From contig CAVPSB010000002.1 in NCBI GenBank assembly GCA_963708025.1, positions 224,001 through 288,000 of the forward strand: 64,000 nucleotides of DNA, written 5' to 3'. Under the pieces are notes generated by a model. That model saw only the letters and a program-made list of their open reading frames with translations. It searched no databases and was not told where the DNA came from. This DNA comes from an uncultured Candidatus Rokubacteria bacterium. Its GTDB lineage: Bacteria; Methylomirabilota; Methylomirabilia; Rokubacteriales; DASRDR01. Made by a program: the position numbers and the translations under genes. Shown here one piece after another: positions 1-64,000 of this stretch. Numbering within the stretch: position 1 is the stretch's first letter; the number at the start of each line of letters is the position of its first letter.

Positions 1-419
1 CGGTCGAGTACGTCGTGACGCCGTACATGGCCAGCGAGTACGCCCACGGCGTCGAGGAGAACTGCGAGTGGTTCCACTCGCCGGAGTCCCCATCCGGGCG
101 GCAGATCCGGCCGCCGACCATGATCCACGTGGACAAGATGCGATTGCTCGAGAAGAACTGCCTCAAGGAGCAGCGCATCGCGGGGGCCAAGGGGCCGCAC
201 GCCCGCATCCACTACGAGTACCACGCGCGTCACCACAGTCCGGCGTTCGTCGGGGAGCGCCTGATCGTCAGCGGTCGCATCGCCGACCGATACGTGAAGC
301 GCGGCCGGACCTACCTCTGGTACGAGATGGAGGTGCGCACCGGTGACGGCCGGCTCGTCACCACGTACTCGGACCGCACGCTGCTCAGCTACGTGCCGGC
401 TCAGGAGGCGACGCGATGA
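1..419 (+). CDS. MaoC/hot-dog fold dehydratase-like protein (5' end probably outside window)
   Basis: Hot-dog-type C-terminus 'HSPAFVGERLIVSGRIADRYVKRGRTYLWYEMEV'; overlaps next gene (ATGA). Confidence 0.7.
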   Translation, partial: VEYVVTPYMASEYAHGVEENCEWFHSPESPSGRQIRPPTMIHVDKMRLLEKNCLKEQRIAGAKGPHARIHYEYHARHHSPAFVGERLIVSGRIADRYVKRGRTYLWYEMEVRTGDGRLVTTYSDRTLLSYVPAQEATR

Positions 420-880
420 CCAAGGCGGGCGCCGCCGGCGACCTCGAGGTGGGGGCCGAGCTGACCGGACCGGTCCGGGTCATGACCCGCGAGCGGATCC
501 GCTGGTACGACGACGCCATGCTGTCGGCAGCCAGCGGTCAGTCCGTCCGCGCCGGAGCCAACATCCACACCGACGACGACTACGCGCGCTCTCAGGGCCT
601 GCCGGCGGTGATCGCCGACGGGATGATCACGACGAACTGGATGTCGGAGATGCTCGTCGCGCGCTTCGGCATGGGCTACCTCGAGCGAGGGGAGCTCCGC
701 ACCAAGTTCATCAAGCCGATCTACCTCGGCGCGGTCGTCTCGGTCCGGGGACGGGTGCGCTCGGTGGAGCGGACGGCGGGCGGCGCCACCCAGTACGTCC
801 TCGACGTCTGGTGCGAGGACCAGCACGGGGTGAAGGTGACGGACGGGGACGCCCGGGTGGAAGCGAGCGCCCGGCGGTGA
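416..880 (+). CDS. MaoC family dehydratase
   Basis: 'NIHTDDDYARSQGLPAVIADGM' hydratase-2-like motif. Confidence 0.85.
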   Translation: MTKAGAAGDLEVGAELTGPVRVMTRERIRWYDDAMLSAASGQSVRAGANIHTDDDYARSQGLPAVIADGMITTNWMSEMLVARFGMGYLERGELRTKFIKPIYLGAVVSVRGRVRSVERTAGGATQYVLDVWCEDQHGVKVTDGDARVEASARR

Positions 881-1812
881 AGCCGGCGGGCGGGGCCGGG
901 GACCGGGCGACGCCCGGCGGAGCGGGGAGGGTCGGCCGGCGGCGGCGGGTCGATCTGCTGCCCTACGCGCTCATCGCGCCGATCCTCGTGCTGCTGCTGG
1001 CCGTCAGCCTCTATCCCGGCCTGTACGCCATCCGGCTCGCCCTGACCGACGCCTCGCTGCTGAGGCCGGCCCAGGCCCGGTTCGTCGGGCTCCAGAACTT
1101 CGCGCGCATGGCCGGCGACCCGGTCTTCCTCCAGGGTCTCTGGCGCACGGCGCGGTGGGACGCGGCGGTCGTCCTGACCCAGCTGGCCATCGCGCTGCCG
1201 GTCGCGCTGTTCCTCAACCTCGGCTTCCGGGGGCGGGGGGTGGTGCGGGCGGCGGTGGTGGTCCCCTACGTCATCCCGCCGGCGGTGACGGCGCTCCTGT
1301 GGGTGTACATGTTCGACGGGACCTTCGGCGTCGCCAACGACCTCATGGTGCGACTGGGCCTCCTCGGGCAGTACGTGTCGTGGCTGAGCGATCCCGGCGG
1401 CAGCTTCGCCGTGCTGGTGGCGGCGATGGTCTGGTCCGGCCAGCCGCTGATGGTCATCATCCTGCTGGCGGTGCTGCAGACCATCCCCCGGGAGCTGTAC
1501 GAGGCGGCCAGCGTGGACGGCGCCAACCCCTGGCAGCGCTTCCGGCACGTCACGCTGCCCCGGCTGGTCCCGACCATGCTGTTCCTCCTGCTCATCCGGG
1601 CGATCTGGATGTCCAACCACATCGACCTGATCTTCATCATGACCCGCGGGGGCCCGGGCTTCAGCAACTACACCGAGGCGGTCTACAGCTTCATGCTGAC
1701 GAACCAGTTCGAGATCGGCTACTCGTCGGCGGTGGCGGTGGTGCTGGCCCTCATCCTCGTGGCCAGCTCCGCCCTGTACGTCCGGCGCCTGACCCGCACC
1801 GTCCTGGCATGA
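877..1812 (+). CDS. Carbohydrate ABC transporter permease
   Basis: EAA loop 'ELYEAASVDGANPWQRFRHVTLP'; GTGA overlap start at 877. Confidence 0.9.
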   Translation: MKPAGGAGDRATPGGAGRVGRRRRVDLLPYALIAPILVLLLAVSLYPGLYAIRLALTDASLLRPAQARFVGLQNFARMAGDPVFLQGLWRTARWDAAVVLTQLAIALPVALFLNLGFRGRGVVRAAVVVPYVIPPAVTALLWVYMFDGTFGVANDLMVRLGLLGQYVSWLSDPGGSFAVLVAAMVWSGQPLMVIILLAVLQTIPRELYEAASVDGANPWQRFRHVTLPRLVPTMLFLLLIRAIWMSNHIDLIFIMTRGGPGFSNYTEAVYSFMLTNQFEIGYSSAVAVVLALILVASSALYVRRLTRTVLA

Positions 1813-2663
1813 CGCGATGTCGGGTGGTGGCGCGCGCGTCGGTGGCGCTCGGCTCCACGGCCATCCTGGTGTTCTCCCTGGCGCCGTTTCTGTGGATCTT
1901 CATCGCGTCCATCACGCCGGAGGTGAGGGCGGACCTCTCGAAGCCGTGGCTCAGCGTCCGGCACGTGGAGTACTTCCCGGCCCAGCCGACGCTGCAGAAC
2001 TACCGCGACCTGTTCGGGAGCGTGCCCTTCGCCGTCTACTTCCGGAACAGCGCCATCGTGGCCAGCGGCACCATGGTCCTGGCCCTGACGGTCGCCAGCC
2101 TGGGGGCCTACGGCTTCGTGCGGTTCCGGTTCCGGTTCCGGGGCCCGCTGCTGGCGGCCGCCTTGCTGACGTACATGATCCCGAGCGTGGTCCTGCTGGT
2201 GCCGCTCCTGGTGATCTTCCGGGGCTACGGCCTGATCAACACCTACCAGGGGCTGATCCTGGCCGAGGCGACCAACACGGCGCCGTTCGCGCTGCTCTTG
2301 ATGATCAACTACTTCGCCACCCTGCCGCGGGACCTGGAGGAGGCGGCGCAGGTGGACGGGTGCGGCCGGCTGGGGACCCTGGTCCGGATCGTCATCCCGT
2401 TGTCGGTCCCCGGCCTGGTGGCCGGGGGCGCGTTCGCCTTCATCGCGACCTGGAACAACTTCCTGTTCGCCTTTCTCTTCACGACCACGGACCGTGTGAA
2501 GACGCTGCCGGTGATCATGCGGCTCTTCGCCCTGGGCGAGCCGGCCGTCTGGGGCATCAGCGCGGCGGGAGCGATCCTGACCACGCTGCCGGTGGTGCTG
2601 CTGTTCCTGCTCTTCCAGCGCATGCTGATCAGCGGGCTGGCCGCGGGCGCGGTCAAGGGCTGA
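1809..2663 (+). CDS. Carbohydrate ABC transporter permease
   Basis: 'LEEAAQVDGC', ends 'GLAAGAVKG'; ATGA overlap. Confidence 0.9.
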   Translation: MTRCRVVARASVALGSTAILVFSLAPFLWIFIASITPEVRADLSKPWLSVRHVEYFPAQPTLQNYRDLFGSVPFAVYFRNSAIVASGTMVLALTVASLGAYGFVRFRFRFRGPLLAAALLTYMIPSVVLLVPLLVIFRGYGLINTYQGLILAEATNTAPFALLLMINYFATLPRDLEEAAQVDGCGRLGTLVRIVIPLSVPGLVAGGAFAFIATWNNFLFAFLFTTTDRVKTLPVIMRLFALGEPAVWGISAAGAILTTLPVVLLFLLFQRMLISGLAAGAVKG

Positions 2664-2830
2664 AGATCGGGGGGGCCTCGGAAGGCCCCCCGAGGCCCCC
2701 CCTCGGAGGCCGCGACTGCTGGACGGCCTTCGGCCTGTGGGCCGCGGCTCGGAGCGGAACGCCAGGGCCGCGCGGCCGGGACCTGGGGGTTGCGAGAAGC
2801 CGGTGGGCGGCAGGACTGGGAGCGACCGGT
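2664..2830 (+). repeat. Structured intergenic repeat family A, full copy
   Basis: G-run/C-run hairpin, GGACGGCCTTCGGCCT, GGAGCGGAAC and GTTGCGAGAAGCCG blocks shared with copies at 27117, 44466, 48248, 59560, 61170. Confidence 0.85.
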
Positions 2831-2876
2831 GTTGACGGACGCTGAGGGGACAGCCTCGGCTCGGAGGAGGTGCTCG

Positions 2877-4178
2877 GTGAAGGCAAACGCGATCTCGCGA
2901 CGTGATGCCCTTCGTGTCATCGGCGGTGCCGGTCTGGTGGCGAACGGGGGGGCGTCACTCCTGGCGCGGCCGCGACCGGCCGCGGCCCAGGCGGCGGCGC
3001 CGGCCGTCCGCAAGAAGGTGAAGCTCGCGTACTGGACGTGGGCCGACAACCCGGTGCATCAGAAGATGATCGTGGACTCGGTCGACTCGTTCAACAAGGC
3101 CCAGGGCTTCGTCACGGTCGAGCTGGACGCCACCGCGGCGGTGATGGAGGTGCGCAAGAAGATCGTCGTCGCCGCCGCCGCCGGGTCGGCGCCGGACGTG
3201 GGGGGCACGGTCCAGACCCACGTCCAGGACTGGTACGACAACGGCATCCTCCACCCGGCCGACGAGTTCTTCGGGAAGTGGGCCGAGCGGGCCGACTACT
3301 TCCCGAACGTGGTCGACGCGATGCGATCGAAGCCGGGCCAGCCGGTGCTGTACATGCCCAACGCGATCCTCCCCTACGTCCTGTACTACCGGGCGGACTG
3401 GTTCCAGGAGGCGAAGGTCAGCCCGCCGGTGACGTATCCCGAGTTCATCGAGGCCGCGCGGAAGCTGAGCAAGCCGCCGGAGCGGGCCGGCTACGCCATC
3501 CGGGGGGGCGACTATTTCGGGCTCCAGGTGATCGAGCCCATCTGGGCGAGCGCCGGGGTGAAGTTCGTCGACGAGAGCGGGAAGGTGGACTTCGACTCGC
3601 CCGATGCGATCGCGGTCACCGAGAAGTGGGTCGGGATGTACACCACGGACAAGTCGGCCCAGGCGACCGCCGTCAACGACCGCTATCCGCAGCTGTTCGC
3701 GCTCATGGAGGGCAGCCGGGCGGCCATGTGGATCTACGGCACCCACGCCAATCCCCAGCTCGACGCCGCGCTGGGGGCCCGGATCCAGGCGGTCCCGACC
3801 CCGCGGGTGAAGGACCGGCCCTACATGCTGGCGAACCCGGAAGGCCTCATGATCCTCAGCGCCTGCAAGGAGAAGGAGGCCGCCTGGGAGTTCGTCGTCC
3901 ACATGTCGTCCGGCCAGCCGGCCCGGGTCTTCACCCAGGGCCGTGGCCTCCTGCCGGTCCGGAAGTCGATTGCGGCCGAGCCCGTCTTCCAGCAGAACCG
4001 CTTCTTCAAAGTGGCGGCGGCCTCGGCCGCCACCTGGTGGAGGCCGCCCTTCTCCCACAAGCACTGGGCCAACTACCAGGACAAGATCGCGCCCTACTGG
4101 CAGCAGGCCCTGCGCCAGGAGATCTCGGTGAAGGACTTCCACGTCCAGGCGGCGAAGTTCCTGCGCGGCGAGGCGTGA
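2877..4178 (+). CDS. Sugar ABC transporter substrate-binding protein (Tat signal)
   Basis: 'ISRRDAL' Tat motif; SBP_bac_1-like; AGGAGG RBS before GTG 2877. Confidence 0.88.
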   Translation: MKANAISRRDALRVIGGAGLVANGGASLLARPRPAAAQAAAPAVRKKVKLAYWTWADNPVHQKMIVDSVDSFNKAQGFVTVELDATAAVMEVRKKIVVAAAAGSAPDVGGTVQTHVQDWYDNGILHPADEFFGKWAERADYFPNVVDAMRSKPGQPVLYMPNAILPYVLYYRADWFQEAKVSPPVTYPEFIEAARKLSKPPERAGYAIRGGDYFGLQVIEPIWASAGVKFVDESGKVDFDSPDAIAVTEKWVGMYTTDKSAQATAVNDRYPQLFALMEGSRAAMWIYGTHANPQLDAALGARIQAVPTPRVKDRPYMLANPEGLMILSACKEKEAAWEFVVHMSSGQPARVFTQGRGLLPVRKSIAAEPVFQQNRFFKVAAASAATWWRPPFSHKHWANYQDKIAPYWQQALRQEISVKDFHVQAAKFLRGEA

Positions 4179-4235
4179 GCCGGCGCCGCCGTCCATCCGG
4201 ACGGCCCGGCGGCGCCCCCCCGACGGCGAGGGTTC

Positions 4236-5738
4236 GTGGAGGCCTTTCACAGCCTGATCAGCGGCTTCGCGGTCGCCTTGCGACCGGAGAACCTCCTGTT
4301 CGCGCTGGCCGGCTGCGTCATCGGGACGGTGGTCGGCGTGCTGCCGGGGATCGGCCCGATCGCCGGCATGGCGATCCTGCTCCCGCTCACGTTCAAGCTG
4401 GACGCGACCGGCGCCATCATCATGCTGTCGGCGATCTACTACGGCGCGATGTACGGGGGGACGATCACCAGCGTCCTCCTGAACGTGCCGGGCGAGGGCG
4501 CCTCCGCCGTCACCGCCATCGACGGCTACCAGATGGCCCGGCAGGGGCGGGCGGGGGCGGCGCTGGCCGTCGCCGCCATCGGCTCCTTCGTGGGGGGGAC
4601 GCTGGCCACGGTGGCGCTGGTCGTGGCGGCGCCCCCCCTGGCCACCGTCGCGCTGCGCTTCGGGCCGCCGGAGTTCTTCGGCCTCATGGTCCTCGGGCTG
4701 TGCCTGCTGGTGGGACTGTCGGGACGGTCGCTGCTCATGGGGCTGATCAGCGCGTTGTTCGGGCTGGCCCTCTCGGTCCCCGGGACCGACGTCGTCGAGG
4801 GCACCCCGCGCCTGACCTTCGGCGTCCTCGACCTTCTCGACGGGATCAACTTCGTGCCGGTGATCATGGGGCTGTTCGGCATCGGTGAGATCCTGTTCAA
4901 CGCGGAGGGGACGGCGCCCCGGGTCTTCGAGGCCCGGGTGACCTCCCGGATGCTCACGGCCGGCGAGCTGAGGGAGTCGGTGGGACCCATCCTCCGGGGG
5001 ACGGGGATCGGGCTCTTCCTGGGCCTGGTGCCCGGCATCGGGACGATCATCCCCACGCTGGCGTCGTACGCCGTGGAGCGGAAGCTCTCGCGGCACCCGG
5101 AGCGGTTCGGGCACGGCGCGATCGCGGGGGTGGCGGGACCGGAGACGGCGAACAACGCCTACGCGAACGGGGCCATGATCCCGCTGTTCACGCTGGGCGT
5201 GCCCGCCTCGCCCACGATCGCCGTCCTGCTCGGCGCCTTCATGATGAACGGGCTGACCCCCGGCCCCTTCCTCTTCAAGGAGCGGCCGGACTTCGTGTGG
5301 GCGGTCATCGCCAGCCTCTACGTCGGCAACGTGATCCTGCTGGTGCTGAACCTGCCGCTGGTGGGCCTGTGGGTGAGCGTTTTGAAGGTCCCGTACTCGA
5401 TCCTCTTCCCGCTGATCCTGAGCTTCACGCTGGTCGGCTCGTACAGCGTCAGCCACAGCCTGTTCGACGTCGGGACGCTGATCGTCTTCGGCGTGCTGGG
5501 CTACCTGTTCAAGAAGCTCGACTTCCCGGTGACGCCCATGGCCTTCACCCTGATCCTCGGTCCGCTGACCGAGAAGGCGCTGCGGCAGTCCCTGTCGATG
5601 TCCGGCGGCGACCCGGCGATCCTCCTGCGGAGCGCCGTCGCGACCGGACTGCTGGTGGTGTCCGCGATCGCCCTGGCCGTCCCGCTCTGGTCGTGGCTCC
5701 GGCGGGCCGGCGCCCGGTACCGGAGCGCCTCGGCGTAG
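4236..5738 (+). CDS. tctA: Tripartite tricarboxylate transporter large permease
   Basis: 'GVLPGIGP', 'GPETANNA', 'TLGVP' motifs; 500 aa. Confidence 0.95.
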   Translation: MEAFHSLISGFAVALRPENLLFALAGCVIGTVVGVLPGIGPIAGMAILLPLTFKLDATGAIIMLSAIYYGAMYGGTITSVLLNVPGEGASAVTAIDGYQMARQGRAGAALAVAAIGSFVGGTLATVALVVAAPPLATVALRFGPPEFFGLMVLGLCLLVGLSGRSLLMGLISALFGLALSVPGTDVVEGTPRLTFGVLDLLDGINFVPVIMGLFGIGEILFNAEGTAPRVFEARVTSRMLTAGELRESVGPILRGTGIGLFLGLVPGIGTIIPTLASYAVERKLSRHPERFGHGAIAGVAGPETANNAYANGAMIPLFTLGVPASPTIAVLLGAFMMNGLTPGPFLFKERPDFVWAVIASLYVGNVILLVLNLPLVGLWVSVLKVPYSILFPLILSFTLVGSYSVSHSLFDVGTLIVFGVLGYLFKKLDFPVTPMAFTLILGPLTEKALRQSLSMSGGDPAILLRSAVATGLLVVSAIALAVPLWSWLRRAGARYRSASA

Positions 5739-5765
5739 CCGGGCGGGAGACACGAAGGAGGAGCG

Positions 5766-6731
5766 ATGGAGCATCTGAAGCTGGCTCTGGCGCTGACCGT
5801 GCTGCTCGGGCTGGCCGGCGGGACCGAGGCCGCCGAGAAGTACCCGACCCGGCCGATCCGGGTGATCGTGGGCTACTCGCCCGGCGGGTCGACCGACCTG
5901 GCGGCCCGGACCGTCGCCGCCCACATGGAGAAGACCCTCGGTCAGCCGATGACCGTCGAGAACCGACCGGGCGGGAACGGCGCGGTCGGCACCGGGGCGG
6001 TGGCCAAGGCGACCCCCGACGGGTACACGCTGGTGATGACGTCGGGCTCGATCCTCACCATCATGCCGTGGGTGGTGGACCTCGGCTTCGATCCGCTGGA
6101 GCTCGCCTTCATCGGCGCCACCCACGAGTCGCTGCACGCGCAGCTGGTCCGCGCCGACAGCCCGTGGAAGACCGTCCAGGAGCTGGCCGCCTGGGCGAAG
6201 GCGAACTCCGGCAAGCTGGTTCACGCCACCTCGGGCGGCTTCGGCATCAACGACATCGGGATGGCCCAGCTGGCCCGGGCCGCCGGCGGCTTCGAGTACC
6301 GGACCCTGCCGACCGGCGGGGGCTCGGAACAGATCCTGAAGCTGCTGGCCGGCGACGCCCAGACGGAGCAGAACTCGGCGGCGCCGTCGCTGCCCCACAT
6401 CCGGTCCGGCGCCGTGCGGGCCCTGCTCGTCCTCAGCCCGTCGTGGCCCGAGCTGGAGCGGATGGGCGTGCCGCTGAGCAAGGACGTGTACGGCTTCACC
6501 GTCCGGAACCTGTCGTCGATGGCCGGACCGCCCGGGCTGCCCGAGGAGATCCGGCAGACCCTCGAGGACGCGCTGCGGAAGGCCATGGAGGACCGGGGCG
6601 TGATGGAGCAGATGCAGAAGATCGGGGAGCTGGTGGGCTTCAAGACCGGCGCCCAGATCCGGGAGGCGGTCAAGCAGGTGCAGGCCGAGCACCGCGCCAT
6701 GGTCGAGCAGCTCGGCCGCCGCAAGAAGTGA
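5766..6731 (+). CDS. tctC: Tripartite tricarboxylate transporter binding protein (Bug)
   Basis: 'YPTRPIRVIVGYSPGGSTDLAAR', 'VENRPGGNG', 'PDGYTL'. Confidence 0.93.
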   Translation: MEHLKLALALTVLLGLAGGTEAAEKYPTRPIRVIVGYSPGGSTDLAARTVAAHMEKTLGQPMTVENRPGGNGAVGTGAVAKATPDGYTLVMTSGSILTIMPWVVDLGFDPLELAFIGATHESLHAQLVRADSPWKTVQELAAWAKANSGKLVHATSGGFGINDIGMAQLARAAGGFEYRTLPTGGGSEQILKLLAGDAQTEQNSAAPSLPHIRSGAVRALLVLSPSWPELERMGVPLSKDVYGFTVRNLSSMAGPPGLPEEIRQTLEDALRKAMEDRGVMEQMQKIGELVGFKTGAQIREAVKQVQAEHRAMVEQLGRRKK

Positions 6732-6744
6732 ATGTCCTGTCCGC

Positions 6745-6790
6745 TCCCTCTCCCTCCCGCGGGAGGGAGAGGGTCGGGGTGAGGGAGGGG
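6745..6790. repeat. Palindromic repeat family D (CCCTCACCC..CCCTCTCCC type)
   Basis: CCCTCTCCCTCCCGCGGGAGGGAGAGGG hairpin followed by GGGGTGAGGG; related to 15660 and 16942. Confidence 0.7.
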
Positions 6791-6813
6791 CCGACTCTTT
6801 CGGCTCCGGGCCA

Positions 6814-7290
6814 ATGCGGCGCATCCACCAGGTCGTCAGCCTGAGCTTCCTGGGCCTCGGGGTCTTCCTGGTCCTCCAGGGCCGGGCCCTGGGCCTGGCC
6901 GGGCAGTTCGGCCCGGGGCCGGGATTCTTCGCGTTCTGGGTGGGCATCGGGCTGGCGGGCCTGAGCCTGGTGTGGCTCGGCCGGGCGACGCTGGGACCGG
7001 CGGAGGCGATGCCGCCGGACTTCGTGCCGCCACGGAGCGGGCTGCTGCGCGTCGTCTCGGTCGTGCTCGCGCTGGTCGCCTTCGCGGCGGTGCTGACGCC
7101 GCTCGGCTTCAACCTGGCCATGTTCGGGTTCCTCGTCTTTCTCTTGCTGGCCTTCGGCCGGGAGTACGCGGGCCTGAAGCTCGTCGTCGCCGTCGCCGGG
7201 AGCTTCGGGATCCACTACGTGTTCGAGCGGCTGCTCAGGGTGCCGCTGCCGTACGCGTCGGTGAGCCTGCTCCGGGACCTGGGCCTGTGA
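6814..7290 (+). CDS. tctB: Tripartite tricarboxylate transporter small subunit
   Basis: 'GPGPGFF', several TM helices, 'VFERLLRVPLP'. Confidence 0.9.
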   Translation: MRRIHQVVSLSFLGLGVFLVLQGRALGLAGQFGPGPGFFAFWVGIGLAGLSLVWLGRATLGPAEAMPPDFVPPRSGLLRVVSVVLALVAFAAVLTPLGFNLAMFGFLVFLLLAFGREYAGLKLVVAVAGSFGIHYVFERLLRVPLPYASVSLLRDLGL

Positions 7291-7304
7291 GGATCCCTGG
7301 CGCT

Positions 7305-7345
7305 GGGGGGTATCGGGGGGGCTTCCGAGACCCCCCGAATCATCT
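7305..7345 (+). repeat. Partial family A repeat (first hairpin only)
   Basis: TCGGGGGGGCTTCCGAGACCCCCCGA just after tctB stop. Confidence 0.65.
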
Positions 7346-7410
7346 AGAGTAGCCGTCGCGAGCGTGGCCACCGACCAAGGGGCGGAGGTGGGCCCCGACT
7401 GGAGATCCCG

Positions 7411-8640
7411 ATGACGGCCGTGGCATCCCGCAACATCCGGTTCGTGGGCCATTCGGACCAGGGCGGCCGGAGCGACGGCGTCCAGGTCATGGTGCACCGG
7501 GGCTACGCCTACGTCGGCCACGGCTTCAGCAACGGCATCACGGTCGTGGACGTGCGGGACCCGAAGCACCCGCGGGTGGTCGACTTCATCGCCTGTCCGC
7601 CCAACACCCGCGCCATCCACCTCCAGACGCACGAGGATCTGCTGCTGGCGGTCAACGGGCCGAGCGTCTGGCACATGCAGGAGTTCCAGAACCTCCAGAG
7701 CTACTTCGCCGCGTCGCCGGCCGACGTGCTGAAGGACCGGGCGGGCAGCTTCGCCGCGGGGATCCGGGTCTACGACATCTCCCGGCCCGAGAAGCCGGCC
7801 GAGATCGGGTTCATGCCGGTGGAGGGCATCGGACCGCACCGGATCTGGTACACGGGCGGCCGGTACGCCTACGCCTCGATCCACTTCGCGGACTTCACCG
7901 ACCACATCCTCGCGGTCGTGGACGTGTCCAACCCCCGGAAGCCCGAGGTCGCCGGCCGCTGGTGGATCCCCGGCATGTGGCGCGGCGGGTCCGAGACGCC
8001 GACCTGGCGCACGGGGCGGCGCTATGCCCTCCACCACGCCCTGGTGGCCGGCAACCTCGCCTATGGCGCCTGGCGCGACGGCGGCCTCACCGTGCTCGAC
8101 GTCGCCGACCCGACCCGACCCCGGCTGATCGTGCATCGCAACTGGGACCCGCCGTTCGGCGGTGGGACCCACTCGCCGCTGCCCCTGCCCGATCGCAACC
8201 TGCTCGTCGTCGGCGACGAGCCCACCAGCGCCAACTGCAGCCAGGGCCTGCGCTACGTCTGGGTCTTCGACGTCCGCGAGCCGGCCAACCCCGTCAGCAT
8301 CGCCACCTGTCCCACGCCGGCCGAGGCGGACTACTGCGCCAAGGGCGGCAACTTCGGCCCGCACAACCTCCACGAGAACCGGCCGGGGGCGCTCCAGAGC
8401 TCGCGTCTGATCTTCGCCACCTACTACAACGCGGGGGTGCGCGTCTACGACATCGAGAACCCGTTCCAGCCGCGCGAGGTCGGCTTCTACGTGCCGGCCG
8501 ATCCCGAGCGGATGGTCGACCCGCGGCCGAACCGGCCCCGGGTGATCCAGTCCTGCGATTGCTACGTGGACCCCAGCGGGCTCATGTACGTGACCGACAG
8601 CAACGCCGGCCTCAACATCCTGCAATTCGAGGGTCCCTGA
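7411..8640 (+). CDS. LVIVD-repeat beta-propeller protein
   Basis: Repeated 'AYV...GITVVDVRDPKHP', 'GIRVYDISRPEKP', 'GLTVLDVADPTRP' units; conserved His residues. Confidence 0.85.
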   Translation: MTAVASRNIRFVGHSDQGGRSDGVQVMVHRGYAYVGHGFSNGITVVDVRDPKHPRVVDFIACPPNTRAIHLQTHEDLLLAVNGPSVWHMQEFQNLQSYFAASPADVLKDRAGSFAAGIRVYDISRPEKPAEIGFMPVEGIGPHRIWYTGGRYAYASIHFADFTDHILAVVDVSNPRKPEVAGRWWIPGMWRGGSETPTWRTGRRYALHHALVAGNLAYGAWRDGGLTVLDVADPTRPRLIVHRNWDPPFGGGTHSPLPLPDRNLLVVGDEPTSANCSQGLRYVWVFDVREPANPVSIATCPTPAEADYCAKGGNFGPHNLHENRPGALQSSRLIFATYYNAGVRVYDIENPFQPREVGFYVPADPERMVDPRPNRPRVIQSCDCYVDPSGLMYVTDSNAGLNILQFEGP

Positions 8641-8660
8641 CCGGGACCGGGAGGGATACG

Positions 8661-9834
8661 ATGCGACGACAACGGATCCGGCTCGCGCTCGCGGTGGTGC
8701 TGCTCGTCCTGGGGGCGGCGGCGGTCCCGGCATCGGCCCAGGACGTCGTCAGGCTCGCCATCGTCGCCGAGATCACCGGGGGCGGCGCCCCCTCGGGGAC
8801 CATGTGGCGCGACGGGGTGATCCTGGCGGCCGAGGACCTCAACAAGAAGGGCGGGATCATGGGACGCCGCCTGGAGACGTCCGTCATGGACACCCAGTCG
8901 GACCCCCCGACCTCCGTCGCGGTGATGCGGCGGGCGGTCAACGAGCGCCCGTTCGCCGTCATGGGGACGGTGTACAGCTCCAGCACCGTGGCCAACATGG
9001 ACATCGCCCGGCAGGCCGGCATCCCCCAGATCAGCGGCTCCGAGTCGGTGCTGGTCGTCCAGAAGGGGAACCCCAACATCTTCCTGACGTCCTTCAGCCA
9101 GCAGGTCGGGTTCGCCAAGCTGGTCCGCTGGCTGGTGGAGGACCTCAAGGCCGAGAAGATCGCCCTGATCTACGTGAACAACGCCTTCGGCAAGGGCGGG
9201 CGGGAGATGTTCCTGAAGTTCCTCAAGGACCGCGGCAAGTCGGTGGTGGCCGACATCTCCACCGAGGTGCAGCAGGCCGACTTCACGCCGGAGCTGACCC
9301 AGGTGCGGGCCGCCGGGGCCACCCACCTCATGGTCTACAACCACGAGGAGGAGAACGCGCGGATCATGATCCAGGTGCGCAAGATGGGGCTCGGTGTGGA
9401 GACGGTGGGGGACAACCTGTGCGCCCAGACCACCGTGGAAGCCGGCGGCGACGCGGTGAACGGCTCGAAGTGCCACGTCCCGATGACGGCGCTCTCGCCG
9501 ATCCCGAGCATGATGGAGGTGGGCAAGCGCCTGCAGGAGCGGTTCGGGCGGGTGCCGGATCACAACGCCTTCAAGGGGTACATCGGCGTGCACCTCCTGA
9601 AGGCGGCCGTCGAGCGGGTCGGGGCCTTCGACCAGGCCAAGATCCGCGACTGCCTCCACAACAACTTCTTCACCGACGGCCGACGAGCCCGGGCTCCTCA
9701 TGGACACCTACGTGGACGACAAGGGCGACGCCGACCGGCCCAGCTTCATCGTGGAGGTGAAGAACAAGCGGTCGGAGGTGACCAAGGTCCTGCCCTTGCT
9801 GGGCGGCCCGTACACCAAGCGCGCTTGTCGGTAG
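8661..9834 (+). CDS. Liv-type ABC substrate-binding protein, frameshift near 9677
   Basis: Signal peptide and LivK-like fold; continues in another frame '..ADEPGLLMDTYVDDKGDADRPSFIVEV..CR*' to TAG at 9834. Confidence 0.8.
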
Positions 9835-9839
9835 CGTTC

Positions 9840-9885
9840 CCGGGGGGGTCGTCCGAGACCCCCCCGACGCCTTCCCCTCCGAGTC
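9840..9885 (+). repeat. Partial family A repeat
   Basis: CGGGGGGGTCGTCCGAGACCCCCCCG hairpin after stop codon. Confidence 0.6.
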
Positions 9886-9925
9886 AGGCGAGGACGACGC
9901 CCTGACCGACTTCGTCCAGCTCCTG

Positions 9926-10776
<851 letters not shown>

Positions 10777-10780
<4 letters not shown>

Positions 10781-11754
10781 ATGTCCTCGGCTGGCGGAGG
10801 TGGCCGGTCGGGAGGCTCCTGCCGCTGGTGGCGCTCGCGCTCGGCGCGCTGCTGCCCCTGGCGTTCGAGCAGTACAAGCTCTACGTGGCGAGCCTGACGC
10901 TCGTGTACCTGATCATGGCCATCGGGCTCAACCTCACCCTGGGCTACGCCGGTCAGATCTCGCTCGCGCACGCCGCGTTCATGTCCTTCGGGGCCTACCC
11001 GGTCGCGATCCTCGGCCAGCGGGGGCTGCCGATCGAGCTGGGCCTCCTCATCGGGGCCGGGCTCGGGTTCGGCTGGGGCCTCGTCGTCGGCTTCCCGGCG
11101 CTGAAGGTCAAGCATCACTACCTGGCCATGGTCACGCTCGGGTTCAACATCATCGTCTTCCTCGTGCTCCGGAACTGGGAGTCGCTGACCGGCGGCTCCT
11201 TCGGGATCTCGGGGATCGCCCGGCCGGCCTGGGGTCCGATCAGCTTCACATCCGACCGCGCCTATTACGTCTACATCCTGGGCTGGGCGGCGGTCGTGGT
11301 GGCCTCGGCGTACTGGATCCTGACCTCCCGGTGGGGGCGCGCCTTCCGGGCGATCCGGGAGAACGAGATGCGTGCCGAGGTGGTCGGGGTGAGCCTGCGG
11401 AACTACAAGCTGATGGCCTTCGCCATCGGCGCCGCCTACGCGGGGATCGGCGGGGCGCTCTTCGCGCCCCTGCTCGGCTACATCGATCCCGGCGCCTTCA
11501 CGCTCGACCGCTCGATCCAGTTCCTGATGATGGTCGTGATCGGCGGGCTGGGGCGGTTCGAGGGTCCCTTCATCGGGGCGGTGCTGGTGACGGTCCTGCC
11601 CGAGGTGCTGCGGGCCTCGGAGGGGCTGTACCTGGTCATCTACGCGGCGGCGGTCATGCTCCTGATGCTGTTCATGCCCAAGGGGCTGGTCGGGCTGTGG
11701 GATCGCGCGGTGGCCCTGCTGGGAGCACGCCCATCCTCGAAATTCGGGACCTGA
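10777..11754 (+). CDS. livM: Branched-chain amino acid ABC permease (LivM family)
   Basis: 'GYAGQISLAHAAF', 'AIRENE', 'MVVIGG'. Confidence 0.9.
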
Positions 11755-12464
11755 CGAAGAACTTCTTCCGGATGTCGGCCCTGAGCGCGGTGAGCCTCGC
11801 CGTGGAGCCCGGCGAGCTCCTGGGCATCATCGGGCCGAACGGCTCCGGCAAGACGACGCTGTTCAACTGCGTCACCGGCGTCCTGCGGCCGTCGAGCGGG
11901 CAGGTCCGATTCAAGGGCCAGGACATCACGGGGCTCACCGCCGACCAGGTCTACCGCCGGGGCATCGCCCGGACGTTCCAGCTCATCCAGATCTTTCCCG
12001 AGATGACCGTGCTCGAGAACATGCTGATGGCGGCCCAGGAGCGGAAGGGCAGTCTGCTCGGGCGGCTGCTGCGGCGGGAAGAGACCGCGGAGACCGATCG
12101 GGCGAGGGGGCTACTGGAGTACCTCAACATCGCGGCGGTGAAGGACAACCTCGCCTCGAACCTGTCCTACGGGCAGCAGAAGCTCCTCGACTTCGGCATG
12201 GCGCTCATGCCCGAGCCCGAGGTGGTCCTGCTCGACGAGCCGCTGGCCGGCGTGAACCCGACGATGATCAACACCCTGGTGGGCCACATCCGGGAGCTGA
12301 ACGCCCGGGGGCACACGTTCGTCGTCATCGAGCACAACATGGAGGTCGTCATGTCGCTCTGCCGGCGCATCGTCGTCCTCAGCCAGGGCGAGCGCATCGC
12401 GGAGGGCACGCCGGCCGAGGTCGCCGACAACCCCCTGGTGCTCGACGCGTACTTCGGGAGGTGA
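11724..12464 (+). CDS. livG: ABC ATPase (LivG family); no start codon at the expected position
   Basis: 'GPNGSGKTT', 'LSYGQQK', 'LLDEP', 'IEH'; first in-frame ATG is 11771, downstream of 'ILEIRDLTK'. Confidence 0.85.
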   Translation, partial: STPILEIRDLTKNFFRMSALSAVSLAVEPGELLGIIGPNGSGKTTLFNCVTGVLRPSSGQVRFKGQDITGLTADQVYRRGIARTFQLIQIFPEMTVLENMLMAAQERKGSLLGRLLRREETAETDRARGLLEYLNIAAVKDNLASNLSYGQQKLLDFGMALMPEPEVVLLDEPLAGVNPTMINTLVGHIRELNARGHTFVVIEHNMEVVMSLCRRIVVLSQGERIAEGTPAEVADNPLVLDAYFGR

Positions 12465-12467
12465 GCG

Positions 12468-13178
12468 GTGGCCCTGCTCGAGGTCCGGGACCTCCACGCC
12501 GGGTACGGGAAGATCGAGATCCTGAAGGGCGTGTCGCTCTCGGTCGAGGCCGGGCAGGTCGTCTCGATCATCGGCCCCAACGGGGCGGGCAAGTCCACGG
12601 TCTTCAAGACGCTCTTCGGGCTCCTGCCGGTCCGCCAGGGGCGCGTCCGCTTCGACGGCGAGGACGTCACCAGCCGCCCCCCGGCCGAGCTGCTGCGCCG
12701 CGGGATCGCCTACGTCCCCCAGGGGCGGAACGTCTTCCCCCTGATGTCGGTCGAGGAGAACCTGCGGCTGGGGGCCTACACCCGGCCGCGCTCGCGGGAG
12801 CTCGAGGGCGAGGTCGAGCGCGTGTACGAGACCTTCCCGGCGCTCCGCGAGGCCCGCCGGAAGCGGGCCGCCGACCTCTCGGGTGGCCAGCAGCAGATGC
12901 TGGAGATGGGCCGCGCCCTGCTGCTCCGGCCGCGGCTGATGCTGCTCGACGAGCCGACCCTCGGGCTGGCGCCGCTCGTCTTCCGGGAGATCTTCCGGAT
13001 CATCGGGGAGCTGCGGCGGCTCGGGCAGACCATCCTCATGGTCGAGCAGAACGCGGCCAAGGCCCTCGAGATCTCCGACTACGCCTACGTGCTCGAGCTG
13101 GGGCTGAACCGCTTCGAGGGCACCGGCGAGCAGATCCGGAACGACGAGCGCATCCGCCGTCTGTACCTCGGGCGATAG
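12468..13178 (+). CDS. livF: ABC ATPase (LivF family)
   Basis: 'GPNGAGKST', 'LSGGQQQM', 'VEQN', ends 'YLGR'. Confidence 0.92.
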   Translation: MALLEVRDLHAGYGKIEILKGVSLSVEAGQVVSIIGPNGAGKSTVFKTLFGLLPVRQGRVRFDGEDVTSRPPAELLRRGIAYVPQGRNVFPLMSVEENLRLGAYTRPRSRELEGEVERVYETFPALREARRKRAADLSGGQQQMLEMGRALLLRPRLMLLDEPTLGLAPLVFREIFRIIGELRRLGQTILMVEQNAAKALEISDYAYVLELGLNRFEGTGEQIRNDERIRRLYLGR

Positions 13179-13201
13179 TCAGTCGAAGACGACCACGCCG
13201 C
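13166..13201 (+). repeat. Left copy of 36-bp direct repeat (livF end plus ADH end)
   Basis: 32/36 identical to 16969-17004. Confidence 0.85.
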
Positions 13202-13303
13202 CATCGAGCCGATCCTGGACATCTTCAAGACGCTTCTCAACGTGATCGCGGACCTCAGGGCGGCGACGATTCTCTCCGCTCGATCCGCTCCGGCTGCCGC
13301 CGG

Positions 13304-14413
13304 GTGATTCACTTCATCGTTCCCGGCGCGCAGGAATGGGGGATCCGCGACTACCTCAACCTCTACGCTCCGGCGCTCGCCCCACGGGTCAACGTGCTCC
13401 ACTACGAGGATCTACCGGAGCGGACCAGCGCAGCCTCGGGCACCTACATCTTCTCGGCGCTGGATCAGCTGAGTGTCGGGGGGAGGCGCCTGGCCGCGGA
13501 GCTGGCCGATCAGCTCGAGCAGCCGGGCGCCGGCTGTCGGGTGATCAATCATCCCGCCCGGGCGCTGCTTCGACTCGAGCTGCTCGAGACGCTCCACCGC
13601 GAGGGGCTCAACCAGCATCGGGCCGCCCGCGCCAACGGAGATCTCTCGACCCTCCGGTTCCCGGTCTTCCTCCGTGAGGAGTTCCAACACAGCGGGACGC
13701 TCACCCCGCTGCTCCAGACCCGCGCCGAGCTGGACCGGGCGCTGGGCCGCGCGGTGCTGCAAGGATTTCGGCTCCCGGAGCTCCTGGTGGTCGAGTTCTG
13801 CGAGACCGCCGATGCCGAAGGACGATACTGCAAGTACGCCGCATTCAAGATCGGCTCGGAGATCTTCGCGGACGGTTGGGAGCGGGGGCGGGAGTGGATG
13901 CTCAAGGCTGAGCAGAGCGAGCAGAGCGAGGCCAGGCTTCTGGAGGAACGAGTCTACGTTTTGGGCAATCCCCACGAACAGAGCCTTCGCCGGATCTTCG
14001 AGCTGGCCGGGGTCGAGTATGGCCGGATCGACTATGCGATCAAGGATGGGCGGGTGGAAACGTGGGAGATCAATCTGAATCCCACCATCCGACGAGGACG
14101 GCGTCCCGACTTCCGCCCCCTTCCCGAGGCGCTGGACCGGATCAAGGACGTGGCACGACAGCACTTCCTGGACCGGTTCGAGGCCGCGCTGGGGGGCCTG
14201 GACCCCGGCGGGCCGCCGGTCCAACTTCGACTTGCCTACGGTGAAGGATGTCGGGAAGAAGCGAAGCCGATGATCCGACCCGGCGGGCCGCGCGGATGGC
14301 TGGTACCGGTGGCAAGGGTGTTCCGGCCGATCGTGCCGTTCCTGGACCGGATGAGCCGGGCGTTCACTCCGCTCGTGGCTCGGGCGGCTCGGAGGCGGCG
14401 TAAGAGTCGCTAG
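13304..14413 (+). CDS. Hypothetical protein with ATP-grasp-like C-terminal region
   Basis: 'FPVFLR', 'YGRIDYAIKDGRVETWEINLNP'; start at GTG 13304 inferred. Confidence 0.6.
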   Translation: MIHFIVPGAQEWGIRDYLNLYAPALAPRVNVLHYEDLPERTSAASGTYIFSALDQLSVGGRRLAAELADQLEQPGAGCRVINHPARALLRLELLETLHREGLNQHRAARANGDLSTLRFPVFLREEFQHSGTLTPLLQTRAELDRALGRAVLQGFRLPELLVVEFCETADAEGRYCKYAAFKIGSEIFADGWERGREWMLKAEQSEQSEARLLEERVYVLGNPHEQSLRRIFELAGVEYGRIDYAIKDGRVETWEINLNPTIRRGRRPDFRPLPEALDRIKDVARQHFLDRFEAALGGLDPGGPPVQLRLAYGEGCREEAKPMIRPGGPRGWLVPVARVFRPIVPFLDRMSRAFTPLVARAARRRRKSR

Positions 14414-14810
14414 GGCCGTTCTCACGGCGCGACGGGTTGCCGCGGTTCGGGGTGGTCGGGATTCCACCCCCTACACTCGGATACGTTTATCTACGCCTCG
14501 TGGCCAGCGGGCAGATCCGCCTGCGGGGAGCGCTGGCAAACTCGGCGGTGGCGCTATATCCCGGCGGTGCTCAGTCAGCGAGGGCGAAGTGCGGCATGAC
14601 GCGCCGCGCACTGGCGCCAGAAGAATCGTCTTCGAGGGGCGTGCCTAATGCCGGGGTACGCCAGAAATCGCGTCTTCCTGGCAGTCACACCGCGAGCTAT
14701 GCTGAGCCACCTCAATTTCGACTGGACGATCTCACCCGCCACTCGCCCGGGGCCCGAACCGCGGGCTGGCGCAGGCGTGGAGCAGGAGGTACATTGACTC
14801 GGAGATCCCC

Positions 14811-15596
14811 ATGGCGAAGGCCGAAACGCCGCCGAGGCCGCCGCTCACCGCCTACCACGCGAGCGAAGAGGAGCGGGCCGGCTTCCTGCGCCGGATGTTC
14901 GACGGGGTCGCGCCGGACTACGACCGCATGGAGCAGCTGTTCACGATCGGGACCGGCTCCTGGTACCGCCGGCAGGCGCTGGCGCGGGCGGGCCTGACGC
15001 CCGGGATGCGGGTGGTCGACGTTGGCGCCGGCACGGGCCTGGTGGCGCGCGAAGCCGCGCGGCTGGTCGCCGATCCGGTGCTGGTCACCGGGGTCGATCC
15101 GAGCATCGGGATGCTGGCCTGTGCCAGGCTGCCCGCCGGGGTGCGGCGACTGGGCGGGCGGGCGGAGGCGATTCCCCTGGCGGACGGGAGCTGTGACTTC
15201 TTGAGCATGGGCTACGCATTGCGCCACGTCAGCGACCTCGCGACGGCCTTCCGCGAATTCCGGCGCGTCCTCAAGCCGGGCGGCCGGCTCTGTCTGCTGG
15301 AGATCACGAGGCCCGAGGGGCGTCTCAGCCGGGCCCTGCTCCGGGGCTACATGCGCCGGGTGATGCCGGCCGTCGTCCGGCTGGTCACGCGCTCGTCGGC
15401 CACGAGCGAGATGTGGCACTACTACTGGGACACCATGGAAGCCGCCGCGCCGCCGGCGCAGGTGATCGGCGCGCTCGAGGCCGCCGGCTTCACCGGGGTA
15501 CGGCGGCACATCGAAACGCCGCTCCTGAGCCTCTTCGCCGAGTACCAGGCGGTGAAGCCCGGGGCCGCGGCCGGCTCGGGCCCCGGCGGGTCCTGA
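14811..15596 (+). CDS. UbiE/MenG-like class I SAM methyltransferase
   Basis: 'MFDGVAPDYD', 'VDVGAGTG', 'RVLKPGG'. Confidence 0.88.
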   Translation: MAKAETPPRPPLTAYHASEEERAGFLRRMFDGVAPDYDRMEQLFTIGTGSWYRRQALARAGLTPGMRVVDVGAGTGLVAREAARLVADPVLVTGVDPSIGMLACARLPAGVRRLGGRAEAIPLADGSCDFLSMGYALRHVSDLATAFREFRRVLKPGGRLCLLEITRPEGRLSRALLRGYMRRVMPAVVRLVTRSSATSEMWHYYWDTMEAAAPPAQVIGALEAAGFTGVRRHIETPLLSLFAEYQAVKPGAAAGSGPGGS

Positions 15597-15659
15597 GCGG
15601 GCGGAGGAGCGGAACGGAATCCCCCCAGGGTGGCCGAGAATGGGCATTGTGTTGACTCC

Positions 15660-15735
15660 CCCCCCCTCACCCTGCCCTCTCCCCGGTGGGGAGAGGGAGG
15701 TTCGAGGCCTGTTCCCTCTCCCCTGTGGAGAGATG
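15660..15735. repeat. Repeat family D
   Basis: CCCTCACCCTGCCCTCTCCCCGGTGGGGAGAGGG plus a second partial hairpin. Confidence 0.75.
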
Positions 15736-15773
15736 GAATATTCACCCATACTGGAAAACACTCGCGTGCGTTC

Positions 15774-15802
15774 TTGACAGAGGTGGAAAACGCCCGTAGC
15801 CT
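15774..15802 (+). promoter_or_regulatory. Putative sigma70 promoter (leaderless) for AAA ATPase
   Basis: TTGACA-17 nt-TAGCCT; ATG 6 nt after the -10 box. Confidence 0.6.
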
Positions 15803-15808
15803 GGGCGC

Positions 15809-16928
15809 ATGCGTGCCCGGGCTCGCTATCTCGAGGCGCAGGTCCGCCGGGACCTCGGGCGCAAGATGGTCTTCGTGGCGGGGCCACGCCAGGTCGGCAA
15901 GACCACCCTCGCCCGCCGGCTGCTTGGCGCGCGCCCCGGCTACCTCAACTGGGACGTGGCCGCAGATCGCGAGCGCATCCTCCGGGGCGAGCTGCCGCCC
16001 TCGGACTTCTGGGTCTTCGACGAGATCCACAAGTACCGGCTGTGGCGCGGCTTCCTCAAGGGGCTGTACGACGCCCGCCGCGCCCGGCAGCGCATCCTGG
16101 TCACCGGCAGCGCCCGGCTGGACTTCTACCGCCACGGGGGCGACTCGCTCCAGGGCCGCTATCACCTGCTCCGCCTGCATCCCCTCTCGGCGGGCGAGCT
16201 GGGGCTGCGCCGGCCGGGTGAGCTGGCGGACCTGCTCACCCTCGGCGGCTTCCCCGAGCCCTACTTCGGCGGCGACCGAGCGGGAGGCCCGGCGCTGGTC
16301 GCGCGAGTACCGCGTGCGCCTCGTGCGCGAGGAGCTGGCCAGCCTGGAGCGGGTGACGGACCTCGGGCGGATCGAGCTGCTGATGGTGCGCCTGCCCGAG
16401 CTGGTCGGCTCCCCGCTGTCGCTGAACGCGCTCCGGGAGGACCTCCAGGTCAGCCACGAGACGGTGGCCAACTGGGTGGCCATCCTGGAGCGCCTCTACG
16501 CCGTCTTCCGCGTGGCCCCGTTCGGGGCGCCGCGCCTCCGGGCGGTGCGAAAGGAGCAGAAGCACTACCACCTCGACTGGACGCTGGTGCCCGGCGACCC
16601 ACAGCGCTTCGAGAACCTGGTCGGGGCGCACCTCCTCAAGTGGGTGCACTTCCGGGAGGACACGGAGGGCCGCGACGTGGAGCTGCGCTACTTCCGCGAC
16701 GTGGACGGGCGCGAGGTGGACTTCGTGGTCGTCGAGGGCCGCCGGCCGACCCACCTCGTCGAGTGCAAGTGGGCGGACGCGCCCGTGGACCGCGGCCTGC
16801 GCTACCTCAAGGCGCGCTTCCCCTCGTGCGAGGCGTGGCAGGTCTCCGCCGTGGGGACGAAAGACTTCGTGAGCCCCGAGGGCATCCGCGTCGCGCCGGC
16901 GCTCGAGTTGCTGCGCGGGCTGCCCTGA
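15809..16928 (+). CDS. AAA+ ATPase with DUF4143/nuclease-like C-terminus, frameshift near 16275
   Basis: 'GPRQVGKTT', 'FDEIHK', 'TGSA', 'SLQGR', 'GGFPE'; second frame 'FENLV..YFRD..GREVDFVV..VECK'. Confidence 0.88.
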
Positions 16929-16941
16929 CGCTCGGCGGCGG

Positions 16942-16968
16942 CCCCCTCACCCCGACCCTCTCCCCGGG
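16942..16968. repeat. Repeat family D (truncated)
   Basis: CCCCCTCACCCCGACCCTCTCCCCG ending at the right direct repeat. Confidence 0.7.
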
Positions 16969-17004
16969 CCTGGGGCGATAGTCAGTCGAACACCACGACG
17001 CCGC
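16969..17004 (+). repeat. Right copy of 36-bp direct repeat
   Basis: 32/36 identical to 13166-13201. Confidence 0.85.
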
Positions 17005-18076
17005 GGGCGACCTGGCCGCCGCGCATGGCGGCGAAGCCCTCGTTGATGTCGTCGATCGGGTAGGTGCGGCTGACCAGGGGATCGAGCTTGAGGCGCCCGT
17101 CGAGGTAGAGGTCCACCAGGATCGGGAAGTCGAGGTTGGGGCGGACGGAGCCGTACATGGTGCCCTTGAGCACCTTCTCCTGCACCGCCATCCAGTACGG
17201 CGCGATGGGGGCGGTGACCGCCTGGGGCGCCATCCCGACGACCACGGCGGTGCCCCCGGGGCGGACGGCCTCGAGGATCTGGAGGGTCGTTTTCTCGCTG
17301 CCGATGGCGTCGAAGGCGTAGTCCGCGCCCCGGCCGCCGGTGAGCGCCCGCACCCGCTCGACGACATTCTCGCGCTGCGCGTTGACGGTGTGGGTGGCCC
17401 CGAACTCGCGCGCGAACTCGAGCTTGTTGGGCAGCAGGTCGCACGCGATGATCCGGCCCGCGCCGGCCAGGCGCGCGCCCTGGACGACGTTCAGGCCGAC
17501 GCCGCCGCAGCCGATCACGACCACCGAGGCCCCCGCCTCCACCTGGGCGCAGCGGTTGACCGCGCCCCAGCCGGTGGGCACGCAGCAGCCGATCAGCGCG
17601 GCCTGGGGCCACGGCATCTCCTTGCGGATCGGCACCAGCATCTCGGCCGGACACACCACCGATTCCGAGAAGGTGCCGATGCGGGCCATCTGGCTGATGC
17701 CCTGGCCCTTCCACCACACGCGGTAGGTCCCGTCCAGCATGAGCCCCCGCGTCGCGGTGTGACCGTCGCAGAGGATCGAGCGCCCCATCGAGCAGTAGAG
17801 GCAGCGCCCGCAGTGGGGGCGGAACGAGAAGATCACGTGATCGCCCGGTCCCACACCGGACACCCCGGCCCCGACCTCCTCCACGACGCCGGCCGCCTCG
17901 TGGCCGAGCACCATGGGCAGCGGGGTCGGCCAGTCGCCGTTCATGATGTGCCAGTCGCTGTGGCAGATCCCGGCCCCCCTGACCTTGACCCGGGCCTCGC
18001 CCGACCGCGGGCCCTCCTGCTCCACCTCGACCACGTCCAGACGGCTGTTCGGCTCGAAGCACACGGCGGCCTTCAT
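16982..18076 (-). CDS. Zn-dependent alcohol dehydrogenase (class III-like)
   Basis: 'GICHSD', 'GHE', CGRCLYC..C, 'GCGGVG'. Confidence 0.93.
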   Translation of the reverse strand: MKAAVCFEPNSRLDVVEVEQEGPRSGEARVKVRGAGICHSDWHIMNGDWPTPLPMVLGHEAAGVVEEVGAGVSGVGPGDHVIFSFRPHCGRCLYCSMGRSILCDGHTATRGLMLDGTYRVWWKGQGISQMARIGTFSESVVCPAEMLVPIRKEMPWPQAALIGCCVPTGWGAVNRCAQVEAGASVVVIGCGGVGLNVVQGARLAGAGRIIACDLLPNKLEFAREFGATHTVNAQRENVVERVRALTGGRGADYAFDAIGSEKTTLQILEAVRPGGTAVVVGMAPQAVTAPIAPYWMAVQEKVLKGTMYGSVRPNLDFPILVDLYLDGRLKLDPLVSRTYPIDDINEGFAAMRGGQVARGVVVFD

Positions 18077-18172
18077 CCTCGGTCTCTCCCTGTGGGCGCC
18101 GGGCGATCGTCGGCCGGCGCGGGTCCGCGTCTCGTCCTTCGTCCTTGGGCGTCCTTGGGCGTCCTTGGGGGA

Positions 18173-19168
18173 TCAGAGCCTCAGCAGCCGGCGGGCGTTG
18201 CCTTCCAGGATCAGCGCCTTGTCCTCGACGGTCCAGGCCGGGTGGCCGGTGACGACCTCGACCGGCCGCTCGTAGGCGATGGGGAAGCAGTAGTCGCTCC
18301 CCATCATGACGCGGTCGGCCCCCACCAGCCGCTCGAGATAGTCGAGGGGCTGCTCGGCGTAGCCGATGGTGTCGTAGTAGAAGCGCCGAAGATAGTCCAT
18401 GGGCCCGCGCTCGCGCCCCCGCAGCTCGGGACGCTTCTGCCAGCCGCGCTGGAGCCGCCCGACCAGGTAGGGGAAGGCGCCGCCCGCGTGGGGCAGCACC
18501 ACCACCAGGTTCGGGAAGCGGTCGAGCACCCCGCCGAAGACGAGGTGAGCGGCGGCGATCGCCGACTCGAACGGGTTGCCGAGCAGGTTGGTGAGGTAGT
18601 ACTTCGTCAGTCGCTGGTGGCCGATGACGCTCACCGGATGCAGGAAGATCGGCAGCCCCAGCGCGTCGAGGCGCTCGTAGACCGGGAAGAAGCCCTCGTC
18701 GGACAGCTCCTTGTCGCGCACCGCGGTGGCCATGTACACGCCCCGGATCCCCGGCAGCCGGGCCGCCCGCTCGAGCTCCCGGGCGGCCAGGTCCGGCTCG
18801 CTCATCGGCAGCATGGCCAGGCCGTAGAGCCGCTGCGGGTGCTTGCCGTGTGCCTCGGCCAGCGCGTCGTTGAACGCCTCGGCCAGCCCGTGGGCGAGGG
18901 CGCGCCCGGCCCAGTAGACCATGGGCTGGGTGAGCGAGAGCACGTGGACGGCCACGCCCTGCTCGTCCATCGCCGCCAGGCGGGCGTCGAGATCGATGAA
19001 GCGCGGTCCGAGCGGTCCGGCCACCACCTCGCGCACCTTCACGAACGGCTGGCCCTCGACCAGTGAGTACTCGGCGCCGAACTCGGCGCCCTGGTCCCGG
19101 ATGAGCCCCAGGTAGCGCTCCGGGTAGTAGTGGGCGTGGACGTCGATCGGGTGGTGGGGCTGGGTCAC
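18173..19168 (-). CDS. Amidohydrolase_2 family (ACMSD-like decarboxylase/hydratase)
   Basis: 'IDVHAH', 'FLHP', 'HAGG', 'GSDY'; RBS GGAGG before GTG 19168. Confidence 0.88.
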   Translation of the reverse strand: MTQPHHPIDVHAHYYPERYLGLIRDQGAEFGAEYSLVEGQPFVKVREVVAGPLGPRFIDLDARLAAMDEQGVAVHVLSLTQPMVYWAGRALAHGLAEAFNDALAEAHGKHPQRLYGLAMLPMSEPDLAARELERAARLPGIRGVYMATAVRDKELSDEGFFPVYERLDALGLPIFLHPVSVIGHQRLTKYYLTNLLGNPFESAIAAAHLVFGGVLDRFPNLVVVLPHAGGAFPYLVGRLQRGWQKRPELRGRERGPMDYLRRFYYDTIGYAEQPLDYLERLVGADRVMMGSDYCFPIAYERPVEVVTGHPAWTVEDKALILEGNARRLLRL

Positions 19169-19376
19169 GGGTTCCTCCGGCTCTTCGGCGCGGGCCTCGT
19201 GCGACGGCCTAGTATGCCACAATCCTGCGGGCGAGTTCCCGGCCGCCCGACGATTGACAGCGATTCTCCGGCAGCGCTGGAGTCGGATCCGCAGCGACGG
19301 CCTGACCGGTGTCGCGTGGTCGCATCACGACCGAGTCCGTCCTGACATCGGCGACGCCCGGCCGTCGGAGGATGAC

Positions 19377-19678
19377 ATGAGGATGCTGGGACCACTCCTG
19401 GCGCTGGCCCTGGTCGGGGCGCCGGTCGCGACCGGCGCCGGCGACGTCGCCTTGACGATCGACGGCCGCAAGTTCGGCGCCGGAAGGAGAAGGGATGGGG
19501 CACGACCCATCCCGAGGCGATCCGCAACGGCGAGTGGGAGTACGGTCTGTTCACGGCCGACGGCAAGCCGATCCCGATCAACACGGAGCAGGCGTGCATG
19601 CCCTGCCACAAGCGCTTCGAGGCCACCGACTACACCTTCCTCGTCCACAACTACTTCGCCGATCAGGTCAAGAAGTAG
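19377..19678 (+). pseudogene. Cytochrome P460-family remnant (signal peptide plus out-of-frame C-terminal heme domain)
   Basis: From 19481 'RKEKGWGTTHPEAIRNGEWEYGLFTADGK..ACMPCHKRFEATDYTF..*' with CxxCH; not in ORF track. Confidence 0.7.
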
Positions 19679-19690
19679 CGCTGAGCGGGG

Positions 19691-20728
19691 CTAACCGGGG
19701 GCGGGAGGACGCCCGTGGAGCCCGGCGGCCCAGTAGGCGTGCTCCACGAGGCGCAGCGTCTCGAGGTTGTCCGTCGGGTCGGTCTCGAATGGCGTGCCGG
19801 TCTCGAGACAGTCCACGAAGTGCGCGATCACGCCGTCGAAGCTGGCCTGGTAGCCCTGGTCGCCGTCGTAGCGGATGCGGCGCGGCTCCGGCCCGAGTAG
19901 CGTGAGCTCCCAGTCGGCGAACACGGCACTCGCCCGGCTGCCGATCAGCTCGAGCCGGTCCGAGGACCGGGACGGGTAACCGGGGGCGGCCATGGTGCCG
20001 GTCACGGTGACTGGCACCCCGGCGGCGGTCTCCAGGAAGATGGCGGCGAGCGTCTCCCCCACCACGTCCGGGAGCGTGCGGCTGGCGCGGGCGCTCACGA
20101 CGCGGAGCGGGCCGCACAGGAAGCGCACGACGTCGAGCTGGTGGATCAGGGACTCGGAGATCATGAGCCGCCGCTCGCGGGCCATGAACGGCTGGCGCTC
20201 GAGCGCGGGCCGGCGGCCGGCGGCGTCGGGCAGGAGGCCCGAGGAGCTCGCCGAGAGCTGCGCGAGCGCGAGGTCTCCCAGCTCGCCGGCGGCGATCCAG
20301 CGCGCGAGCTCGCGATACCAGGGCCGGAAGCGCCAGTTCTCGTGCACCATGAGGCGCATCCGCCCCTCGACGCGCCGGACCAGGGCCTCGGCCTCGGCGA
20401 GGGTCGGCGTGAGCGGCTTCTGGCAGAGCACGTCGATCCCGCGGGCGGCGGCCGCCTGGACCCAGGCCGCGTGGGTCTCCCGGGGCGAGGCCACGTCGAG
20501 GGCGTCGATGGTCTCGGCCGCGAACATGGAGGCGGCGTCCCGATAGACGGCGGGGATCCCGAACTCTTCCGCGCGGGCGCCGGCTCGCCGCGGATCGGGG
20601 TCGCACACCGCCACCACCCGGACCCGGGGCGCGAGGGCTCGCCAGGCGACGAGGTGGTACCAGCTGATCATGCCGGCCCCGGCCAGGGCCACCCGGATCG
20701 GAGCCACTCGCGACGTGGGCACGGCCAT
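19691..20728 (-). CDS. Gfo/Idh/MocA oxidoreductase
   Basis: 'GAGMIS', 'VLCQKP', 'HENWRF', 'IHQLD'. Confidence 0.9.
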   Translation of the reverse strand: MAVPTSRVAPIRVALAGAGMISWYHLVAWRALAPRVRVVAVCDPDPRRAGARAEEFGIPAVYRDAASMFAAETIDALDVASPRETHAAWVQAAAARGIDVLCQKPLTPTLAEAEALVRRVEGRMRLMVHENWRFRPWYRELARWIAAGELGDLALAQLSASSSGLLPDAAGRRPALERQPFMARERRLMISESLIHQLDVVRFLCGPLRVVSARASRTLPDVVGETLAAIFLETAAGVPVTVTGTMAAPGYPSRSSDRLELIGSRASAVFADWELTLLGPEPRRIRYDGDQGYQASFDGVIAHFVDCLETGTPFETDPTDNLETLRLVEHAYWAAGLHGRPPAPG

Positions 20729-20984
20729 CGATGATCCCCCGGGGTTCGAGGACGAGTTGGTCTTCGCCGCCGCCCGTCGGCCGACGCCGCCGGCTGGCGC
20801 GCAGTCGTACGATACGTGGAGGCCCCGGGCCGACGCAATCGCGTCTCGCCGGGCTGGTGGCGCCGCCGGAGACCCGGGAGGAGGCACCTTGACGCTTCCT
20901 CGGGTCCCGTTCTAGTGTGGGCCCCGACGAGCTCTTTTACCTTCGACGACCTCCGGAATCACCGACCTCGGAAGGGAGGACACC

Positions 20985-22313
20985 ATGGAGACCAGCGGCG
21001 TTCATGCCGGCCAGCCTTCACCGGGAGAGCCGAGCCGGCGACGGTGGCTCGGGAGCGCGGCCCTGGCTGTCGCGATCGGGCTCCTCACCGTGGTGCCGGC
21101 GGCTGCCGAGACGGTCATCACGATGTGGAGCCACGAGGCCGACCAGCCGTCCAAGGTGGCCTGGCGGGAGGCGGCCGCCCGGGCCCTCGAGAAGAAGAAC
21201 CCGGACGTCAAGGTCAAGATCACGTGGTACGACAAGCCCGCCCTGTACGCCGCGCTGAAGACGGCCCTTCGGGCCGGGCAAGCGCCCGACATCTTCTACG
21301 ACGAGCCGGACCAGACCGAGTACATCACCAACGGATTCCTGCTCCCGCTCGACGAGCTGGTCAACTGGGGCAACATTCACGAGTGGGCCCGGCAGGTCTG
21401 GACCCACGGCGGCAAGACGTACGCGTTGCCCCAGGAGGTCTACACGGTCGAGCTCTACTACAACAAGGAGCTCATGAAGAAGGTGGGCGTGGACCTGCCC
21501 CCCAGCGGCCAGGTCAGCCAGAGCCAGTTCCTCGACATCGTGAAGAAGTCGGCGGCCGCCGGCATCACACCGATCGTTCAGGGCGTCGGCGATCGGCCGT
21601 ACCCCGGCGCCTACATGCTGGAGGAGCTCCTTCTCAAGAAGCTCGGCCGGGACGACTACGGGAAGCTGCTGGCCGGGAAGCTCTCCTACAAGGACCCCCG
21701 GGTCGTGCAGGTCTTCACGTACGTCAAGACCCTGGTCGACGCCGGCGCCTACCCGAAGAGCTTCGCGACGCTGAAGCTGGGCGAGTCCCACTACTACTTC
21801 CACACGAAGCCCGCCGGGTTGATGTTCCCCATGGGGAGCTGGTACACGGCACGCGCCTTCGTGCCGCCCGACAAGGGCGGCCAGCCGGACAACTTCCCGC
21901 TCGGGATCATGAGCGTGCCGGCCGTGGACGGCGCCGCATGCAACCAGTGCAAGACGCTCGCCGTCGGCGCCAGCTTCTCGATCAACGCGGCCACCAAGCA
22001 CCCGAAGCTCGCCGCCGGGATGCTGAACGAGATGGCGACCCCCGAGATGGGCGCATCCTGGCTGAGCACGATCCTGCTCCAGACGGCGATCAAGACCGAC
22101 ATGAGCAAGATCAGCGGAAAGTACGCCTCCTACTTCCAGGAGCTGGGCGAGCGCAACAAGGGGGCCGAGTACTTCATCGGGATCCCGATCGACCATCTGA
22201 AGGGGCAGTGCCGTGACACGTTCGTGCAGGTCATGAACACCGCCTTCCCGGGCGGCCTCCTCGCCGTCGACAAGGCCGTGGACATGATGAATCAGGCCTG
22301 CTTCGCCGGCTAG
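20985..22313 (+). CDS. Sugar ABC substrate-binding protein
   Basis: 'APDIF', 'LYYNKEL'; Tat-like N-terminus. Confidence 0.88.
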   Translation: METSGVHAGQPSPGEPSRRRWLGSAALAVAIGLLTVVPAAAETVITMWSHEADQPSKVAWREAAARALEKKNPDVKVKITWYDKPALYAALKTALRAGQAPDIFYDEPDQTEYITNGFLLPLDELVNWGNIHEWARQVWTHGGKTYALPQEVYTVELYYNKELMKKVGVDLPPSGQVSQSQFLDIVKKSAAAGITPIVQGVGDRPYPGAYMLEELLLKKLGRDDYGKLLAGKLSYKDPRVVQVFTYVKTLVDAGAYPKSFATLKLGESHYYFHTKPAGLMFPMGSWYTARAFVPPDKGGQPDNFPLGIMSVPAVDGAACNQCKTLAVGASFSINAATKHPKLAAGMLNEMATPEMGASWLSTILLQTAIKTDMSKISGKYASYFQELGERNKGAEYFIGIPIDHLKGQCRDTFVQVMNTAFPGGLLAVDKAVDMMNQACFAG

Positions 22314-22315
22314 GT

Positions 22316-22390
22316 CACTCGGGGGGGTTCCGGAAGCCCCCCCGATGCCCCCCGTCGCGGCGGCGGCGAAGCCGCCGTCCGGAGCGCGGC
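22316..22390 (+). repeat. Partial family A repeat
   Basis: G/C-run hairpin then CGGCGGC-GAA-GCCGCCG stem, right after TAG. Confidence 0.7.
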
Positions 22391-22444
22391 CCACCGCGGT
22401 GCCCGACCGGCCGCGGAGGGCGGGGCTCGCCGGCGGGCCCCCGG

Positions 22445-23398
22445 GTGCCCCTGATGGCCGTCCTCGCCCCGGTCCGAGTGGACCGCCGGACGGTCCCGCG
22501 CTTCGGGCGAATCGTCCACGCGCGCGGGGTCGTCATCCCGGTCTTCCTGGCGCCGGCCCTGCTCCTGTTCCTGGGCTTCACGGTGTATCCGGCCGCCCGG
22601 ACGTTCTACAACAGCGTCCACACCATCAAGCCCCGTGGCGTGGTGGAGTTCGTCGGGCTCGACAACGTCACCACGCTGCTGACCCGGGACCCGGTGTTCT
22701 GGAAGGCGGTCGGCAACACCATGATCTGGGCCGGGATCGCGCCGATCGTGGACGTGGTGACGGGCCTGCTGCTGGCCCTCTGTCTCTACGCGCGGGTGCC
22801 CCTGGCGCGGTTCTTCCGCGTGACGTGGTTCACGCCGGTGCTGCTGTCGTACGTCGTGGTCGGCATCCTGTGGACGTGGATCTACAACTTCGACTGGGGC
22901 GCGGTGAATCTCGGGCTCCGCGCGCTGGGGCTCGGGCAGTGGGCCCACTCCTGGCTCGGGGATCCCTCGACCGCGCTGTGGGCGGTCATGGCCACCCATG
23001 CCTGGAAGTGGGCGGGCTTCAGCATGGTCGTGTGCCTGGCCGCGCTCTACGCGCTCCCGCTCGAGGTGCTGGAGGCGGCCGAGCTGGACCACTGCGGCTG
23101 GGGGCGGAAGCTCTTCTTCGTCATGATCCCGATGATCTGGCCGACCCTGCTGAACCTCCTGATCCTCTCCTTCATCGGCAAGATGAAGGTCTTCGACCTC
23201 GTGTGGATCATGACCCAGGGAGGGCCGCTGTGGTCGACGGAGACCGTCTCGACGTACGTCTACAAGCGGGCCTTCGAGTGGAACACGTTCGACCTCGGCT
23301 ACCCGTCGGCGGTCGCCGCCCTCTGGTTCCTGGTGGTGCTGACGTCCGTCCTGGGGTTGACGTGGCTCTTCCGCCGGCGCGACCGGTTGGAGTACTGA
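22445..23398 (+). CDS. Carbohydrate ABC permease
   Basis: 'EVLEAAELDHC', 'MTQGGP'. Confidence 0.9.
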   Translation: MPLMAVLAPVRVDRRTVPRFGRIVHARGVVIPVFLAPALLLFLGFTVYPAARTFYNSVHTIKPRGVVEFVGLDNVTTLLTRDPVFWKAVGNTMIWAGIAPIVDVVTGLLLALCLYARVPLARFFRVTWFTPVLLSYVVVGILWTWIYNFDWGAVNLGLRALGLGQWAHSWLGDPSTALWAVMATHAWKWAGFSMVVCLAALYALPLEVLEAAELDHCGWGRKLFFVMIPMIWPTLLNLLILSFIGKMKVFDLVWIMTQGGPLWSTETVSTYVYKRAFEWNTFDLGYPSAVAALWFLVVLTSVLGLTWLFRRRDRLEY

Positions 23399-23402
23399 GG
23401 CG

Positions 23403-24230
23403 GTGCGCCGACCCGGCCTCCTCGGTCGCCTGCTGCTCCTGGTCGCCGTGTCCCTGTACACGACGCTGGCGGGGGGTCCGGTCCTGTGGCTCGGGATGAT
23501 GTCGCTGCGGACGACGTCCGAGATCAGCGCGAACCCGTACGCGCTCCCGGTCCCGATCCACCCCGAGAAGTACGTGGCGGCCTGGACCACCTCGAACTAC
23601 GGCACCTACTTCTGGAACAGCGCGGTGGTCGTCCTGACCGCGGTCGCTCTGGTGACGCTGGTGGGGGCGATGGCCGCCCACTGCCTGGCCCGCTATCGGT
23701 TCCGGGGGAACCGGCTCGTCTACTTCGGTCTCTTCAGCGCGATCATCTTCCCGCCGCAGCTGACGATCATCTCCCTCTTCCAGGTCCTGGTGGACTACCA
23801 CCTCTTCAACACGCATGCCGGCCTCGTCCTGGTCTACGCCGCGATCCAGCTGCCGCTGACGTTCTACGTCCTGGAGAGCTTCTTCGCGCAGATCCCCCAG
23901 GACTACTTCGACGCCGCCCGGATCGACGGGTGCTCGGACTACGGGATCTTCTGGCGCTTGACCATGCCGATCGGCCTGCCGGCCGTCGCGACCACGGTGG
24001 TGCTGAACCTGATCGAGCTGTGGAACGAGTTCCTGTACGCGGTGGTGCTGCTCACCGAGGACGAGAAGCGCACGCTGCCGCTCGGCATCATGAAGTTCAT
24101 GGGCGACCAGCTCCAGGACATCGGGATGATCGCGACCGGCATGATGATCTCCATCCTCCCGATCATCGGGATCTACGTCCTGTTCTCCGAGAAGCTGATC
24201 CGCGGCATGACCGCGGGCGTGCTGAAGTAG
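23403..24230 (+). CDS. Carbohydrate ABC permease
   Basis: 'DAARIDGCS', 'WNEF', 'TAGVLK'. Confidence 0.9.
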   Translation: MRRPGLLGRLLLLVAVSLYTTLAGGPVLWLGMMSLRTTSEISANPYALPVPIHPEKYVAAWTTSNYGTYFWNSAVVVLTAVALVTLVGAMAAHCLARYRFRGNRLVYFGLFSAIIFPPQLTIISLFQVLVDYHLFNTHAGLVLVYAAIQLPLTFYVLESFFAQIPQDYFDAARIDGCSDYGIFWRLTMPIGLPAVATTVVLNLIELWNEFLYAVVLLTEDEKRTLPLGIMKFMGDQLQDIGMIATGMMISILPIIGIYVLFSEKLIRGMTAGVLK

Positions 24231-24266
24231 GGCAGCCGTGACGCGCGGGACGCGGGAGGGCCGGGC

Positions 24267-25374
24267 GTGACGGGGCCGGCCGGAGCGGGGCGGCCGGTGG
24301 CGGACCTCGACACGCCGGCCTTGCTCGTGGACCTCGACAAGCTCGCGCGCAACATCGCCACGATGCGCCGGATCATCGTGAGCGAGGCCGGCGTCGGGTG
24401 GCGCCCCCACACCAAGGCGATCAAGACGCCGGCGCTGGCCCGGCGACTCCTCGACGCCGGCGCCTTCGGGGTCACCTGCGCCAAGCTCGGGGAAGCGGAG
24501 GTGCTGGCGGCCGCCGGCATCCGGGACATCCTCATCGCCAACGAGATCGTGGGGCCGGCGAAGATGCGGCGGCTGGCGGCCCTCCGGGAGTTGGCGGACC
24601 CCATCGTGGCCGTGGACTGCGACGCGCATCTGGAGGCCCTGGAGGCGGCGACCCGGTTCGACCGGGGTCACCCTGCGGGTAGTGATCGAGGTCAACATCG
24701 CCATGAACCGGGCCGGCGTGGAGCCCGGCGAGCCCGTCGTCGAGCTGGGCCGCCGGGTCATGGACCGGAAAGGCTTGCGGTTCGCCGGGCTGATGGGGTG
24801 GGAAGGCGGGCGACTGGCCGGTATCGCCGACCCGGGCCAGAAGCGACAGGCGATCGAGGCGGCAGTCGGGCGACTCACGGCCAGCGCGGCGTCGTGCCGG
24901 GCCGCCGGGCTCCCGGTCGACATCGTCAGCTGCGGGGGGACCGGGACCTACTGGATCACGGCCCGCCTGCCGGGGGTCACCGAGGTCCAGGCGGGGGGCG
25001 GGATCTTCGGCGATATCCACTACCGGAAGGACTACGGCGTCGAGCACGAGTACGCCCTGACGATCCTGACCACGGTCGTGAGCCGGCCCACCCCGACGCG
25101 CCTCGTGTGTGACGCCGGATGGAAGAGCATGTCGGTCTACCCGACGATGCCCGAGCCCCTGAACATGGGCGCGGTCACCCGCGTGGCCCTCTCGGCCGAG
25201 CACGCGACGGTCGAGCTGGCGGAGCAGGCCGAGGTCCCCCGGGTGGGCGACCGGGTCGAGTTCGTCCCCGGGTACACCGACTCGACCATCTTCCTGAACG
25301 ACGAGCTCCACGGCGTGCGCGCCGGCCGGGTCGAGGCGACCTGGCCGATCTCGGGGCGGGGGAAGACCCAGTGA
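24267..25374 (+). CDS. DSD1/D-threonine aldolase-like PLP enzyme (fold III), frameshift near 24665
   Basis: 'DTPALLVDLD', 'RPHTKAIK', 'CAKLGEAE'; second frame 'SCGGTGT', 'DAGWK', 'SAEH'. Confidence 0.88.
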
Positions 25375-26471
25375 CAGCCACGCCTCCCTTCCGAGCCGAG
25401 CACATCGGGAGCCTCCTGCGCCCACCGGCGCTGCTGGCGGCCCGGCAAGCGGCGGCGGAGGGCCGGCTGCCCGCGGAGGCGCTCCGGGCCGAGGAGGACG
25501 CGTGCATCCGGGAGGCCGTCCGCCTCCAGGAGGACGTGGGCCTCCAGGCCATCACCGACGGCGAGTACCGGCGCGGCATCTACTTCGGCCACTTCCCGGC
25601 GGCCGTGAGCGGGTTCACGGAGATGGACGCCGAGCTCGACTTCCGCGGCGCCGGGGGCGACACGCTTCGCTACCGGACGCCCGTCGTGACCGGCCGGCTC
25701 GTCCGCCACCGCGGCATCGCCACCGACGAGCTCCGCTTCGTCCGGGAGCTCACGCGCCGCACGCCGAAGGTCACGCTGCCCAGCCCGTGCTCGCAGCACT
25801 TCTTCCGCTGGCGCCCCGGGGTCTCCGACCGGGCGTACCCGGACCTCGACGAGTTCTTCGCCGACGTGGCCGCGATCTACCGGGCCGAACTGCGCGACCT
25901 GGCGGGGCTCGGCGCGACGTACGTCCAGCTCGACGACGTGTCGCTCCCGCTCCTGTGCGACCCGCGCCACCGGGAGGGGTTCACGGCGAAGGGCTACGAC
26001 CCCGCCCGGATGGTCGACCGCTACGTCTCCCTCGTGAACGCGGCGCTGGACGGCCGCCCGGCCGGACTGACCGTCGGCCTCCACCTCTGCCGGGGCAACA
26101 ACCAGGGGAAATGGCTCGGGGAAGGGGACTACGGGTACGTGGCCGCCAGTGGCTTCGCCCAACTCGGAGTGGATGCCTTCTTCCTCGAGTACGATTCGCC
26201 CCGGGCCGGGGGCTTCGAGGCCCTCCGCCACGTGCCCCCGGGGCGGTGGGTGGTCCTCGGCCTGGTGTCGACCAAGGGGCCCGAGATCGAGGATCCCGAC
26301 GACCTCGCCCGGCGGATCGACGCGGCGGCCAGGTTCGTGCCCCTCGAGCGACTGGCGCTCAGCCCGCAGTGCGGCTTCGCGAGCACGGCCCCCGGCAACC
26401 CGCTGACCGGGGCCGACCAGCGGCGCAAGCTCGAGCTGGTCGTCGAGGTCGCCCGCCGGGTCTGGACCTGA
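25371..26471 (+). CDS. Cobalamin-independent methionine synthase II-like protein (catalytic domain only)
   Basis: 'HIGSLLRP', 'TDGEYRR', 'HLCRGN', 'LEYD', 'SPQCGFAS'. Confidence 0.9.
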   Translation: MTATPPFRAEHIGSLLRPPALLAARQAAAEGRLPAEALRAEEDACIREAVRLQEDVGLQAITDGEYRRGIYFGHFPAAVSGFTEMDAELDFRGAGGDTLRYRTPVVTGRLVRHRGIATDELRFVRELTRRTPKVTLPSPCSQHFFRWRPGVSDRAYPDLDEFFADVAAIYRAELRDLAGLGATYVQLDDVSLPLLCDPRHREGFTAKGYDPARMVDRYVSLVNAALDGRPAGLTVGLHLCRGNNQGKWLGEGDYGYVAASGFAQLGVDAFFLEYDSPRAGGFEALRHVPPGRWVVLGLVSTKGPEIEDPDDLARRIDAAARFVPLERLALSPQCGFASTAPGNPLTGADQRRKLELVVEVARRVWT

Positions 26472-26499
26472 GAGCGCGGAAGGAAGGTTCCGATCTTGA

Positions 26500-26580
26500 G
26501 AAGGCAAGCGGGTCGTCCGGCTCCCCCCTCCCCCCCGGTGGGTGGGGGAGGGGGGCTGGGGGGGTAGGCGGGAGGTTACG
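26500..26580 (-). repeat. Repeat family B
   Basis: Reverse-complement match to 27002 and 49474 (CCCCCCAGCCCCCCTCCCC..GGGGGAGGGGGGAGCCGGA). Confidence 0.8.
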
Positions 26581-26581
26581 G

Positions 26582-27001
26582 ATGAAAGTCTGGGTTTCCC
26601 GGTTCTCGGTGGAGTGGGCGCACTGCGACGCCGCCGGGATCGTCTTCTACCCGTACTTCTACGGCTGGTTCGACCAGGGGACCGAGCGGCTGTTCAAGGC
26701 GAACCATCTCTCCTATCTCGAGCTGAGGCGCGACTTCGGGGTCGCCGGGATGCCGCTCCTGGAGACGGGGGCCCGCTACGAGAACGCCTGCAAGCTGGGC
26801 GACGAGCTCGAGCTGCAGAGCTGGGTGGACGAGTGGGCGGGCCGGAGCTTCGTCGTCAAGCACCGGGTCCGGCACGCCGACGGGCGTCCCGCGCTCGAGG
26901 GCTTCGAGCGGCGGGTGTGGGCGGTTCCCGATCCGCAGGCGCCCAAGGGCCTGCGGGCGATCCCGATCCCGCCGGAGGTGATCGCCCGCTTCGTCGACTG
27001 A
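26582..27001 (+). CDS. 4-hydroxybenzoyl-CoA-type thioesterase
   Basis: 'WAHCDAAGIVFYPYF'. Confidence 0.88.
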   Translation: MKVWVSRFSVEWAHCDAAGIVFYPYFYGWFDQGTERLFKANHLSYLELRRDFGVAGMPLLETGARYENACKLGDELELQSWVDEWAGRSFVVKHRVRHADGRPALEGFERRVWAVPDPQAPKGLRAIPIPPEVIARFVD

Positions 27002-27116
27002 GATTTTCGGGAACTTCCTCCACCCCCCCAGCCCCCCTCCCCCACCCATGGACGGCCTTCGGCCTGTGGCCGGGGGGAGGGGGGAGCCGGAGGCCCCGAT
27101 TCCTTCACAGGCTTTG
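27002..27116 (+). repeat. Repeat family B (fused to family A copy)
   Basis: Contains GGACGGCCTTCGGCCT; same B+A composite in reverse at 61170-61401. Confidence 0.85.
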
Positions 27117-27285
27117 AGAACATCGGGAGGGTCTTCCGAGACCCCCCCGATGCCCCCCCTCGGAGGCCGCGGCTGTTGGACGGCCTTCGGCCTTTGGGCC
27201 GCGGCTCGGAGTGGAACGCCACGGCCGCGCGGCCGAAGCTAAGGGGTTGCGAGAAGCCGACGGGTGATCGGAATGGGGCCGCGTG
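27117..27285 (+). repeat. Repeat family A, full copy
   Basis: Closely matches 2664-2830. Confidence 0.85.
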
Positions 27286-27288
27286 CGG

Positions 27289-28175
27289 TCAGGAGCGCGG
27301 GGCGGGCGTAGGCTGCTCGACGTCGAGGGTCGTCACCCGACGGAGCTCGCGCCGGTACGTCGCGTCGTCGAAGGGTCGGGCGCGGTGCATGGTGGCGCGA
27401 TTGTCCCAGATCACCAGGTCGCCGACGCGCCACGAGTGGCGGTAGACGAACTCCGGCTGGGTCGCGTGCTCGATCAGGTCGCGGAGGAGGAGCCGCCCCT
27501 CGGGGACCGGCCAGTCGATGATCCGGGACGCGTGCGACGCGACGTAGAGCGACTTGCGATTGGAGCGCGGGATCGTCCGGACGAGCGGGTGGACCGCGCC
27601 CTTTCAGGGCGTCCGCCTCGTCCGGGGAGAACTCGAACCCGAGCGTCTGGCGCGAGTGCGCGATCGAGTGATGGACGCGCAGCCCCTCCAGCCGGGCTTT
27701 CGTCTCGGAGGGGAGCGCGTCGTAGGCGGCCCGCATGTCGGCATACTCGGTGTCGGCGGCGACGGGCGGGACGACCTTCGCCGAGAGCATCGAGTAGCGA
27801 CCCGGCGGATCCTGGAACGACGCGTCGGTGTGCCACAGGCGATTGCCGAGGCCGTACATGCGACGGCGATTGTCGGCTGGTCAGGATCTCGCCGTCCGCA
27901 TCGACGTTCGAGACGTCGGCCAGGGCCTCGTTCCCCAGGCGACTCTTGTAGAGGGCGCTGCTGCCCGTCTTCGTGTGGAGCTGGCCGTCGAGTCGCTGGG
28001 CGAACGCCAGGTGCTCGTCGTCGGTGAAGGGCTGGTCGCGGAACACCAGCACCGCGTACTCGTCCATCCCCGCCCGGATCTCGGCCAGCGTCTCCCGATC
28101 GTGAACCTGGCGCAGATCCACCCGGCTCACCTCGGCGACGAAGTGCGGATGGAGCTTGCGGAAGGTCAGGGCCAT
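27289..28175 (-). CDS. TauD/TfdA Fe(II)/2-oxoglutarate dioxygenase, two frameshifts (about 27880 and 27600)
   Basis: 'LWHTDASF', 'TEYADMRAAYDAL', 'GDLVIWDNRATMHRARP' across three frames. Confidence 0.85.
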
Positions 28176-28373
28176 GTGAGCACCGTCGTGCCTCGAACTG
28201 CCGCTGACGAGGGTAGGGTCTTTCCCGAAGCCTGTCAATCGACCCCCCGCGACACTGCGACGCGTCTCACCGACCCGGGCCCGCCACGTTCGGATCACAC
28301 AGACCGGTCGGAGCACGGCCCGGCCGGATCAGTTGCAGGGGTCGGGACTGTCAGGCCGCGGATCGATGAAGGA

Positions 28374-30917
28374 TCAGACCCAGAGCACCCGGCGACGCAG
28401 ATCGAGGTCCTCGAGCAGCGGGCGGGCCGGCCCCTGGTGAACGACACGCCCGCGGTCCAGCACGACGACGCGGTCGGCCAGGGCGAGGACGAGATCGAGG
28501 TTGTGGTCGACGATGATCACCGCGATATCGCGCCGGAGCCGCTCGACCGCCGCGAACACCTCCTCGATGACGGTCGGCGCCAGCCCCTCGAATGGCTCGT
28601 CCAGGAGCAGCAGGCGCACGTCGCCCGCGAGCGCGCGGGCGATCGCGACCATCTGCTGCTCCCCCCCGGACAGGAGATCGGCCGCCACCGAAAGTCGCTC
28701 GCGGATGCGGGGGAAGTACTGGAAGATGCGCTCGTCGTCCCAGTGGGTGCCGTCCGTCATGGTCCCCCGCCGCCGGAGCCGACCGAGCCCCAGGTTGTCC
28801 GCCACCGTGAGGCCGGGAAAGAGCCGCCGTCCCTGGGGCACGTAGCCGATCCCGGCCTGGGCGATGGCCTCGGGAGACTGCCGGGCCAGCTCCATCCCCG
28901 AGAGCCGCACCGTGCCGGACCGCGGCGGGACGAGGCCGATGAGGCTCTTGAGCAGCGTCGACTTGCCAGCCCCGTTGCGGCCGAGCACCGCGACCACCTC
29001 GCGCTCGCGCAGGTCGAGCGTGACGTCGGTCAGGATGTGGCTCTTGCCGTAGTAGCTGTTGAGCCCTTCGGCGGCGAGCACCGGCGCCCCGGGCGTGACG
29101 GCGGCCCGCGGGCGTGCGGCGAGGGCGGCGGCGCCGGAGCCGATGTACACCTCGTGCACCCGCGGGTCGCTCCTGACCATGTCGACCGGGCCCTCGACCA
29201 GGATGCGGCCCTGGTTCATGACCGTGACCCGGTCGGCGATCTCGAAGACGCGGTCGATATCGTGCTCGACCAGCAGCACTCCGATGGCGTCGCCCAGCCG
29301 CCGCACCAGCCGGCCGACGCGGTCCCGCTCGGCGGCGGCGAGGCCGGCGAGCGGTTCGTCGAGGAGCACGAGGGCCGGCCTTCCGGCGAGCGCGATGCCG
29401 AGGTCGAGGAGACGTTGCCCGCCGTAGGAGAGGTTCTCGGCCGGCACCTCCTCGAGTCCGCCGAGCCCCAGGAACCCGATGAGCGCGGCTGTCTCGCGCT
29501 CGACGTCGGCGAGCCGGTCCGCGCGTAGGAGAAGCGCGAAGCGCCGGGGATGACGCGCCTGCACGCCGAGGCGGAGGTTTTCGGCCACCGTGAGGCCCAT
29601 GAACAGGTTGGTGATCTGGAACGACCGCGTCAGCCCGGCCCGCGCGACGACATGCGGCGACCGCCCCTCGATGCGGGTCCCGCGATAGGCGATCTGGCCG
29701 CGATCGGGCGAGAACAGGCCGGAGACCAGGTTGAACAGCGTCGTCTTGCCGGCGCCGTTCGGTCCGATCAGGGCGTGGACGCCGCGGCCACGCACGGCGA
29801 GATCGGCGTCGGCCACGGCCACGATGCCGCCGAAGGTCCTGACCACCCCCCGGCACTCGAGCACCGACGCGTCCCCGATGGCAGCGCCGGCGAGGAACCC
29901 GGGCACCGGCGCCGCCCCCGCCGGCGTCACCCGGCCGGCCATGGCCGCCGCCGTCGCCGGCCCCGGCCGCAGGAGCTCGAGGAGCCGGCGGGCGACACCG
30001 ACGAGCCCGGTCGGCGAGAAGAGCACGAAGACGACGAAGAGGAGGCCGAAGTAGAGGAGCCAATAGCCCGTCCAGATCGACAGGAACTCGCGAAAGAGGA
30101 TGAAGAACAGAGCTCCCAGCACGGGGCCGAGGAAGCTCCGGGCCCCGCCGATGATGACCATCGCCACGAGCTCACCGGAGAAGGCCACCGCCAGGGGGTC
30201 AGCCGAAGCGAAGCGGTGGTTGAAGACGAGGAGCGCCCCCGCCAGCCCGGGCACGGTGGCGGAGATGACGAAGGCGATCAGCTTGTACCGGCTCGTTGGA
30301 TAGCCCTGGAAGGCGGCGCGCTGCTCGTTCTCCCGGATGGCCACCAGCACCCGGCCGAACGGCGAGCCCGTGACACTCCAGAGGAACCAGACGGTCGCGA
30401 AGGCGAGGCCGGCGACGACCATGTAATAGGCGCCGGGCCGGCCCAGGTCGACGCCGAGGACGATCGGGCGCGTGATGCCGCCGAGCCCGCTCTCCCCCCC
30501 GGTGAGCGCGGTCCACCGGTAGGCGACCGAGAACAGGAGCGCGGTCAGAGCGAGCGTCAGCAGCGAAAAGTACACCCCGCGGCGGCGGAGGATCAGGGCG
30601 CCGAACACGAAGGCGGCGACGGCGACGAGAGCGGTGGCGAGCAGCACGGGGAGGACGAACCGGTCGGGCCAGAGGCGCAGCTGGATCAGCCCGGCGGCGT
30701 AAGCGCCGACACCGAACCAGGCGCCGTGCCCGAACGAGACGAGGCCGGTGTAGCCGAGCAGGAGGTTGAGGCCGAGCCCGACCAGCCCGTAGAGCACGCA
30801 GTCGGTGGCCGAGATCAGGGTCAAGCCCATGGCCAAGAGCGCATACGGCAGGACGACGAGGCCGACCCCGATCACGAGGAGTGGCCGCCAGGCGGCGATC
30901 GACGGCGGTCCGGTCAC
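28374..30917 (-). CDS. Fused Liv-type permease plus two ABC ATPase domains (LivM-LivG-LivF)
   Basis: 847 aa; 'GYTGLVSFGHG', then 'GPNGAGKTT..LSYGG' and 'GRNGAGKST..LSGGE'. Confidence 0.9.
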   Translation of the reverse strand: MTGPPSIAAWRPLLVIGVGLVVLPYALLAMGLTLISATDCVLYGLVGLGLNLLLGYTGLVSFGHGAWFGVGAYAAGLIQLRLWPDRFVLPVLLATALVAVAAFVFGALILRRRGVYFSLLTLALTALLFSVAYRWTALTGGESGLGGITRPIVLGVDLGRPGAYYMVVAGLAFATVWFLWSVTGSPFGRVLVAIRENEQRAAFQGYPTSRYKLIAFVISATVPGLAGALLVFNHRFASADPLAVAFSGELVAMVIIGGARSFLGPVLGALFFILFREFLSIWTGYWLLYFGLLFVVFVLFSPTGLVGVARRLLELLRPGPATAAAMAGRVTPAGAAPVPGFLAGAAIGDASVLECRGVVRTFGGIVAVADADLAVRGRGVHALIGPNGAGKTTLFNLVSGLFSPDRGQIAYRGTRIEGRSPHVVARAGLTRSFQITNLFMGLTVAENLRLGVQARHPRRFALLLRADRLADVERETAALIGFLGLGGLEEVPAENLSYGGQRLLDLGIALAGRPALVLLDEPLAGLAAAERDRVGRLVRRLGDAIGVLLVEHDIDRVFEIADRVTVMNQGRILVEGPVDMVRSDPRVHEVYIGSGAAALAARPRAAVTPGAPVLAAEGLNSYYGKSHILTDVTLDLREREVVAVLGRNGAGKSTLLKSLIGLVPPRSGTVRLSGMELARQSPEAIAQAGIGYVPQGRRLFPGLTVADNLGLGRLRRRGTMTDGTHWDDERIFQYFPRIRERLSVAADLLSGGEQQMVAIARALAGDVRLLLLDEPFEGLAPTVIEEVFAAVERLRRDIAVIIVDHNLDLVLALADRVVVLDRGRVVHQGPARPLLEDLDLRRRVLWV

Positions 30918-31789
30918 TCCAGCCGCTCCATGCGCTCGCCCATCAAGCCCCGGGGCCGGACGAGCAGGACCAGCAGCATCAGGAGATACATGGAGGCCTC
31001 GGAGGCGGGCGGGATGAAGTAGACGGTGAGACCCCGCACGACCCCGACCAGGAGGGCGGCGTAGACCACGCCCCAGAAGCTCCCGAGCCCGCCGATCACC
31101 ACGACGACGAAGGCAGCGGTCATGATCTCGCTCCCCATCGCCGGATGGACACCCGAGATGGGCGCCAGCAGCACCCCCGCGAGTCCGGCTAACCCGATGC
31201 CGAGGGCGCTGACCGCGGTCAGGACGGGCGCCAGCGGGATGCCAACGGCACGCACCATGTCGGGATCGGCGATGCCCGCGCGCACGATCTTGCCGAACCA
31301 GGTCCGGTTGAGGAGATACCACGTCCCGCCGACCGCCACGACGGCGACGGCGAGCATCCCGAGCCGGTAGTAGGGGTAGATGAAGTCGCCGAGCAGGAGC
31401 TGGCCGCGCAGGAAGGGGGGGATCGAGTAGGCGATGGGGGCCGCCCCCCAGATCATGCGCAGGGTCTGCTCGACGATCATCGAGAGGCCGAAGGTGAAGA
31501 GCAGGCTCAGCGTGGGGTCCGCCCGGTAGAAGCGACGCAGGAACAACCGCTCGATCGCCACGCCGAGCAGGGCCACCAGGAGGGGCGAGGCGACGAAGGC
31601 GACGCCGAAGCCAGCCACCCGGCTGAGCTCGACGGTCAGGTAGGCCCCGATCGCGTAGAAGGCGCCGTGGGCCAGGTTGACGACCCCGCCGAGGCTGAAG
31701 ATCAGCGACAGGCCGAGCGCGATGAGGAGGTAGTAGACGCCCAGGAGCAAGCCGTTGACGACCTGCTCGAGGACGAAGACCCACGCCAT
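30914..31789 (-). CDS. livH: LivH-family permease
   Basis: 'VNLAHG', 'VVIGGLGS'. Confidence 0.9.
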   Translation of the reverse strand: MAWVFVLEQVVNGLLLGVYYLLIALGLSLIFSLGGVVNLAHGAFYAIGAYLTVELSRVAGFGVAFVASPLLVALLGVAIERLFLRRFYRADPTLSLLFTFGLSMIVEQTLRMIWGAAPIAYSIPPFLRGQLLLGDFIYPYYRLGMLAVAVVAVGGTWYLLNRTWFGKIVRAGIADPDMVRAVGIPLAPVLTAVSALGIGLAGLAGVLLAPISGVHPAMGSEIMTAAFVVVVIGGLGSFWGVVYAALLVGVVRGLTVYFIPPASEASMYLLMLLVLLVRPRGLMGERMERLE

Positions 31790-31863
31790 CGCCGGCGCGG
31801 CTCAGGCGAGCGCGGGACGGAGACCACCGGTCGGACCGTCGGGGTCCGACCGGTGCCGGCAGC

Positions 31864-33102
31864 TCAGGCGAAGCTGCAAGGATTCTCTTGGCGGGTGGGG
31901 GCGATGACCTCCAGCGGCTCGGTCGAGGCGGGTACGGGCGAGCTCACCTCCGCCATGTCCCACTTGTCGATCATCTTGTCTTTGGGCTTGGGCGTCAGCG
32001 TGTACATCTCGAAGAGCATCTGGTGGTCCCAGTCGCGGAAGTAGCCCTCGCGCGTCCGGAGCACGTCGAACTTCGCCCCCTTCTCCAGATACTCGACGAG
32101 CTTGACGGGGTCGGTCGACTTCGTCTCCGTCATCGCCTGGGCGACCACCCGGACGCCGAGATAGTCGCCGACCGCCTGGTTCTCGGGCGGCTTCCCCCAG
32201 CGCTTCGTGAAGGCGGCCGTGAACGCCTTCGACTTCGGCGTGTTGAGCGCGTGGTGCCAGACGATTGGCCAGATGCCGCTGAAGCTGTCACGCCCGGCGC
32301 CCCAGGCCATGACCGTGTCGAACCCGCCGCCGGCGAGCGGGAACGGCAGGTTGAACTCGTTGTACTGCTTCATGAAGTTGGTCGTCTGGTTGCCGGCCAG
32401 GTTGATCACGACGAGATCGGGCCGCGCCTGCCGGATCTTCAGGATGTACGGGCTGAACTCCGTCACGTCGGTCGGCACCAGCTCGTTTCCGATGAAGGTG
32501 CCACCATTCTCCCCCAGGTACCGCTGGGTGACGCGCAGGAGGTCGTGCCCGAAGGCGTAGTCGGCGGTCAGGGCCATCCAGCGCTTCCCCGCCACCATCT
32601 TGTCACGCACGAGAGCGCGACCCACCGTCTTCACGTACATGGAGTTGGCCGCCTCCACGTGGAACATGAAGCGGTTGCAGGCCTTGCCGCGCAACTCGTC
32701 CGAGTTACAGCCAGTCTGGAGGAACAGCATCTTCGCGCGGCCGGCCACCTGGGCGATCGCAAGGCCGGAGGCGGAGCTGATCTCGCCCAGCAGCAGGTTG
32801 ACCTTGTCGCGCTCGATCAGCCGTTCGGCCTTGGCCGAGGCGGTGGCCGGGTTGACGCTGTCCTCGGCGATCAGCTCGATCTGACGCCCGAGGATCCCCC
32901 CCGAGGCGTTGACCTCCTCGACGGCGAGCGTGACGCCCATCACCGCGTAGTCGCCGATCGGCCCCAGGAAGCCCGTCCGCGGCGCCAGGTGGCCGATCTT
33001 GATGGTGTTGCCTTGCGCCTTCAGGACGGCGGGAGCGCCGAACCCCGCCGCGAGGGCGGTGGCCGCGGCCGTCTTCAGGAAGGATCGACGCCCGATGTCC
33101 AT
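31864..33102 (-). CDS. Liv-type ABC substrate-binding protein (Tat)
   Basis: 'GRRSFLK', 'GGILGRQIEL', 'ADYAFG'. Confidence 0.9.
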   Translation of the reverse strand: MDIGRRSFLKTAAATALAAGFGAPAVLKAQGNTIKIGHLAPRTGFLGPIGDYAVMGVTLAVEEVNASGGILGRQIELIAEDSVNPATASAKAERLIERDKVNLLLGEISSASGLAIAQVAGRAKMLFLQTGCNSDELRGKACNRFMFHVEAANSMYVKTVGRALVRDKMVAGKRWMALTADYAFGHDLLRVTQRYLGENGGTFIGNELVPTDVTEFSPYILKIRQARPDLVVINLAGNQTTNFMKQYNEFNLPFPLAGGGFDTVMAWGAGRDSFSGIWPIVWHHALNTPKSKAFTAAFTKRWGKPPENQAVGDYLGVRVVAQAMTETKSTDPVKLVEYLEKGAKFDVLRTREGYFRDWDHQMLFEMYTLTPKPKDKMIDKWDMAEVSSPVPASTEPLEVIAPTRQENPCSFA

Positions 33103-33499
33103 GATGCTCTCTTCCTTTCCGCGCTAGTGAGCGATCGGGACGCCGCGCGTCCTGCCGCGCACCCGACGCGACCAGGCGCATAGGAACGATTGACGACACC
33201 TCGGGCCAGCGGACCTCCGACCAGGTCCGGCCTCCCTGACGCGGCACCCGGGACGGCCAGCCTCGTGGGGAAGGAAGGCGAGCATCGGGCTCGCGATCGC
33301 CCGCTGACCCCGAGCTATCCTGCGCCGGCGCGGACTCGGGGTCAAGGAGCGGGCGGAGGGGTGCGGCGGCGGGGTCCCGGCACCGACGCTCGACGCCCCC
33401 GGGACGGGCGTAGTATGACTGGAGGAGGGCGAGAGCACGATCCGGCGGGAGGGCTCGCGAGTGATCGAGCGTCCCCGGCGGGGCGCGGAAGGAGACGAG

Positions 33500-33967
33500 A
33501 TGAGCAAGGGCAGGACGAAGCCAGTCCCGGACGGATACCTGTGCGTGACGCCGTACCTCATCGTCGACGGCGCGGCCAAGGCGCTGGACTTCTACCAGCG
33601 CGTGTTCGGCGCCACCGAGCGGATGCGGATGCCGGGTCCCGGCGGAAAGGTGGGCCACGCCGAGATCAGCATCGGCGACTCGGTGATCATGCTGGCCGAC
33701 GAGCACCCGGAGATGGGGGCGCGGGGACCCCGGGCGTTCGGGGGCTCGCCGGTGAGCCTCCACGTCTATGTCCAGGACGTCAACGCCACCGTGAAGACCG
33801 CGGTGGCCGCGGGGGCCAAGGTCATCCGGCCCGTGGAGGACAAGTTCTACGGCGACCGGTCTGGCACCATCGAGGACCCGTTCGGACACCACTGGAACGT
33901 CGCCACCCACACGGAGGACGTGCCGTCCGACGAGATGGTACGCCGGGCCGCCGCCCTGGCCAAGTAG
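33500..33967 (+). CDS. VOC/PhnB-like glyoxalase family protein
   Basis: 'VTPYLIVDGAAKALDFY', 'FYGDRSG..DPFGH'. Confidence 0.9.
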   Translation: MSKGRTKPVPDGYLCVTPYLIVDGAAKALDFYQRVFGATERMRMPGPGGKVGHAEISIGDSVIMLADEHPEMGARGPRAFGGSPVSLHVYVQDVNATVKTAVAAGAKVIRPVEDKFYGDRSGTIEDPFGHHWNVATHTEDVPSDEMVRRAAALAK

Positions 33968-34004
33968 CGGGCGGGGCCGATGAGTGTCGCATCGCGTCGT
34001 CGTT

Positions 34005-34130
34005 CGGACGGCCTTCGGCCTTTGGGGTCGTCGCCGATCCTCGGCGTACTCGGAGTACGCCTGCGGTCGGCGACTCCCTGCGTCCATTGGACGGCCTTCG
34101 GCCTGCGGGCGCTGCTCGCTCCTCGGCCCC
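34005..34130 (+). repeat. Palindromic element with two GGACGGCCTTCGGCCT units
   Basis: Two copies flank a GGCGTACTC-G-GAGTACGCC hairpin. Confidence 0.75.
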
Positions 34131-34177
34131 GCCCGGGGGACCAGATCGTTCAGGGGGGATTCGATGGGAGGTGAGGC

Positions 34178-34897
34178 ATGTCCCGGTACTTCTGTCACGC
34201 GCATCCCGACGTCTTGACCGTCGAGACGCGGGTCCTCGACGCTCGGGCTGGCGCCGTCGTCCTGGACGAGACCCCGGCCCATCCCGGTGGCGGGGGCCAG
34301 CTCGCCGACCGCGTGCTCCTGCGCTGGAGCGGGGGAGAGGCCCGCGTCACCGGCTTCGAGCTGGCCGGCGGCCGGCTCTGGCACGTGCTGGCCGAGCCGG
34401 TCGAGGTCTCGGGGATCGTCGAGGTGCGCGTGGACCCGACCTTCCGCGCGCTGATGAGCGCGCTCCACACCGACACCCACGTGCTGAACGCCCTCGTCTA
34501 TCAGCAGTTCCAGGGGGCGCTGGTGACCGGCGCCCAGCTGAACGACGACGGGACGGCCCGGATGGACTTCGATCTCCCGGATGCCGACAACGACCGCCTG
34601 CGAGCCCTCGAGCCGGCCGTCAACGACGCGATCCGCCAGGATCTGCCGCTCCGGTTCGGCTACGTGCCGGCCGAGGAGGCCGCGCACGAGCCCGGGCTGC
34701 TCCGCAGCCGGTCGGTGGCGCCGCCGCCCGACGACGAGGGTCTCATCCGGATCGTCGAGATCGTGGGACTCGATCGGCAGGCGTGCGGGGGGACCCACCT
34801 CGCCTCTACCGGACTCTCGCGACCGATCCGGATCCTCAAGGTCAACAACAAGGGCCGCCACAACCGGCGCGTCCGCATCGGCCTAGCCAACGACTGA
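34178..34897 (+). CDS. alaX: AlaX-family aminoacyl-tRNA editing protein
   Basis: 'HPGGGGQLAD', HxxxH 'HTDTH', 'CGGTH'. Confidence 0.9.
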   Translation: MSRYFCHAHPDVLTVETRVLDARAGAVVLDETPAHPGGGGQLADRVLLRWSGGEARVTGFELAGGRLWHVLAEPVEVSGIVEVRVDPTFRALMSALHTDTHVLNALVYQQFQGALVTGAQLNDDGTARMDFDLPDADNDRLRALEPAVNDAIRQDLPLRFGYVPAEEAAHEPGLLRSRSVAPPPDDEGLIRIVEIVGLDRQACGGTHLASTGLSRPIRILKVNNKGRHNRRVRIGLAND

Positions 34898-34947
34898 GCA
34901 TCCCGGGGAGGGAAGGATTGAGATTCTCCGGCTCCGCCCTTCCCCCA

Positions 34948-35039
34948 GTCGCCGTCTATCGCGTCCGGGACGGCCAGGTCACCGAGGCCCGGTGCTACGT
35001 GGACGACACCCGCGACCAGTCAACCAGTTCTGGGCGTAG
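34948..35039 (+). pseudogene. C-terminal remnant of SnoaL/NTF2-like protein
   Basis: 'VAVYRVRDGQVTEARCYVDD..' then 'NQFWA*' in a shifted frame. Confidence 0.55.
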
Positions 35040-35179
35040 ACACCCTTCAGGCGGGGTCGGTGACGGCGATAGGACGTTTCAACCTCCCACGCGTTCGGTT
35101 CCCTGTACAATTCGGTGCGAGGGGCTGGGCCACGGCGGGGTGCCCGCTGAGGACACCGGCGCCGAGACAGGAGGCGGTG

Positions 35180-35440
35180 ATGGTGGGATTTCTGGTCGGA
35201 GTGGTGGCAGGGGGGGTGGCCGTGTGGATGTACCGGCACCAGATCCAGGACATGCTGGGTGATCAAAGCTCCGGCGTGCGGACGAAGGCCGCCGACACGC
35301 TCGAGACCTTGCAGCACAAGACCGAGAGTGCCATGGACCGAGCCAAGGGCCGCATCGTGACAGGGCTGCGCGCGGGTCAGGACTACCTCAGGACCGCCGG
35401 ATCGAGGCCGGAGGACGGTCCGCGAGACGCACCACGGTAA
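35180..35440 (+). CDS. Small YtxH-like membrane-anchored protein
   Basis: 'MVGFLVGVVAGG' plus helical tail; AGGAGG RBS. Confidence 0.7.
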   Translation: MVGFLVGVVAGGVAVWMYRHQIQDMLGDQSSGVRTKAADTLETLQHKTESAMDRAKGRIVTGLRAGQDYLRTAGSRPEDGPRDAPR

Positions 35441-35804
35441 CCGCGGCGCCCGCCGGGCGGACGTCACCCGGGCCCACTACCACGCCTCGAGCAGCGAGCG
35501 CGCGATGACCATTCGCTACTGACGGCGGGATGGTCAGGCCGAGCGCGTTGGCGGCCTTGGAGAGCTGCCGGTCTGAGCAGGCGGGCTGCGTGTAACCATT
35601 CTGACCCCCCGCCTCTCCGGCTTTCTCGCCAGGGACAGGTAGCGTCTCGTACCCGACGCCCTCCCCCACGAGCTTCACGCGCGCCTCCCGTCACCGGTCT
35701 CGGACTTCCGGTTCTTGTCCTCAGCCCCGCGGCGCCGGAGGGTCATCCGCCAGGTTCATCCATTGCGCGGGGGCGCCACCTGGTGCGATGATCCCCTGCC
35801 ACCG

Positions 35805-36094
35805 ATGACACCCGGCGAGACCCTGATCCGGGCCCTGTACGCCGCCCGCGGCCGGCGCGACCTCGACGCCGTCCAATCCGTGCTGACGTGGTCTGGCACG
35901 AAGCCGGCCAGTCCCCGCCCTACACCGGCGAGCTCCGCGGTCGCGAGGCGGTCCTGACCATGATCGCCAGGGCGATGGAGCTGACCGGCGGGACGTTCCG
36001 GCTGGACCTCGACGACGTGCTCGCCAACGACCGCCGCGTTGTCGCCCTCGTCGCGTGGTCGGCGGTCCGGGACGGGACCCGTCCACGATCGTGA
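35805..36094 (+). pseudogene. N-terminal part of SnoaL/NTF2-like protein (frameshifted, truncated)
   Basis: 'LIRALYAA..RDLDAV', 'VWHEAG..GELRGREAV', 'DVLANDRRVVALV'. Confidence 0.7.
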
Positions 36095-36843
36095 GCGACT
36101 TCGACTACGTCGGATCCGAGCTCGAGATCTTCGCGGAAGCCATCCGCTGGAAGCGCTACTTTGCGGACGAGATGCGACCGTACCTGGGATCGAGGGTGCT
36201 GGAAGTGGGCGCCGGCATCGGCGGGACCACCAGGGTCCTGTGCCGAGGGAGCGAGGCGCGATGGCTGTGCGTCGAGCCCGACGCGGCGCTGGCCGAGCAG
36301 GTGCGCGTGCTCGTGAGCCACGGGACGCTGCCCCGGTGCTGCGAGGCCCGGGTCGGCACCCTGGCCGAGCTCCGCGATGAAGGGGCCTTCGACACGGTCC
36401 TGTACGTGGATACGCTGGAGCACATCGCGGACGATCGGGCGGAGCTCCGCCGAGCAGCGGGCCTGCTCGAAGGCGGGGGACACCTCCTGGTCCTGGCCCC
36501 GGCGCATCAGTGGCTGTTCTCGGCCTTCGACCGCAGCATCGGCCATCATCGCCGGTACACCCGACGGAGCCTGGCGGCGATCGGTCCGGGATCGCTGGAG
36601 CTGGTGAAGCTGATCTATCTCGACTCGGTGGGGCTGCTGGCGTCGCTGGCGAACCGCGTCCTGCTGCGCCGCCCGATGCCGACGCCACGGCAGATCGCCG
36701 TGTGGGACCGGGTGATGGTCCCGGCCTCCCGGGCGATCGACCCGGTCCTGGGTCGGGCGGTGGGGAAGTCGGTCCTCGCCGTGTGGAGAAAGCGTTCGGG
36801 CGAGGCGTCCCCGGGGGCCGCCGCCGGCGGCGCGCCGGGCTAG
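36091..36843 (+). CDS. Class I SAM methyltransferase
   Basis: 'VLEVGAGIG', 'LEHI', 'FDRSIGHHRRY'. Confidence 0.88.
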   Translation: MSDFDYVGSELEIFAEAIRWKRYFADEMRPYLGSRVLEVGAGIGGTTRVLCRGSEARWLCVEPDAALAEQVRVLVSHGTLPRCCEARVGTLAELRDEGAFDTVLYVDTLEHIADDRAELRRAAGLLEGGGHLLVLAPAHQWLFSAFDRSIGHHRRYTRRSLAAIGPGSLELVKLIYLDSVGLLASLANRVLLRRPMPTPRQIAVWDRVMVPASRAIDPVLGRAVGKSVLAVWRKRSGEASPGAAAGGAPG

Positions 36844-37484
36844 ACAGGCTCGAGCTCGACCGGATCGCCCAGGGTGACCCGGCCTCCGCGGAGAACGGAG
36901 CAGTCGAGGGCCATGACGCCGCCGAACTCCTTGACGATGCGCCGGAGGACGCGGTGATCCTGCTCCAGCGTGTCCGGGTCGAAGGTCGTCATCACGCAGC
37001 GCGGGCGGACCTGCTCGACTGCCAGCAGGGCCTTGCCCACGCGCAGCCGGTGGCCGGGCCAGGTGCGCTCGGTCAGCCCGTCGACGCCGCCCACGAGGAT
37101 GTTGGGTCGCAGCCGGCGGCGATCGACGCCGAGCGCCTCGACGGCCCCGTCCGTCGCGACCAGCAGGGGAAGGACGTCGAACCGCTCCGGGCCCTCGTGG
37201 CGCCGCAGCCGCGCTCCCGCGCCGGCCACGCGCTGGACCGCCCGGGCCACGTCCGGCGAGTGCCAGGGGTTGCCATCGACGAGGGGCTCGGCCCGCTCGG
37301 CGTCCCAGGTCGCCCGCAGACCGAGCAGCCCCGGCACCGTGCGGGCGGTGAGCGGGCGCCCTCGGGCGTCGGCGACGTGCACCAGACGGTCCCCGACCAT
37401 CCCGTCCTCGCGGATCTCGATGGCCTGGAGCGGCTCCCCCGCCATCGACTTCACCGGATACCTCCAGAGCTCGGCGACCAGCAT
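36840..37484 (-). CDS. MOSC domain protein
   Basis: 'RYPVKSMAGE', 'RLRPNI', 'RCVMTT'. Confidence 0.9.
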   Translation of the reverse strand: MLVAELWRYPVKSMAGEPLQAIEIREDGMVGDRLVHVADARGRPLTARTVPGLLGLRATWDAERAEPLVDGNPWHSPDVARAVQRVAGAGARLRRHEGPERFDVLPLLVATDGAVEALGVDRRRLRPNILVGGVDGLTERTWPGHRLRVGKALLAVEQVRPRCVMTTFDPDTLEQDHRVLRRIVKEFGGVMALDCSVLRGGRVTLGDPVELEPV

Positions 37485-37499
37485 GTCACTCCTCTCCTA

Positions 37500-37628
37500 T
37501 CGAGACCTCCCGCCCACCCCCGCAACCCCCCTCCCGTTTGATCGTATCGCCGGGACGGCTCGGGCCTACGGCCCTCGCGACGTCCCGTCCCTCCGGCCGG
37601 CACCGGGGGGGAGGGGGGGCCGGAGCTA
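37500..37628 (+). repeat. Family B repeat with long internal segment
   Basis: About 125 bp nearly identical to the reverse complement of 54328-54455. Confidence 0.88.
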
Positions 37629-37710
37629 CCGATTCATTCACGAGCTCTCGGGCGTCGGGCGGCCCGGGGCGGTGGGTGGTCCCACCGCGCCCGGGCCGGC
37701 GTCGCGCGGA

Positions 37711-37890
37711 TCAGCCGCGCGGACGAATGGCCGCGCGGACCTTGGCCGCCGTCGCCTCGTCGACGCGCTCGATGCCGTGAGCCGCGCGGGCGTGCTCGCC
37801 CGCCTGGCGCAGGACCTCCTCGTCGGTCTCGCCGCGGGCCTCCGCCTGGCAGCCGGGGAACAGGTCGCCGCACTTCAGCACCTTCTCCAT
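37711..37890 (-). CDS. DUF1059-like small metal-binding protein (59 aa)
   Basis: MEKVLKCGDLFPGCQAEARGETDEEVLRQAGEHARAAHG..; GAGGAG RBS; below ORF-track cutoff. Confidence 0.85.
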   Translation of the reverse strand: MEKVLKCGDLFPGCQAEARGETDEEVLRQAGEHARAAHGIERVDEATAAKVRAAIRPRG

Positions 37891-37924
37891 GGTGAGTCTC
37901 CTCTCGTCCTGTGCGCCGCCGATG

Positions 37925-38086
37925 TCATTCCGGTCGAGCCATGGCTAGCGCTTGCTCGCGGGAGAGATCCAACTGGTGGACGTCCCGCGCATGCTGCTGG
38001 GCCCGGGCGACCAGGGCGGCCTCGTCATCGGCGCGGATGACGAAGCCGCAGGGGCAATGGATCGCTTTCCGGACCACCTTCTTCAT
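37925..38086 (-). CDS. DUF1059-like small metal-binding protein (53 aa)
   Basis: MKKVVRKAIHCPCGFVIRADDEAALVARAQQHARDVHQLDLSREQALAMARPE; below ORF-track cutoff. Confidence 0.8.
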   Translation of the reverse strand: MKKVVRKAIHCPCGFVIRADDEAALVARAQQHARDVHQLDLSREQALAMARPE

Positions 38087-38107
38087 GGCTCGTCCCCCTT
38101 GTGCGAG

Positions 38108-38150
38108 ACTCTAGACGGCGCACCTGGGTGCTTGCTTGGAGAAACCTTGG
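38108..38150 (-). promoter_or_regulatory. SARP-type promoter: three heptamers at 11-bp period, 8 nt before the -10 box
   Basis: Minus strand CCAAGGT-TTCT-CCAAGCA-AGCA-CCCAGGT-GCGCCGTC-TAGAGT. Confidence 0.7.
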
Positions 38151-38926
38151 CGAAGAGCGTCCCGTTTCCCCTTCGGGTGTACCTCACCGGCCGGGTGGCT
38201 GTCGAGCTGCGCGGCCGGCTGCTCGACGAGCGCCAGCTCCCCGGGCGCCAGGGCCGGCTGGCCCTGGCGTACCTGGTCTTCGAGCGTGCTCGGCCGGTGC
38301 CCCGTGACGAGCTGGCGGACGCGCTCTGGGGTGAGGCGTTGCCGCCGGCCTGGGACTCCGCGCTCAGCGCCCTGGCCAGCAAGCTCCGTGGCCTCCTGGG
38401 ACCCGGCGTCTCGTCGGGCCGCTCGATGCTCGAGACCGGGGCCGGCGCCTATCACCTCCGTCTTCCCGCCGGGGCGTGGGTGGACGTGGAGGCGGCCCGG
38501 GAGAGCCTGGACCAGGCGGAGGGCGCGCTCCGCGCGGGGAGGCCGGGCGCGGCGGGTGGCCACGCGAGCGTTGCCGTGTCCATCGCCCGGCGACCGCTCC
38601 TGGCCGGGCTCGACGCCGACTGGATCCGGGTCCGACGCGAGGCCCTCGGCCACGTGCTCGTGCGCGCGCTCGACTGCCTCGGGGAGGTCGCGCTCGTCAA
38701 CCGCGAGCCCCGCCTGACGGCCCAGCTCGCTGCCGAGATCGTGCGGCTCGAGCCCTACCGCGAGAGCGCCTACCAGCTCCTGATGCGGGCTCACGCCGCC
38801 GCCGGCGATCGGGCCGATGCGCTCCGCGCCTACGAGCAGTGCCGGCGGCTGCTGCTCGCCGAGCTGGGGGTGGGACCCTCGCCGGAGACCGAGGCCGTCT
38901 ACCACGCGCTGGTCGGGCGGGGTTGA
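38147..38926 (+). CDS. Stand-alone SARP-family regulator (OmpR-type wHTH plus BTAD)
   Basis: 'LALAYL..RDELADALW', 'VDV', 'EPYRESAYQLLMRAH..ELGVGPSPET'; TTG start inferred. Confidence 0.88.
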   Translation: MAKSVPFPLRVYLTGRVAVELRGRLLDERQLPGRQGRLALAYLVFERARPVPRDELADALWGEALPPAWDSALSALASKLRGLLGPGVSSGRSMLETGAGAYHLRLPAGAWVDVEAARESLDQAEGALRAGRPGAAGGHASVAVSIARRPLLAGLDADWIRVRREALGHVLVRALDCLGEVALVNREPRLTAQLAAEIVRLEPYRESAYQLLMRAHAAAGDRADALRAYEQCRRLLLAELGVGPSPETEAVYHALVGRG

Positions 38927-39001
38927 CGCGCGTAGATCCCCGACTGGGCGGAGGCCTATTTCTCGCTGATCGCTCGGAACGAGCGGGATGAGGAGCACAC
39001 G

Positions 39002-40039
39002 GTGGCTCGCGAGCCCCTGCAGGGAACGATGGAAGTCCGGGACGTCCACCGGTTCGACGTGGCGGCGCTGGAGCGCTACCTGCGCGCCCACGCGCCGGGC
39101 TTCGCGGGGCCGCTGACGGTCCGCCAGTTCCGCGGGGGCCAGTCCAACCCGACCTACTACCTGGACACGCCGGAGCGGGACTACGTCCTCCGGCGCAAGC
39201 CCCCGGGCAAGCTCCTGCCCTCGGCCCACGCGGTGGACCGGGAGTACCGGGTGATCACCGCCCTGGCCGGGACCGACGTCCCGGTGCCGCGCACCCACGC
39301 CCTGTGCGAGGACCCGGAGGTGATCGGCACGATCTTCTACGTCATGGACTGCGTCAGCGGGCGCGTGCTTCCCGACCCGCGCCTGGCCGACGTCGCCCCC
39401 GCCGAGCGCGCCGCGCTCTGCGACGCCCTGAACGACGTCCTGGCGCGCTTGCACCGGGTGGACTGGAAGGCGGTCGGGCTCGCCGACTTCGGCCGGCCGG
39501 GCAACTACATCGCGCGGCAGATCCACCGCTGGACGCAGCAGTACCGCGCCTCCGAGACCGAGACGATCGAGGCGATGGAGCGGCTCATCGCGTGGCTCCC
39601 CGGCCACGTGCCGGCCGAGGAGGACACCACGATCGTGCACGGCGACTTCCGGCTCGGCAACACGGTGGTCCATCCGACCGAGCCGCGCATCCTGGCCGTG
39701 CTGGACTGGGAGCTGGCGACGCTCGGCAATCCCCTCTCGGACCTGGCCTACACCTGCATGGTGGACGGCTTGCTGGGCGCGGCCCCGGCGGCGCCGGGGA
39801 TGCCGTCCGGGCAGGAGTTCGTCGCCGCCTACTGCCGCCGGATCGGCCGTCCGGGGATCGAGCACTGGGACTTCTACGTCGCGTTCGCGATGTTCCGGCT
39901 GGCCGCCATCGTCCAGGGCATCATGGGCCGCGTCCTCGCCGGCACCGCCAGCGACCCCAACGCCCGCGAGCGGGGCGCCCGCGTCCGCCCCCTAGCCGAG
40001 GCCGCCTGGGCTCTGATCGAGCAGCGCCCCGGCGGCTGA
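39002..40039 (+). CDS. APH-family phosphotransferase (ACAD10/11-like kinase)
   Basis: 'GGQSNPTY', 'SAHAVDRE', 'HGDFRLGN', 'LDWEL'. Confidence 0.92.
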   Translation: MAREPLQGTMEVRDVHRFDVAALERYLRAHAPGFAGPLTVRQFRGGQSNPTYYLDTPERDYVLRRKPPGKLLPSAHAVDREYRVITALAGTDVPVPRTHALCEDPEVIGTIFYVMDCVSGRVLPDPRLADVAPAERAALCDALNDVLARLHRVDWKAVGLADFGRPGNYIARQIHRWTQQYRASETETIEAMERLIAWLPGHVPAEEDTTIVHGDFRLGNTVVHPTEPRILAVLDWELATLGNPLSDLAYTCMVDGLLGAAPAAPGMPSGQEFVAAYCRRIGRPGIEHWDFYVAFAMFRLAAIVQGIMGRVLAGTASDPNARERGARVRPLAEAAWALIEQRPGG

Positions 40040-40239
40040 GCCCCCCGCCCGGGCCCGGGCCGCGCCTCACCTCGGGGCAAGTCACCGTGCGGCCTCGTGT
40101 TGCGCGGAGCTCGAGGGGTCGGCTATCCTGACCCTGTCCGAGGGGAGGAGATCGGTCCATGCTCACGCTCTCGCCTTACGGGGGCGAGCGGATTCGGTTA
40201 TCCTGAGCCTGCTGCATCAGTGCGGCCAAGGAGGCGCCG

Positions 40240-40422
40240 ATGTCGAGCGGCAGCACCAAGCAGAAAGTCCTCGAGGCGATAGAGACGTTACCACCAGATG
40301 CCACGCTGGAGGATGCTATCGAGCGCCTGGTTCTCCTGGCGAAGATCGAGCGCGGGTTGGCTGCGCTGGATGCTGGACAGGGCATCGACCACGCCGAGGC
40401 GAAGCGCCGACTTCTCAGGTGA
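40240..40422 (+). CDS. Putative antitoxin (RelE/ParE-partner type), orphan
   Basis: 'LPPDATLEDAIERL..KIERGL..G..HAEAKRRL'; GTGA-coupled downstream frame degenerates after 'MIRII'. Confidence 0.6.
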   Translation: MSSGSTKQKVLEAIETLPPDATLEDAIERLVLLAKIERGLAALDAGQGIDHAEAKRRLLR

Positions 40423-40527
40423 TCCGCATCATCGAGCGGCTCGGCCCAGGGCGGCCGGCCGCTCACCATCCACGTTCGACGCACCACGACCAGCCAGGCG
40501 CTGCGGCAACATCCGGTCGGGAGGATT

Positions 40528-40743
40528 ATGATGATTCGCACGGTTGAAGCTGTGGTCGACCCGAGTGGCAATGTTCGCCTCCTGGAGGACGTCCAACTTC
40601 CCGGACCGCGTCGTGCGCTCGTGACCATCCTCGACGATGCGCCGCGGAGCGAGGAGACCGCGCTCCTGAGCGAGGGGGCACTCGCAGATTGGAGCCGGCC
40701 AGAGGAAGACGTGGCGTGGTCACACCTTCAGCCGGCGGGATAG
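40528..40743 (+). CDS. Putative antitoxin partner of PemK/MazF
   Basis: 'LLSEGALADWSRPEEDVAWSHL' C-terminal motif. Confidence 0.7.
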   Translation: MMIRTVEAVVDPSGNVRLLEDVQLPGPRRALVTILDDAPRSEETALLSEGALADWSRPEEDVAWSHLQPAG

Positions 40744-40778
40744 TTCTCGTTCCGTTTCCATTCTCGGATCTAGCTCAT
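40716..40778 (+). pseudogene. PemK/MazF toxin N-terminal stub
   Basis: 'MVTPSAGGIVLVPFPFSDLA' followed by unrelated sequence. Confidence 0.75.
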
Positions 40779-40842
40779 CGACGCGGTCGTCAGGATTCTG
40801 CGCAGCGCGGGCATCCATTGAAGATGGCGAACCGTAACGGGC

Positions 40843-40906
40843 GTCGAACAACGGCATGCACCCGACGGGCTTCGCCCGCTGTCGCTCGAAACCAGAGAAG
40901 TTAGAG
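40843..40906 (+). mobile_element. Degenerate or half attC-like site
   Basis: GTCGAAC-AACGGCATGCACCCGACG.. left arm and GTTAGAG end; right arm missing. Confidence 0.4.
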
Positions 40907-40969
40907 CCGCCGACCGTCGGACGCCCGGATGCCTCAGATCGCATTCGTGTTTCGCGGCGCCACGGCCGT

Positions 40970-41071
40970 GTCTGACTTCAGGCTGGACCCGCCGGCCTGG
41001 CAGGTTGCGCATTTCGGCGCTATTATTCGCCTGGCGGCGCGCTGGGCCGCGGGTCAGCCTGCGCGTTGTGC
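40970..41071 (+). mobile_element. Integron attC-like recombination site
   Basis: GTCTGAC..CAGGCTG[G]ACCCGC[C]GGCC pairs with GGCCGCGGGTCAGCCTG..GTTGTGC, leaving two unpaired bases. Confidence 0.65.
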
Positions 41072-41107
41072 GGACACCGTGAAGGCTCAGCTTCAGGAGG
41101 TCCATCA

Positions 41108-41590
41108 GTGACAGCTGGCCGGGAGCCCCATGCGACTCGAGCGGGAAAGAAGAAGCGTGATGCCGAGGCCCCGACGATTCGCGGGGCGTCCAGTCGCCGT
41201 TGTGGGCTGTGTGGCAAGACGCGCAAGCTGACACGAACCGAATGCTGCGGTCGCTGGATCTGCGACGACGAGGACTCGTACGTCCTCTTTTCCTATGCCC
41301 GGAATAGCTGTTTCCGCAACCACCGGCGCTATACACTCTGCGGCTACCATTCCTCAGAAGAACACTCTGGCGACTGGCGCGAATGTCAGCAGTGCCGCAA
41401 GGAGATCCAGGCGGAGATGTACGTCTACTACGGCACCAACGAGTACAACTTCGTCAAGCTGGAGAATCCCCCAAGTTACGAGCCGACGCTCTGCAAAAAG
41501 TGCGGCAAGGCCATTCGCCTCGCCGAGGACGCCTACAGCATGAAGGGCAAGGGCTACTACTGTGCGCGCTGCTCTCCCGTGTTGCGGTGA
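41108..41590 (+). CDS. Cys/His-rich hypothetical protein (probable multi-Zn finger), cassette-like
   Basis: CGLC, CC..C, C..H..C..H..H, CQQC, CKKC, CARC; AGGAGG RBS right after attC-like site. Confidence 0.8.
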
Positions 41591-41599
41591 AGCGGTCGC

Positions 41600-42121
41600 C
41601 CGCGCCTCCGAGACCGAGACGATCGAGGCGATGGAGGGGCTGATCGCCTGGCTCCCCGGCCACGTGCCGGCCGAGGAGGACACCACGATCGTGCACGGCG
41701 ACTTCCGGCTCGGGAACACGGTGGTCCATCCGACCGAGCCGCGCATCCTGGCCGTGCTGGACTGGGAGCTGGCGACGCTCGGCAATCCGCTCTCGGACCT
41801 GGCCTACACCTGCATGGTGACGGCTTGCTGGGCGCGCACCCGGCGACGCCGGGGATGCCGTCCGAGCAGGAGTTCGTCGCCGCCTACTGCAGGCGGACCG
41901 GCCGTCCGGGGATCGAGAACTGGGACTTCTACGTCGCGTTCGCGATGTTCCGGCTGGCCGCCATCGTCCAGGGCATCATGGGCCGCGTGCTCGCCGGCAC
42001 CGCTAACGACCCCAACGCCCGCGAGCGGGGCGCCCGCGTCCGTCCCCTGGCCGAGGCCGCCTGGGCCCTGATCGAGCAGCGCGCCGGCGGCTGATCCCGC
42101 CCGCCGCCCGCGCCTCACCTC
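41600..42121 (+). pseudogene. Diverged duplicate of the 3' half of the APH gene (39544-40073)
   Basis: Direct repeat of about 520 bp; roughly 20 substitutions and a 1-nt deletion near 41819. Confidence 0.92.
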
Positions 42122-42446
42122 CGACGGGTCAGACGACGGCGATGGAGTTGGCCGCTCACATCTTCGGGGTCGGAGCCTTGACGGAGCCGGACACACCGGC
42201 CGAAGCGCCGCGTCTGGCCGAGAAGCTCACCTGGCACGAGAACGCCCCGTCAATGGACGCAAGGTCGCGAATCGAAAGGACCTGAGGTCGGGTCCAGGGA
42301 ACCGGTGGCACATCGGGACAGGCCGTGTGGGCCTCGCGGCGTTTGGCGTCACACGCAGGTTCTGCGTATCCTGTGGCCGAATTCGAGTTCGACCAACAAA
42401 GCGGGGGCGAGCTCCTCGGCGTAGAATCGTTCCAGAGGGGGATCCG

Positions 42447-42659
42447 ATGGCAAGGGAGTTCAGCGTGATTATCGAGCGGGATGCCGACGGTTACTACGTG
42501 GCTTCCGTCCCCACCCTTCGGGGCTGCCATACGCAGGCCAGGTCTCTCGACGAGCTGATGGCCAGGGTGCGCGAGGCCGTCGAGCTCTGCCTCGAAGTCC
42601 AAGGTGAAAGCGTTGAGCCGCTCGACTTCATCGGCGTCCAGAAGATCACCCTGGCGTGA
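42447..42659 (+). CDS. hicB: HicB-family antitoxin
   Basis: 'VIIERDADGYYVASVPTLRGCHTQARSLDEL..EAVEL'. Confidence 0.9.
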   Translation: MAREFSVIIERDADGYYVASVPTLRGCHTQARSLDELMARVREAVELCLEVQGESVEPLDFIGVQKITLA

Positions 42660-42934
42660 CCCGGCTTCCGCGGATCACCGGGAGAGAAGTCATCTCCGCC
42701 ATGAGGAAGGCTGGGTTCGAGGTCGCGAGAGTCAAGGGCAGCCACCACTTCCTTCGTCACCCCGACGGCCGGGGAACGGTCGTGCCCGTCCATGCCGGTG
42801 AGACTATCGGCCCGGGCCTGCTGGCAGCCACAATGGAGGACGAGCGTGCAGCCAATACCGCACTCGCAGACGACCCAGTACGCTACGTGGACATGGAACG
42901 AGAGTTCCGCACCGACCTGTACCCCGAGCCCTGA
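42656..42934 (+). pseudogene. hicA: HicA toxin with C-terminal helix replaced by unrelated sequence
   Basis: 'GFEVARVKGSH..HPDGR..VPVH..GPGLL'; similarity ends near 42826. Confidence 0.75.
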
Positions 42935-43002
42935 CCTGTTGGTGCGATGACCCTACGGTGGACGGCTGGACTCCCAGCCGAGGCTGAGAAGGAGATTGCT
43001 CC

Positions 43003-43317
43003 GTGACACTCAATGAGTACCAGGAAAAGGCTCTCGCCACGGCCTCGGACGGAGGCTCGGAGCTGATCCAGCGGGTCCTGGGTCTGGCCGGGGAGAGCGG
43101 GGAGATCGCCGACAAGGTCAAGAGATGGTTACGCGATCACAATGGTGACCTGGCCAGGCTGGACAGGCAAATCCTGGCTGCCGAGCTCGGCGACACGCTG
43201 TGGTACGTCGCCGCGCTGGCTGACTTCCTGGGCTATCGCCTGGAAGACGTCGCGCAGGACAACATTGCCCGGCGGGCTGATCGGCAGAAGCGAAAGGCGC
43301 CTGGCGGCGGCGGCTGA
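43003..43317 (+). CDS. MazG-like nucleotide pyrophosphohydrolase
   Basis: 'LNEYQ', '[15 protein letters not shown]', 'ELGDTLWY'. Confidence 0.88.
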
Positions 43318-43456
43318 GCTCGCCGGGGGCTGAATCGAGCGGGGGAACGCGTGAGGGCCGCCTTGGCTGAGCGGCTCGGGCCAGTCCCGTGGAACGTGCG
43401 TTGCTCCAAGGGCCGGACACCGCGGACGGTCACTGCGTCGAAAAGAGGAGACCGTG

Positions 43457-44368
43457 ATGCGGCTCGGATTCGCGCTACCACAATGCGGCACCGCCGCCGG
43501 ACCCGATTCCATCACCGCGGTGGCCCAGCGCGCCGAATCGGTGGGGTTCGACAGCCTCTGGGTATTCGACCGGACACTGTCTCCCGTCAATCCCCGGGCG
43601 CCCTATCCGGCTCTGCCCGTCAAGGCCAGGCGCACGCTGGATCCGCTGGAGACCTTGACCTTTGCCGCCGCGCAGACTCGCCGGGTGGCGCTGGGCACGA
43701 GCGTCCTGAACCTCCCCTGGTACAACCCGGTGCTGCTCGCCCGGCAGCTGACCACCCTCGACGTCCTGTCCGGCGGGCGACTCCGGGTTGGACTCGGGAT
43801 CGGATGGTCGCCCGATGAGTACGAGGCCGCCGGGACCCCATGGCCCGAGCGCGGCAAGCGCGCGGATGAGCTCGTTCGTGCCTTGAAGACGATCTGGACG
43901 GCCGATCCGGTGGAGCTCCAGGGCGAGTACTACCGGATCCCGAGATCCTTCATCGGCCCCAAGCCCGTCCAGAAGCCGTACCCGCCGATCTACATGGCGG
44001 CGTATACACGAGCCGCCATGAGGCGCGTCGCGAAGGAGGCGGATGGCTGGTTTCCGGCCGGGATCCCGCTGGCGCGGGTCGTCCAGATGTTCGCGGGCAT
44101 CCAGGGGATGGCCCGGGAAGCTGGCCGCGATCCCGCGGGGTTGGCCTTGATCGTCAGGGCCAACGTCGAGATCTCCGACACGCCGCTCGGCCAGGACCGC
44201 GCCGACTTCACGGGCACGCTCGATCAGATTGCCCAGGACGTGGCGGCGACGCGCAAGCTCGGTGCGGCCGAGCTCGTGTTGGATGTGCAGTTCTCCCCGG
44301 GCGTCGAGACCGTGCAGGACATCGTCGCCCGGATGGCGCAGCTCTGGGAGATCGCGAGTCGAGGCTAG
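43457..44368 (+). CDS. LLM-class (probably F420-dependent) oxidoreductase
   Basis: 'GFDSLWVFD', 'TLDVLSGGRL..GIGW', 'PKPVQ.P.PPI'. Confidence 0.9.
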   Translation: MRLGFALPQCGTAAGPDSITAVAQRAESVGFDSLWVFDRTLSPVNPRAPYPALPVKARRTLDPLETLTFAAAQTRRVALGTSVLNLPWYNPVLLARQLTTLDVLSGGRLRVGLGIGWSPDEYEAAGTPWPERGKRADELVRALKTIWTADPVELQGEYYRIPRSFIGPKPVQKPYPPIYMAAYTRAAMRRVAKEADGWFPAGIPLARVVQMFAGIQGMAREAGRDPAGLALIVRANVEISDTPLGQDRADFTGTLDQIAQDVAATRKLGAAELVLDVQFSPGVETVQDIVARMAQLWEIASRG

Positions 44369-44465
44369 ACGTGTGGCGTCCACGCGTACGCCCGATCGGC
44401 GAGGAGGCGCCGGCCGCCTCGGTCGGCGGCAGCTCCCCGTGCCGGTGGTGAGACCTCAGACGGTG

Positions 44466-44627
44466 TGAAGAAATGCCGGCGGCTCCCAGTCCTTCCGCCC
44501 ACCGGCTTCTCGCAACGCACTGGACCCCCGGCTCGCGGCGGGGTGTTCCACTCCTGGCGCGGGCTTCGCTCGCGCCTCCCTCCGGGGGGAGGTACGGGAG
44601 GGGGGCGCAGCCCCCCTCCCGTTCATC
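44466..44627 (-). repeat. Repeat family A, diverged full copy
   Basis: Minus strand has GGAGTGGAAC, GTTGCGAGAAGCCGGTGGGCGG, GGGAGCCGCCGGCAT; starts at ACAD stop. Confidence 0.8.
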
Positions 44628-45836
<1,209 letters not shown>

Positions 45837-45906
45837 GCAAGGCCTCCCTGGTCGGCGCCCGAGCCTCCGCTCGTCAGCGCCCCGAATCAACCACGAGTGC
45901 CGGGCT

Positions 45907-46671
45907 TCACGCCAGGTGGCCGCCGTCGAGCACGAGCACCTGCCCGGTGACGTAGCTGGCGGAGTCCGAGCAGAGATAGACCACGGCCCCGGCCATCTCC
46001 TCCGGCTGGGCGGTGCGGCCCATCGGCGTCGTCTTCAGGTACTGCTCCAGGAGCTCCGGCGTGGTCCACAGGACCTCGCTGAAGCGAGTCTCCACCAGCG
46101 CCGGCGCGATGGCGTTCACCCGCACGCCGAAGGGGGCCAGCTCCTTGGCGAGCACGCGGGTGAGCATGATCACCGCGGCCTTCGAGACCGAGTAGGCGCC
46201 GAGGCCGGGGCTGGCCCGGAGGCCGCCGGTCGAGGAGACGTTGACGATCGCCCCCTTGCCGGCGGCCAGCATCTGCTTCGCGGCGCGCTGGGCCGCGAAG
46301 AGGTAACCCTTCACGTTCAGCGCCATGATCTTGTCCCAGGCCTCCTCCTCGATCTCGATGAGGGGACCGAAGACCGGATTGGTGGCCGCGTTGTTGACCA
46401 GGATGTCGAGGCGGCCGAACTCCTTCTGGACGGCCTCGAAGAGCCGGTCGATGTCCGGCCGGCGGCCCATGTGGCCCGGGATCGGCAGGGCCCGGCGCCC
46501 CAGCCCGCTGACCTCGTGGGCGACGGCCTCGAGATCGGGGGCCTTGCGCGCGGTGAGCGCGAGGTTGGCGCCGGCCCGGGCGAGGCCGAGCGCGATGGCG
46601 CGACCGATCCCACGGCTCGCCCCGGTCACGATCGCCACCCGGCCGTCCAGTCCGAACTCGGGCCCGCTCAT
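45907..46671 (-). CDS. SDR oxidoreductase
   Basis: 'TGASRGIG', 'NNAA', 'YSVSK', 'VNAIAP'. Confidence 0.93.
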
Positions 46672-46864
46672 CTGCTCCCTCCGCCCCCGGCGTCGCCGCC
46701 GCTCGCGCTGGTTGAACTGCCGACCCCGATTGCTACAGGCTAGCACTTTGTGCTGGGTGTATGCTGGCGGGCGGTGACGGCCCCGCGGGCCGGGCCGGCT
46801 CCCGACTTCGAGCCGGCTGGGAGCCGGCCGGCATGATCATCACGAGCACGAGCGTAGAGGAGCC

Positions 46865-48247
46865 ATGAAGCGCAGCGCCCGGGTCCTGATCGTGGACGAC
46901 GAGCCGGAGGTGGTGGCCAACTGGACGCGCGTCCTGGAGCGGGATGCGCATGCCTGCACCACGGCCACCGAGGGTCAGCGCGCGCTCGCGCTCCTCGAGA
47001 CCGAGCGGCCCGACGTGGTCCTGACCGACCTTCAGATGCCGGGTGTTGACGGGCTCACCCTGCTGCGGCGGGCTCTCGAGCTCGATCCCGACGTGGTCGT
47101 CATCGTCATCACGGGCCACGGGACCGTGGAGTCGGCGGTGCAGGCCATGCGGGAAGGCGCCTTCGACTATCTCCTCAAGCCCCTGCCGTCCAACGACACG
47201 CTCCGGCTCGTCGTCGAGCGCGCGGTGGCCCGGCGGCGGCTCGTCGAGGAGAACCGGCGCCTGCGCGAGTCGCTCTCGCCGCAGGTCCGCTTCGACACGC
47301 TGGTCGGCAAGAGCTCGGCCATGCAGAGCGTGCTGGAGCTGGTCCGCAAGGCGGCCCGCTCGGATGCCAACATCCTGATCCAGGGAGAGTCGGGCACCGG
47401 GAAGGAGCTGGTGGCCCGGGCCATCCACGCCAACAGCCCCCGGGCGGCGGAGGTCTTCGTCCCCGTCGACTGCGCCGCCCTCCCGGAGCAGCTCCTGGAG
47501 TCCGAGCTGTTCGGGCACGAGCGGGGCGCCTTCACCGGAGCCGAGCGCACGAAGCCCGGGATGTTCGAGGTGGCCGACCGCGGCACGCTGCTTCTCGACG
47601 AGGTGGGCGAGCTGCCCCTCGGACTCCAGGCCAAGCTGCTCCGCGCGCTCCAGGAGCGCGAGATCCGGCGGGTGGGCGGCACCAAGCTCATCCCGGTCGA
47701 CGTCCGCCTGGTCTCGGCGACGAACCGCGACCTGGGCGAGTCGGTGAGCAAGCGGGAGTTCCGGGAGGACCTCTTCTACCGGGTCAACGTGATCCTCATC
47801 GCGCTGCCGCCCCTCCGTGACCGGACCGGCGACGTGCCGCTCCTCGCTTACCACTTCCTGGGCCGCTACGGCCGGAACCGCGAGCGGCCGCTCGAGGGGC
47901 TCGACGCCGACGCCCTCGCGCTGCTGGAAGCCTACACGTGGCCGGGGAACATCCGCGAGCTGCAGAACGTGATCGAGCGGGCCTGCGCGCTGGCCGACGG
48001 GCCGACGCTCCGCCTGCGCGATCTCCCGGACCACATCCGCGGCCGGGGCCGGCCGGGCCCGGCGGTGCCGGGCAAGCGGCTGCCCCTGCGGCAGGCCCGG
48101 GAGAGGTGGCTCCGGGTCTTCACCCAGGAGTACCTGTTGGATCTCCTGCGGGACCACGGCGGCAACATCTCGCAGGCGGCCAAGACCGCCGGCGTCGACC
48201 GGAAGACGCTGCACCGGCTCCTGTCCCGGTTCGACATCAAGACCTGA
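46865..48247 (+). CDS. Sigma54-dependent response regulator (NtrC/AtoC family)
   Basis: Receiver 'VDDE..TDLQMP', 'GESGTGKE', 'GAFTGA', 'WPGNIREL', Fis HTH. Confidence 0.95.
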   Translation: MKRSARVLIVDDEPEVVANWTRVLERDAHACTTATEGQRALALLETERPDVVLTDLQMPGVDGLTLLRRALELDPDVVVIVITGHGTVESAVQAMREGAFDYLLKPLPSNDTLRLVVERAVARRRLVEENRRLRESLSPQVRFDTLVGKSSAMQSVLELVRKAARSDANILIQGESGTGKELVARAIHANSPRAAEVFVPVDCAALPEQLLESELFGHERGAFTGAERTKPGMFEVADRGTLLLDEVGELPLGLQAKLLRALQEREIRRVGGTKLIPVDVRLVSATNRDLGESVSKREFREDLFYRVNVILIALPPLRDRTGDVPLLAYHFLGRYGRNRERPLEGLDADALALLEAYTWPGNIRELQNVIERACALADGPTLRLRDLPDHIRGRGRPGPAVPGKRLPLRQARERWLRVFTQEYLLDLLRDHGGNISQAAKTAGVDRKTLHRLLSRFDIKT

Positions 48248-48420
48248 GAAACCTCGGGGGTGTCGGAACACCCCCCGAGGCTCCCCCCAGCGAAGGCCGC
48301 GACTATTGGACGGCCTTCGGCCTTGGGGCCGCGGCTCGCCCCGGGCGCTCGGCGAGAGCCAGAGGGGGGCGAGATGCCGGCGGGCGGTAGGAATGGGAGC
48401 CGCCGGCATCTCTTCACGGG
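48248..48420 (+). repeat. Repeat family A, full copy
   Basis: Begins at stop codon; GGACGGCCTTCGGCCT and GGAATGGGAGCCGCCGGCAT. Confidence 0.8.
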
Positions 48421-48484
48421 CCCTGGGAGATCCTCCGGGGCCCGGAAGACCCCCCCGGGGGCCGCGCGGCCGGAGCCGGGGGGG

Positions 48485-48763
48485 TTACGACAAGCCGGCG
48501 GTCGGTTGCAACGGGAGCCGCCGGCGCTGGGTCACCGATCCTGAGAGCGCCCGGTCGTCGCCCGGGGGTGGGCCGCCCTCGCGGGGCAGCGACACCGCGT
48601 CGATCCGCACGCGGCCGGCGCCGGCCAGCAGCGTGATGTAGCCGAGCGCGCAGGCCTCGGACACGCCCAGCGAGTGAGCCAGCTGGCACGCCGAGAGGCT
48701 GCCGTGCGGCTCGAGGCAGGCCGTCACTTCCGCTTCGATCGCGTCCAGCCATCCAGGAATCAT
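48485..48763 (-). CDS. Small hypothetical protein, winged-HTH-like
   Basis: 'HGSLSACQLAHSLGVSE..YITLLAGAGRVRI'; GGAGGA RBS; own sigma54 box. Confidence 0.65.
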   Translation of the reverse strand: MIPGWLDAIEAEVTACLEPHGSLSACQLAHSLGVSEACALGYITLLAGAGRVRIDAVSLPREGGPPPGDDRALSGSVTQRRRLPLQPTAGLS

Positions 48764-48810
48764 CTCGATCCTCCCGCGCGGCGCTTCACCGGGCCGCCGG
48801 TCTTCACCGG

Positions 48811-48826
48811 TGCAGCCACGATGCCA
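48811..48826 (-). promoter_or_regulatory. Sigma54 -24/-12 promoter
   Basis: TGGCAT-CGTGG-CTGCA. Confidence 0.6.
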
Positions 48827-48901
48827 GACGAGAGCCGCCGCGGTGCCCGGGGGTCCGTGCTCACGCGGGAGGATCGAGGAGCGACGCGAGCGCGCCGGGG
48901 G

Positions 48902-49309
48902 TCACCGGGCGGGGCCCTCGAGCAGGGTCAGGAGGGCGTCCAGCGCGTCGGCCGTCGTGAAGATCCCGACGATCGCGTCGCCGTCGCGCACCGGGAGGGC
49001 GCCGATCTTGCCCTCGAGGAGGAGGCGGGCGGCGATGGTCACCGGCGTCTCGGGAGCGACCGTGACCGGACCTTCGGTCATGATCTGACTGACCGGGTCC
49101 GTGAGGCGCGCCGGGTGCGCCGGGTCCTCGAGGAGCCGCCGGACATCCCGGTTGGACAGGATGCCGGCCAGGCGGTCGCCGTCCATGACGAGGAGATGGC
49201 GCACGTCCGCGCCTTGCATGAGCCCGAGCGCCTGCCTGATCGGGCAGTCGACGGTCACGCTCAGCGGCTGTCGCGTCATCCAGTGCTCGATGGTTCCGTG
49301 GTCCCGCAT
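48902..49309 (-). CDS. CBS-domain protein
   Basis: Two CBS repeats 'VRHLLV..GILS', 'IGALPV..VGIFT'. Confidence 0.9.
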   Translation of the reverse strand: MRDHGTIEHWMTRQPLSVTVDCPIRQALGLMQGADVRHLLVMDGDRLAGILSNRDVRRLLEDPAHPARLTDPVSQIMTEGPVTVAPETPVTIAARLLLEGKIGALPVRDGDAIVGIFTTADALDALLTLLEGPAR

Positions 49310-49326
49310 GGCGTGAGGCTGGAGTG

Positions 49327-49342
49327 TGCAACGGTAGTGCCA
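49327..49342 (-). promoter_or_regulatory. Sigma54 -24/-12 promoter
   Basis: TGGCAC-TACCG-TTGCA (consensus). Confidence 0.85.
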
Positions 49343-49383
49343 CCGGCCGCGCGCCTGTTTCCCGAGAATCGGGCCCCTCCAGG

Positions 49384-49420
49384 TGGGGCGCCATCGCCTC
49401 GCTGGGGCAAGATCGCCTCA
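49384..49420. promoter_or_regulatory. Tandem putative enhancer sites TGGGGC-N6-GCCYCR
   Basis: TGGGGCGCCATCGCCTCG and TGGGGCAAGATCGCCTCA. Confidence 0.65.
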
Positions 49421-49473
49421 CACGAGCCGGTCGGATAGCGGCTCCCGGGCCGACCGGGTCGCCGAACTCAGTT

Positions 49474-49575
49474 CGGTATCTCCCCCCCCCAGCCCCCCCT
49501 CCCCCACCCATTGACGGCCTTCGGCCTTTGGCCGGGGGAGGGGGGAGTCGGACGACCCATTCCTTAACAGGTCTC
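49474..49575 (+). repeat. Repeat family B
   Basis: Matches 27002-27116. Confidence 0.82.
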
Positions 49576-49666
49576 AGCGCTCCGTCGGCGGCTTCCTGGC
49601 GCCGAGGTGTCGGCCCGGGGGACGAGGAGCGGTCCCATCCGTCGCCGACACCGGTGCGTGGCCTTC

Positions 49667-49682
49667 TGGCGTGCCGCTTGCT
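49667..49682 (+). promoter_or_regulatory. Sigma54 -24/-12 promoter of nifJ
   Basis: TGGCGT-GCCGC-TTGCT. Confidence 0.75.
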
Positions 49683-49696
49683 GTCCACTGCATTTG

Positions 49697-53283
<3,587 letters not shown>

Positions 53284-53291
<8 letters not shown>

Positions 53292-54285
53292 CCTCTCCAC
53301 GTCGTATCTGGGGCTCGCGCTCAGGAGTCCCGTGGTCGCCTCCGCGTCCCCGCTCTGTGAAGACGTCGACAACATCCGGCGAATGGAGGATGCGGGGGCC
53401 GGCGCGGTCGTTCTCCACTCCTTGTTCGAGGAGCAGATCACGCTGGAGAGCCACCACCTGGACCGGTATCTCTCGCAAGGGGCGGAGAGCTTCGCCGAGT
53501 CGCTGACCTACTTCCCCGACATGACGGCCTACAACCTGGGACCGGACGGGTATCTGGAGCACGTTCGCCGGGCCAAGGCCGCGGTCGGCATCCCGATCAT
53601 CGGGAGCCTCAACGGCGTCTCGACCGGCGGCTGGATCCGCTACGCCCGGAAGATCGAAGAGGCCGGCGCCGACGCGCTGGAGCTGAACGTCTACTACATC
53701 CCCACCGATCCGGAGATGACCGGCGCCGACGTCGAGCGGATGTACGTCGAGCTCGTGCGCGACGTGGCCGCCAGCGTCCGGATCCCGGTGGCGGTCAAGC
53801 TCGGCCACGCCTTCAGCGCGATGGCCAACCTCGCGCGGCAGCTCGAGGAGGCCGGGGCCCGCGGGCTCGTCCTGTTCAATCGCTTCTACCAGCCCGACTT
53901 CGACCTCGAGCAGCTGCAGGTGGTGCCTCGCCTGACCCTGAGCAGCCCGTACGAGCTGCTGTTGCGCGTGCACTGGGTCGCGATCCTCTACGGCCACGTC
54001 CGGGCCGACCTCGCCGTGACCGGAGGCGTGCACACGGCGCAGGACGTGCTGAAGGCCATGATGGCGGGGGCCCGGGTGGCGATGATGACGTCGGCGCTCC
54101 TCAAGCACGGGGTCGACCTCTTGCGGGTGGTGCGGGCGAACCTGGTGGCCTGGATGGAAGCGCACGAGTACGAGTCCATCCGCCAGATGCAGGGGAGCAT
54201 GAGCTACCGGTCGGTGGCCGAGCCGGCCGAGTTCGAGCGGGCCAACTACCTGAAGGTGCTCGGCTCGTACGTGCTCCGCGGCTAG
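53284..54285 (+). CDS. Dihydroorotate dehydrogenase-like protein (nifJ-associated)
   Basis: 'SLFEEQ', 'ADALELN', 'VAVK', 'LFNRFYQPD', 'FERANY'. Confidence 0.9.
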
Positions 54286-54327
54286 CCGTCCGAGCGATCC
54301 GGCCGAATGGAGGGGGTGGGCGGGAGG

Positions 54328-54455
54328 CGGTCCGGCTCCCCCCTCCCCCGGTGCCGGCCGGAGGGACGGGACGTCGCGAGGGCCGTAGGCCCGAGCCGTC
54401 CCGGCGATACGATCAAGCGGGAGGGGGGTTGGGGGGGTGGGCGGGAGGTCCCGAA
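54328..54455 (-). repeat. Family B repeat with long internal segment
   Basis: Inverted near-identical copy of 37500-37628. Confidence 0.88.
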
Positions 54456-54537
54456 GAGGTCCCGAGCTGGGGCGGGCCGGCCCGGCCCACGTCCCCGTCC
54501 GAGCCGGCCACCGGTGGAAGTCGCGCGGCTCGCCGGC

Positions 54538-54553
54538 TGGCACCTCGGATGCA
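54538..54553 (+). promoter_or_regulatory. Sigma54 -24/-12 promoter
   Basis: TGGCAC-CTCGG-ATGCA. Confidence 0.75.
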
Positions 54554-54591
54554 TCGTTCGTCGTCAAGATTCTGAACGGGAGGCGAGTCAG

Positions 54592-54972
54592 ATGAATGGG
54601 CTACTGCTCGGCTGGTTCACGGCCTTCCTGATCGGGCTCAGCGTCGTGCTCATGCTGATCATCGCCGTGGTGCTGCTGCCCCGCGCGATGGGGATCCGGA
54701 TGGCGCGCTTTTACTGCCCGTGGAGGCGCCGGGACGTGACGATGCGGTACGTCACCCACGACGGCGAGCACCCGGTCGCGGTGGTGTCGTGCACGGCCTT
54801 CGCGGACCCCAGCGTCGTGACCTGCGGCGCCCCCTGCATCAGCGAGAAAGGCAAGGCCCAGGTGGCCGCTGGTGGGCGGGCGGTCAACAACCTGAGCGGG
54901 CCGCGCGTCGTGACCGGGGCACCCTCTCCGGACGCCTCCTCGGTCGCCCGCACGGCCCCCGCTCCACCGTGA
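54592..54972 (+). CDS. Membrane-anchored 4-Cys hypothetical protein
   Basis: TM helix then 'FYCPW..VSCTAF..TCGAPC'; GGAGG RBS. Confidence 0.7.
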   Translation: MNGLLLGWFTAFLIGLSVVLMLIIAVVLLPRAMGIRMARFYCPWRRRDVTMRYVTHDGEHPVAVVSCTAFADPSVVTCGAPCISEKGKAQVAAGGRAVNNLSGPRVVTGAPSPDASSVARTAPAPP

Positions 54973-54982
54973 ATCGGGAGGG

Positions 54983-55432
54983 GTGACCATGGCGAGAACG
55001 ATCCTGGTCCCGCTGGATGGATCGGCCGGCAGTGAAGCGGTCCTCGCCGCCGTGGAGCGGATCGCGCGGGCGGAGGGCGCGACGGTGCGGCTGCTCCAGG
55101 TCGCCTCGCCGGTCGAGGCGCTGCTCGTGGACGGGCACGTGGTCCGCTACGCCGATCAGGAGGTCGCGCGGATCCGGCACCAGGCCCAGACGTACCTGAT
55201 GGGCGTAGCGGCGGCGCTGGGTGTCAACGTGGAGGTCCGGGTCCGGTTCGGCGACCCGGTCGAGGAGATCGTCCGCGAGGCCGGGAGCGGCGGGATCGGA
55301 CTGGTCGCGATGGCGACTCGCCGGCGGACCGGCCTGAAGCGCCTGCTCGAGCGCAGCGTCGCCGCCCGCGTCAAGCGGGCGACCCGCATCCCGGTCCTCC
55401 TCATCCGCCACGGCGCACGCCTGGCCGCCTGA
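54983..55432 (+). CDS. Universal stress protein
   Basis: 'ILVPLDGS', 'GDPVEEI', 'SVA..V..IPVLL'. Confidence 0.9.
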   Translation: MTMARTILVPLDGSAGSEAVLAAVERIARAEGATVRLLQVASPVEALLVDGHVVRYADQEVARIRHQAQTYLMGVAAALGVNVEVRVRFGDPVEEIVREAGSGGIGLVAMATRRRTGLKRLLERSVAARVKRATRIPVLLIRHGARLAA

Positions 55433-55470
55433 GAACATCGGGGGGGTCTCAGCCCCCCGGAGGCCTCCCC
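55433..55470 (+). repeat. Partial family A repeat
   Basis: GAACATCGGGGGGGTCTCAGCCCCCCG after TGA. Confidence 0.6.
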
Positions 55471-55486
55471 GCGTCAGAGCCAGGGG

Positions 55487-55524
55487 TGGGGCATTGGCGC
55501 CCCGCTTGTCCCCGCGGTGCCGCA
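55487..55524. promoter_or_regulatory. Putative enhancer sites
   Basis: TGGGGCATTGGCGCCCCG plus weaker second site. Confidence 0.55.
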
Positions 55525-55575
55525 GCCGAGAGGGGCTCCTGGCCGAAGACACCCACCGTTTCGCGAGGTTCCCCT

Positions 55576-55591
55576 TGGCACTGGCCTTGCT
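55576..55591 (+). promoter_or_regulatory. Sigma54 -24/-12 promoter
   Basis: TGGCAC-TGGCC-TTGCT. Confidence 0.85.
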
Positions 55592-55649
55592 CCTCCTCCT
55601 CGCGATGGCGGCCCGGGACCACTCCGACGGCATGGGAGGAGGCACGACG

Positions 55650-56522
55650 GTGAATCGAATCCTGGTTCCGCTCGACGGCTCCCGCCTCGCAGAAGCGATC
55701 CTGCCCATGGCCAGGGCGCTGGCCCGCGACTACAAGGCTGATCTCCTGCTGGTACGGGTGCTCCGTCCCCTCGGGTCGGCCGAGGCCGAGGTCGAGGCCC
55801 AGGAAGACGCCGAGGCGTATCTGCGCGCGGTGGCCGGCCGGCTGCACGCGCGCGGCCTGCCGGTCACGTGGAAGGTCTGGTACGACGAGCCGGCGCGGGC
55901 GATCGCGGACGCCGCGCGCTACAACGACGTCGGCCTGATCGTCATGAGCACGCACGGGCGCGGCGGCGTCAACCGCCTGCTCTTCGGCAGCGTCGCCGAG
56001 ACGCTGGTCCGCCAGGCGCCGGTGCCCGTGCTCCTCGTCCGCGGCGAGCTGTCGTGGCAGCCCGGGGACCTGGGGAAGATCCTGGTCCCCCTCGACGGAT
56101 CGGAGCTGTCGGAGGCCGTGCTGCCCATCGTCGAGCGCCTGGCCGGGCCCTTCGACTTCGCCGTCGAGCTGCTGCGCGCCATCGAGCCGATCCCCCCCTA
56201 CGCCGCGGCCGAGCTGACCAGCAGCATCACCGAGGACATCGGGCGGGTCGAGCGGGAGGACGCCGAGACGTACCTCGCGAAGGTCGCGGCGCCGCTGGAG
56301 GCGAAGGGCTGCCGGGTGAAGTCGATGGTGGCACTGGCACCGGCGGTGGACGCGATCCTCCGCGCCGCGCAGGAAGGCCGGGTCGGGCTCATCGCCATGA
56401 CCACGCACGGCCGGAGCGGGATCGGCCGGCTCCTGCTGGGGAGCGTCGCCGAGCGGGTGCTCCGCACCGCACCGGCGCCGGTGCTCCTGTGGAAGGCGCC
56501 GGCGGCGGGCCGACCGGGCTGA
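55650..56522 (+). CDS. Tandem-domain universal stress protein
   Basis: Two 'ILVPLDGS..THGR..GSVAE' units. Confidence 0.92.
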   Translation: MNRILVPLDGSRLAEAILPMARALARDYKADLLLVRVLRPLGSAEAEVEAQEDAEAYLRAVAGRLHARGLPVTWKVWYDEPARAIADAARYNDVGLIVMSTHGRGGVNRLLFGSVAETLVRQAPVPVLLVRGELSWQPGDLGKILVPLDGSELSEAVLPIVERLAGPFDFAVELLRAIEPIPPYAAAELTSSITEDIGRVEREDAETYLAKVAAPLEAKGCRVKSMVALAPAVDAILRAAQEGRVGLIAMTTHGRSGIGRLLLGSVAERVLRTAPAPVLLWKAPAAGRPG

Positions 56523-56548
56523 GGGAGCGGGACGAAGGAGGAGCGATC

Positions 56549-57850
56549 ATGGGTGAGCCGGGGCTGACCATCATCGACAACCGGACGGGGAAGCGTTACG
56601 AGGTGGCGATCGAGCACGGGGCCATCCGGGCGACCGACCTGCGGCGGATCAAGACGGACCCGGACGACTTCGGGCTCCTCTCGTACGACCCCGCCTTCAT
56701 GAACACGGCCTCGTGCACGAGCACGATCACCTTCATCGATGGGGACCGCGGGATCCTCCGGTACCGCGGGTACCCCATCGAGCAGCTCGCCGAGCAATCG
56801 AGCTATCTCGAGACGGCGTACCTCCTGGTTCACGGCGAGCTGCCGACGGGGGCCGAGCTGGAGGCCTGGCGGTGGGAGATCACCCACCACACCTGGATCC
56901 ACGAGAACCTCAAGAAGTTCCTGGACGGCTTCCACCACGACGCCCACCCGATGGCGATGCTCGTCTCGGCGGTGGCGGCGCTCTCCACGTTCTATCCCGA
57001 GGCCAAGCAGCCCGGCGACGGCCGCCTGCAGATGGTCCGGCTCATCGCCAAGATGCCGACGCTGGCCGCCTTCGCCTACCGGCACAGCCTCGGGATGCCG
57101 TACGCGTACCCCGACAACGACCTCTCGTACGCCGGCAACTTCCTCAACATGCTCTTCAAGGCAACCGAGGTGAAGTACGCGCCGAGCCCGATCCTGGAGC
57201 GCGCGATCGACGTCCTGTTCATCCTCCACGCCGATCACGAGCAGAACTGCTCCACGAACGCCGTTCGGAGCGTCGGGTCCTCCCGCGTCAACCCGTACTG
57301 CGCGGTGGCCGCCGGGGTGGCGGCCCTCTATGGCCCGCTCCACGGCGGGGCGAACGAGGCGGTGCTCCGGATGCTCCAGGAGATCGGGTCGGTGGGCGCG
57401 GTGCCCGCCTTCATCCGGAAGGTCAAGGCGGGCGAGGGGCGGCTGATGGGCTTCGGCCACCGGGTCTACAAGAGCTACGACCCCCGAGCCCGGATCATCA
57501 AGGTCCTGGCCGACCAGGTCTTCGCGGTGACCCAGCCGAACCCCCTCCTGCCGATCGCGCTCGAGCTCGAGCGGATCGCCCTCGAGGACGATTACTTCGT
57601 GAAGCGGCAGCTCTACCCGAACGTCAACTTCTACTCAGGGCTCATCTACCAGGCGATGGGGTTCCCGGTCGACATGTTCCCCGTGCTCTTCGCCATCCCC
57701 CGGACCTCGGGGTGGCTGGCTCAGTGGCTCGAGATGAGCCGAGACCCCGAGCAGAAGATCGCCCGACCCCGTCAGCTCTACCTCGGCACCGCGCTGCGGG
57801 ACTTCGTCCCGCTCGAGAAGCGCGAGCCGGACGAGACGGACCTCCCCTAG
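56549..57850 (+). CDS. gltA: Citrate synthase homolog with catalytic Asp->Asn
   Basis: 'LHADHEQN', 'HGGANE', 'GFGHRVYK'; 'YPNVNFYSG' instead of YPNVDFYSG. Confidence 0.93.
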   Translation: MGEPGLTIIDNRTGKRYEVAIEHGAIRATDLRRIKTDPDDFGLLSYDPAFMNTASCTSTITFIDGDRGILRYRGYPIEQLAEQSSYLETAYLLVHGELPTGAELEAWRWEITHHTWIHENLKKFLDGFHHDAHPMAMLVSAVAALSTFYPEAKQPGDGRLQMVRLIAKMPTLAAFAYRHSLGMPYAYPDNDLSYAGNFLNMLFKATEVKYAPSPILERAIDVLFILHADHEQNCSTNAVRSVGSSRVNPYCAVAAGVAALYGPLHGGANEAVLRMLQEIGSVGAVPAFIRKVKAGEGRLMGFGHRVYKSYDPRARIIKVLADQVFAVTQPNPLLPIALELERIALEDDYFVKRQLYPNVNFYSGLIYQAMGFPVDMFPVLFAIPRTSGWLAQWLEMSRDPEQKIARPRQLYLGTALRDFVPLEKREPDETDLP

Positions 57851-57865
57851 GCGAGAGGTGGGTGG

Positions 57866-58927
57866 GTGGCCTCCGACTTCGTCTACGATCGGGTGCCGCG
57901 GCGAGTCTACTGGGAGCTGACGCGGGCCTGCGACCTCGCCTGCCGGCACTGCCGGGCCGAGGCGATCGCGAGCCGCGACCCGCGGGAGCTGACGACGGAC
58001 GAGGGCCGGCGCCTCCTCGAGGCGCTCCGCGAGCTCGGCGACCCCGGTCCGGCGGTGGTCCTCACCGGGGGCGATCCGCTCGCGCGGCCGGACTTATGGG
58101 ACCTGCTGGACCACGGCGTCCGGCTCGGCCTCCCGATGGACGTGGCCCCGAGCGGCACTCCCTTGCTGACACCCGAGGTGGTCGGGCGGCTCGCCCGGGC
58201 GGGCGCGCGGGCGATGTCCCTCAGCCTGGACGGCCCGGACGCGGCTCGCCACGACGGCTTCCGCGGCGTGCCGGGCTGCTTCGACCAGACGATGGAGGCG
58301 GCGCGAGCCGCGGTCGCCGCCGGCCTCTCGCTCCAGGTCAACACGCTGGTCACGGCCGGCACGCTGGGCGACCTCCCGGCCGTCTACGAGCGCGTGTGCG
58401 ACCTCGGCGCCGCGCGGTGGAGCCTGTTCTTCCTGATCCAGGTCGGCCGCGGTCGCGGCCTCCAGCAGCTCACGCCGGCCGCCGGCGAGGCCCTGCTGGC
58501 GTGGCTGTGGGCCTGCGCCGGGCCGGGCGGTCCCATCGTCAGCGCCACCGAGGCGCCGCACTACCGCCGGGTGGCGCTCCAGCGCCGCCGGACGGGCGAG
58601 GGTGGAGCGGCTCACCGGGCGCTCCGCCACGGGTTCGGGATCCGCGACGGGAACGGGATCATGTTCGTCTCGAACGTCGGGGACGTCCAGCCCTCGGGCT
58701 TCCTGCCCATCGTCGCCGGCAACGTGCGGCGTGCGCATCCCGGCGTGATCTACCGGGATGCGCCGCTCTTCCGGGCCCTGCGCGCCGCGGCCGGCTTTCA
58801 CGGCCGGTGCGGCCGCTGTGAGTTCCGGGAGGTGTGCGGCGGCTCGCGGGCCCGCGCCTATGCGACGGCCGGCGATCCGCTCGGCGAGGACCCGCTGTGC
58901 GCGTACCAGCCAGCCGGGGGGAGGTAG
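57866..58927 (+). CDS. Radical SAM/SPASM protein (TIGR04053/NirJ-like)
   Basis: 'WELTRACDLACRHCRA', 'LTGGDP', 'CGRCEFREVCGGSRARA'. Confidence 0.9.
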   Translation: MASDFVYDRVPRRVYWELTRACDLACRHCRAEAIASRDPRELTTDEGRRLLEALRELGDPGPAVVLTGGDPLARPDLWDLLDHGVRLGLPMDVAPSGTPLLTPEVVGRLARAGARAMSLSLDGPDAARHDGFRGVPGCFDQTMEAARAAVAAGLSLQVNTLVTAGTLGDLPAVYERVCDLGAARWSLFFLIQVGRGRGLQQLTPAAGEALLAWLWACAGPGGPIVSATEAPHYRRVALQRRRTGEGGAAHRALRHGFGIRDGNGIMFVSNVGDVQPSGFLPIVAGNVRRAHPGVIYRDAPLFRALRAAAGFHGRCGRCEFREVCGGSRARAYATAGDPLGEDPLCAYQPAGGR

Positions 58928-58929
58928 AC

Positions 58930-59559
58930 ATGGACCTCGACGGGCTCCTGAGCGACACCGCGGACGGCGTCTGCGCGGTCGGCCAGGACGGCAAGATCGT
59001 CATGTGGAACCGGGCGGCGGAGAGGATCCTCGGTCACACCGCCCGTGAGGTGCTCGGGCGGCCCTGCTGCGACGTGTTCGCTGGGCGCGACGTCGGCGGC
59101 AACCGGCTCTGCTTCCAGGGCTGTCAGGTCCTCACGCTGGTCCGGCGGGGCGAGCCGGTTCAGCACTTCCAGATGTCGACCCGCACGAAGCAGGGGAAGC
59201 CGGTCTGGCTCGACATCAGCATCCTGGTGGTGCCGGGGAGCCATCGCGACCTGGCGACCACGGTGCACCTCTTCCGCGACGCCACCGTCGTCCACGAGGT
59301 CGAGGCGCTGGTCCGGCAGCGCCTCGCCGAGACCGCCCTCCCTCCCTCGAACGGGGCCGGGAACGGAGGCGGGCTGACGCGGCGCGAGCTCGAGATCCTG
59401 CGGCTGCTCGCCGGGGGCGCCAACACGCGGGCGATGGCCGCGCGGCTCCGCGTGAGCCCGGCGACGATCCGGAACCACGTGCAGAACATCTTCGGCAAGC
59501 TCGAGGTGCACAGCCGGCTCGAGGCCGTCGCCTGGGCCACCCGCCACGGCCTGCTCTGA
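58930..59559 (+). CDS. PAS plus LuxR-HTH transcriptional regulator (Cys-rich PAS)
   Basis: 'WNRAAERILG..GRPCCDVF..RLCFQGC'; 'LTRRELEIL..TIRNHVQNIFGKL'. Confidence 0.9.
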   Translation: MDLDGLLSDTADGVCAVGQDGKIVMWNRAAERILGHTAREVLGRPCCDVFAGRDVGGNRLCFQGCQVLTLVRRGEPVQHFQMSTRTKQGKPVWLDISILVVPGSHRDLATTVHLFRDATVVHEVEALVRQRLAETALPPSNGAGNGGGLTRRELEILRLLAGGANTRAMAARLRVSPATIRNHVQNIFGKLEVHSRLEAVAWATRHGLL

Positions 59560-59705
59560 AGACCATCGGGAGGTCTCGGAAGACCCCCCGATGCCCCCCC
59601 TTCGGAGGCCGCGGCGAAGCCGCGGCTCGAAGTGGAACGCCACGGCCGCGCGGCCGCAACTGAGAGGGTTGCGTGAAGCCAATGGCGTAGGAACGAGAGC
59701 CGGGG
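59560..59705 (+). repeat. Repeat family A, short-loop variant
   Basis: GCCGCGGC-GAA-GCCGCGGC replaces the long loop; AGTGGAACGCCACGGCCGCGCGGCC as at 27210. Confidence 0.85.
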
Positions 59706-59918
59706 GAGGGGGTGCCCGGCTGGAAAGGGCGTGAGTCAGGGTGGGGATCGTGGAGAGGCTTCAGGCTTCCCGGCGCCCCGGGCGTGCACACCACCTCCGC
59801 GCCTGATCCCCTGCGTTCCGATGTTCCTCTCGCCGGCACCCCCTACTCCCATGAGTACGCCGATCGGCGTCGGCAGGCAATGAGCCGGCGGCACCATTTC
59901 ACCTCCGCCGATCGCACT

Positions 59919-59990
59919 AATTCGGGACCTCCCGCCCCCCCCCCAACCCCCCTCCCCCACCCACTGGGAGGGGGGCCGGAGGACTTCGCC
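59919..59990 (+). repeat. Repeat family B, short variant
   Basis: TTCGGGACCTCCCGCCCC..CCCTCCCCCACCCAC..GGGAGGGGGGCCGGAGG. Confidence 0.7.
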
Positions 59991-60006
59991 TACCAGAGGT
60001 CCTCCG

Positions 60007-60396
60007 CTACTCGGGACCGCGCGGGGTTGCGTGGAAGAGGAGCACGCTCGCGGCCGAGCGGAGGAACACCTGCTCGGCCACGCTGCCCAGGGCCACCCGG
60101 CGGAGGCCACCCTGGCCGGCGGTGGTCACGGCGATCAGGTCCGCGCCGAAGGCGTTGGCCTCCTTCAAGATCTCGGCCACCGGGTCGCCGAAGCGGACGA
60201 CGCTGTCGACGGGGACGCTCTGCAGCCGGGCCTCCAGGGCGTGGAGGTAGCCGCTCTCCTCCGTCGGACCCGGCTCGGGGGCGACGTGGAGGAGGCGTAG
60301 CGAGGCGCCGCTTCCCCGCGCCAGGTCGGCGACGAGCGGCACGATGCGCTCCGCGGCGGGAGATCCGTCGAGCGGGACCAGGATGCGCTTCGCCAT
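60007..60396 (-). CDS. Universal stress protein (short)
   Basis: 'ILVPLDGS', 'GDPVAEI', 'LGSVAEQV'. Confidence 0.88.
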   Translation of the reverse strand: MAKRILVPLDGSPAAERIVPLVADLARGSGASLRLLHVAPEPGPTEESGYLHALEARLQSVPVDSVVRFGDPVAEILKEANAFGADLIAVTTAGQGGLRRVALGSVAEQVFLRSAASVLLFHATPRGPE

Positions 60397-60571
60397 CGTC
60401 CATCTCCTTCAACTGGCCCGGGTCCCCGGCTTCGGGACCCCTTCGCGGCCGGTCCCGAGGCGCTTGGCCACGTGGTACTTTCTGGCCAGACCCGCGACCT
60501 GGCCGCGGTCGGGCAGGTCGCCCGGCCGCGGCGGTGGCTTGCCTCGGTCGCGCGTCTTGCGGCCCTCGCGG

Positions 60572-61009
60572 CTACTCGGGCTTGATGGGGATCAGGGTGC
60601 CTTTCGCCGCCGCCCCCTTGGGCAGCTTCACCATCAGGGTGCCGTTCTTGAAGGTGGCCGTCACCTTGCCCGCCTCGACGGGCGCCGGCAGCGGGATGGT
60701 CCGGGCGAAGGCGCCGTAGGTGCGCTCCATCCGGAAAAAGGTCTCCTCCTTCTCCTCCTTCTCGTGCTTCTTCTCGCCCTTGATCGTGAGGGCGTCGCCG
60801 TCCAGGGTCAGCGTGATCTCCTTCGGGTCGATGCCCGGGATCTCAGCCGTCACCATGAAGGCGTCCTTGGTGTCGGCCACGTCCACCTTCGGCATCCAGT
60901 CGCCGAGGGCGGGCCACGCCGGCCAGTCGGTCTCCCAGAACCGATCGAAGAGCCGATCCATCTCCTTCCTCAGCGCGGTCACTCCGGTCCAGGGCGTCAG
61001 CGCTTTCAT
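60572..61009 (-). CDS. Hsp20/alpha-crystallin small heat-shock protein
   Basis: 'AEIPG', 'ERTYGAFAR', 'ATFKNGTL..LPK'. Confidence 0.93.
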   Translation of the reverse strand: MKALTPWTGVTALRKEMDRLFDRFWETDWPAWPALGDWMPKVDVADTKDAFMVTAEIPGIDPKEITLTLDGDALTIKGEKKHEKEEKEETFFRMERTYGAFARTIPLPAPVEAGKVTATFKNGTLMVKLPKGAAAKGTLIPIKPE

Positions 61010-61055
61010 GGCATCCTCCTTGGTGGCGCGCCTTGGCGCGCCATCGAGACGAGGT

Positions 61056-61071
61056 AGCAACCCCAGTGCCA
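61056..61071 (-). promoter_or_regulatory. Sigma54 -24/-12 promoter
   Basis: TGGCAC-TGGGG-TTGCT. Confidence 0.85.
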
Positions 61072-61122
61072 CGCGGGCTTCACGCGACGGCGGGTACTTG
61101 CGCTCCGTCGCTCGCCGGCAGG

Positions 61123-61160
61123 TGGGGCACGGAGTTCCCGGCCGGGGCCTCGCCGCCCCA
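61123..61160. promoter_or_regulatory. Tandem putative enhancer sites
   Basis: TGGGGCACGGAGTTCCCG and CGGGGCCTCGCCGCCCCA. Confidence 0.6.
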
Positions 61161-61169
61161 CGTCTCAGA

Positions 61170-61401
61170 GCCCGTCAAGAATGCCAGCGGCTCCCATTCC
61201 ACCGCCCGTCGGCGTCGCAACCCTCCGTCTCGGGCCGAAGGCCGTCCAACGGCCGCAGCCTCCGAGGGGGGGAAGGGGGGGTCTTCCGAGACCCCCCCGG
61301 AGAATCACAGAGCGCGTGAAGGAATCGGGGCCTCCGGCTCCCCCCTCCCCCCGGTGGGTGGGGGAGGGGGGCTGGGGGGGTGGAGGGAGGTCCCGAAGAT
61401 C
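61170..61401 (-). repeat. Composite B+A repeat after birA stop
   Basis: Same order as 27002-27285, on the minus strand. Confidence 0.85.
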
Positions 61402-62229
61402 TCACTCGAGGAGGCGCACGTCGCCGGCGAGGACCCGGTGGACGACGCCGTGGGCGTCCTCGATCTCGAGGTGTCCGTCGGCGGCGACGCTGCGCGCCCG
61501 GCCCTCCAGGGCGCCGCGGTCGTCCCGGACCTCGACTCGGCGCCCGGTGACGATGTCGAGGTCGCGCCAGGCGCGGAGGATCCGCTCCGGGCCCTGATCA
61601 CGATACATGATCAGCCACTCGTCGAGGTACGAGAGGAAGGCTCCGGTGAAGGCGTTTCGCTCGACCGGCCGTCCGAGCGCCTCCCGGAGCGAGATGGCGT
61701 GCTGGGCCGCCGGGCCGAGGGCTGCCCGGAGCAACTCGCACGCGACGTTGACGTTCACCCCCACGCCGAGGATGACGTGCTCCAGCCGGTCGCCGGCGAT
61801 CGACAGCTCGGTCAGGATTCCCGCCACCTTCCGGTGCTTCACCAGGACGTCATTGGGCCACTTGATCGCCGGGTGGAGGCCCAGCTCCCGGATCGCGTCG
61901 GCCAGCGCCAGGGGGGCCACGAACGAGAACACCGGCGCCGCCGCCGGCGTGATTCCGGGCCGACACAACACCGAGGCGTAGAGGTTCACGCCGGGCGGCG
62001 AGAACCAGGCCTTCCCGGCCCGGCCCCGGCCGGCCGTCTGGCTCTCGGCGAGCACGGTGGTTCCCTCGGCGGCGCCGGCCCGGGCCAGCTCGCGGAGGAT
62101 CTGGTTGGTGGAGGGGACGGCCTCGTAGAGACAGAGCCAGAACCCCTGCCCCACCGTGGGAGCGGACAGGTGCCGGCGGATCTCGTCGACACTCAGCGCG
62201 TTCTCGACCATCGCGACATCAGGGGGCAT
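61402..62229 (-). CDS. birA: Biotin-protein ligase (no N-terminal HTH)
   Basis: 'STN', 'QTAGRGR', 'KWPND', 'KVAGIL', 'GVGVN'. Confidence 0.92.
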   Translation of the reverse strand: MPPDVAMVENALSVDEIRRHLSAPTVGQGFWLCLYEAVPSTNQILRELARAGAAEGTTVLAESQTAGRGRAGKAWFSPPGVNLYASVLCRPGITPAAAPVFSFVAPLALADAIRELGLHPAIKWPNDVLVKHRKVAGILTELSIAGDRLEHVILGVGVNVNVACELLRAALGPAAQHAISLREALGRPVERNAFTGAFLSYLDEWLIMYRDQGPERILRAWRDLDIVTGRRVEVRDDRGALEGRARSVAADGHLEIEDAHGVVHRVLAGDVRLLE

Positions 62230-62242
62230 GGGGATGCTCCTC

Positions 62243-63160
62243 TCACTGGCCTTCGGGGCCCACCGTGAGGACCGGGCAGGGGGCGGTCTGCAGGAGGTGA
62301 TGTGCCACCGAGCCGAGCATCCAGCGCACCAGGCCCGACCGCCCCTGCGTGCCGATGACGATCAGGTCGGCGCCGCGCGCCTGGGCCCAGTGCACGACCT
62401 GCTCCTCGACCACGCCGCGACCGATCAGGACCTGGACGCGCTCGCGGGGAAGCCGTCCGGGCTGGTCGCGCTCGGACTGCTGCAGGAACCGCTCGGCCTC
62501 CGACTGCCCCTGCTCGTCGAGCAGCGCGGCCATCCGCCCGATGAGCTCCGGCGAGAGGTGCCGGTCCGGGACGGGCTGCGCGGTGACGTGCAGGAAGTCA
62601 ACCGTCGCTCCGGTCGCCCCGGCGAGGGCCTGGACCCACGGCCACGCCATCTTCGCGGTGGGCGAGAAATCGGTCGAGTAGAGGATCCGTCCCATCCGCG
62701 CCGGCCGGGTGCCGGAGAGCTGCGGCCGCACGGTCACGACCGGCCGGGGCGCGCTGCGGACGATCCGGTCGGCGACGCTGCCGAGAAGGACGCGGCCCAC
62801 GCCGGCCCGGCCGTGGGTGCCGACCACGAGGAGGTCGCTGCCCTCCTCGCGCGCCACGTCGAGGATCCGCAGGGCCGCCGAGCCCTCGACGATCCGGCTC
62901 CGCGCCTTGAGAGGGGGATCGCCGAGCTTCGCGAGCACCGCGTCGAGGCGCGCCTGCGCCTCCTGCTCCGCGCCCTCCACCAGCTCCTGGTACATCTGGG
63001 GCGGGAAGTAGCCCTCCATCGGGACGAACACCGGCGGCACGACGTGGAGGAGTAGCAGCTCGGCGCCGAGCGCCCGGGCGAGGAGCTGAGCCTCCTCCCA
63101 CGCCGGCTCGGATGCCGGCGACAGGTCGGTCGCGCAGAGGATCTTCCGGATCGGGGTCAT
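62243..63160 (-). CDS. Tandem-domain universal stress protein
   Basis: 'ILCATDLS..GTHGR..LGSVA', second 'ILYSTDFS..LGSVA..PCPVL'. Confidence 0.92.
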   Translation of the reverse strand: MTPIRKILCATDLSPASEPAWEEAQLLARALGAELLLLHVVPPVFVPMEGYFPPQMYQELVEGAEQEAQARLDAVLAKLGDPPLKARSRIVEGSAALRILDVAREEGSDLLVVGTHGRAGVGRVLLGSVADRIVRSAPRPVVTVRPQLSGTRPARMGRILYSTDFSPTAKMAWPWVQALAGATGATVDFLHVTAQPVPDRHLSPELIGRMAALLDEQGQSEAERFLQQSERDQPGRLPRERVQVLIGRGVVEEQVVHWAQARGADLIVIGTQGRSGLVRWMLGSVAHHLLQTAPCPVLTVGPEGQ

Positions 63161-63268
63161 CGCTCGGTCGCCTCCGTCGGGGCCGGGGTCGGTGCCGTCA
63201 TCGACACGCGCTCGTCCATCGCGACTCCTTTCGGCGCGCGTCCGCCGTGGCGCGCGGGAGACCACCAC

Positions 63269-63284
63269 TGCAACGTCAGTGCCG
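63269..63284 (-). promoter_or_regulatory. Sigma54 -24/-12 promoter
   Basis: CGGCAC-TGACG-TTGCA. Confidence 0.75.
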
Positions 63285-63359
63285 GGGCCGGGCACGGCGA
63301 ATTCGCCGTTCCTCCGGGAGGTTTGGGGCCGCACTGGCCTACCCCACGGCGCCTGCGGG

Positions 63360-63396
63360 TGGGGCAGGGCTGTCCCGGTCGGGCGCGGCCGCCCCA
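63360..63396. promoter_or_regulatory. Tandem putative enhancer sites
   Basis: TGGGGCAGGGCTGTCCCG and TCGGGCGCGGCCGCCCCA. Confidence 0.6.
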
Positions 63397-63416
63397 GCCG
63401 CCGGCCAGCCCGATGA

Positions 63417-64000
63417 TCACCTCGGCCGCGCCAGCGCGGGCAGGAGGATCACGAAGGTCGTTCCCGCCCCCGGCGCGCTCACGACCTCCAGGTCCCCGTG
63501 GTGGTCCTTCACGATGCGGTAGCTGATGGCGAGACCGAGCCCGGTGCCGCCGGGCTTCGTCGTGAAGAACGGCAGGAAGATCTGCTCCCGGACCTCGGGC
63601 GGTATGCCGGGGCCGGTATCGGAGACCGTCATGCGCACCCAGCCCGGCCGGTCGCCGGCCAGCCCGGTCTCCACGCGGATCAACCCCTGATTGCCGAGCA
63701 CGTCGCGCGCGTTGTTCAGCAGGTTGAGCAGCACCTGCTCGAGCTCGTTGGCGTCGGCCTCCACCAGCGGGAGCCCGGGCGTGAGCCGTCGCTCGACGAC
63801 GATGCCCGTCTTCGTCGCGTGCTTCTCGAAGAGGAGGAGCGTCTCCTCGGCCACCGCGTTGATGTCCGTGGGCCGCTTGACGGCGGGCCCGCGCCGGGCG
63901 AAGGAGGTCAGGGCCTGGGTGATCCGGCCCACGCGCTGGGCGTTCCGCTGGAGCACGGCCAGATCGTCTCGCACCGGGCCCGGCAGGCCGGACTCCTCGG
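63417..64000 (-). CDS. Sensor histidine kinase, C-terminal part (runs off window)
   Basis: 'QVLLNLLNNA', 'DTGPGI', 'FFTTK..GTGLGL'. Confidence 0.92.
   Translation of the reverse strand, partial: EESGLPGPVRDDLAVLQRNAQRVGRITQALTSFARRGPAVKRPTDINAVAEETLLLFEKHATKTGIVVERRLTPGLPLVEADANELEQVLLNLLNNARDVLGNQGLIRVETGLAGDRPGWVRMTVSDTGPGIPPEVREQIFLPFFTTKPGGTGLGLAISYRIVKDHHGDLEVVSAPGAGTTFVILLPALARPR

What the first reader, a model, noticed from the sequence alone, without database searches (positions are those of the whole stretch)
46865..64000. Sigma54-driven hypoxia/dormancy-type regulon with DosR-like gene content
Seen: seven -24/-12 boxes, each just upstream of and co-oriented with a transcription unit (48811-, 49327-, 49667+, 54538+, 55576+, 61056-, 63269-). 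I noticed none in the first 46 kb. The block is bounded by an NtrC-type activator with intact GAFTGA and a histidine kinase. Targets are four USP genes, CBS, Hsp20, PFOR plus DHOD-like, citrate synthase, radical SAM, PAS-LuxR, BirA and two unknown proteins. Established: USPs, a CBS protein and HspX are hallmarks of the mycobacterial DosR regulon, which uses a LuxR-type regulator rather than sigma54. Inference: a convergent low-oxygen programme wired through a sigma54 two-component system; the strongest candidate for an undescribed system here.
Basis: partly seen in the sequence, partly recalled or inferred. Interest (0 to 1): 0.86.

Follow-up and report, generated by a model that had tools for sequence, protein, structure and literature searches.

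The report
Sigma-54 stress regulon with haem-type kinase
A 17-kb block in a probable Rokubacteria genome has five convincing sigma-54 promoters in front of stress-survival genes, next to a likely activator and a kinase whose relatives carry FixL-like haem sensor domains. It looks like a low-oxygen survival programme of a kind known in other bacteria, wired in a different way.

Summary
Five boxes are convincing: CBS, membrane protein+USP, tandem USP-citrate synthase-radical SAM-PAS/LuxR, Hsp20-USP, and tandem USP-BirA. Each has at most 1 mismatch, lies between genes and points at its gene. All five carry a YGCCCCASCY motif 47-112 nt upstream, a candidate activator site.

Two boxes are not above chance on sequence: the small unknown gene and PFOR. 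PFOR ranks 722nd on a PWM, and the PFOR gene has a frameshift.

The activator is an intact NtrC-type protein. Full-length relatives of the kinase have two PAS domains that match FixL and DosP haem domains, and the proximal histidine is kept. This is new support for an oxygen or gas signal.

The system is not undescribed in kind. Myxococcus NmpRSTU is a hypoxia-induced, sigma-54, NtrC-type system with CBS and USP targets (PMC11841059). I rate it a new variant of a known kind. Conservation of the boxes, presence of rpoN and expression could not be tested.

The parts
43390..43404 (+). Extra sigma-54-like box TGGAAC-N5-TTGCT, 49 nt before the F420-type LLM oxidoreductase gene (43454-44368).
   Evidence: PWM rank 6 of 127,958
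46865..48247 (+). NtrC-type enhancer-binding response regulator: receiver domain (Asp54), AAA+ sigma-54 interaction domain (GESGTGKE, GAFTGA, Walker B DE) and a Fis-type HTH. No sigma-54 box lies upstream of it.
   Evidence: below every NCBIfam equivalog cut-off
48485..48763 (-). Small unknown protein (92 aa, weak HTH_11 hint at E=0.03). Its 3' end overlaps a REP-like repeat.
48812..48826 (-). Marginal sigma-54-like box TGGCAT-N5-CTGCA (2 mismatches), 48 nt before the small unknown gene.
   Evidence: rank 23
48902..49309 (-). CBS-pair protein (135 aa).
49328..49342 (-). Strong sigma-54 box TGGCAC-N5-TTGCA (0 mismatches), 18 nt before the CBS start codon, giving a very short leader.
49381..49409 (-). 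Candidate activator sites: CGCCCCACCT and TGCCCCAG, 47 and 66 nt upstream of the CBS box, in the shared CBS/PFOR intergenic region.
49667..49681 (+). Doubtful sigma-54-like box TGGCGT-N5-TTGCT (2 mismatches), 15 nt before the PFOR ATG. A transcript from it would be nearly leaderless.
   Evidence: rank 722
49697..53291 (+). Pyruvate:ferredoxin oxidoreductase. The reading frame changes between about 52424 and 52452, so the TPP-binding domain sits in another frame.
53284..54285 (+). Dihydroorotate dehydrogenase-like protein (NF005741, 484 bits, cut-off 303). It overlaps the PFOR stop by 8 nt.
54465..54474 (-). Candidate activator site CGCCCCAGCT, about 70 nt upstream of the 54538 box.
54538..54552 (+). 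Strong sigma-54 box TGGCAC-N5-ATGCA (1 mismatch), 39 nt before the membrane-protein gene.
54592..55432 (+). Operon of an unknown Cys-rich membrane-anchored protein (54592-54972; its nearest Atlas cluster is commonest in Methylomirabilota) and a single-domain USP (54989-55432).
55484..55493 (-). Candidate activator site TGCCCCACCC, about 89 nt upstream of the 55576 box.
55576..55590 (+). Strong sigma-54 box TGGCAC-N5-TTGCT (0 mismatches), 59 nt before the tandem USP gene.
55650..59559 (+). Four-gene operon: tandem USP (55650-56522), citrate synthase (56549-57850), TIGR04053 radical SAM/SPASM protein (57866-58927) and a PAS-LuxR regulator without receiver domain (58930-59559). The gaps between genes are 26, 15 and 2 nt.
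60007..61009 (-). Hsp20 (60572-61009) followed by a single-domain USP (60007-60396), probably one transcript. No box was found in the 175-nt gap between them.
61057..61071 (-). Strong sigma-54 box TGGCAC-N5-TTGCT (0 mismatches), 47 nt before Hsp20.
61120..61161 (-). Candidate activator sites: TGCCCCACCT (61120-61129, same strand as the gene) and CGCCCCAC (61154-61161, opposite strand), 57 and 89 nt upstream of the box.
61402..63160 (-). Tandem USP (62243-63160) and a biotin-protein ligase without HTH (61402-62229), 13 nt apart. A possible 20-codon upstream ORF (63157-63219) has its own Shine-Dalgarno sequence.
63270..63284 (-). Strong sigma-54 box CGGCAC-N5-TTGCA (1 mismatch), 109 nt before the tandem USP start.
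63324..63399 (-). Candidate activator sites (GCCCCA at 63324, TGCCCCACCC at 63357-63366, CGCCCCAGCC at 63390-63399 on the opposite strand), 45-112 nt upstream of the box.
63417..64000 (-). C-terminal 193 aa (end of DHp plus HATPase_c) of a histidine kinase. The rest lies beyond the window. Relatives of 528-672 aa have PAS x3 + HisKA + HATPase_c, and two of the PAS domains are FixL/DosP-like.

Best explanation
This is a clustered sigma-54 regulon for stress survival in a probable Rokubacteria (Methylomirabilota) genome.

Proposed mechanism:
1. A soluble kinase with two FixL-like haem-PAS domains senses oxygen, or another haem ligand or redox state (inferred from relatives).
2. When the signal says 'low oxygen', it phosphorylates Asp54 of the NtrC-type activator at 46865-48247 (inferred).
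3. The activator assembles on YGCCCCAS sites 47-112 bp upstream of the promoters (candidate sites; the binding is inferred).
4. With ATP and its GAFTGA loop (shown in the sequence), it opens sigma-54 RNA polymerase complexes at five promoters (the promoter sequences are shown; their use is inferred).

Output: four USPs and a CBS-pair protein (nucleotide-binding, energy-state proteins), an Hsp20 holdase, citrate synthase, an AhbD/NirJ-like radical SAM enzyme, a biotin ligase, a membrane protein of unknown function, and a PAS-LuxR regulator that could pass the signal to further genes. PFOR with its DHOD-like partner, the small unknown gene and the F420 oxidoreductase at 43454 are possible but unproven members.
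For: Promoters:
- 6 of 6 boxes with at most 1 mismatch are intergenic, co-oriented and 10-150 nt from a start codon (P = 6.5e-10), and 5 of the 6 lie in the block.
- TTGCW follows in 8 of 8 candidate boxes against 12 of 36 other hits.

Shared upstream motif:
- A de novo search over seven of the eight upstream regions (PFOR's, which shares the CBS intergenic region, was not given separately) returns YGCCCCASCY as the top motif. It has good sites in exactly the five strong promoters.
- GCCCCA occurs 9 times in 1,324 nt of upstream zones (6.8 per kb), against 0.56 per kb in other non-coding DNA and 0.8 per kb in coding DNA.
- 6 of the 9 window-wide matches to YGCCCCASCY lie 47-112 nt upstream of those five boxes.

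Activator: receiver domain, sigma-54 AAA+ domain with GAFTGA, and HTH_8 are all intact.

Kinase:
- The best relative, P0122, is 90% identical over the window's 193 aa and has PAS x3 + HisKA + HATPase_c.
- PAS-A matches FixL haem domains (1d06, E = 1.4e-20; 1dp6, E = 3e-20) and PAS-B matches DosP (E = 4e-13). The FixL proximal His column is kept.
- The same His motif is visible in PAS-A and PAS-B of all three relatives printed.
- The kinase core is closest to ZraS, the partner of an NtrC-type regulator.

Linkage in relatives: hits to the activator, kinase and tandem USP share identical longest-contig lengths. These are 9715 and 35091 (activator + kinase), 36995 (all three) and 65403 (activator + USP). 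That these are the same contigs is an inference.

Precedent: NmpR of Myxococcus (PMC11841059).

A second instance of part of the module: in a Syntrophobacteraceae MAG (L001), a TIGR04053 radical SAM gene with a TGGCAT-N5-TTGCT box 48 nt upstream precedes the citrate synthase most similar to this one (77%). Two divergent CBS genes there also have sigma-54-like boxes.
Against: - There are no expression data. rpoN was not seen: it is not in the window and the rest of the genome could not be read.
- The kinase's sensor part is outside the window, so it is known only from relatives.
- The residue aligned with FixL Arg220 (the position changed in entry 1y28) is Leu, so the ligand need not be O2.
- Haem binding itself is untested.
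- The kinase and the activator are about 15 kb apart and are not in one operon.
- The upstream motif was found post hoc, is not palindromic, and varies in orientation and spacing.
- The Myxococcus NmpR site GCGCA-N5-TGCGC is absent from the upstream zones.
- PFOR is frameshifted in this assembly.
- Conservation of the boxes in related genomes could not be tested. The one genome scan, made with citrate synthase, returned no Rokubacteria locus.
Confidence: 0.6

Rival explanations
1. The same sigma-54 regulon and activator, but the signal is not oxygen. It would be a general energy-starvation, heat or stationary-phase programme, or a response to NO, CO or redox state sensed by the PAS domains.
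For: USP, Hsp20 and CBS proteins are general stress proteins. FixL Arg220, important for O2 discrimination (recalled), is Leu in the relatives' PAS-A. A third PAS domain has no haem-sensor match. No respiratory or oxidase genes are in the block, unlike the NmpR regulon.
Against: 13 of the 14 PDB matches of the PAS-A/B region at E<=1e-6 are haem oxygen sensors (FixL, DosP/YddU), and the proximal His is kept. Oxygen-labile PFOR and radical SAM genes lie in the cluster. The same gene set is induced by low oxygen in Burkholderia (lxa locus, PMC3721108) and partly in Myxococcus.
Confidence: 0.22
2. The promoters are real sigma-54 promoters, but they are served by one or more other enhancer-binding proteins elsewhere in the genome. 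The flanking activator and kinase would be neighbours without being the regulators, or not a cognate pair.
For: The activator and the kinase are about 15 kb apart and on opposite strands. The boxes at 43390 and 48826 lack the shared upstream motif. Binding was not tested.
Against: This is the only enhancer-binding protein among the ORFs scanned in the 64-kb window, and it sits at the edge of the block. Relatives appear to keep activator, kinase and tandem USP on the same contigs, one of them only 9,715 nt long (inference from equal contig lengths). The kinase core is of the ZraS/NtrB type that pairs with NtrC-type regulators.
Confidence: 0.13
3. The boxes are chance matches in G+C-rich intergenic DNA and do not function as promoters.
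For: At up to 2 mismatches the pattern is no more frequent than in shuffles (44 against 44.4). Intergenic regions here are full of G/C-run repeats.
Against: 6 of 6 matches with at most 1 mismatch fall in the 2.94% of positions that are promoter-competent. All are followed by A/T. The five strong ones share a further upstream motif.
Confidence: 0.03

Closest known systems
NmpRSTU / NmpR regulon of Myxococcus xanthus (PMC11841059, J Bacteriol 2025; abstract, sections 16 and 22 and passages read)
   Same: An NtrC-type response regulator acts at sigma-54 promoters. A haem-based kinase sits at the top. The system is induced by hypoxia. A CBS-domain gene and a USP gene are among its targets, as is a radical SAM enzyme (HemN there, a TIGR04053 AhbD/NirJ-like protein here). 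It has about seven promoters.
   Different: In Myxococcus a globin-coupled kinase (NmpU) feeds a hybrid kinase (NmpS) in a phosphorelay. Here a single kinase type with FixL-like PAS domains is seen, and no relay partner is in the window. The NmpR site GCGCA-N5-TGCGC is absent from the upstream zones here. Here the targets are clustered and dominated by USPs, Hsp20 and central-metabolism genes. There they include cbb3 oxidase, hemerythrin and pilR, and the system autoregulates. Orthology of the two activators was not tested.
DosR/DosS/DosT (DevRS) dormancy regulon of mycobacteria (recalled; also cited within PMC11841059)
   Same: The gene content is alike: several USPs, an alpha-crystallin/Hsp20 and a CBS-pair protein. 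A haem-based kinase is the sensor. The role is survival rather than growth.
   Different: DosR is a NarL/LuxR-type regulator acting at sigma-70-type promoters, and its kinases sense through GAF-haem domains. Here the regulator is an NtrC-type AAA+ activator of sigma-54 and the sensor is PAS-type. A LuxR-type protein is present here only as a target gene, and it has a PAS domain and no receiver domain.
FixL/FixJ oxygen-sensing system of rhizobia (PDB 1d06, 1dp6/1drm and others)
   Same: PAS-A of the kinase relatives matches FixL haem domains at E about 1e-20, with the proximal His aligned. The kinase is soluble and cytoplasmic.
   Different: There are two haem-type PAS domains in tandem plus a third PAS. 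FixL Arg220 is not kept (Leu). The likely partner is an NtrC-type sigma-54 activator rather than the LuxR-type FixJ. The kinase core is closer to ZraS than to FixL (1.5e-38 against 2.9e-33).
lxa (low-oxygen-activated) locus of Burkholderia cenocepacia (PMC3721108; abstract, passages and Table 4 read)
   Same: It is a contiguous gene cluster with six USPs, a small heat-shock protein, metabolic genes and regulators, and it is switched on at low oxygen.
   Different: It has 50 genes and is driven through an Anr/Fnr-like TGA-N6-TCA motif, not sigma-54. It was shown experimentally, whereas this one is predicted only.
Sigma-54 promoters before USP and small heat-shock genes in other phyla (PSSM survey, PMC12316311; passages read)
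   Same: That survey made a computational link between sigma-54 promoters and COG0589 (USP) and IbpA-type genes.
   Different: The survey reports USP enrichment in Planctomycetia. It does not mention Rokubacteria or Methylomirabilota (0 occurrences). It does not describe a clustered regulon with its sensor kinase.

Membership tests
Sigma-54 (-24/-12) promoters | GG and GC dinucleotides 10 nt apart within TGGCAC-N5-TTGCW (consensus recalled) | tested here: met
   All 8 of 8 candidate boxes keep GG and GC and are followed by A/T. Three have 0 mismatches, three have 1 and two have 2.
Sigma-54 (-24/-12) promoters | Placed upstream of, and co-oriented with, a gene, more often than chance allows | tested here: met
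   6 of 6 matches with at most 1 mismatch are promoter-competent, P = 6.5e-10. For the two 2-mismatch boxes only the position is supportive.
Sigma-54 (-24/-12) promoters | The genome encodes RpoN | not testable with these tools
   No rpoN is among the window's genes. The window's genome was not among the 80 loci returned. An intact GAFTGA activator implies RpoN but does not show it.
Sigma-54 (-24/-12) promoters | Boxes conserved in orthologous loci | not testable with these tools
   The single genome-contig scan, made with citrate synthase, gave no Rokubacteria locus.
NtrC-family enhancer-binding response regulator | Receiver domain with phospho-acceptor Asp, AAA+ sigma-54 interaction domain with Walker A/B and GAFTGA, and a C-terminal Fis-type HTH | tested here: met
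   Pfam Response_reg 9e-29, Sigma54_activat 4.8e-71, HTH_8 4.7e-06. The motifs were read in the translation.
Named NtrC-family equivalogs (AtoC, NtrC, ZraR, GlrR, NtrX, PEP-CTERM regulator) | Score above the NCBIfam curated cut-off | tested here: not met
   The best is AtoC at 468 bits against a cut-off of 714. All 25 listed models are below their cut-offs.
FixL-type haem-PAS sensor kinase | PAS domain homologous to the FixL haem domain | tested here: met
   Met for relatives only (P0122): 1d06 at 1.4e-20 and 1dp6 at 3e-20. 13 of 14 matches at E<=1e-6 are FixL or DosP/YddU. The window's own N-terminus lies outside the window.
FixL-type haem-PAS sensor kinase | Proximal haem histidine | tested here: met
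   A His is aligned with the FixL His in three FixL alignments. The same His motif is present in PAS-A and PAS-B of P0122, P0123 and P0127. Which His is the ligand is recalled, not taken from a call.
FixL-type haem-PAS sensor kinase | Distal-pocket Arg (BjFixL Arg220) used for O2 discrimination | tested here: not met
   The column that differs between 1dp6 and the 1y28 variant is Leu in the query. The role of this residue is recalled.
FixL-type haem-PAS sensor kinase | Binds haem, and kinase activity is gated by O2 | not testable with these tools
   Needs spectroscopy and kinase assays.
FixL-type haem-PAS sensor kinase | FixJ (LuxR-type) partner | tested here: not met
   The only response regulator in the block is NtrC-type. 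The LuxR-type protein has no receiver domain.
DosR-type dormancy regulon | NarL/LuxR-type response regulator and GAF-haem kinases | tested here: not met
   The regulator is NtrC-type. The kinase relatives closest to the window's fragment (56 to 90% identical) have PAS and no GAF, though some less similar hits do have GAF.
DosR-type dormancy regulon | Targets include several USPs, an alpha-crystallin and a CBS-pair protein | tested here: met
   Four USP genes, one Hsp20 and one CBS pair. The DosR gene list is recalled.
NmpRSTU-type system | NtrC-like regulator acting at sigma-54 promoters of CBS and USP genes | tested here: met
   compared with PMC11841059.
NmpRSTU-type system | Binding site GCGCA-N5-TGCGC in tandem near the promoters | tested here: not met
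   85 matches at up to 2 mismatches against 106 expected, and none in the upstream zones of the boxes.
NmpRSTU-type system | Globin-coupled kinase plus hybrid kinase phosphorelay | tested here: not met
   No globin or hybrid kinase is in the window. The kinase relatives are PAS-type without a receiver domain. The rest of the genome was not seen.

The most novel reading that the evidence does not exclude
A FixL-like tandem haem-PAS kinase is wired directly to an NtrC-type sigma-54 activator. Together they drive a compact DosR-like survival regulon (USPs, Hsp20, CBS, citrate synthase, an AhbD-like radical SAM protein and a second-tier PAS-LuxR regulator), and the system is conserved across the uncultured phylum Methylomirabilota/Rokubacteria. 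That would be a third, independent wiring of the 'hypoxic dormancy' gene set, after DosR (LuxR-type) and Anr/Fnr. It would also be a sensor-to-sigma-54 coupling that I did not find in print for FixL-type kinases.
Probability: 0.3. Interest if true: 0.6.

Novelty: new variant of a known kind. Interest (0 to 1): 0.45.

Why it matters
Rokubacteria are abundant in soil and have never been cultured, so how they survive swings in soil oxygen is unknown. This block offers a concrete, testable circuit of sensor, activator, five promoters, a candidate binding site and outputs. The activator, kinase and tandem USP each have many close relatives in metagenomes (for example more than 120 activator clusters at 74% identity or above). 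This suggests the circuit is a core trait of the group. It would also show that the USP/Hsp20/CBS survival gene set has been placed under oxygen control by different regulator types in different phyla. A specialist would find it coherent and useful but not very surprising, because Myxococcus NmpR already links sigma-54, haem sensing, CBS and USP genes.

Tried and rejected
- The listing of cluster members was tried in order to name the organism. Searches failed on my coordinate slips.
- The search for related loci with citrate synthase (one search was a coordinate slip) gave 80 loci, the best at 77% identity. None was the window's own genome and none was from Rokubacteria.
- tblastn of 18 window proteins against those 80 loci found no synteny except in L001.
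- The Myxococcus NmpR consensus is not enriched and is absent from the upstream zones.
- Folds of six 5' leaders gave z-scores from -1.9 to +1.25, so no convincing leader structure or RNA thermometer was found.
- The sigma-70 promoter and terminator scan of the block gave 0 and 0 hits, which is uninformative at 72% G+C.
- Pfam and NCBIfam gave only sub-threshold hints for the two unknown proteins. The Atlas gave only unnamed clusters.
- The G/C-run intergenic repeats were considered as the source of the boxes or the motif. They occur window-wide and contain neither.
- The PAS domain of the PAS-LuxR protein shows no haem-sensor match.
- Complex prediction, structure prediction, fold search and the search of protein representatives were not used. 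A kinase-regulator pair would tend to pass by likeness to solved pairs, and the sequence matches to FixL were already strong.

Full report
ORGANISM AND SETTING. The window is 69-74% G+C throughout. The activator's exact sequence sits on a 419,929-nt contig in the protein collection. The named relatives of the activator, the kinase and the tandem USP are from 'Candidatus Rokubacteria', Methylomirabilota or Methylomirabilia, apart from three lower-ranked kinase hits named Thermodesulfobacteriota, Solirubrobacterales and Planctomycetota. The nearest Atlas cluster of the unknown membrane protein is also commonest in that phylum. The first 43 kb encode transporters (TTT, ABC, Liv-type) and assorted enzymes, and hold no rpoN.

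THE BOXES.
- At up to 2 mismatches the consensus TGGCAC-N5-TTGC is no more frequent than in shuffles (44 against 44.4).
- At up to 1 mismatch there are 6 matches against 2.71 expected.
- Position is what counts. All 6 of those 6 lie in non-coding DNA, on the strand of the next gene, 10-150 nt from its start. Such positions make up 2.94% of the window's strand positions, so P = 6.5e-10. Five of the 6 are in the block.
It precedes an F420-type LLM oxidoreductase gene.
- All eight candidates are followed by A/T, as in TTGCW, against 12 of the 36 other hits.
- On a PWM trained on the five strong boxes of the block, 43390 ranks 6th, 48826 ranks 23rd and 49667 (PFOR) ranks 722nd of 127,958 positions.

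I therefore count five convincing promoters, one good extra, one marginal and one doubtful.

TRANSCRIPTION UNITS.
- CBS pair, with the small unknown gene perhaps read through behind it.
- PFOR + DHOD-like protein (doubtful box).
- Unknown membrane protein + USP.
- Tandem USP - citrate synthase - TIGR04053 radical SAM/SPASM - PAS-LuxR, with gaps of 26, 15 and 2 nt.
- Hsp20 (+ USP).
- Tandem USP - BirA-type ligase.

The CBS and PFOR boxes end only 18 and 15 nt before the start codons, so those leaders would be very short. PFOR changes frame between about 52424 and 52452. Residues up to 909 match Moorella PFOR residues 2-892 in one frame, and residues 910-1167 match in another frame. This is either an assembly error or a pseudogene.

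A SHARED UPSTREAM MOTIF. A k-mer count and an EM-type search over seven upstream regions both return YGCCCCASCY (TGCCCCACC at its core). Good sites occur in exactly the five strong promoters, 47-112 nt upstream of the -24 element, and there are none for 48826 or 43390.
- GCCCCA is about ten times denser there (6.8 per kb) than in other non-coding DNA (0.56 per kb) or coding DNA (0.8 per kb).
- 6 of the 9 window-wide matches to YGCCCCASCY are these sites (3.9 expected in the window).
- The motif was found post hoc, is not a dyad, and varies in orientation, so it is a candidate activator site, not a shown one.
- The window-wide G/C-run repeats are a separate matter.

THE REGULATORS. The activator has a receiver domain with Asp54, GESGTGKE, GAFTGA, a Walker B DE pair and a Fis-type HTH. 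It reaches no named NCBIfam equivalog.

Only the last 193 aa of the kinase are in the window. Its best relatives (up to 90% identical over that part, 528-672 aa) are soluble proteins with three PAS domains, HisKA and HATPase_c.
- PAS-A matches FixL haem domains at E about 1e-20. PAS-B matches E. coli DosP at about 4e-13.
- 13 of the 14 PDB matches at E<=1e-6 are haem sensors.
- The His aligned with the FixL proximal His is kept in both PAS domains of the three relatives read.
- The position of FixL Arg220 is Leu.
- The kinase core is nearest to ZraS, a partner of an NtrC-type regulator.
- Equal longest-contig lengths among hits suggest that the activator, kinase and tandem USP are linked in at least four relatives, once within 9.7 kb. 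This is an inference.

WHAT IS KNOWN.
- Myxococcus NmpRSTU is a haem-kinase phosphorelay ending in an NtrC-like regulator. It acts at sigma-54 promoters, is induced by hypoxia, and has seven promoters and 23 genes, including a CBS gene, a USP, hemN and cbb3 oxidase (PMC11841059). Its binding site is not found here.
- The Burkholderia lxa locus clusters six USPs and a small heat-shock gene under an Anr/Fnr-like motif (PMC3721108).
- The mycobacterial DosR regulon has the same kind of content under a LuxR-type regulator (recalled).
- A PSSM survey links sigma-54 to USP genes in Planctomycetia and to IbpA, and does not mention Rokubacteria (PMC12316311).
- No paper in the library holds both 'Rokubacteria' and 'universal stress protein' (0 papers). 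The 2 papers with both 'Methylomirabil' and 'rpoN' do not concern this, judged from listing and abstracts only.

A PARTLY PARALLEL LOCUS. In a Syntrophobacteraceae MAG (L001), the citrate synthase most similar to this one (77%) lies two genes after a TIGR04053 radical SAM gene that has TGGCAT-N5-TTGCT 48 nt upstream. Two divergent CBS genes there carry sigma-54-like boxes, and a P-type ATPase follows. There were 4 boxes at up to 1 mismatch against 0.93 expected, and two of the four are inside genes.

VERDICT. The oxygen reading is plausible and now has a sensor-level argument. The system is a new variant of a known kind rather than an undescribed one. Three things remain open: rpoN, conservation of the boxes, and expression.

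Noticed in passing
window 52424-52452: PFOR changes reading frame in a stretch that is not a homopolymer. The N-terminal 909 residues and the TPP-binding C-terminus are in different frames. This is an assembly error or a pseudogene.
   Followed up: yes
window 2667-2852, 7300-7338, 9841-9876, 22318-22366, 26521-26601, 26987-27280, 33997-34110, 37500-37616, 44465-44540, 48254-48547, 49468-49545, 54338-54474, 59565-59667, 59921-59981, 61233-61416: A modular family of G/C-run, hairpin-rich intergenic repeats (REP/MITE-like) occurs in both orientations all over the window. One pair (37500-37616 and 54338-54454) is 96% complementary over 117 nt. The repeats are not specific to the regulon.
   Followed up: partly
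window 39544-40051 and 41600-42106; 40040-43317: A 508-nt direct duplication (93-98% identical) of the 3' end of an APH-type phosphotransferase gene brackets a lower-G+C stretch (66%) with unknown ORFs. A HicB/HicA pair (42327-42934) and a MazG-like gene (43003-43317) lie just beyond the second copy. It looks like an insertion with a duplicated target.
   Followed up: partly
window 63157-63219 (-): A possible 20-codon upstream ORF with a good Shine-Dalgarno sequence (AAAGGAG). Its stop overlaps the ATG of the tandem USP gene (ATGA). It lies in the 109-nt leader of the 63270 promoter.
   Followed up: no
window 55575-55650: The collection's own gene call for the tandem USP is 315 aa and would start inside the sigma-54 box. 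Most relatives are about 290 aa, which supports the GTG at 55650.
   Followed up: partly
L001 3214-7281 and 10769-16534: A Syntrophobacteraceae MAG has a sigma-54-like box before a unit of TIGR04053 radical SAM, a CYCXC-family protein and citrate synthase. Divergent CBS genes there carry sigma-54-like boxes, and a P-type ATPase with an N-terminal EIIA-2 (PtsN-like) domain follows.
   Followed up: partly
window 49310-49696: The CBS and PFOR genes are divergent, and their boxes end only 18 and 15 nt from the start codons, with no Shine-Dalgarno sequence. This implies nearly leaderless transcripts if the boxes are used.
   Followed up: no
window 60397-60571: The 175-nt gap between Hsp20 and the downstream USP has no box and no recognisable family for its 58-codon frame.
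   Followed up: partly
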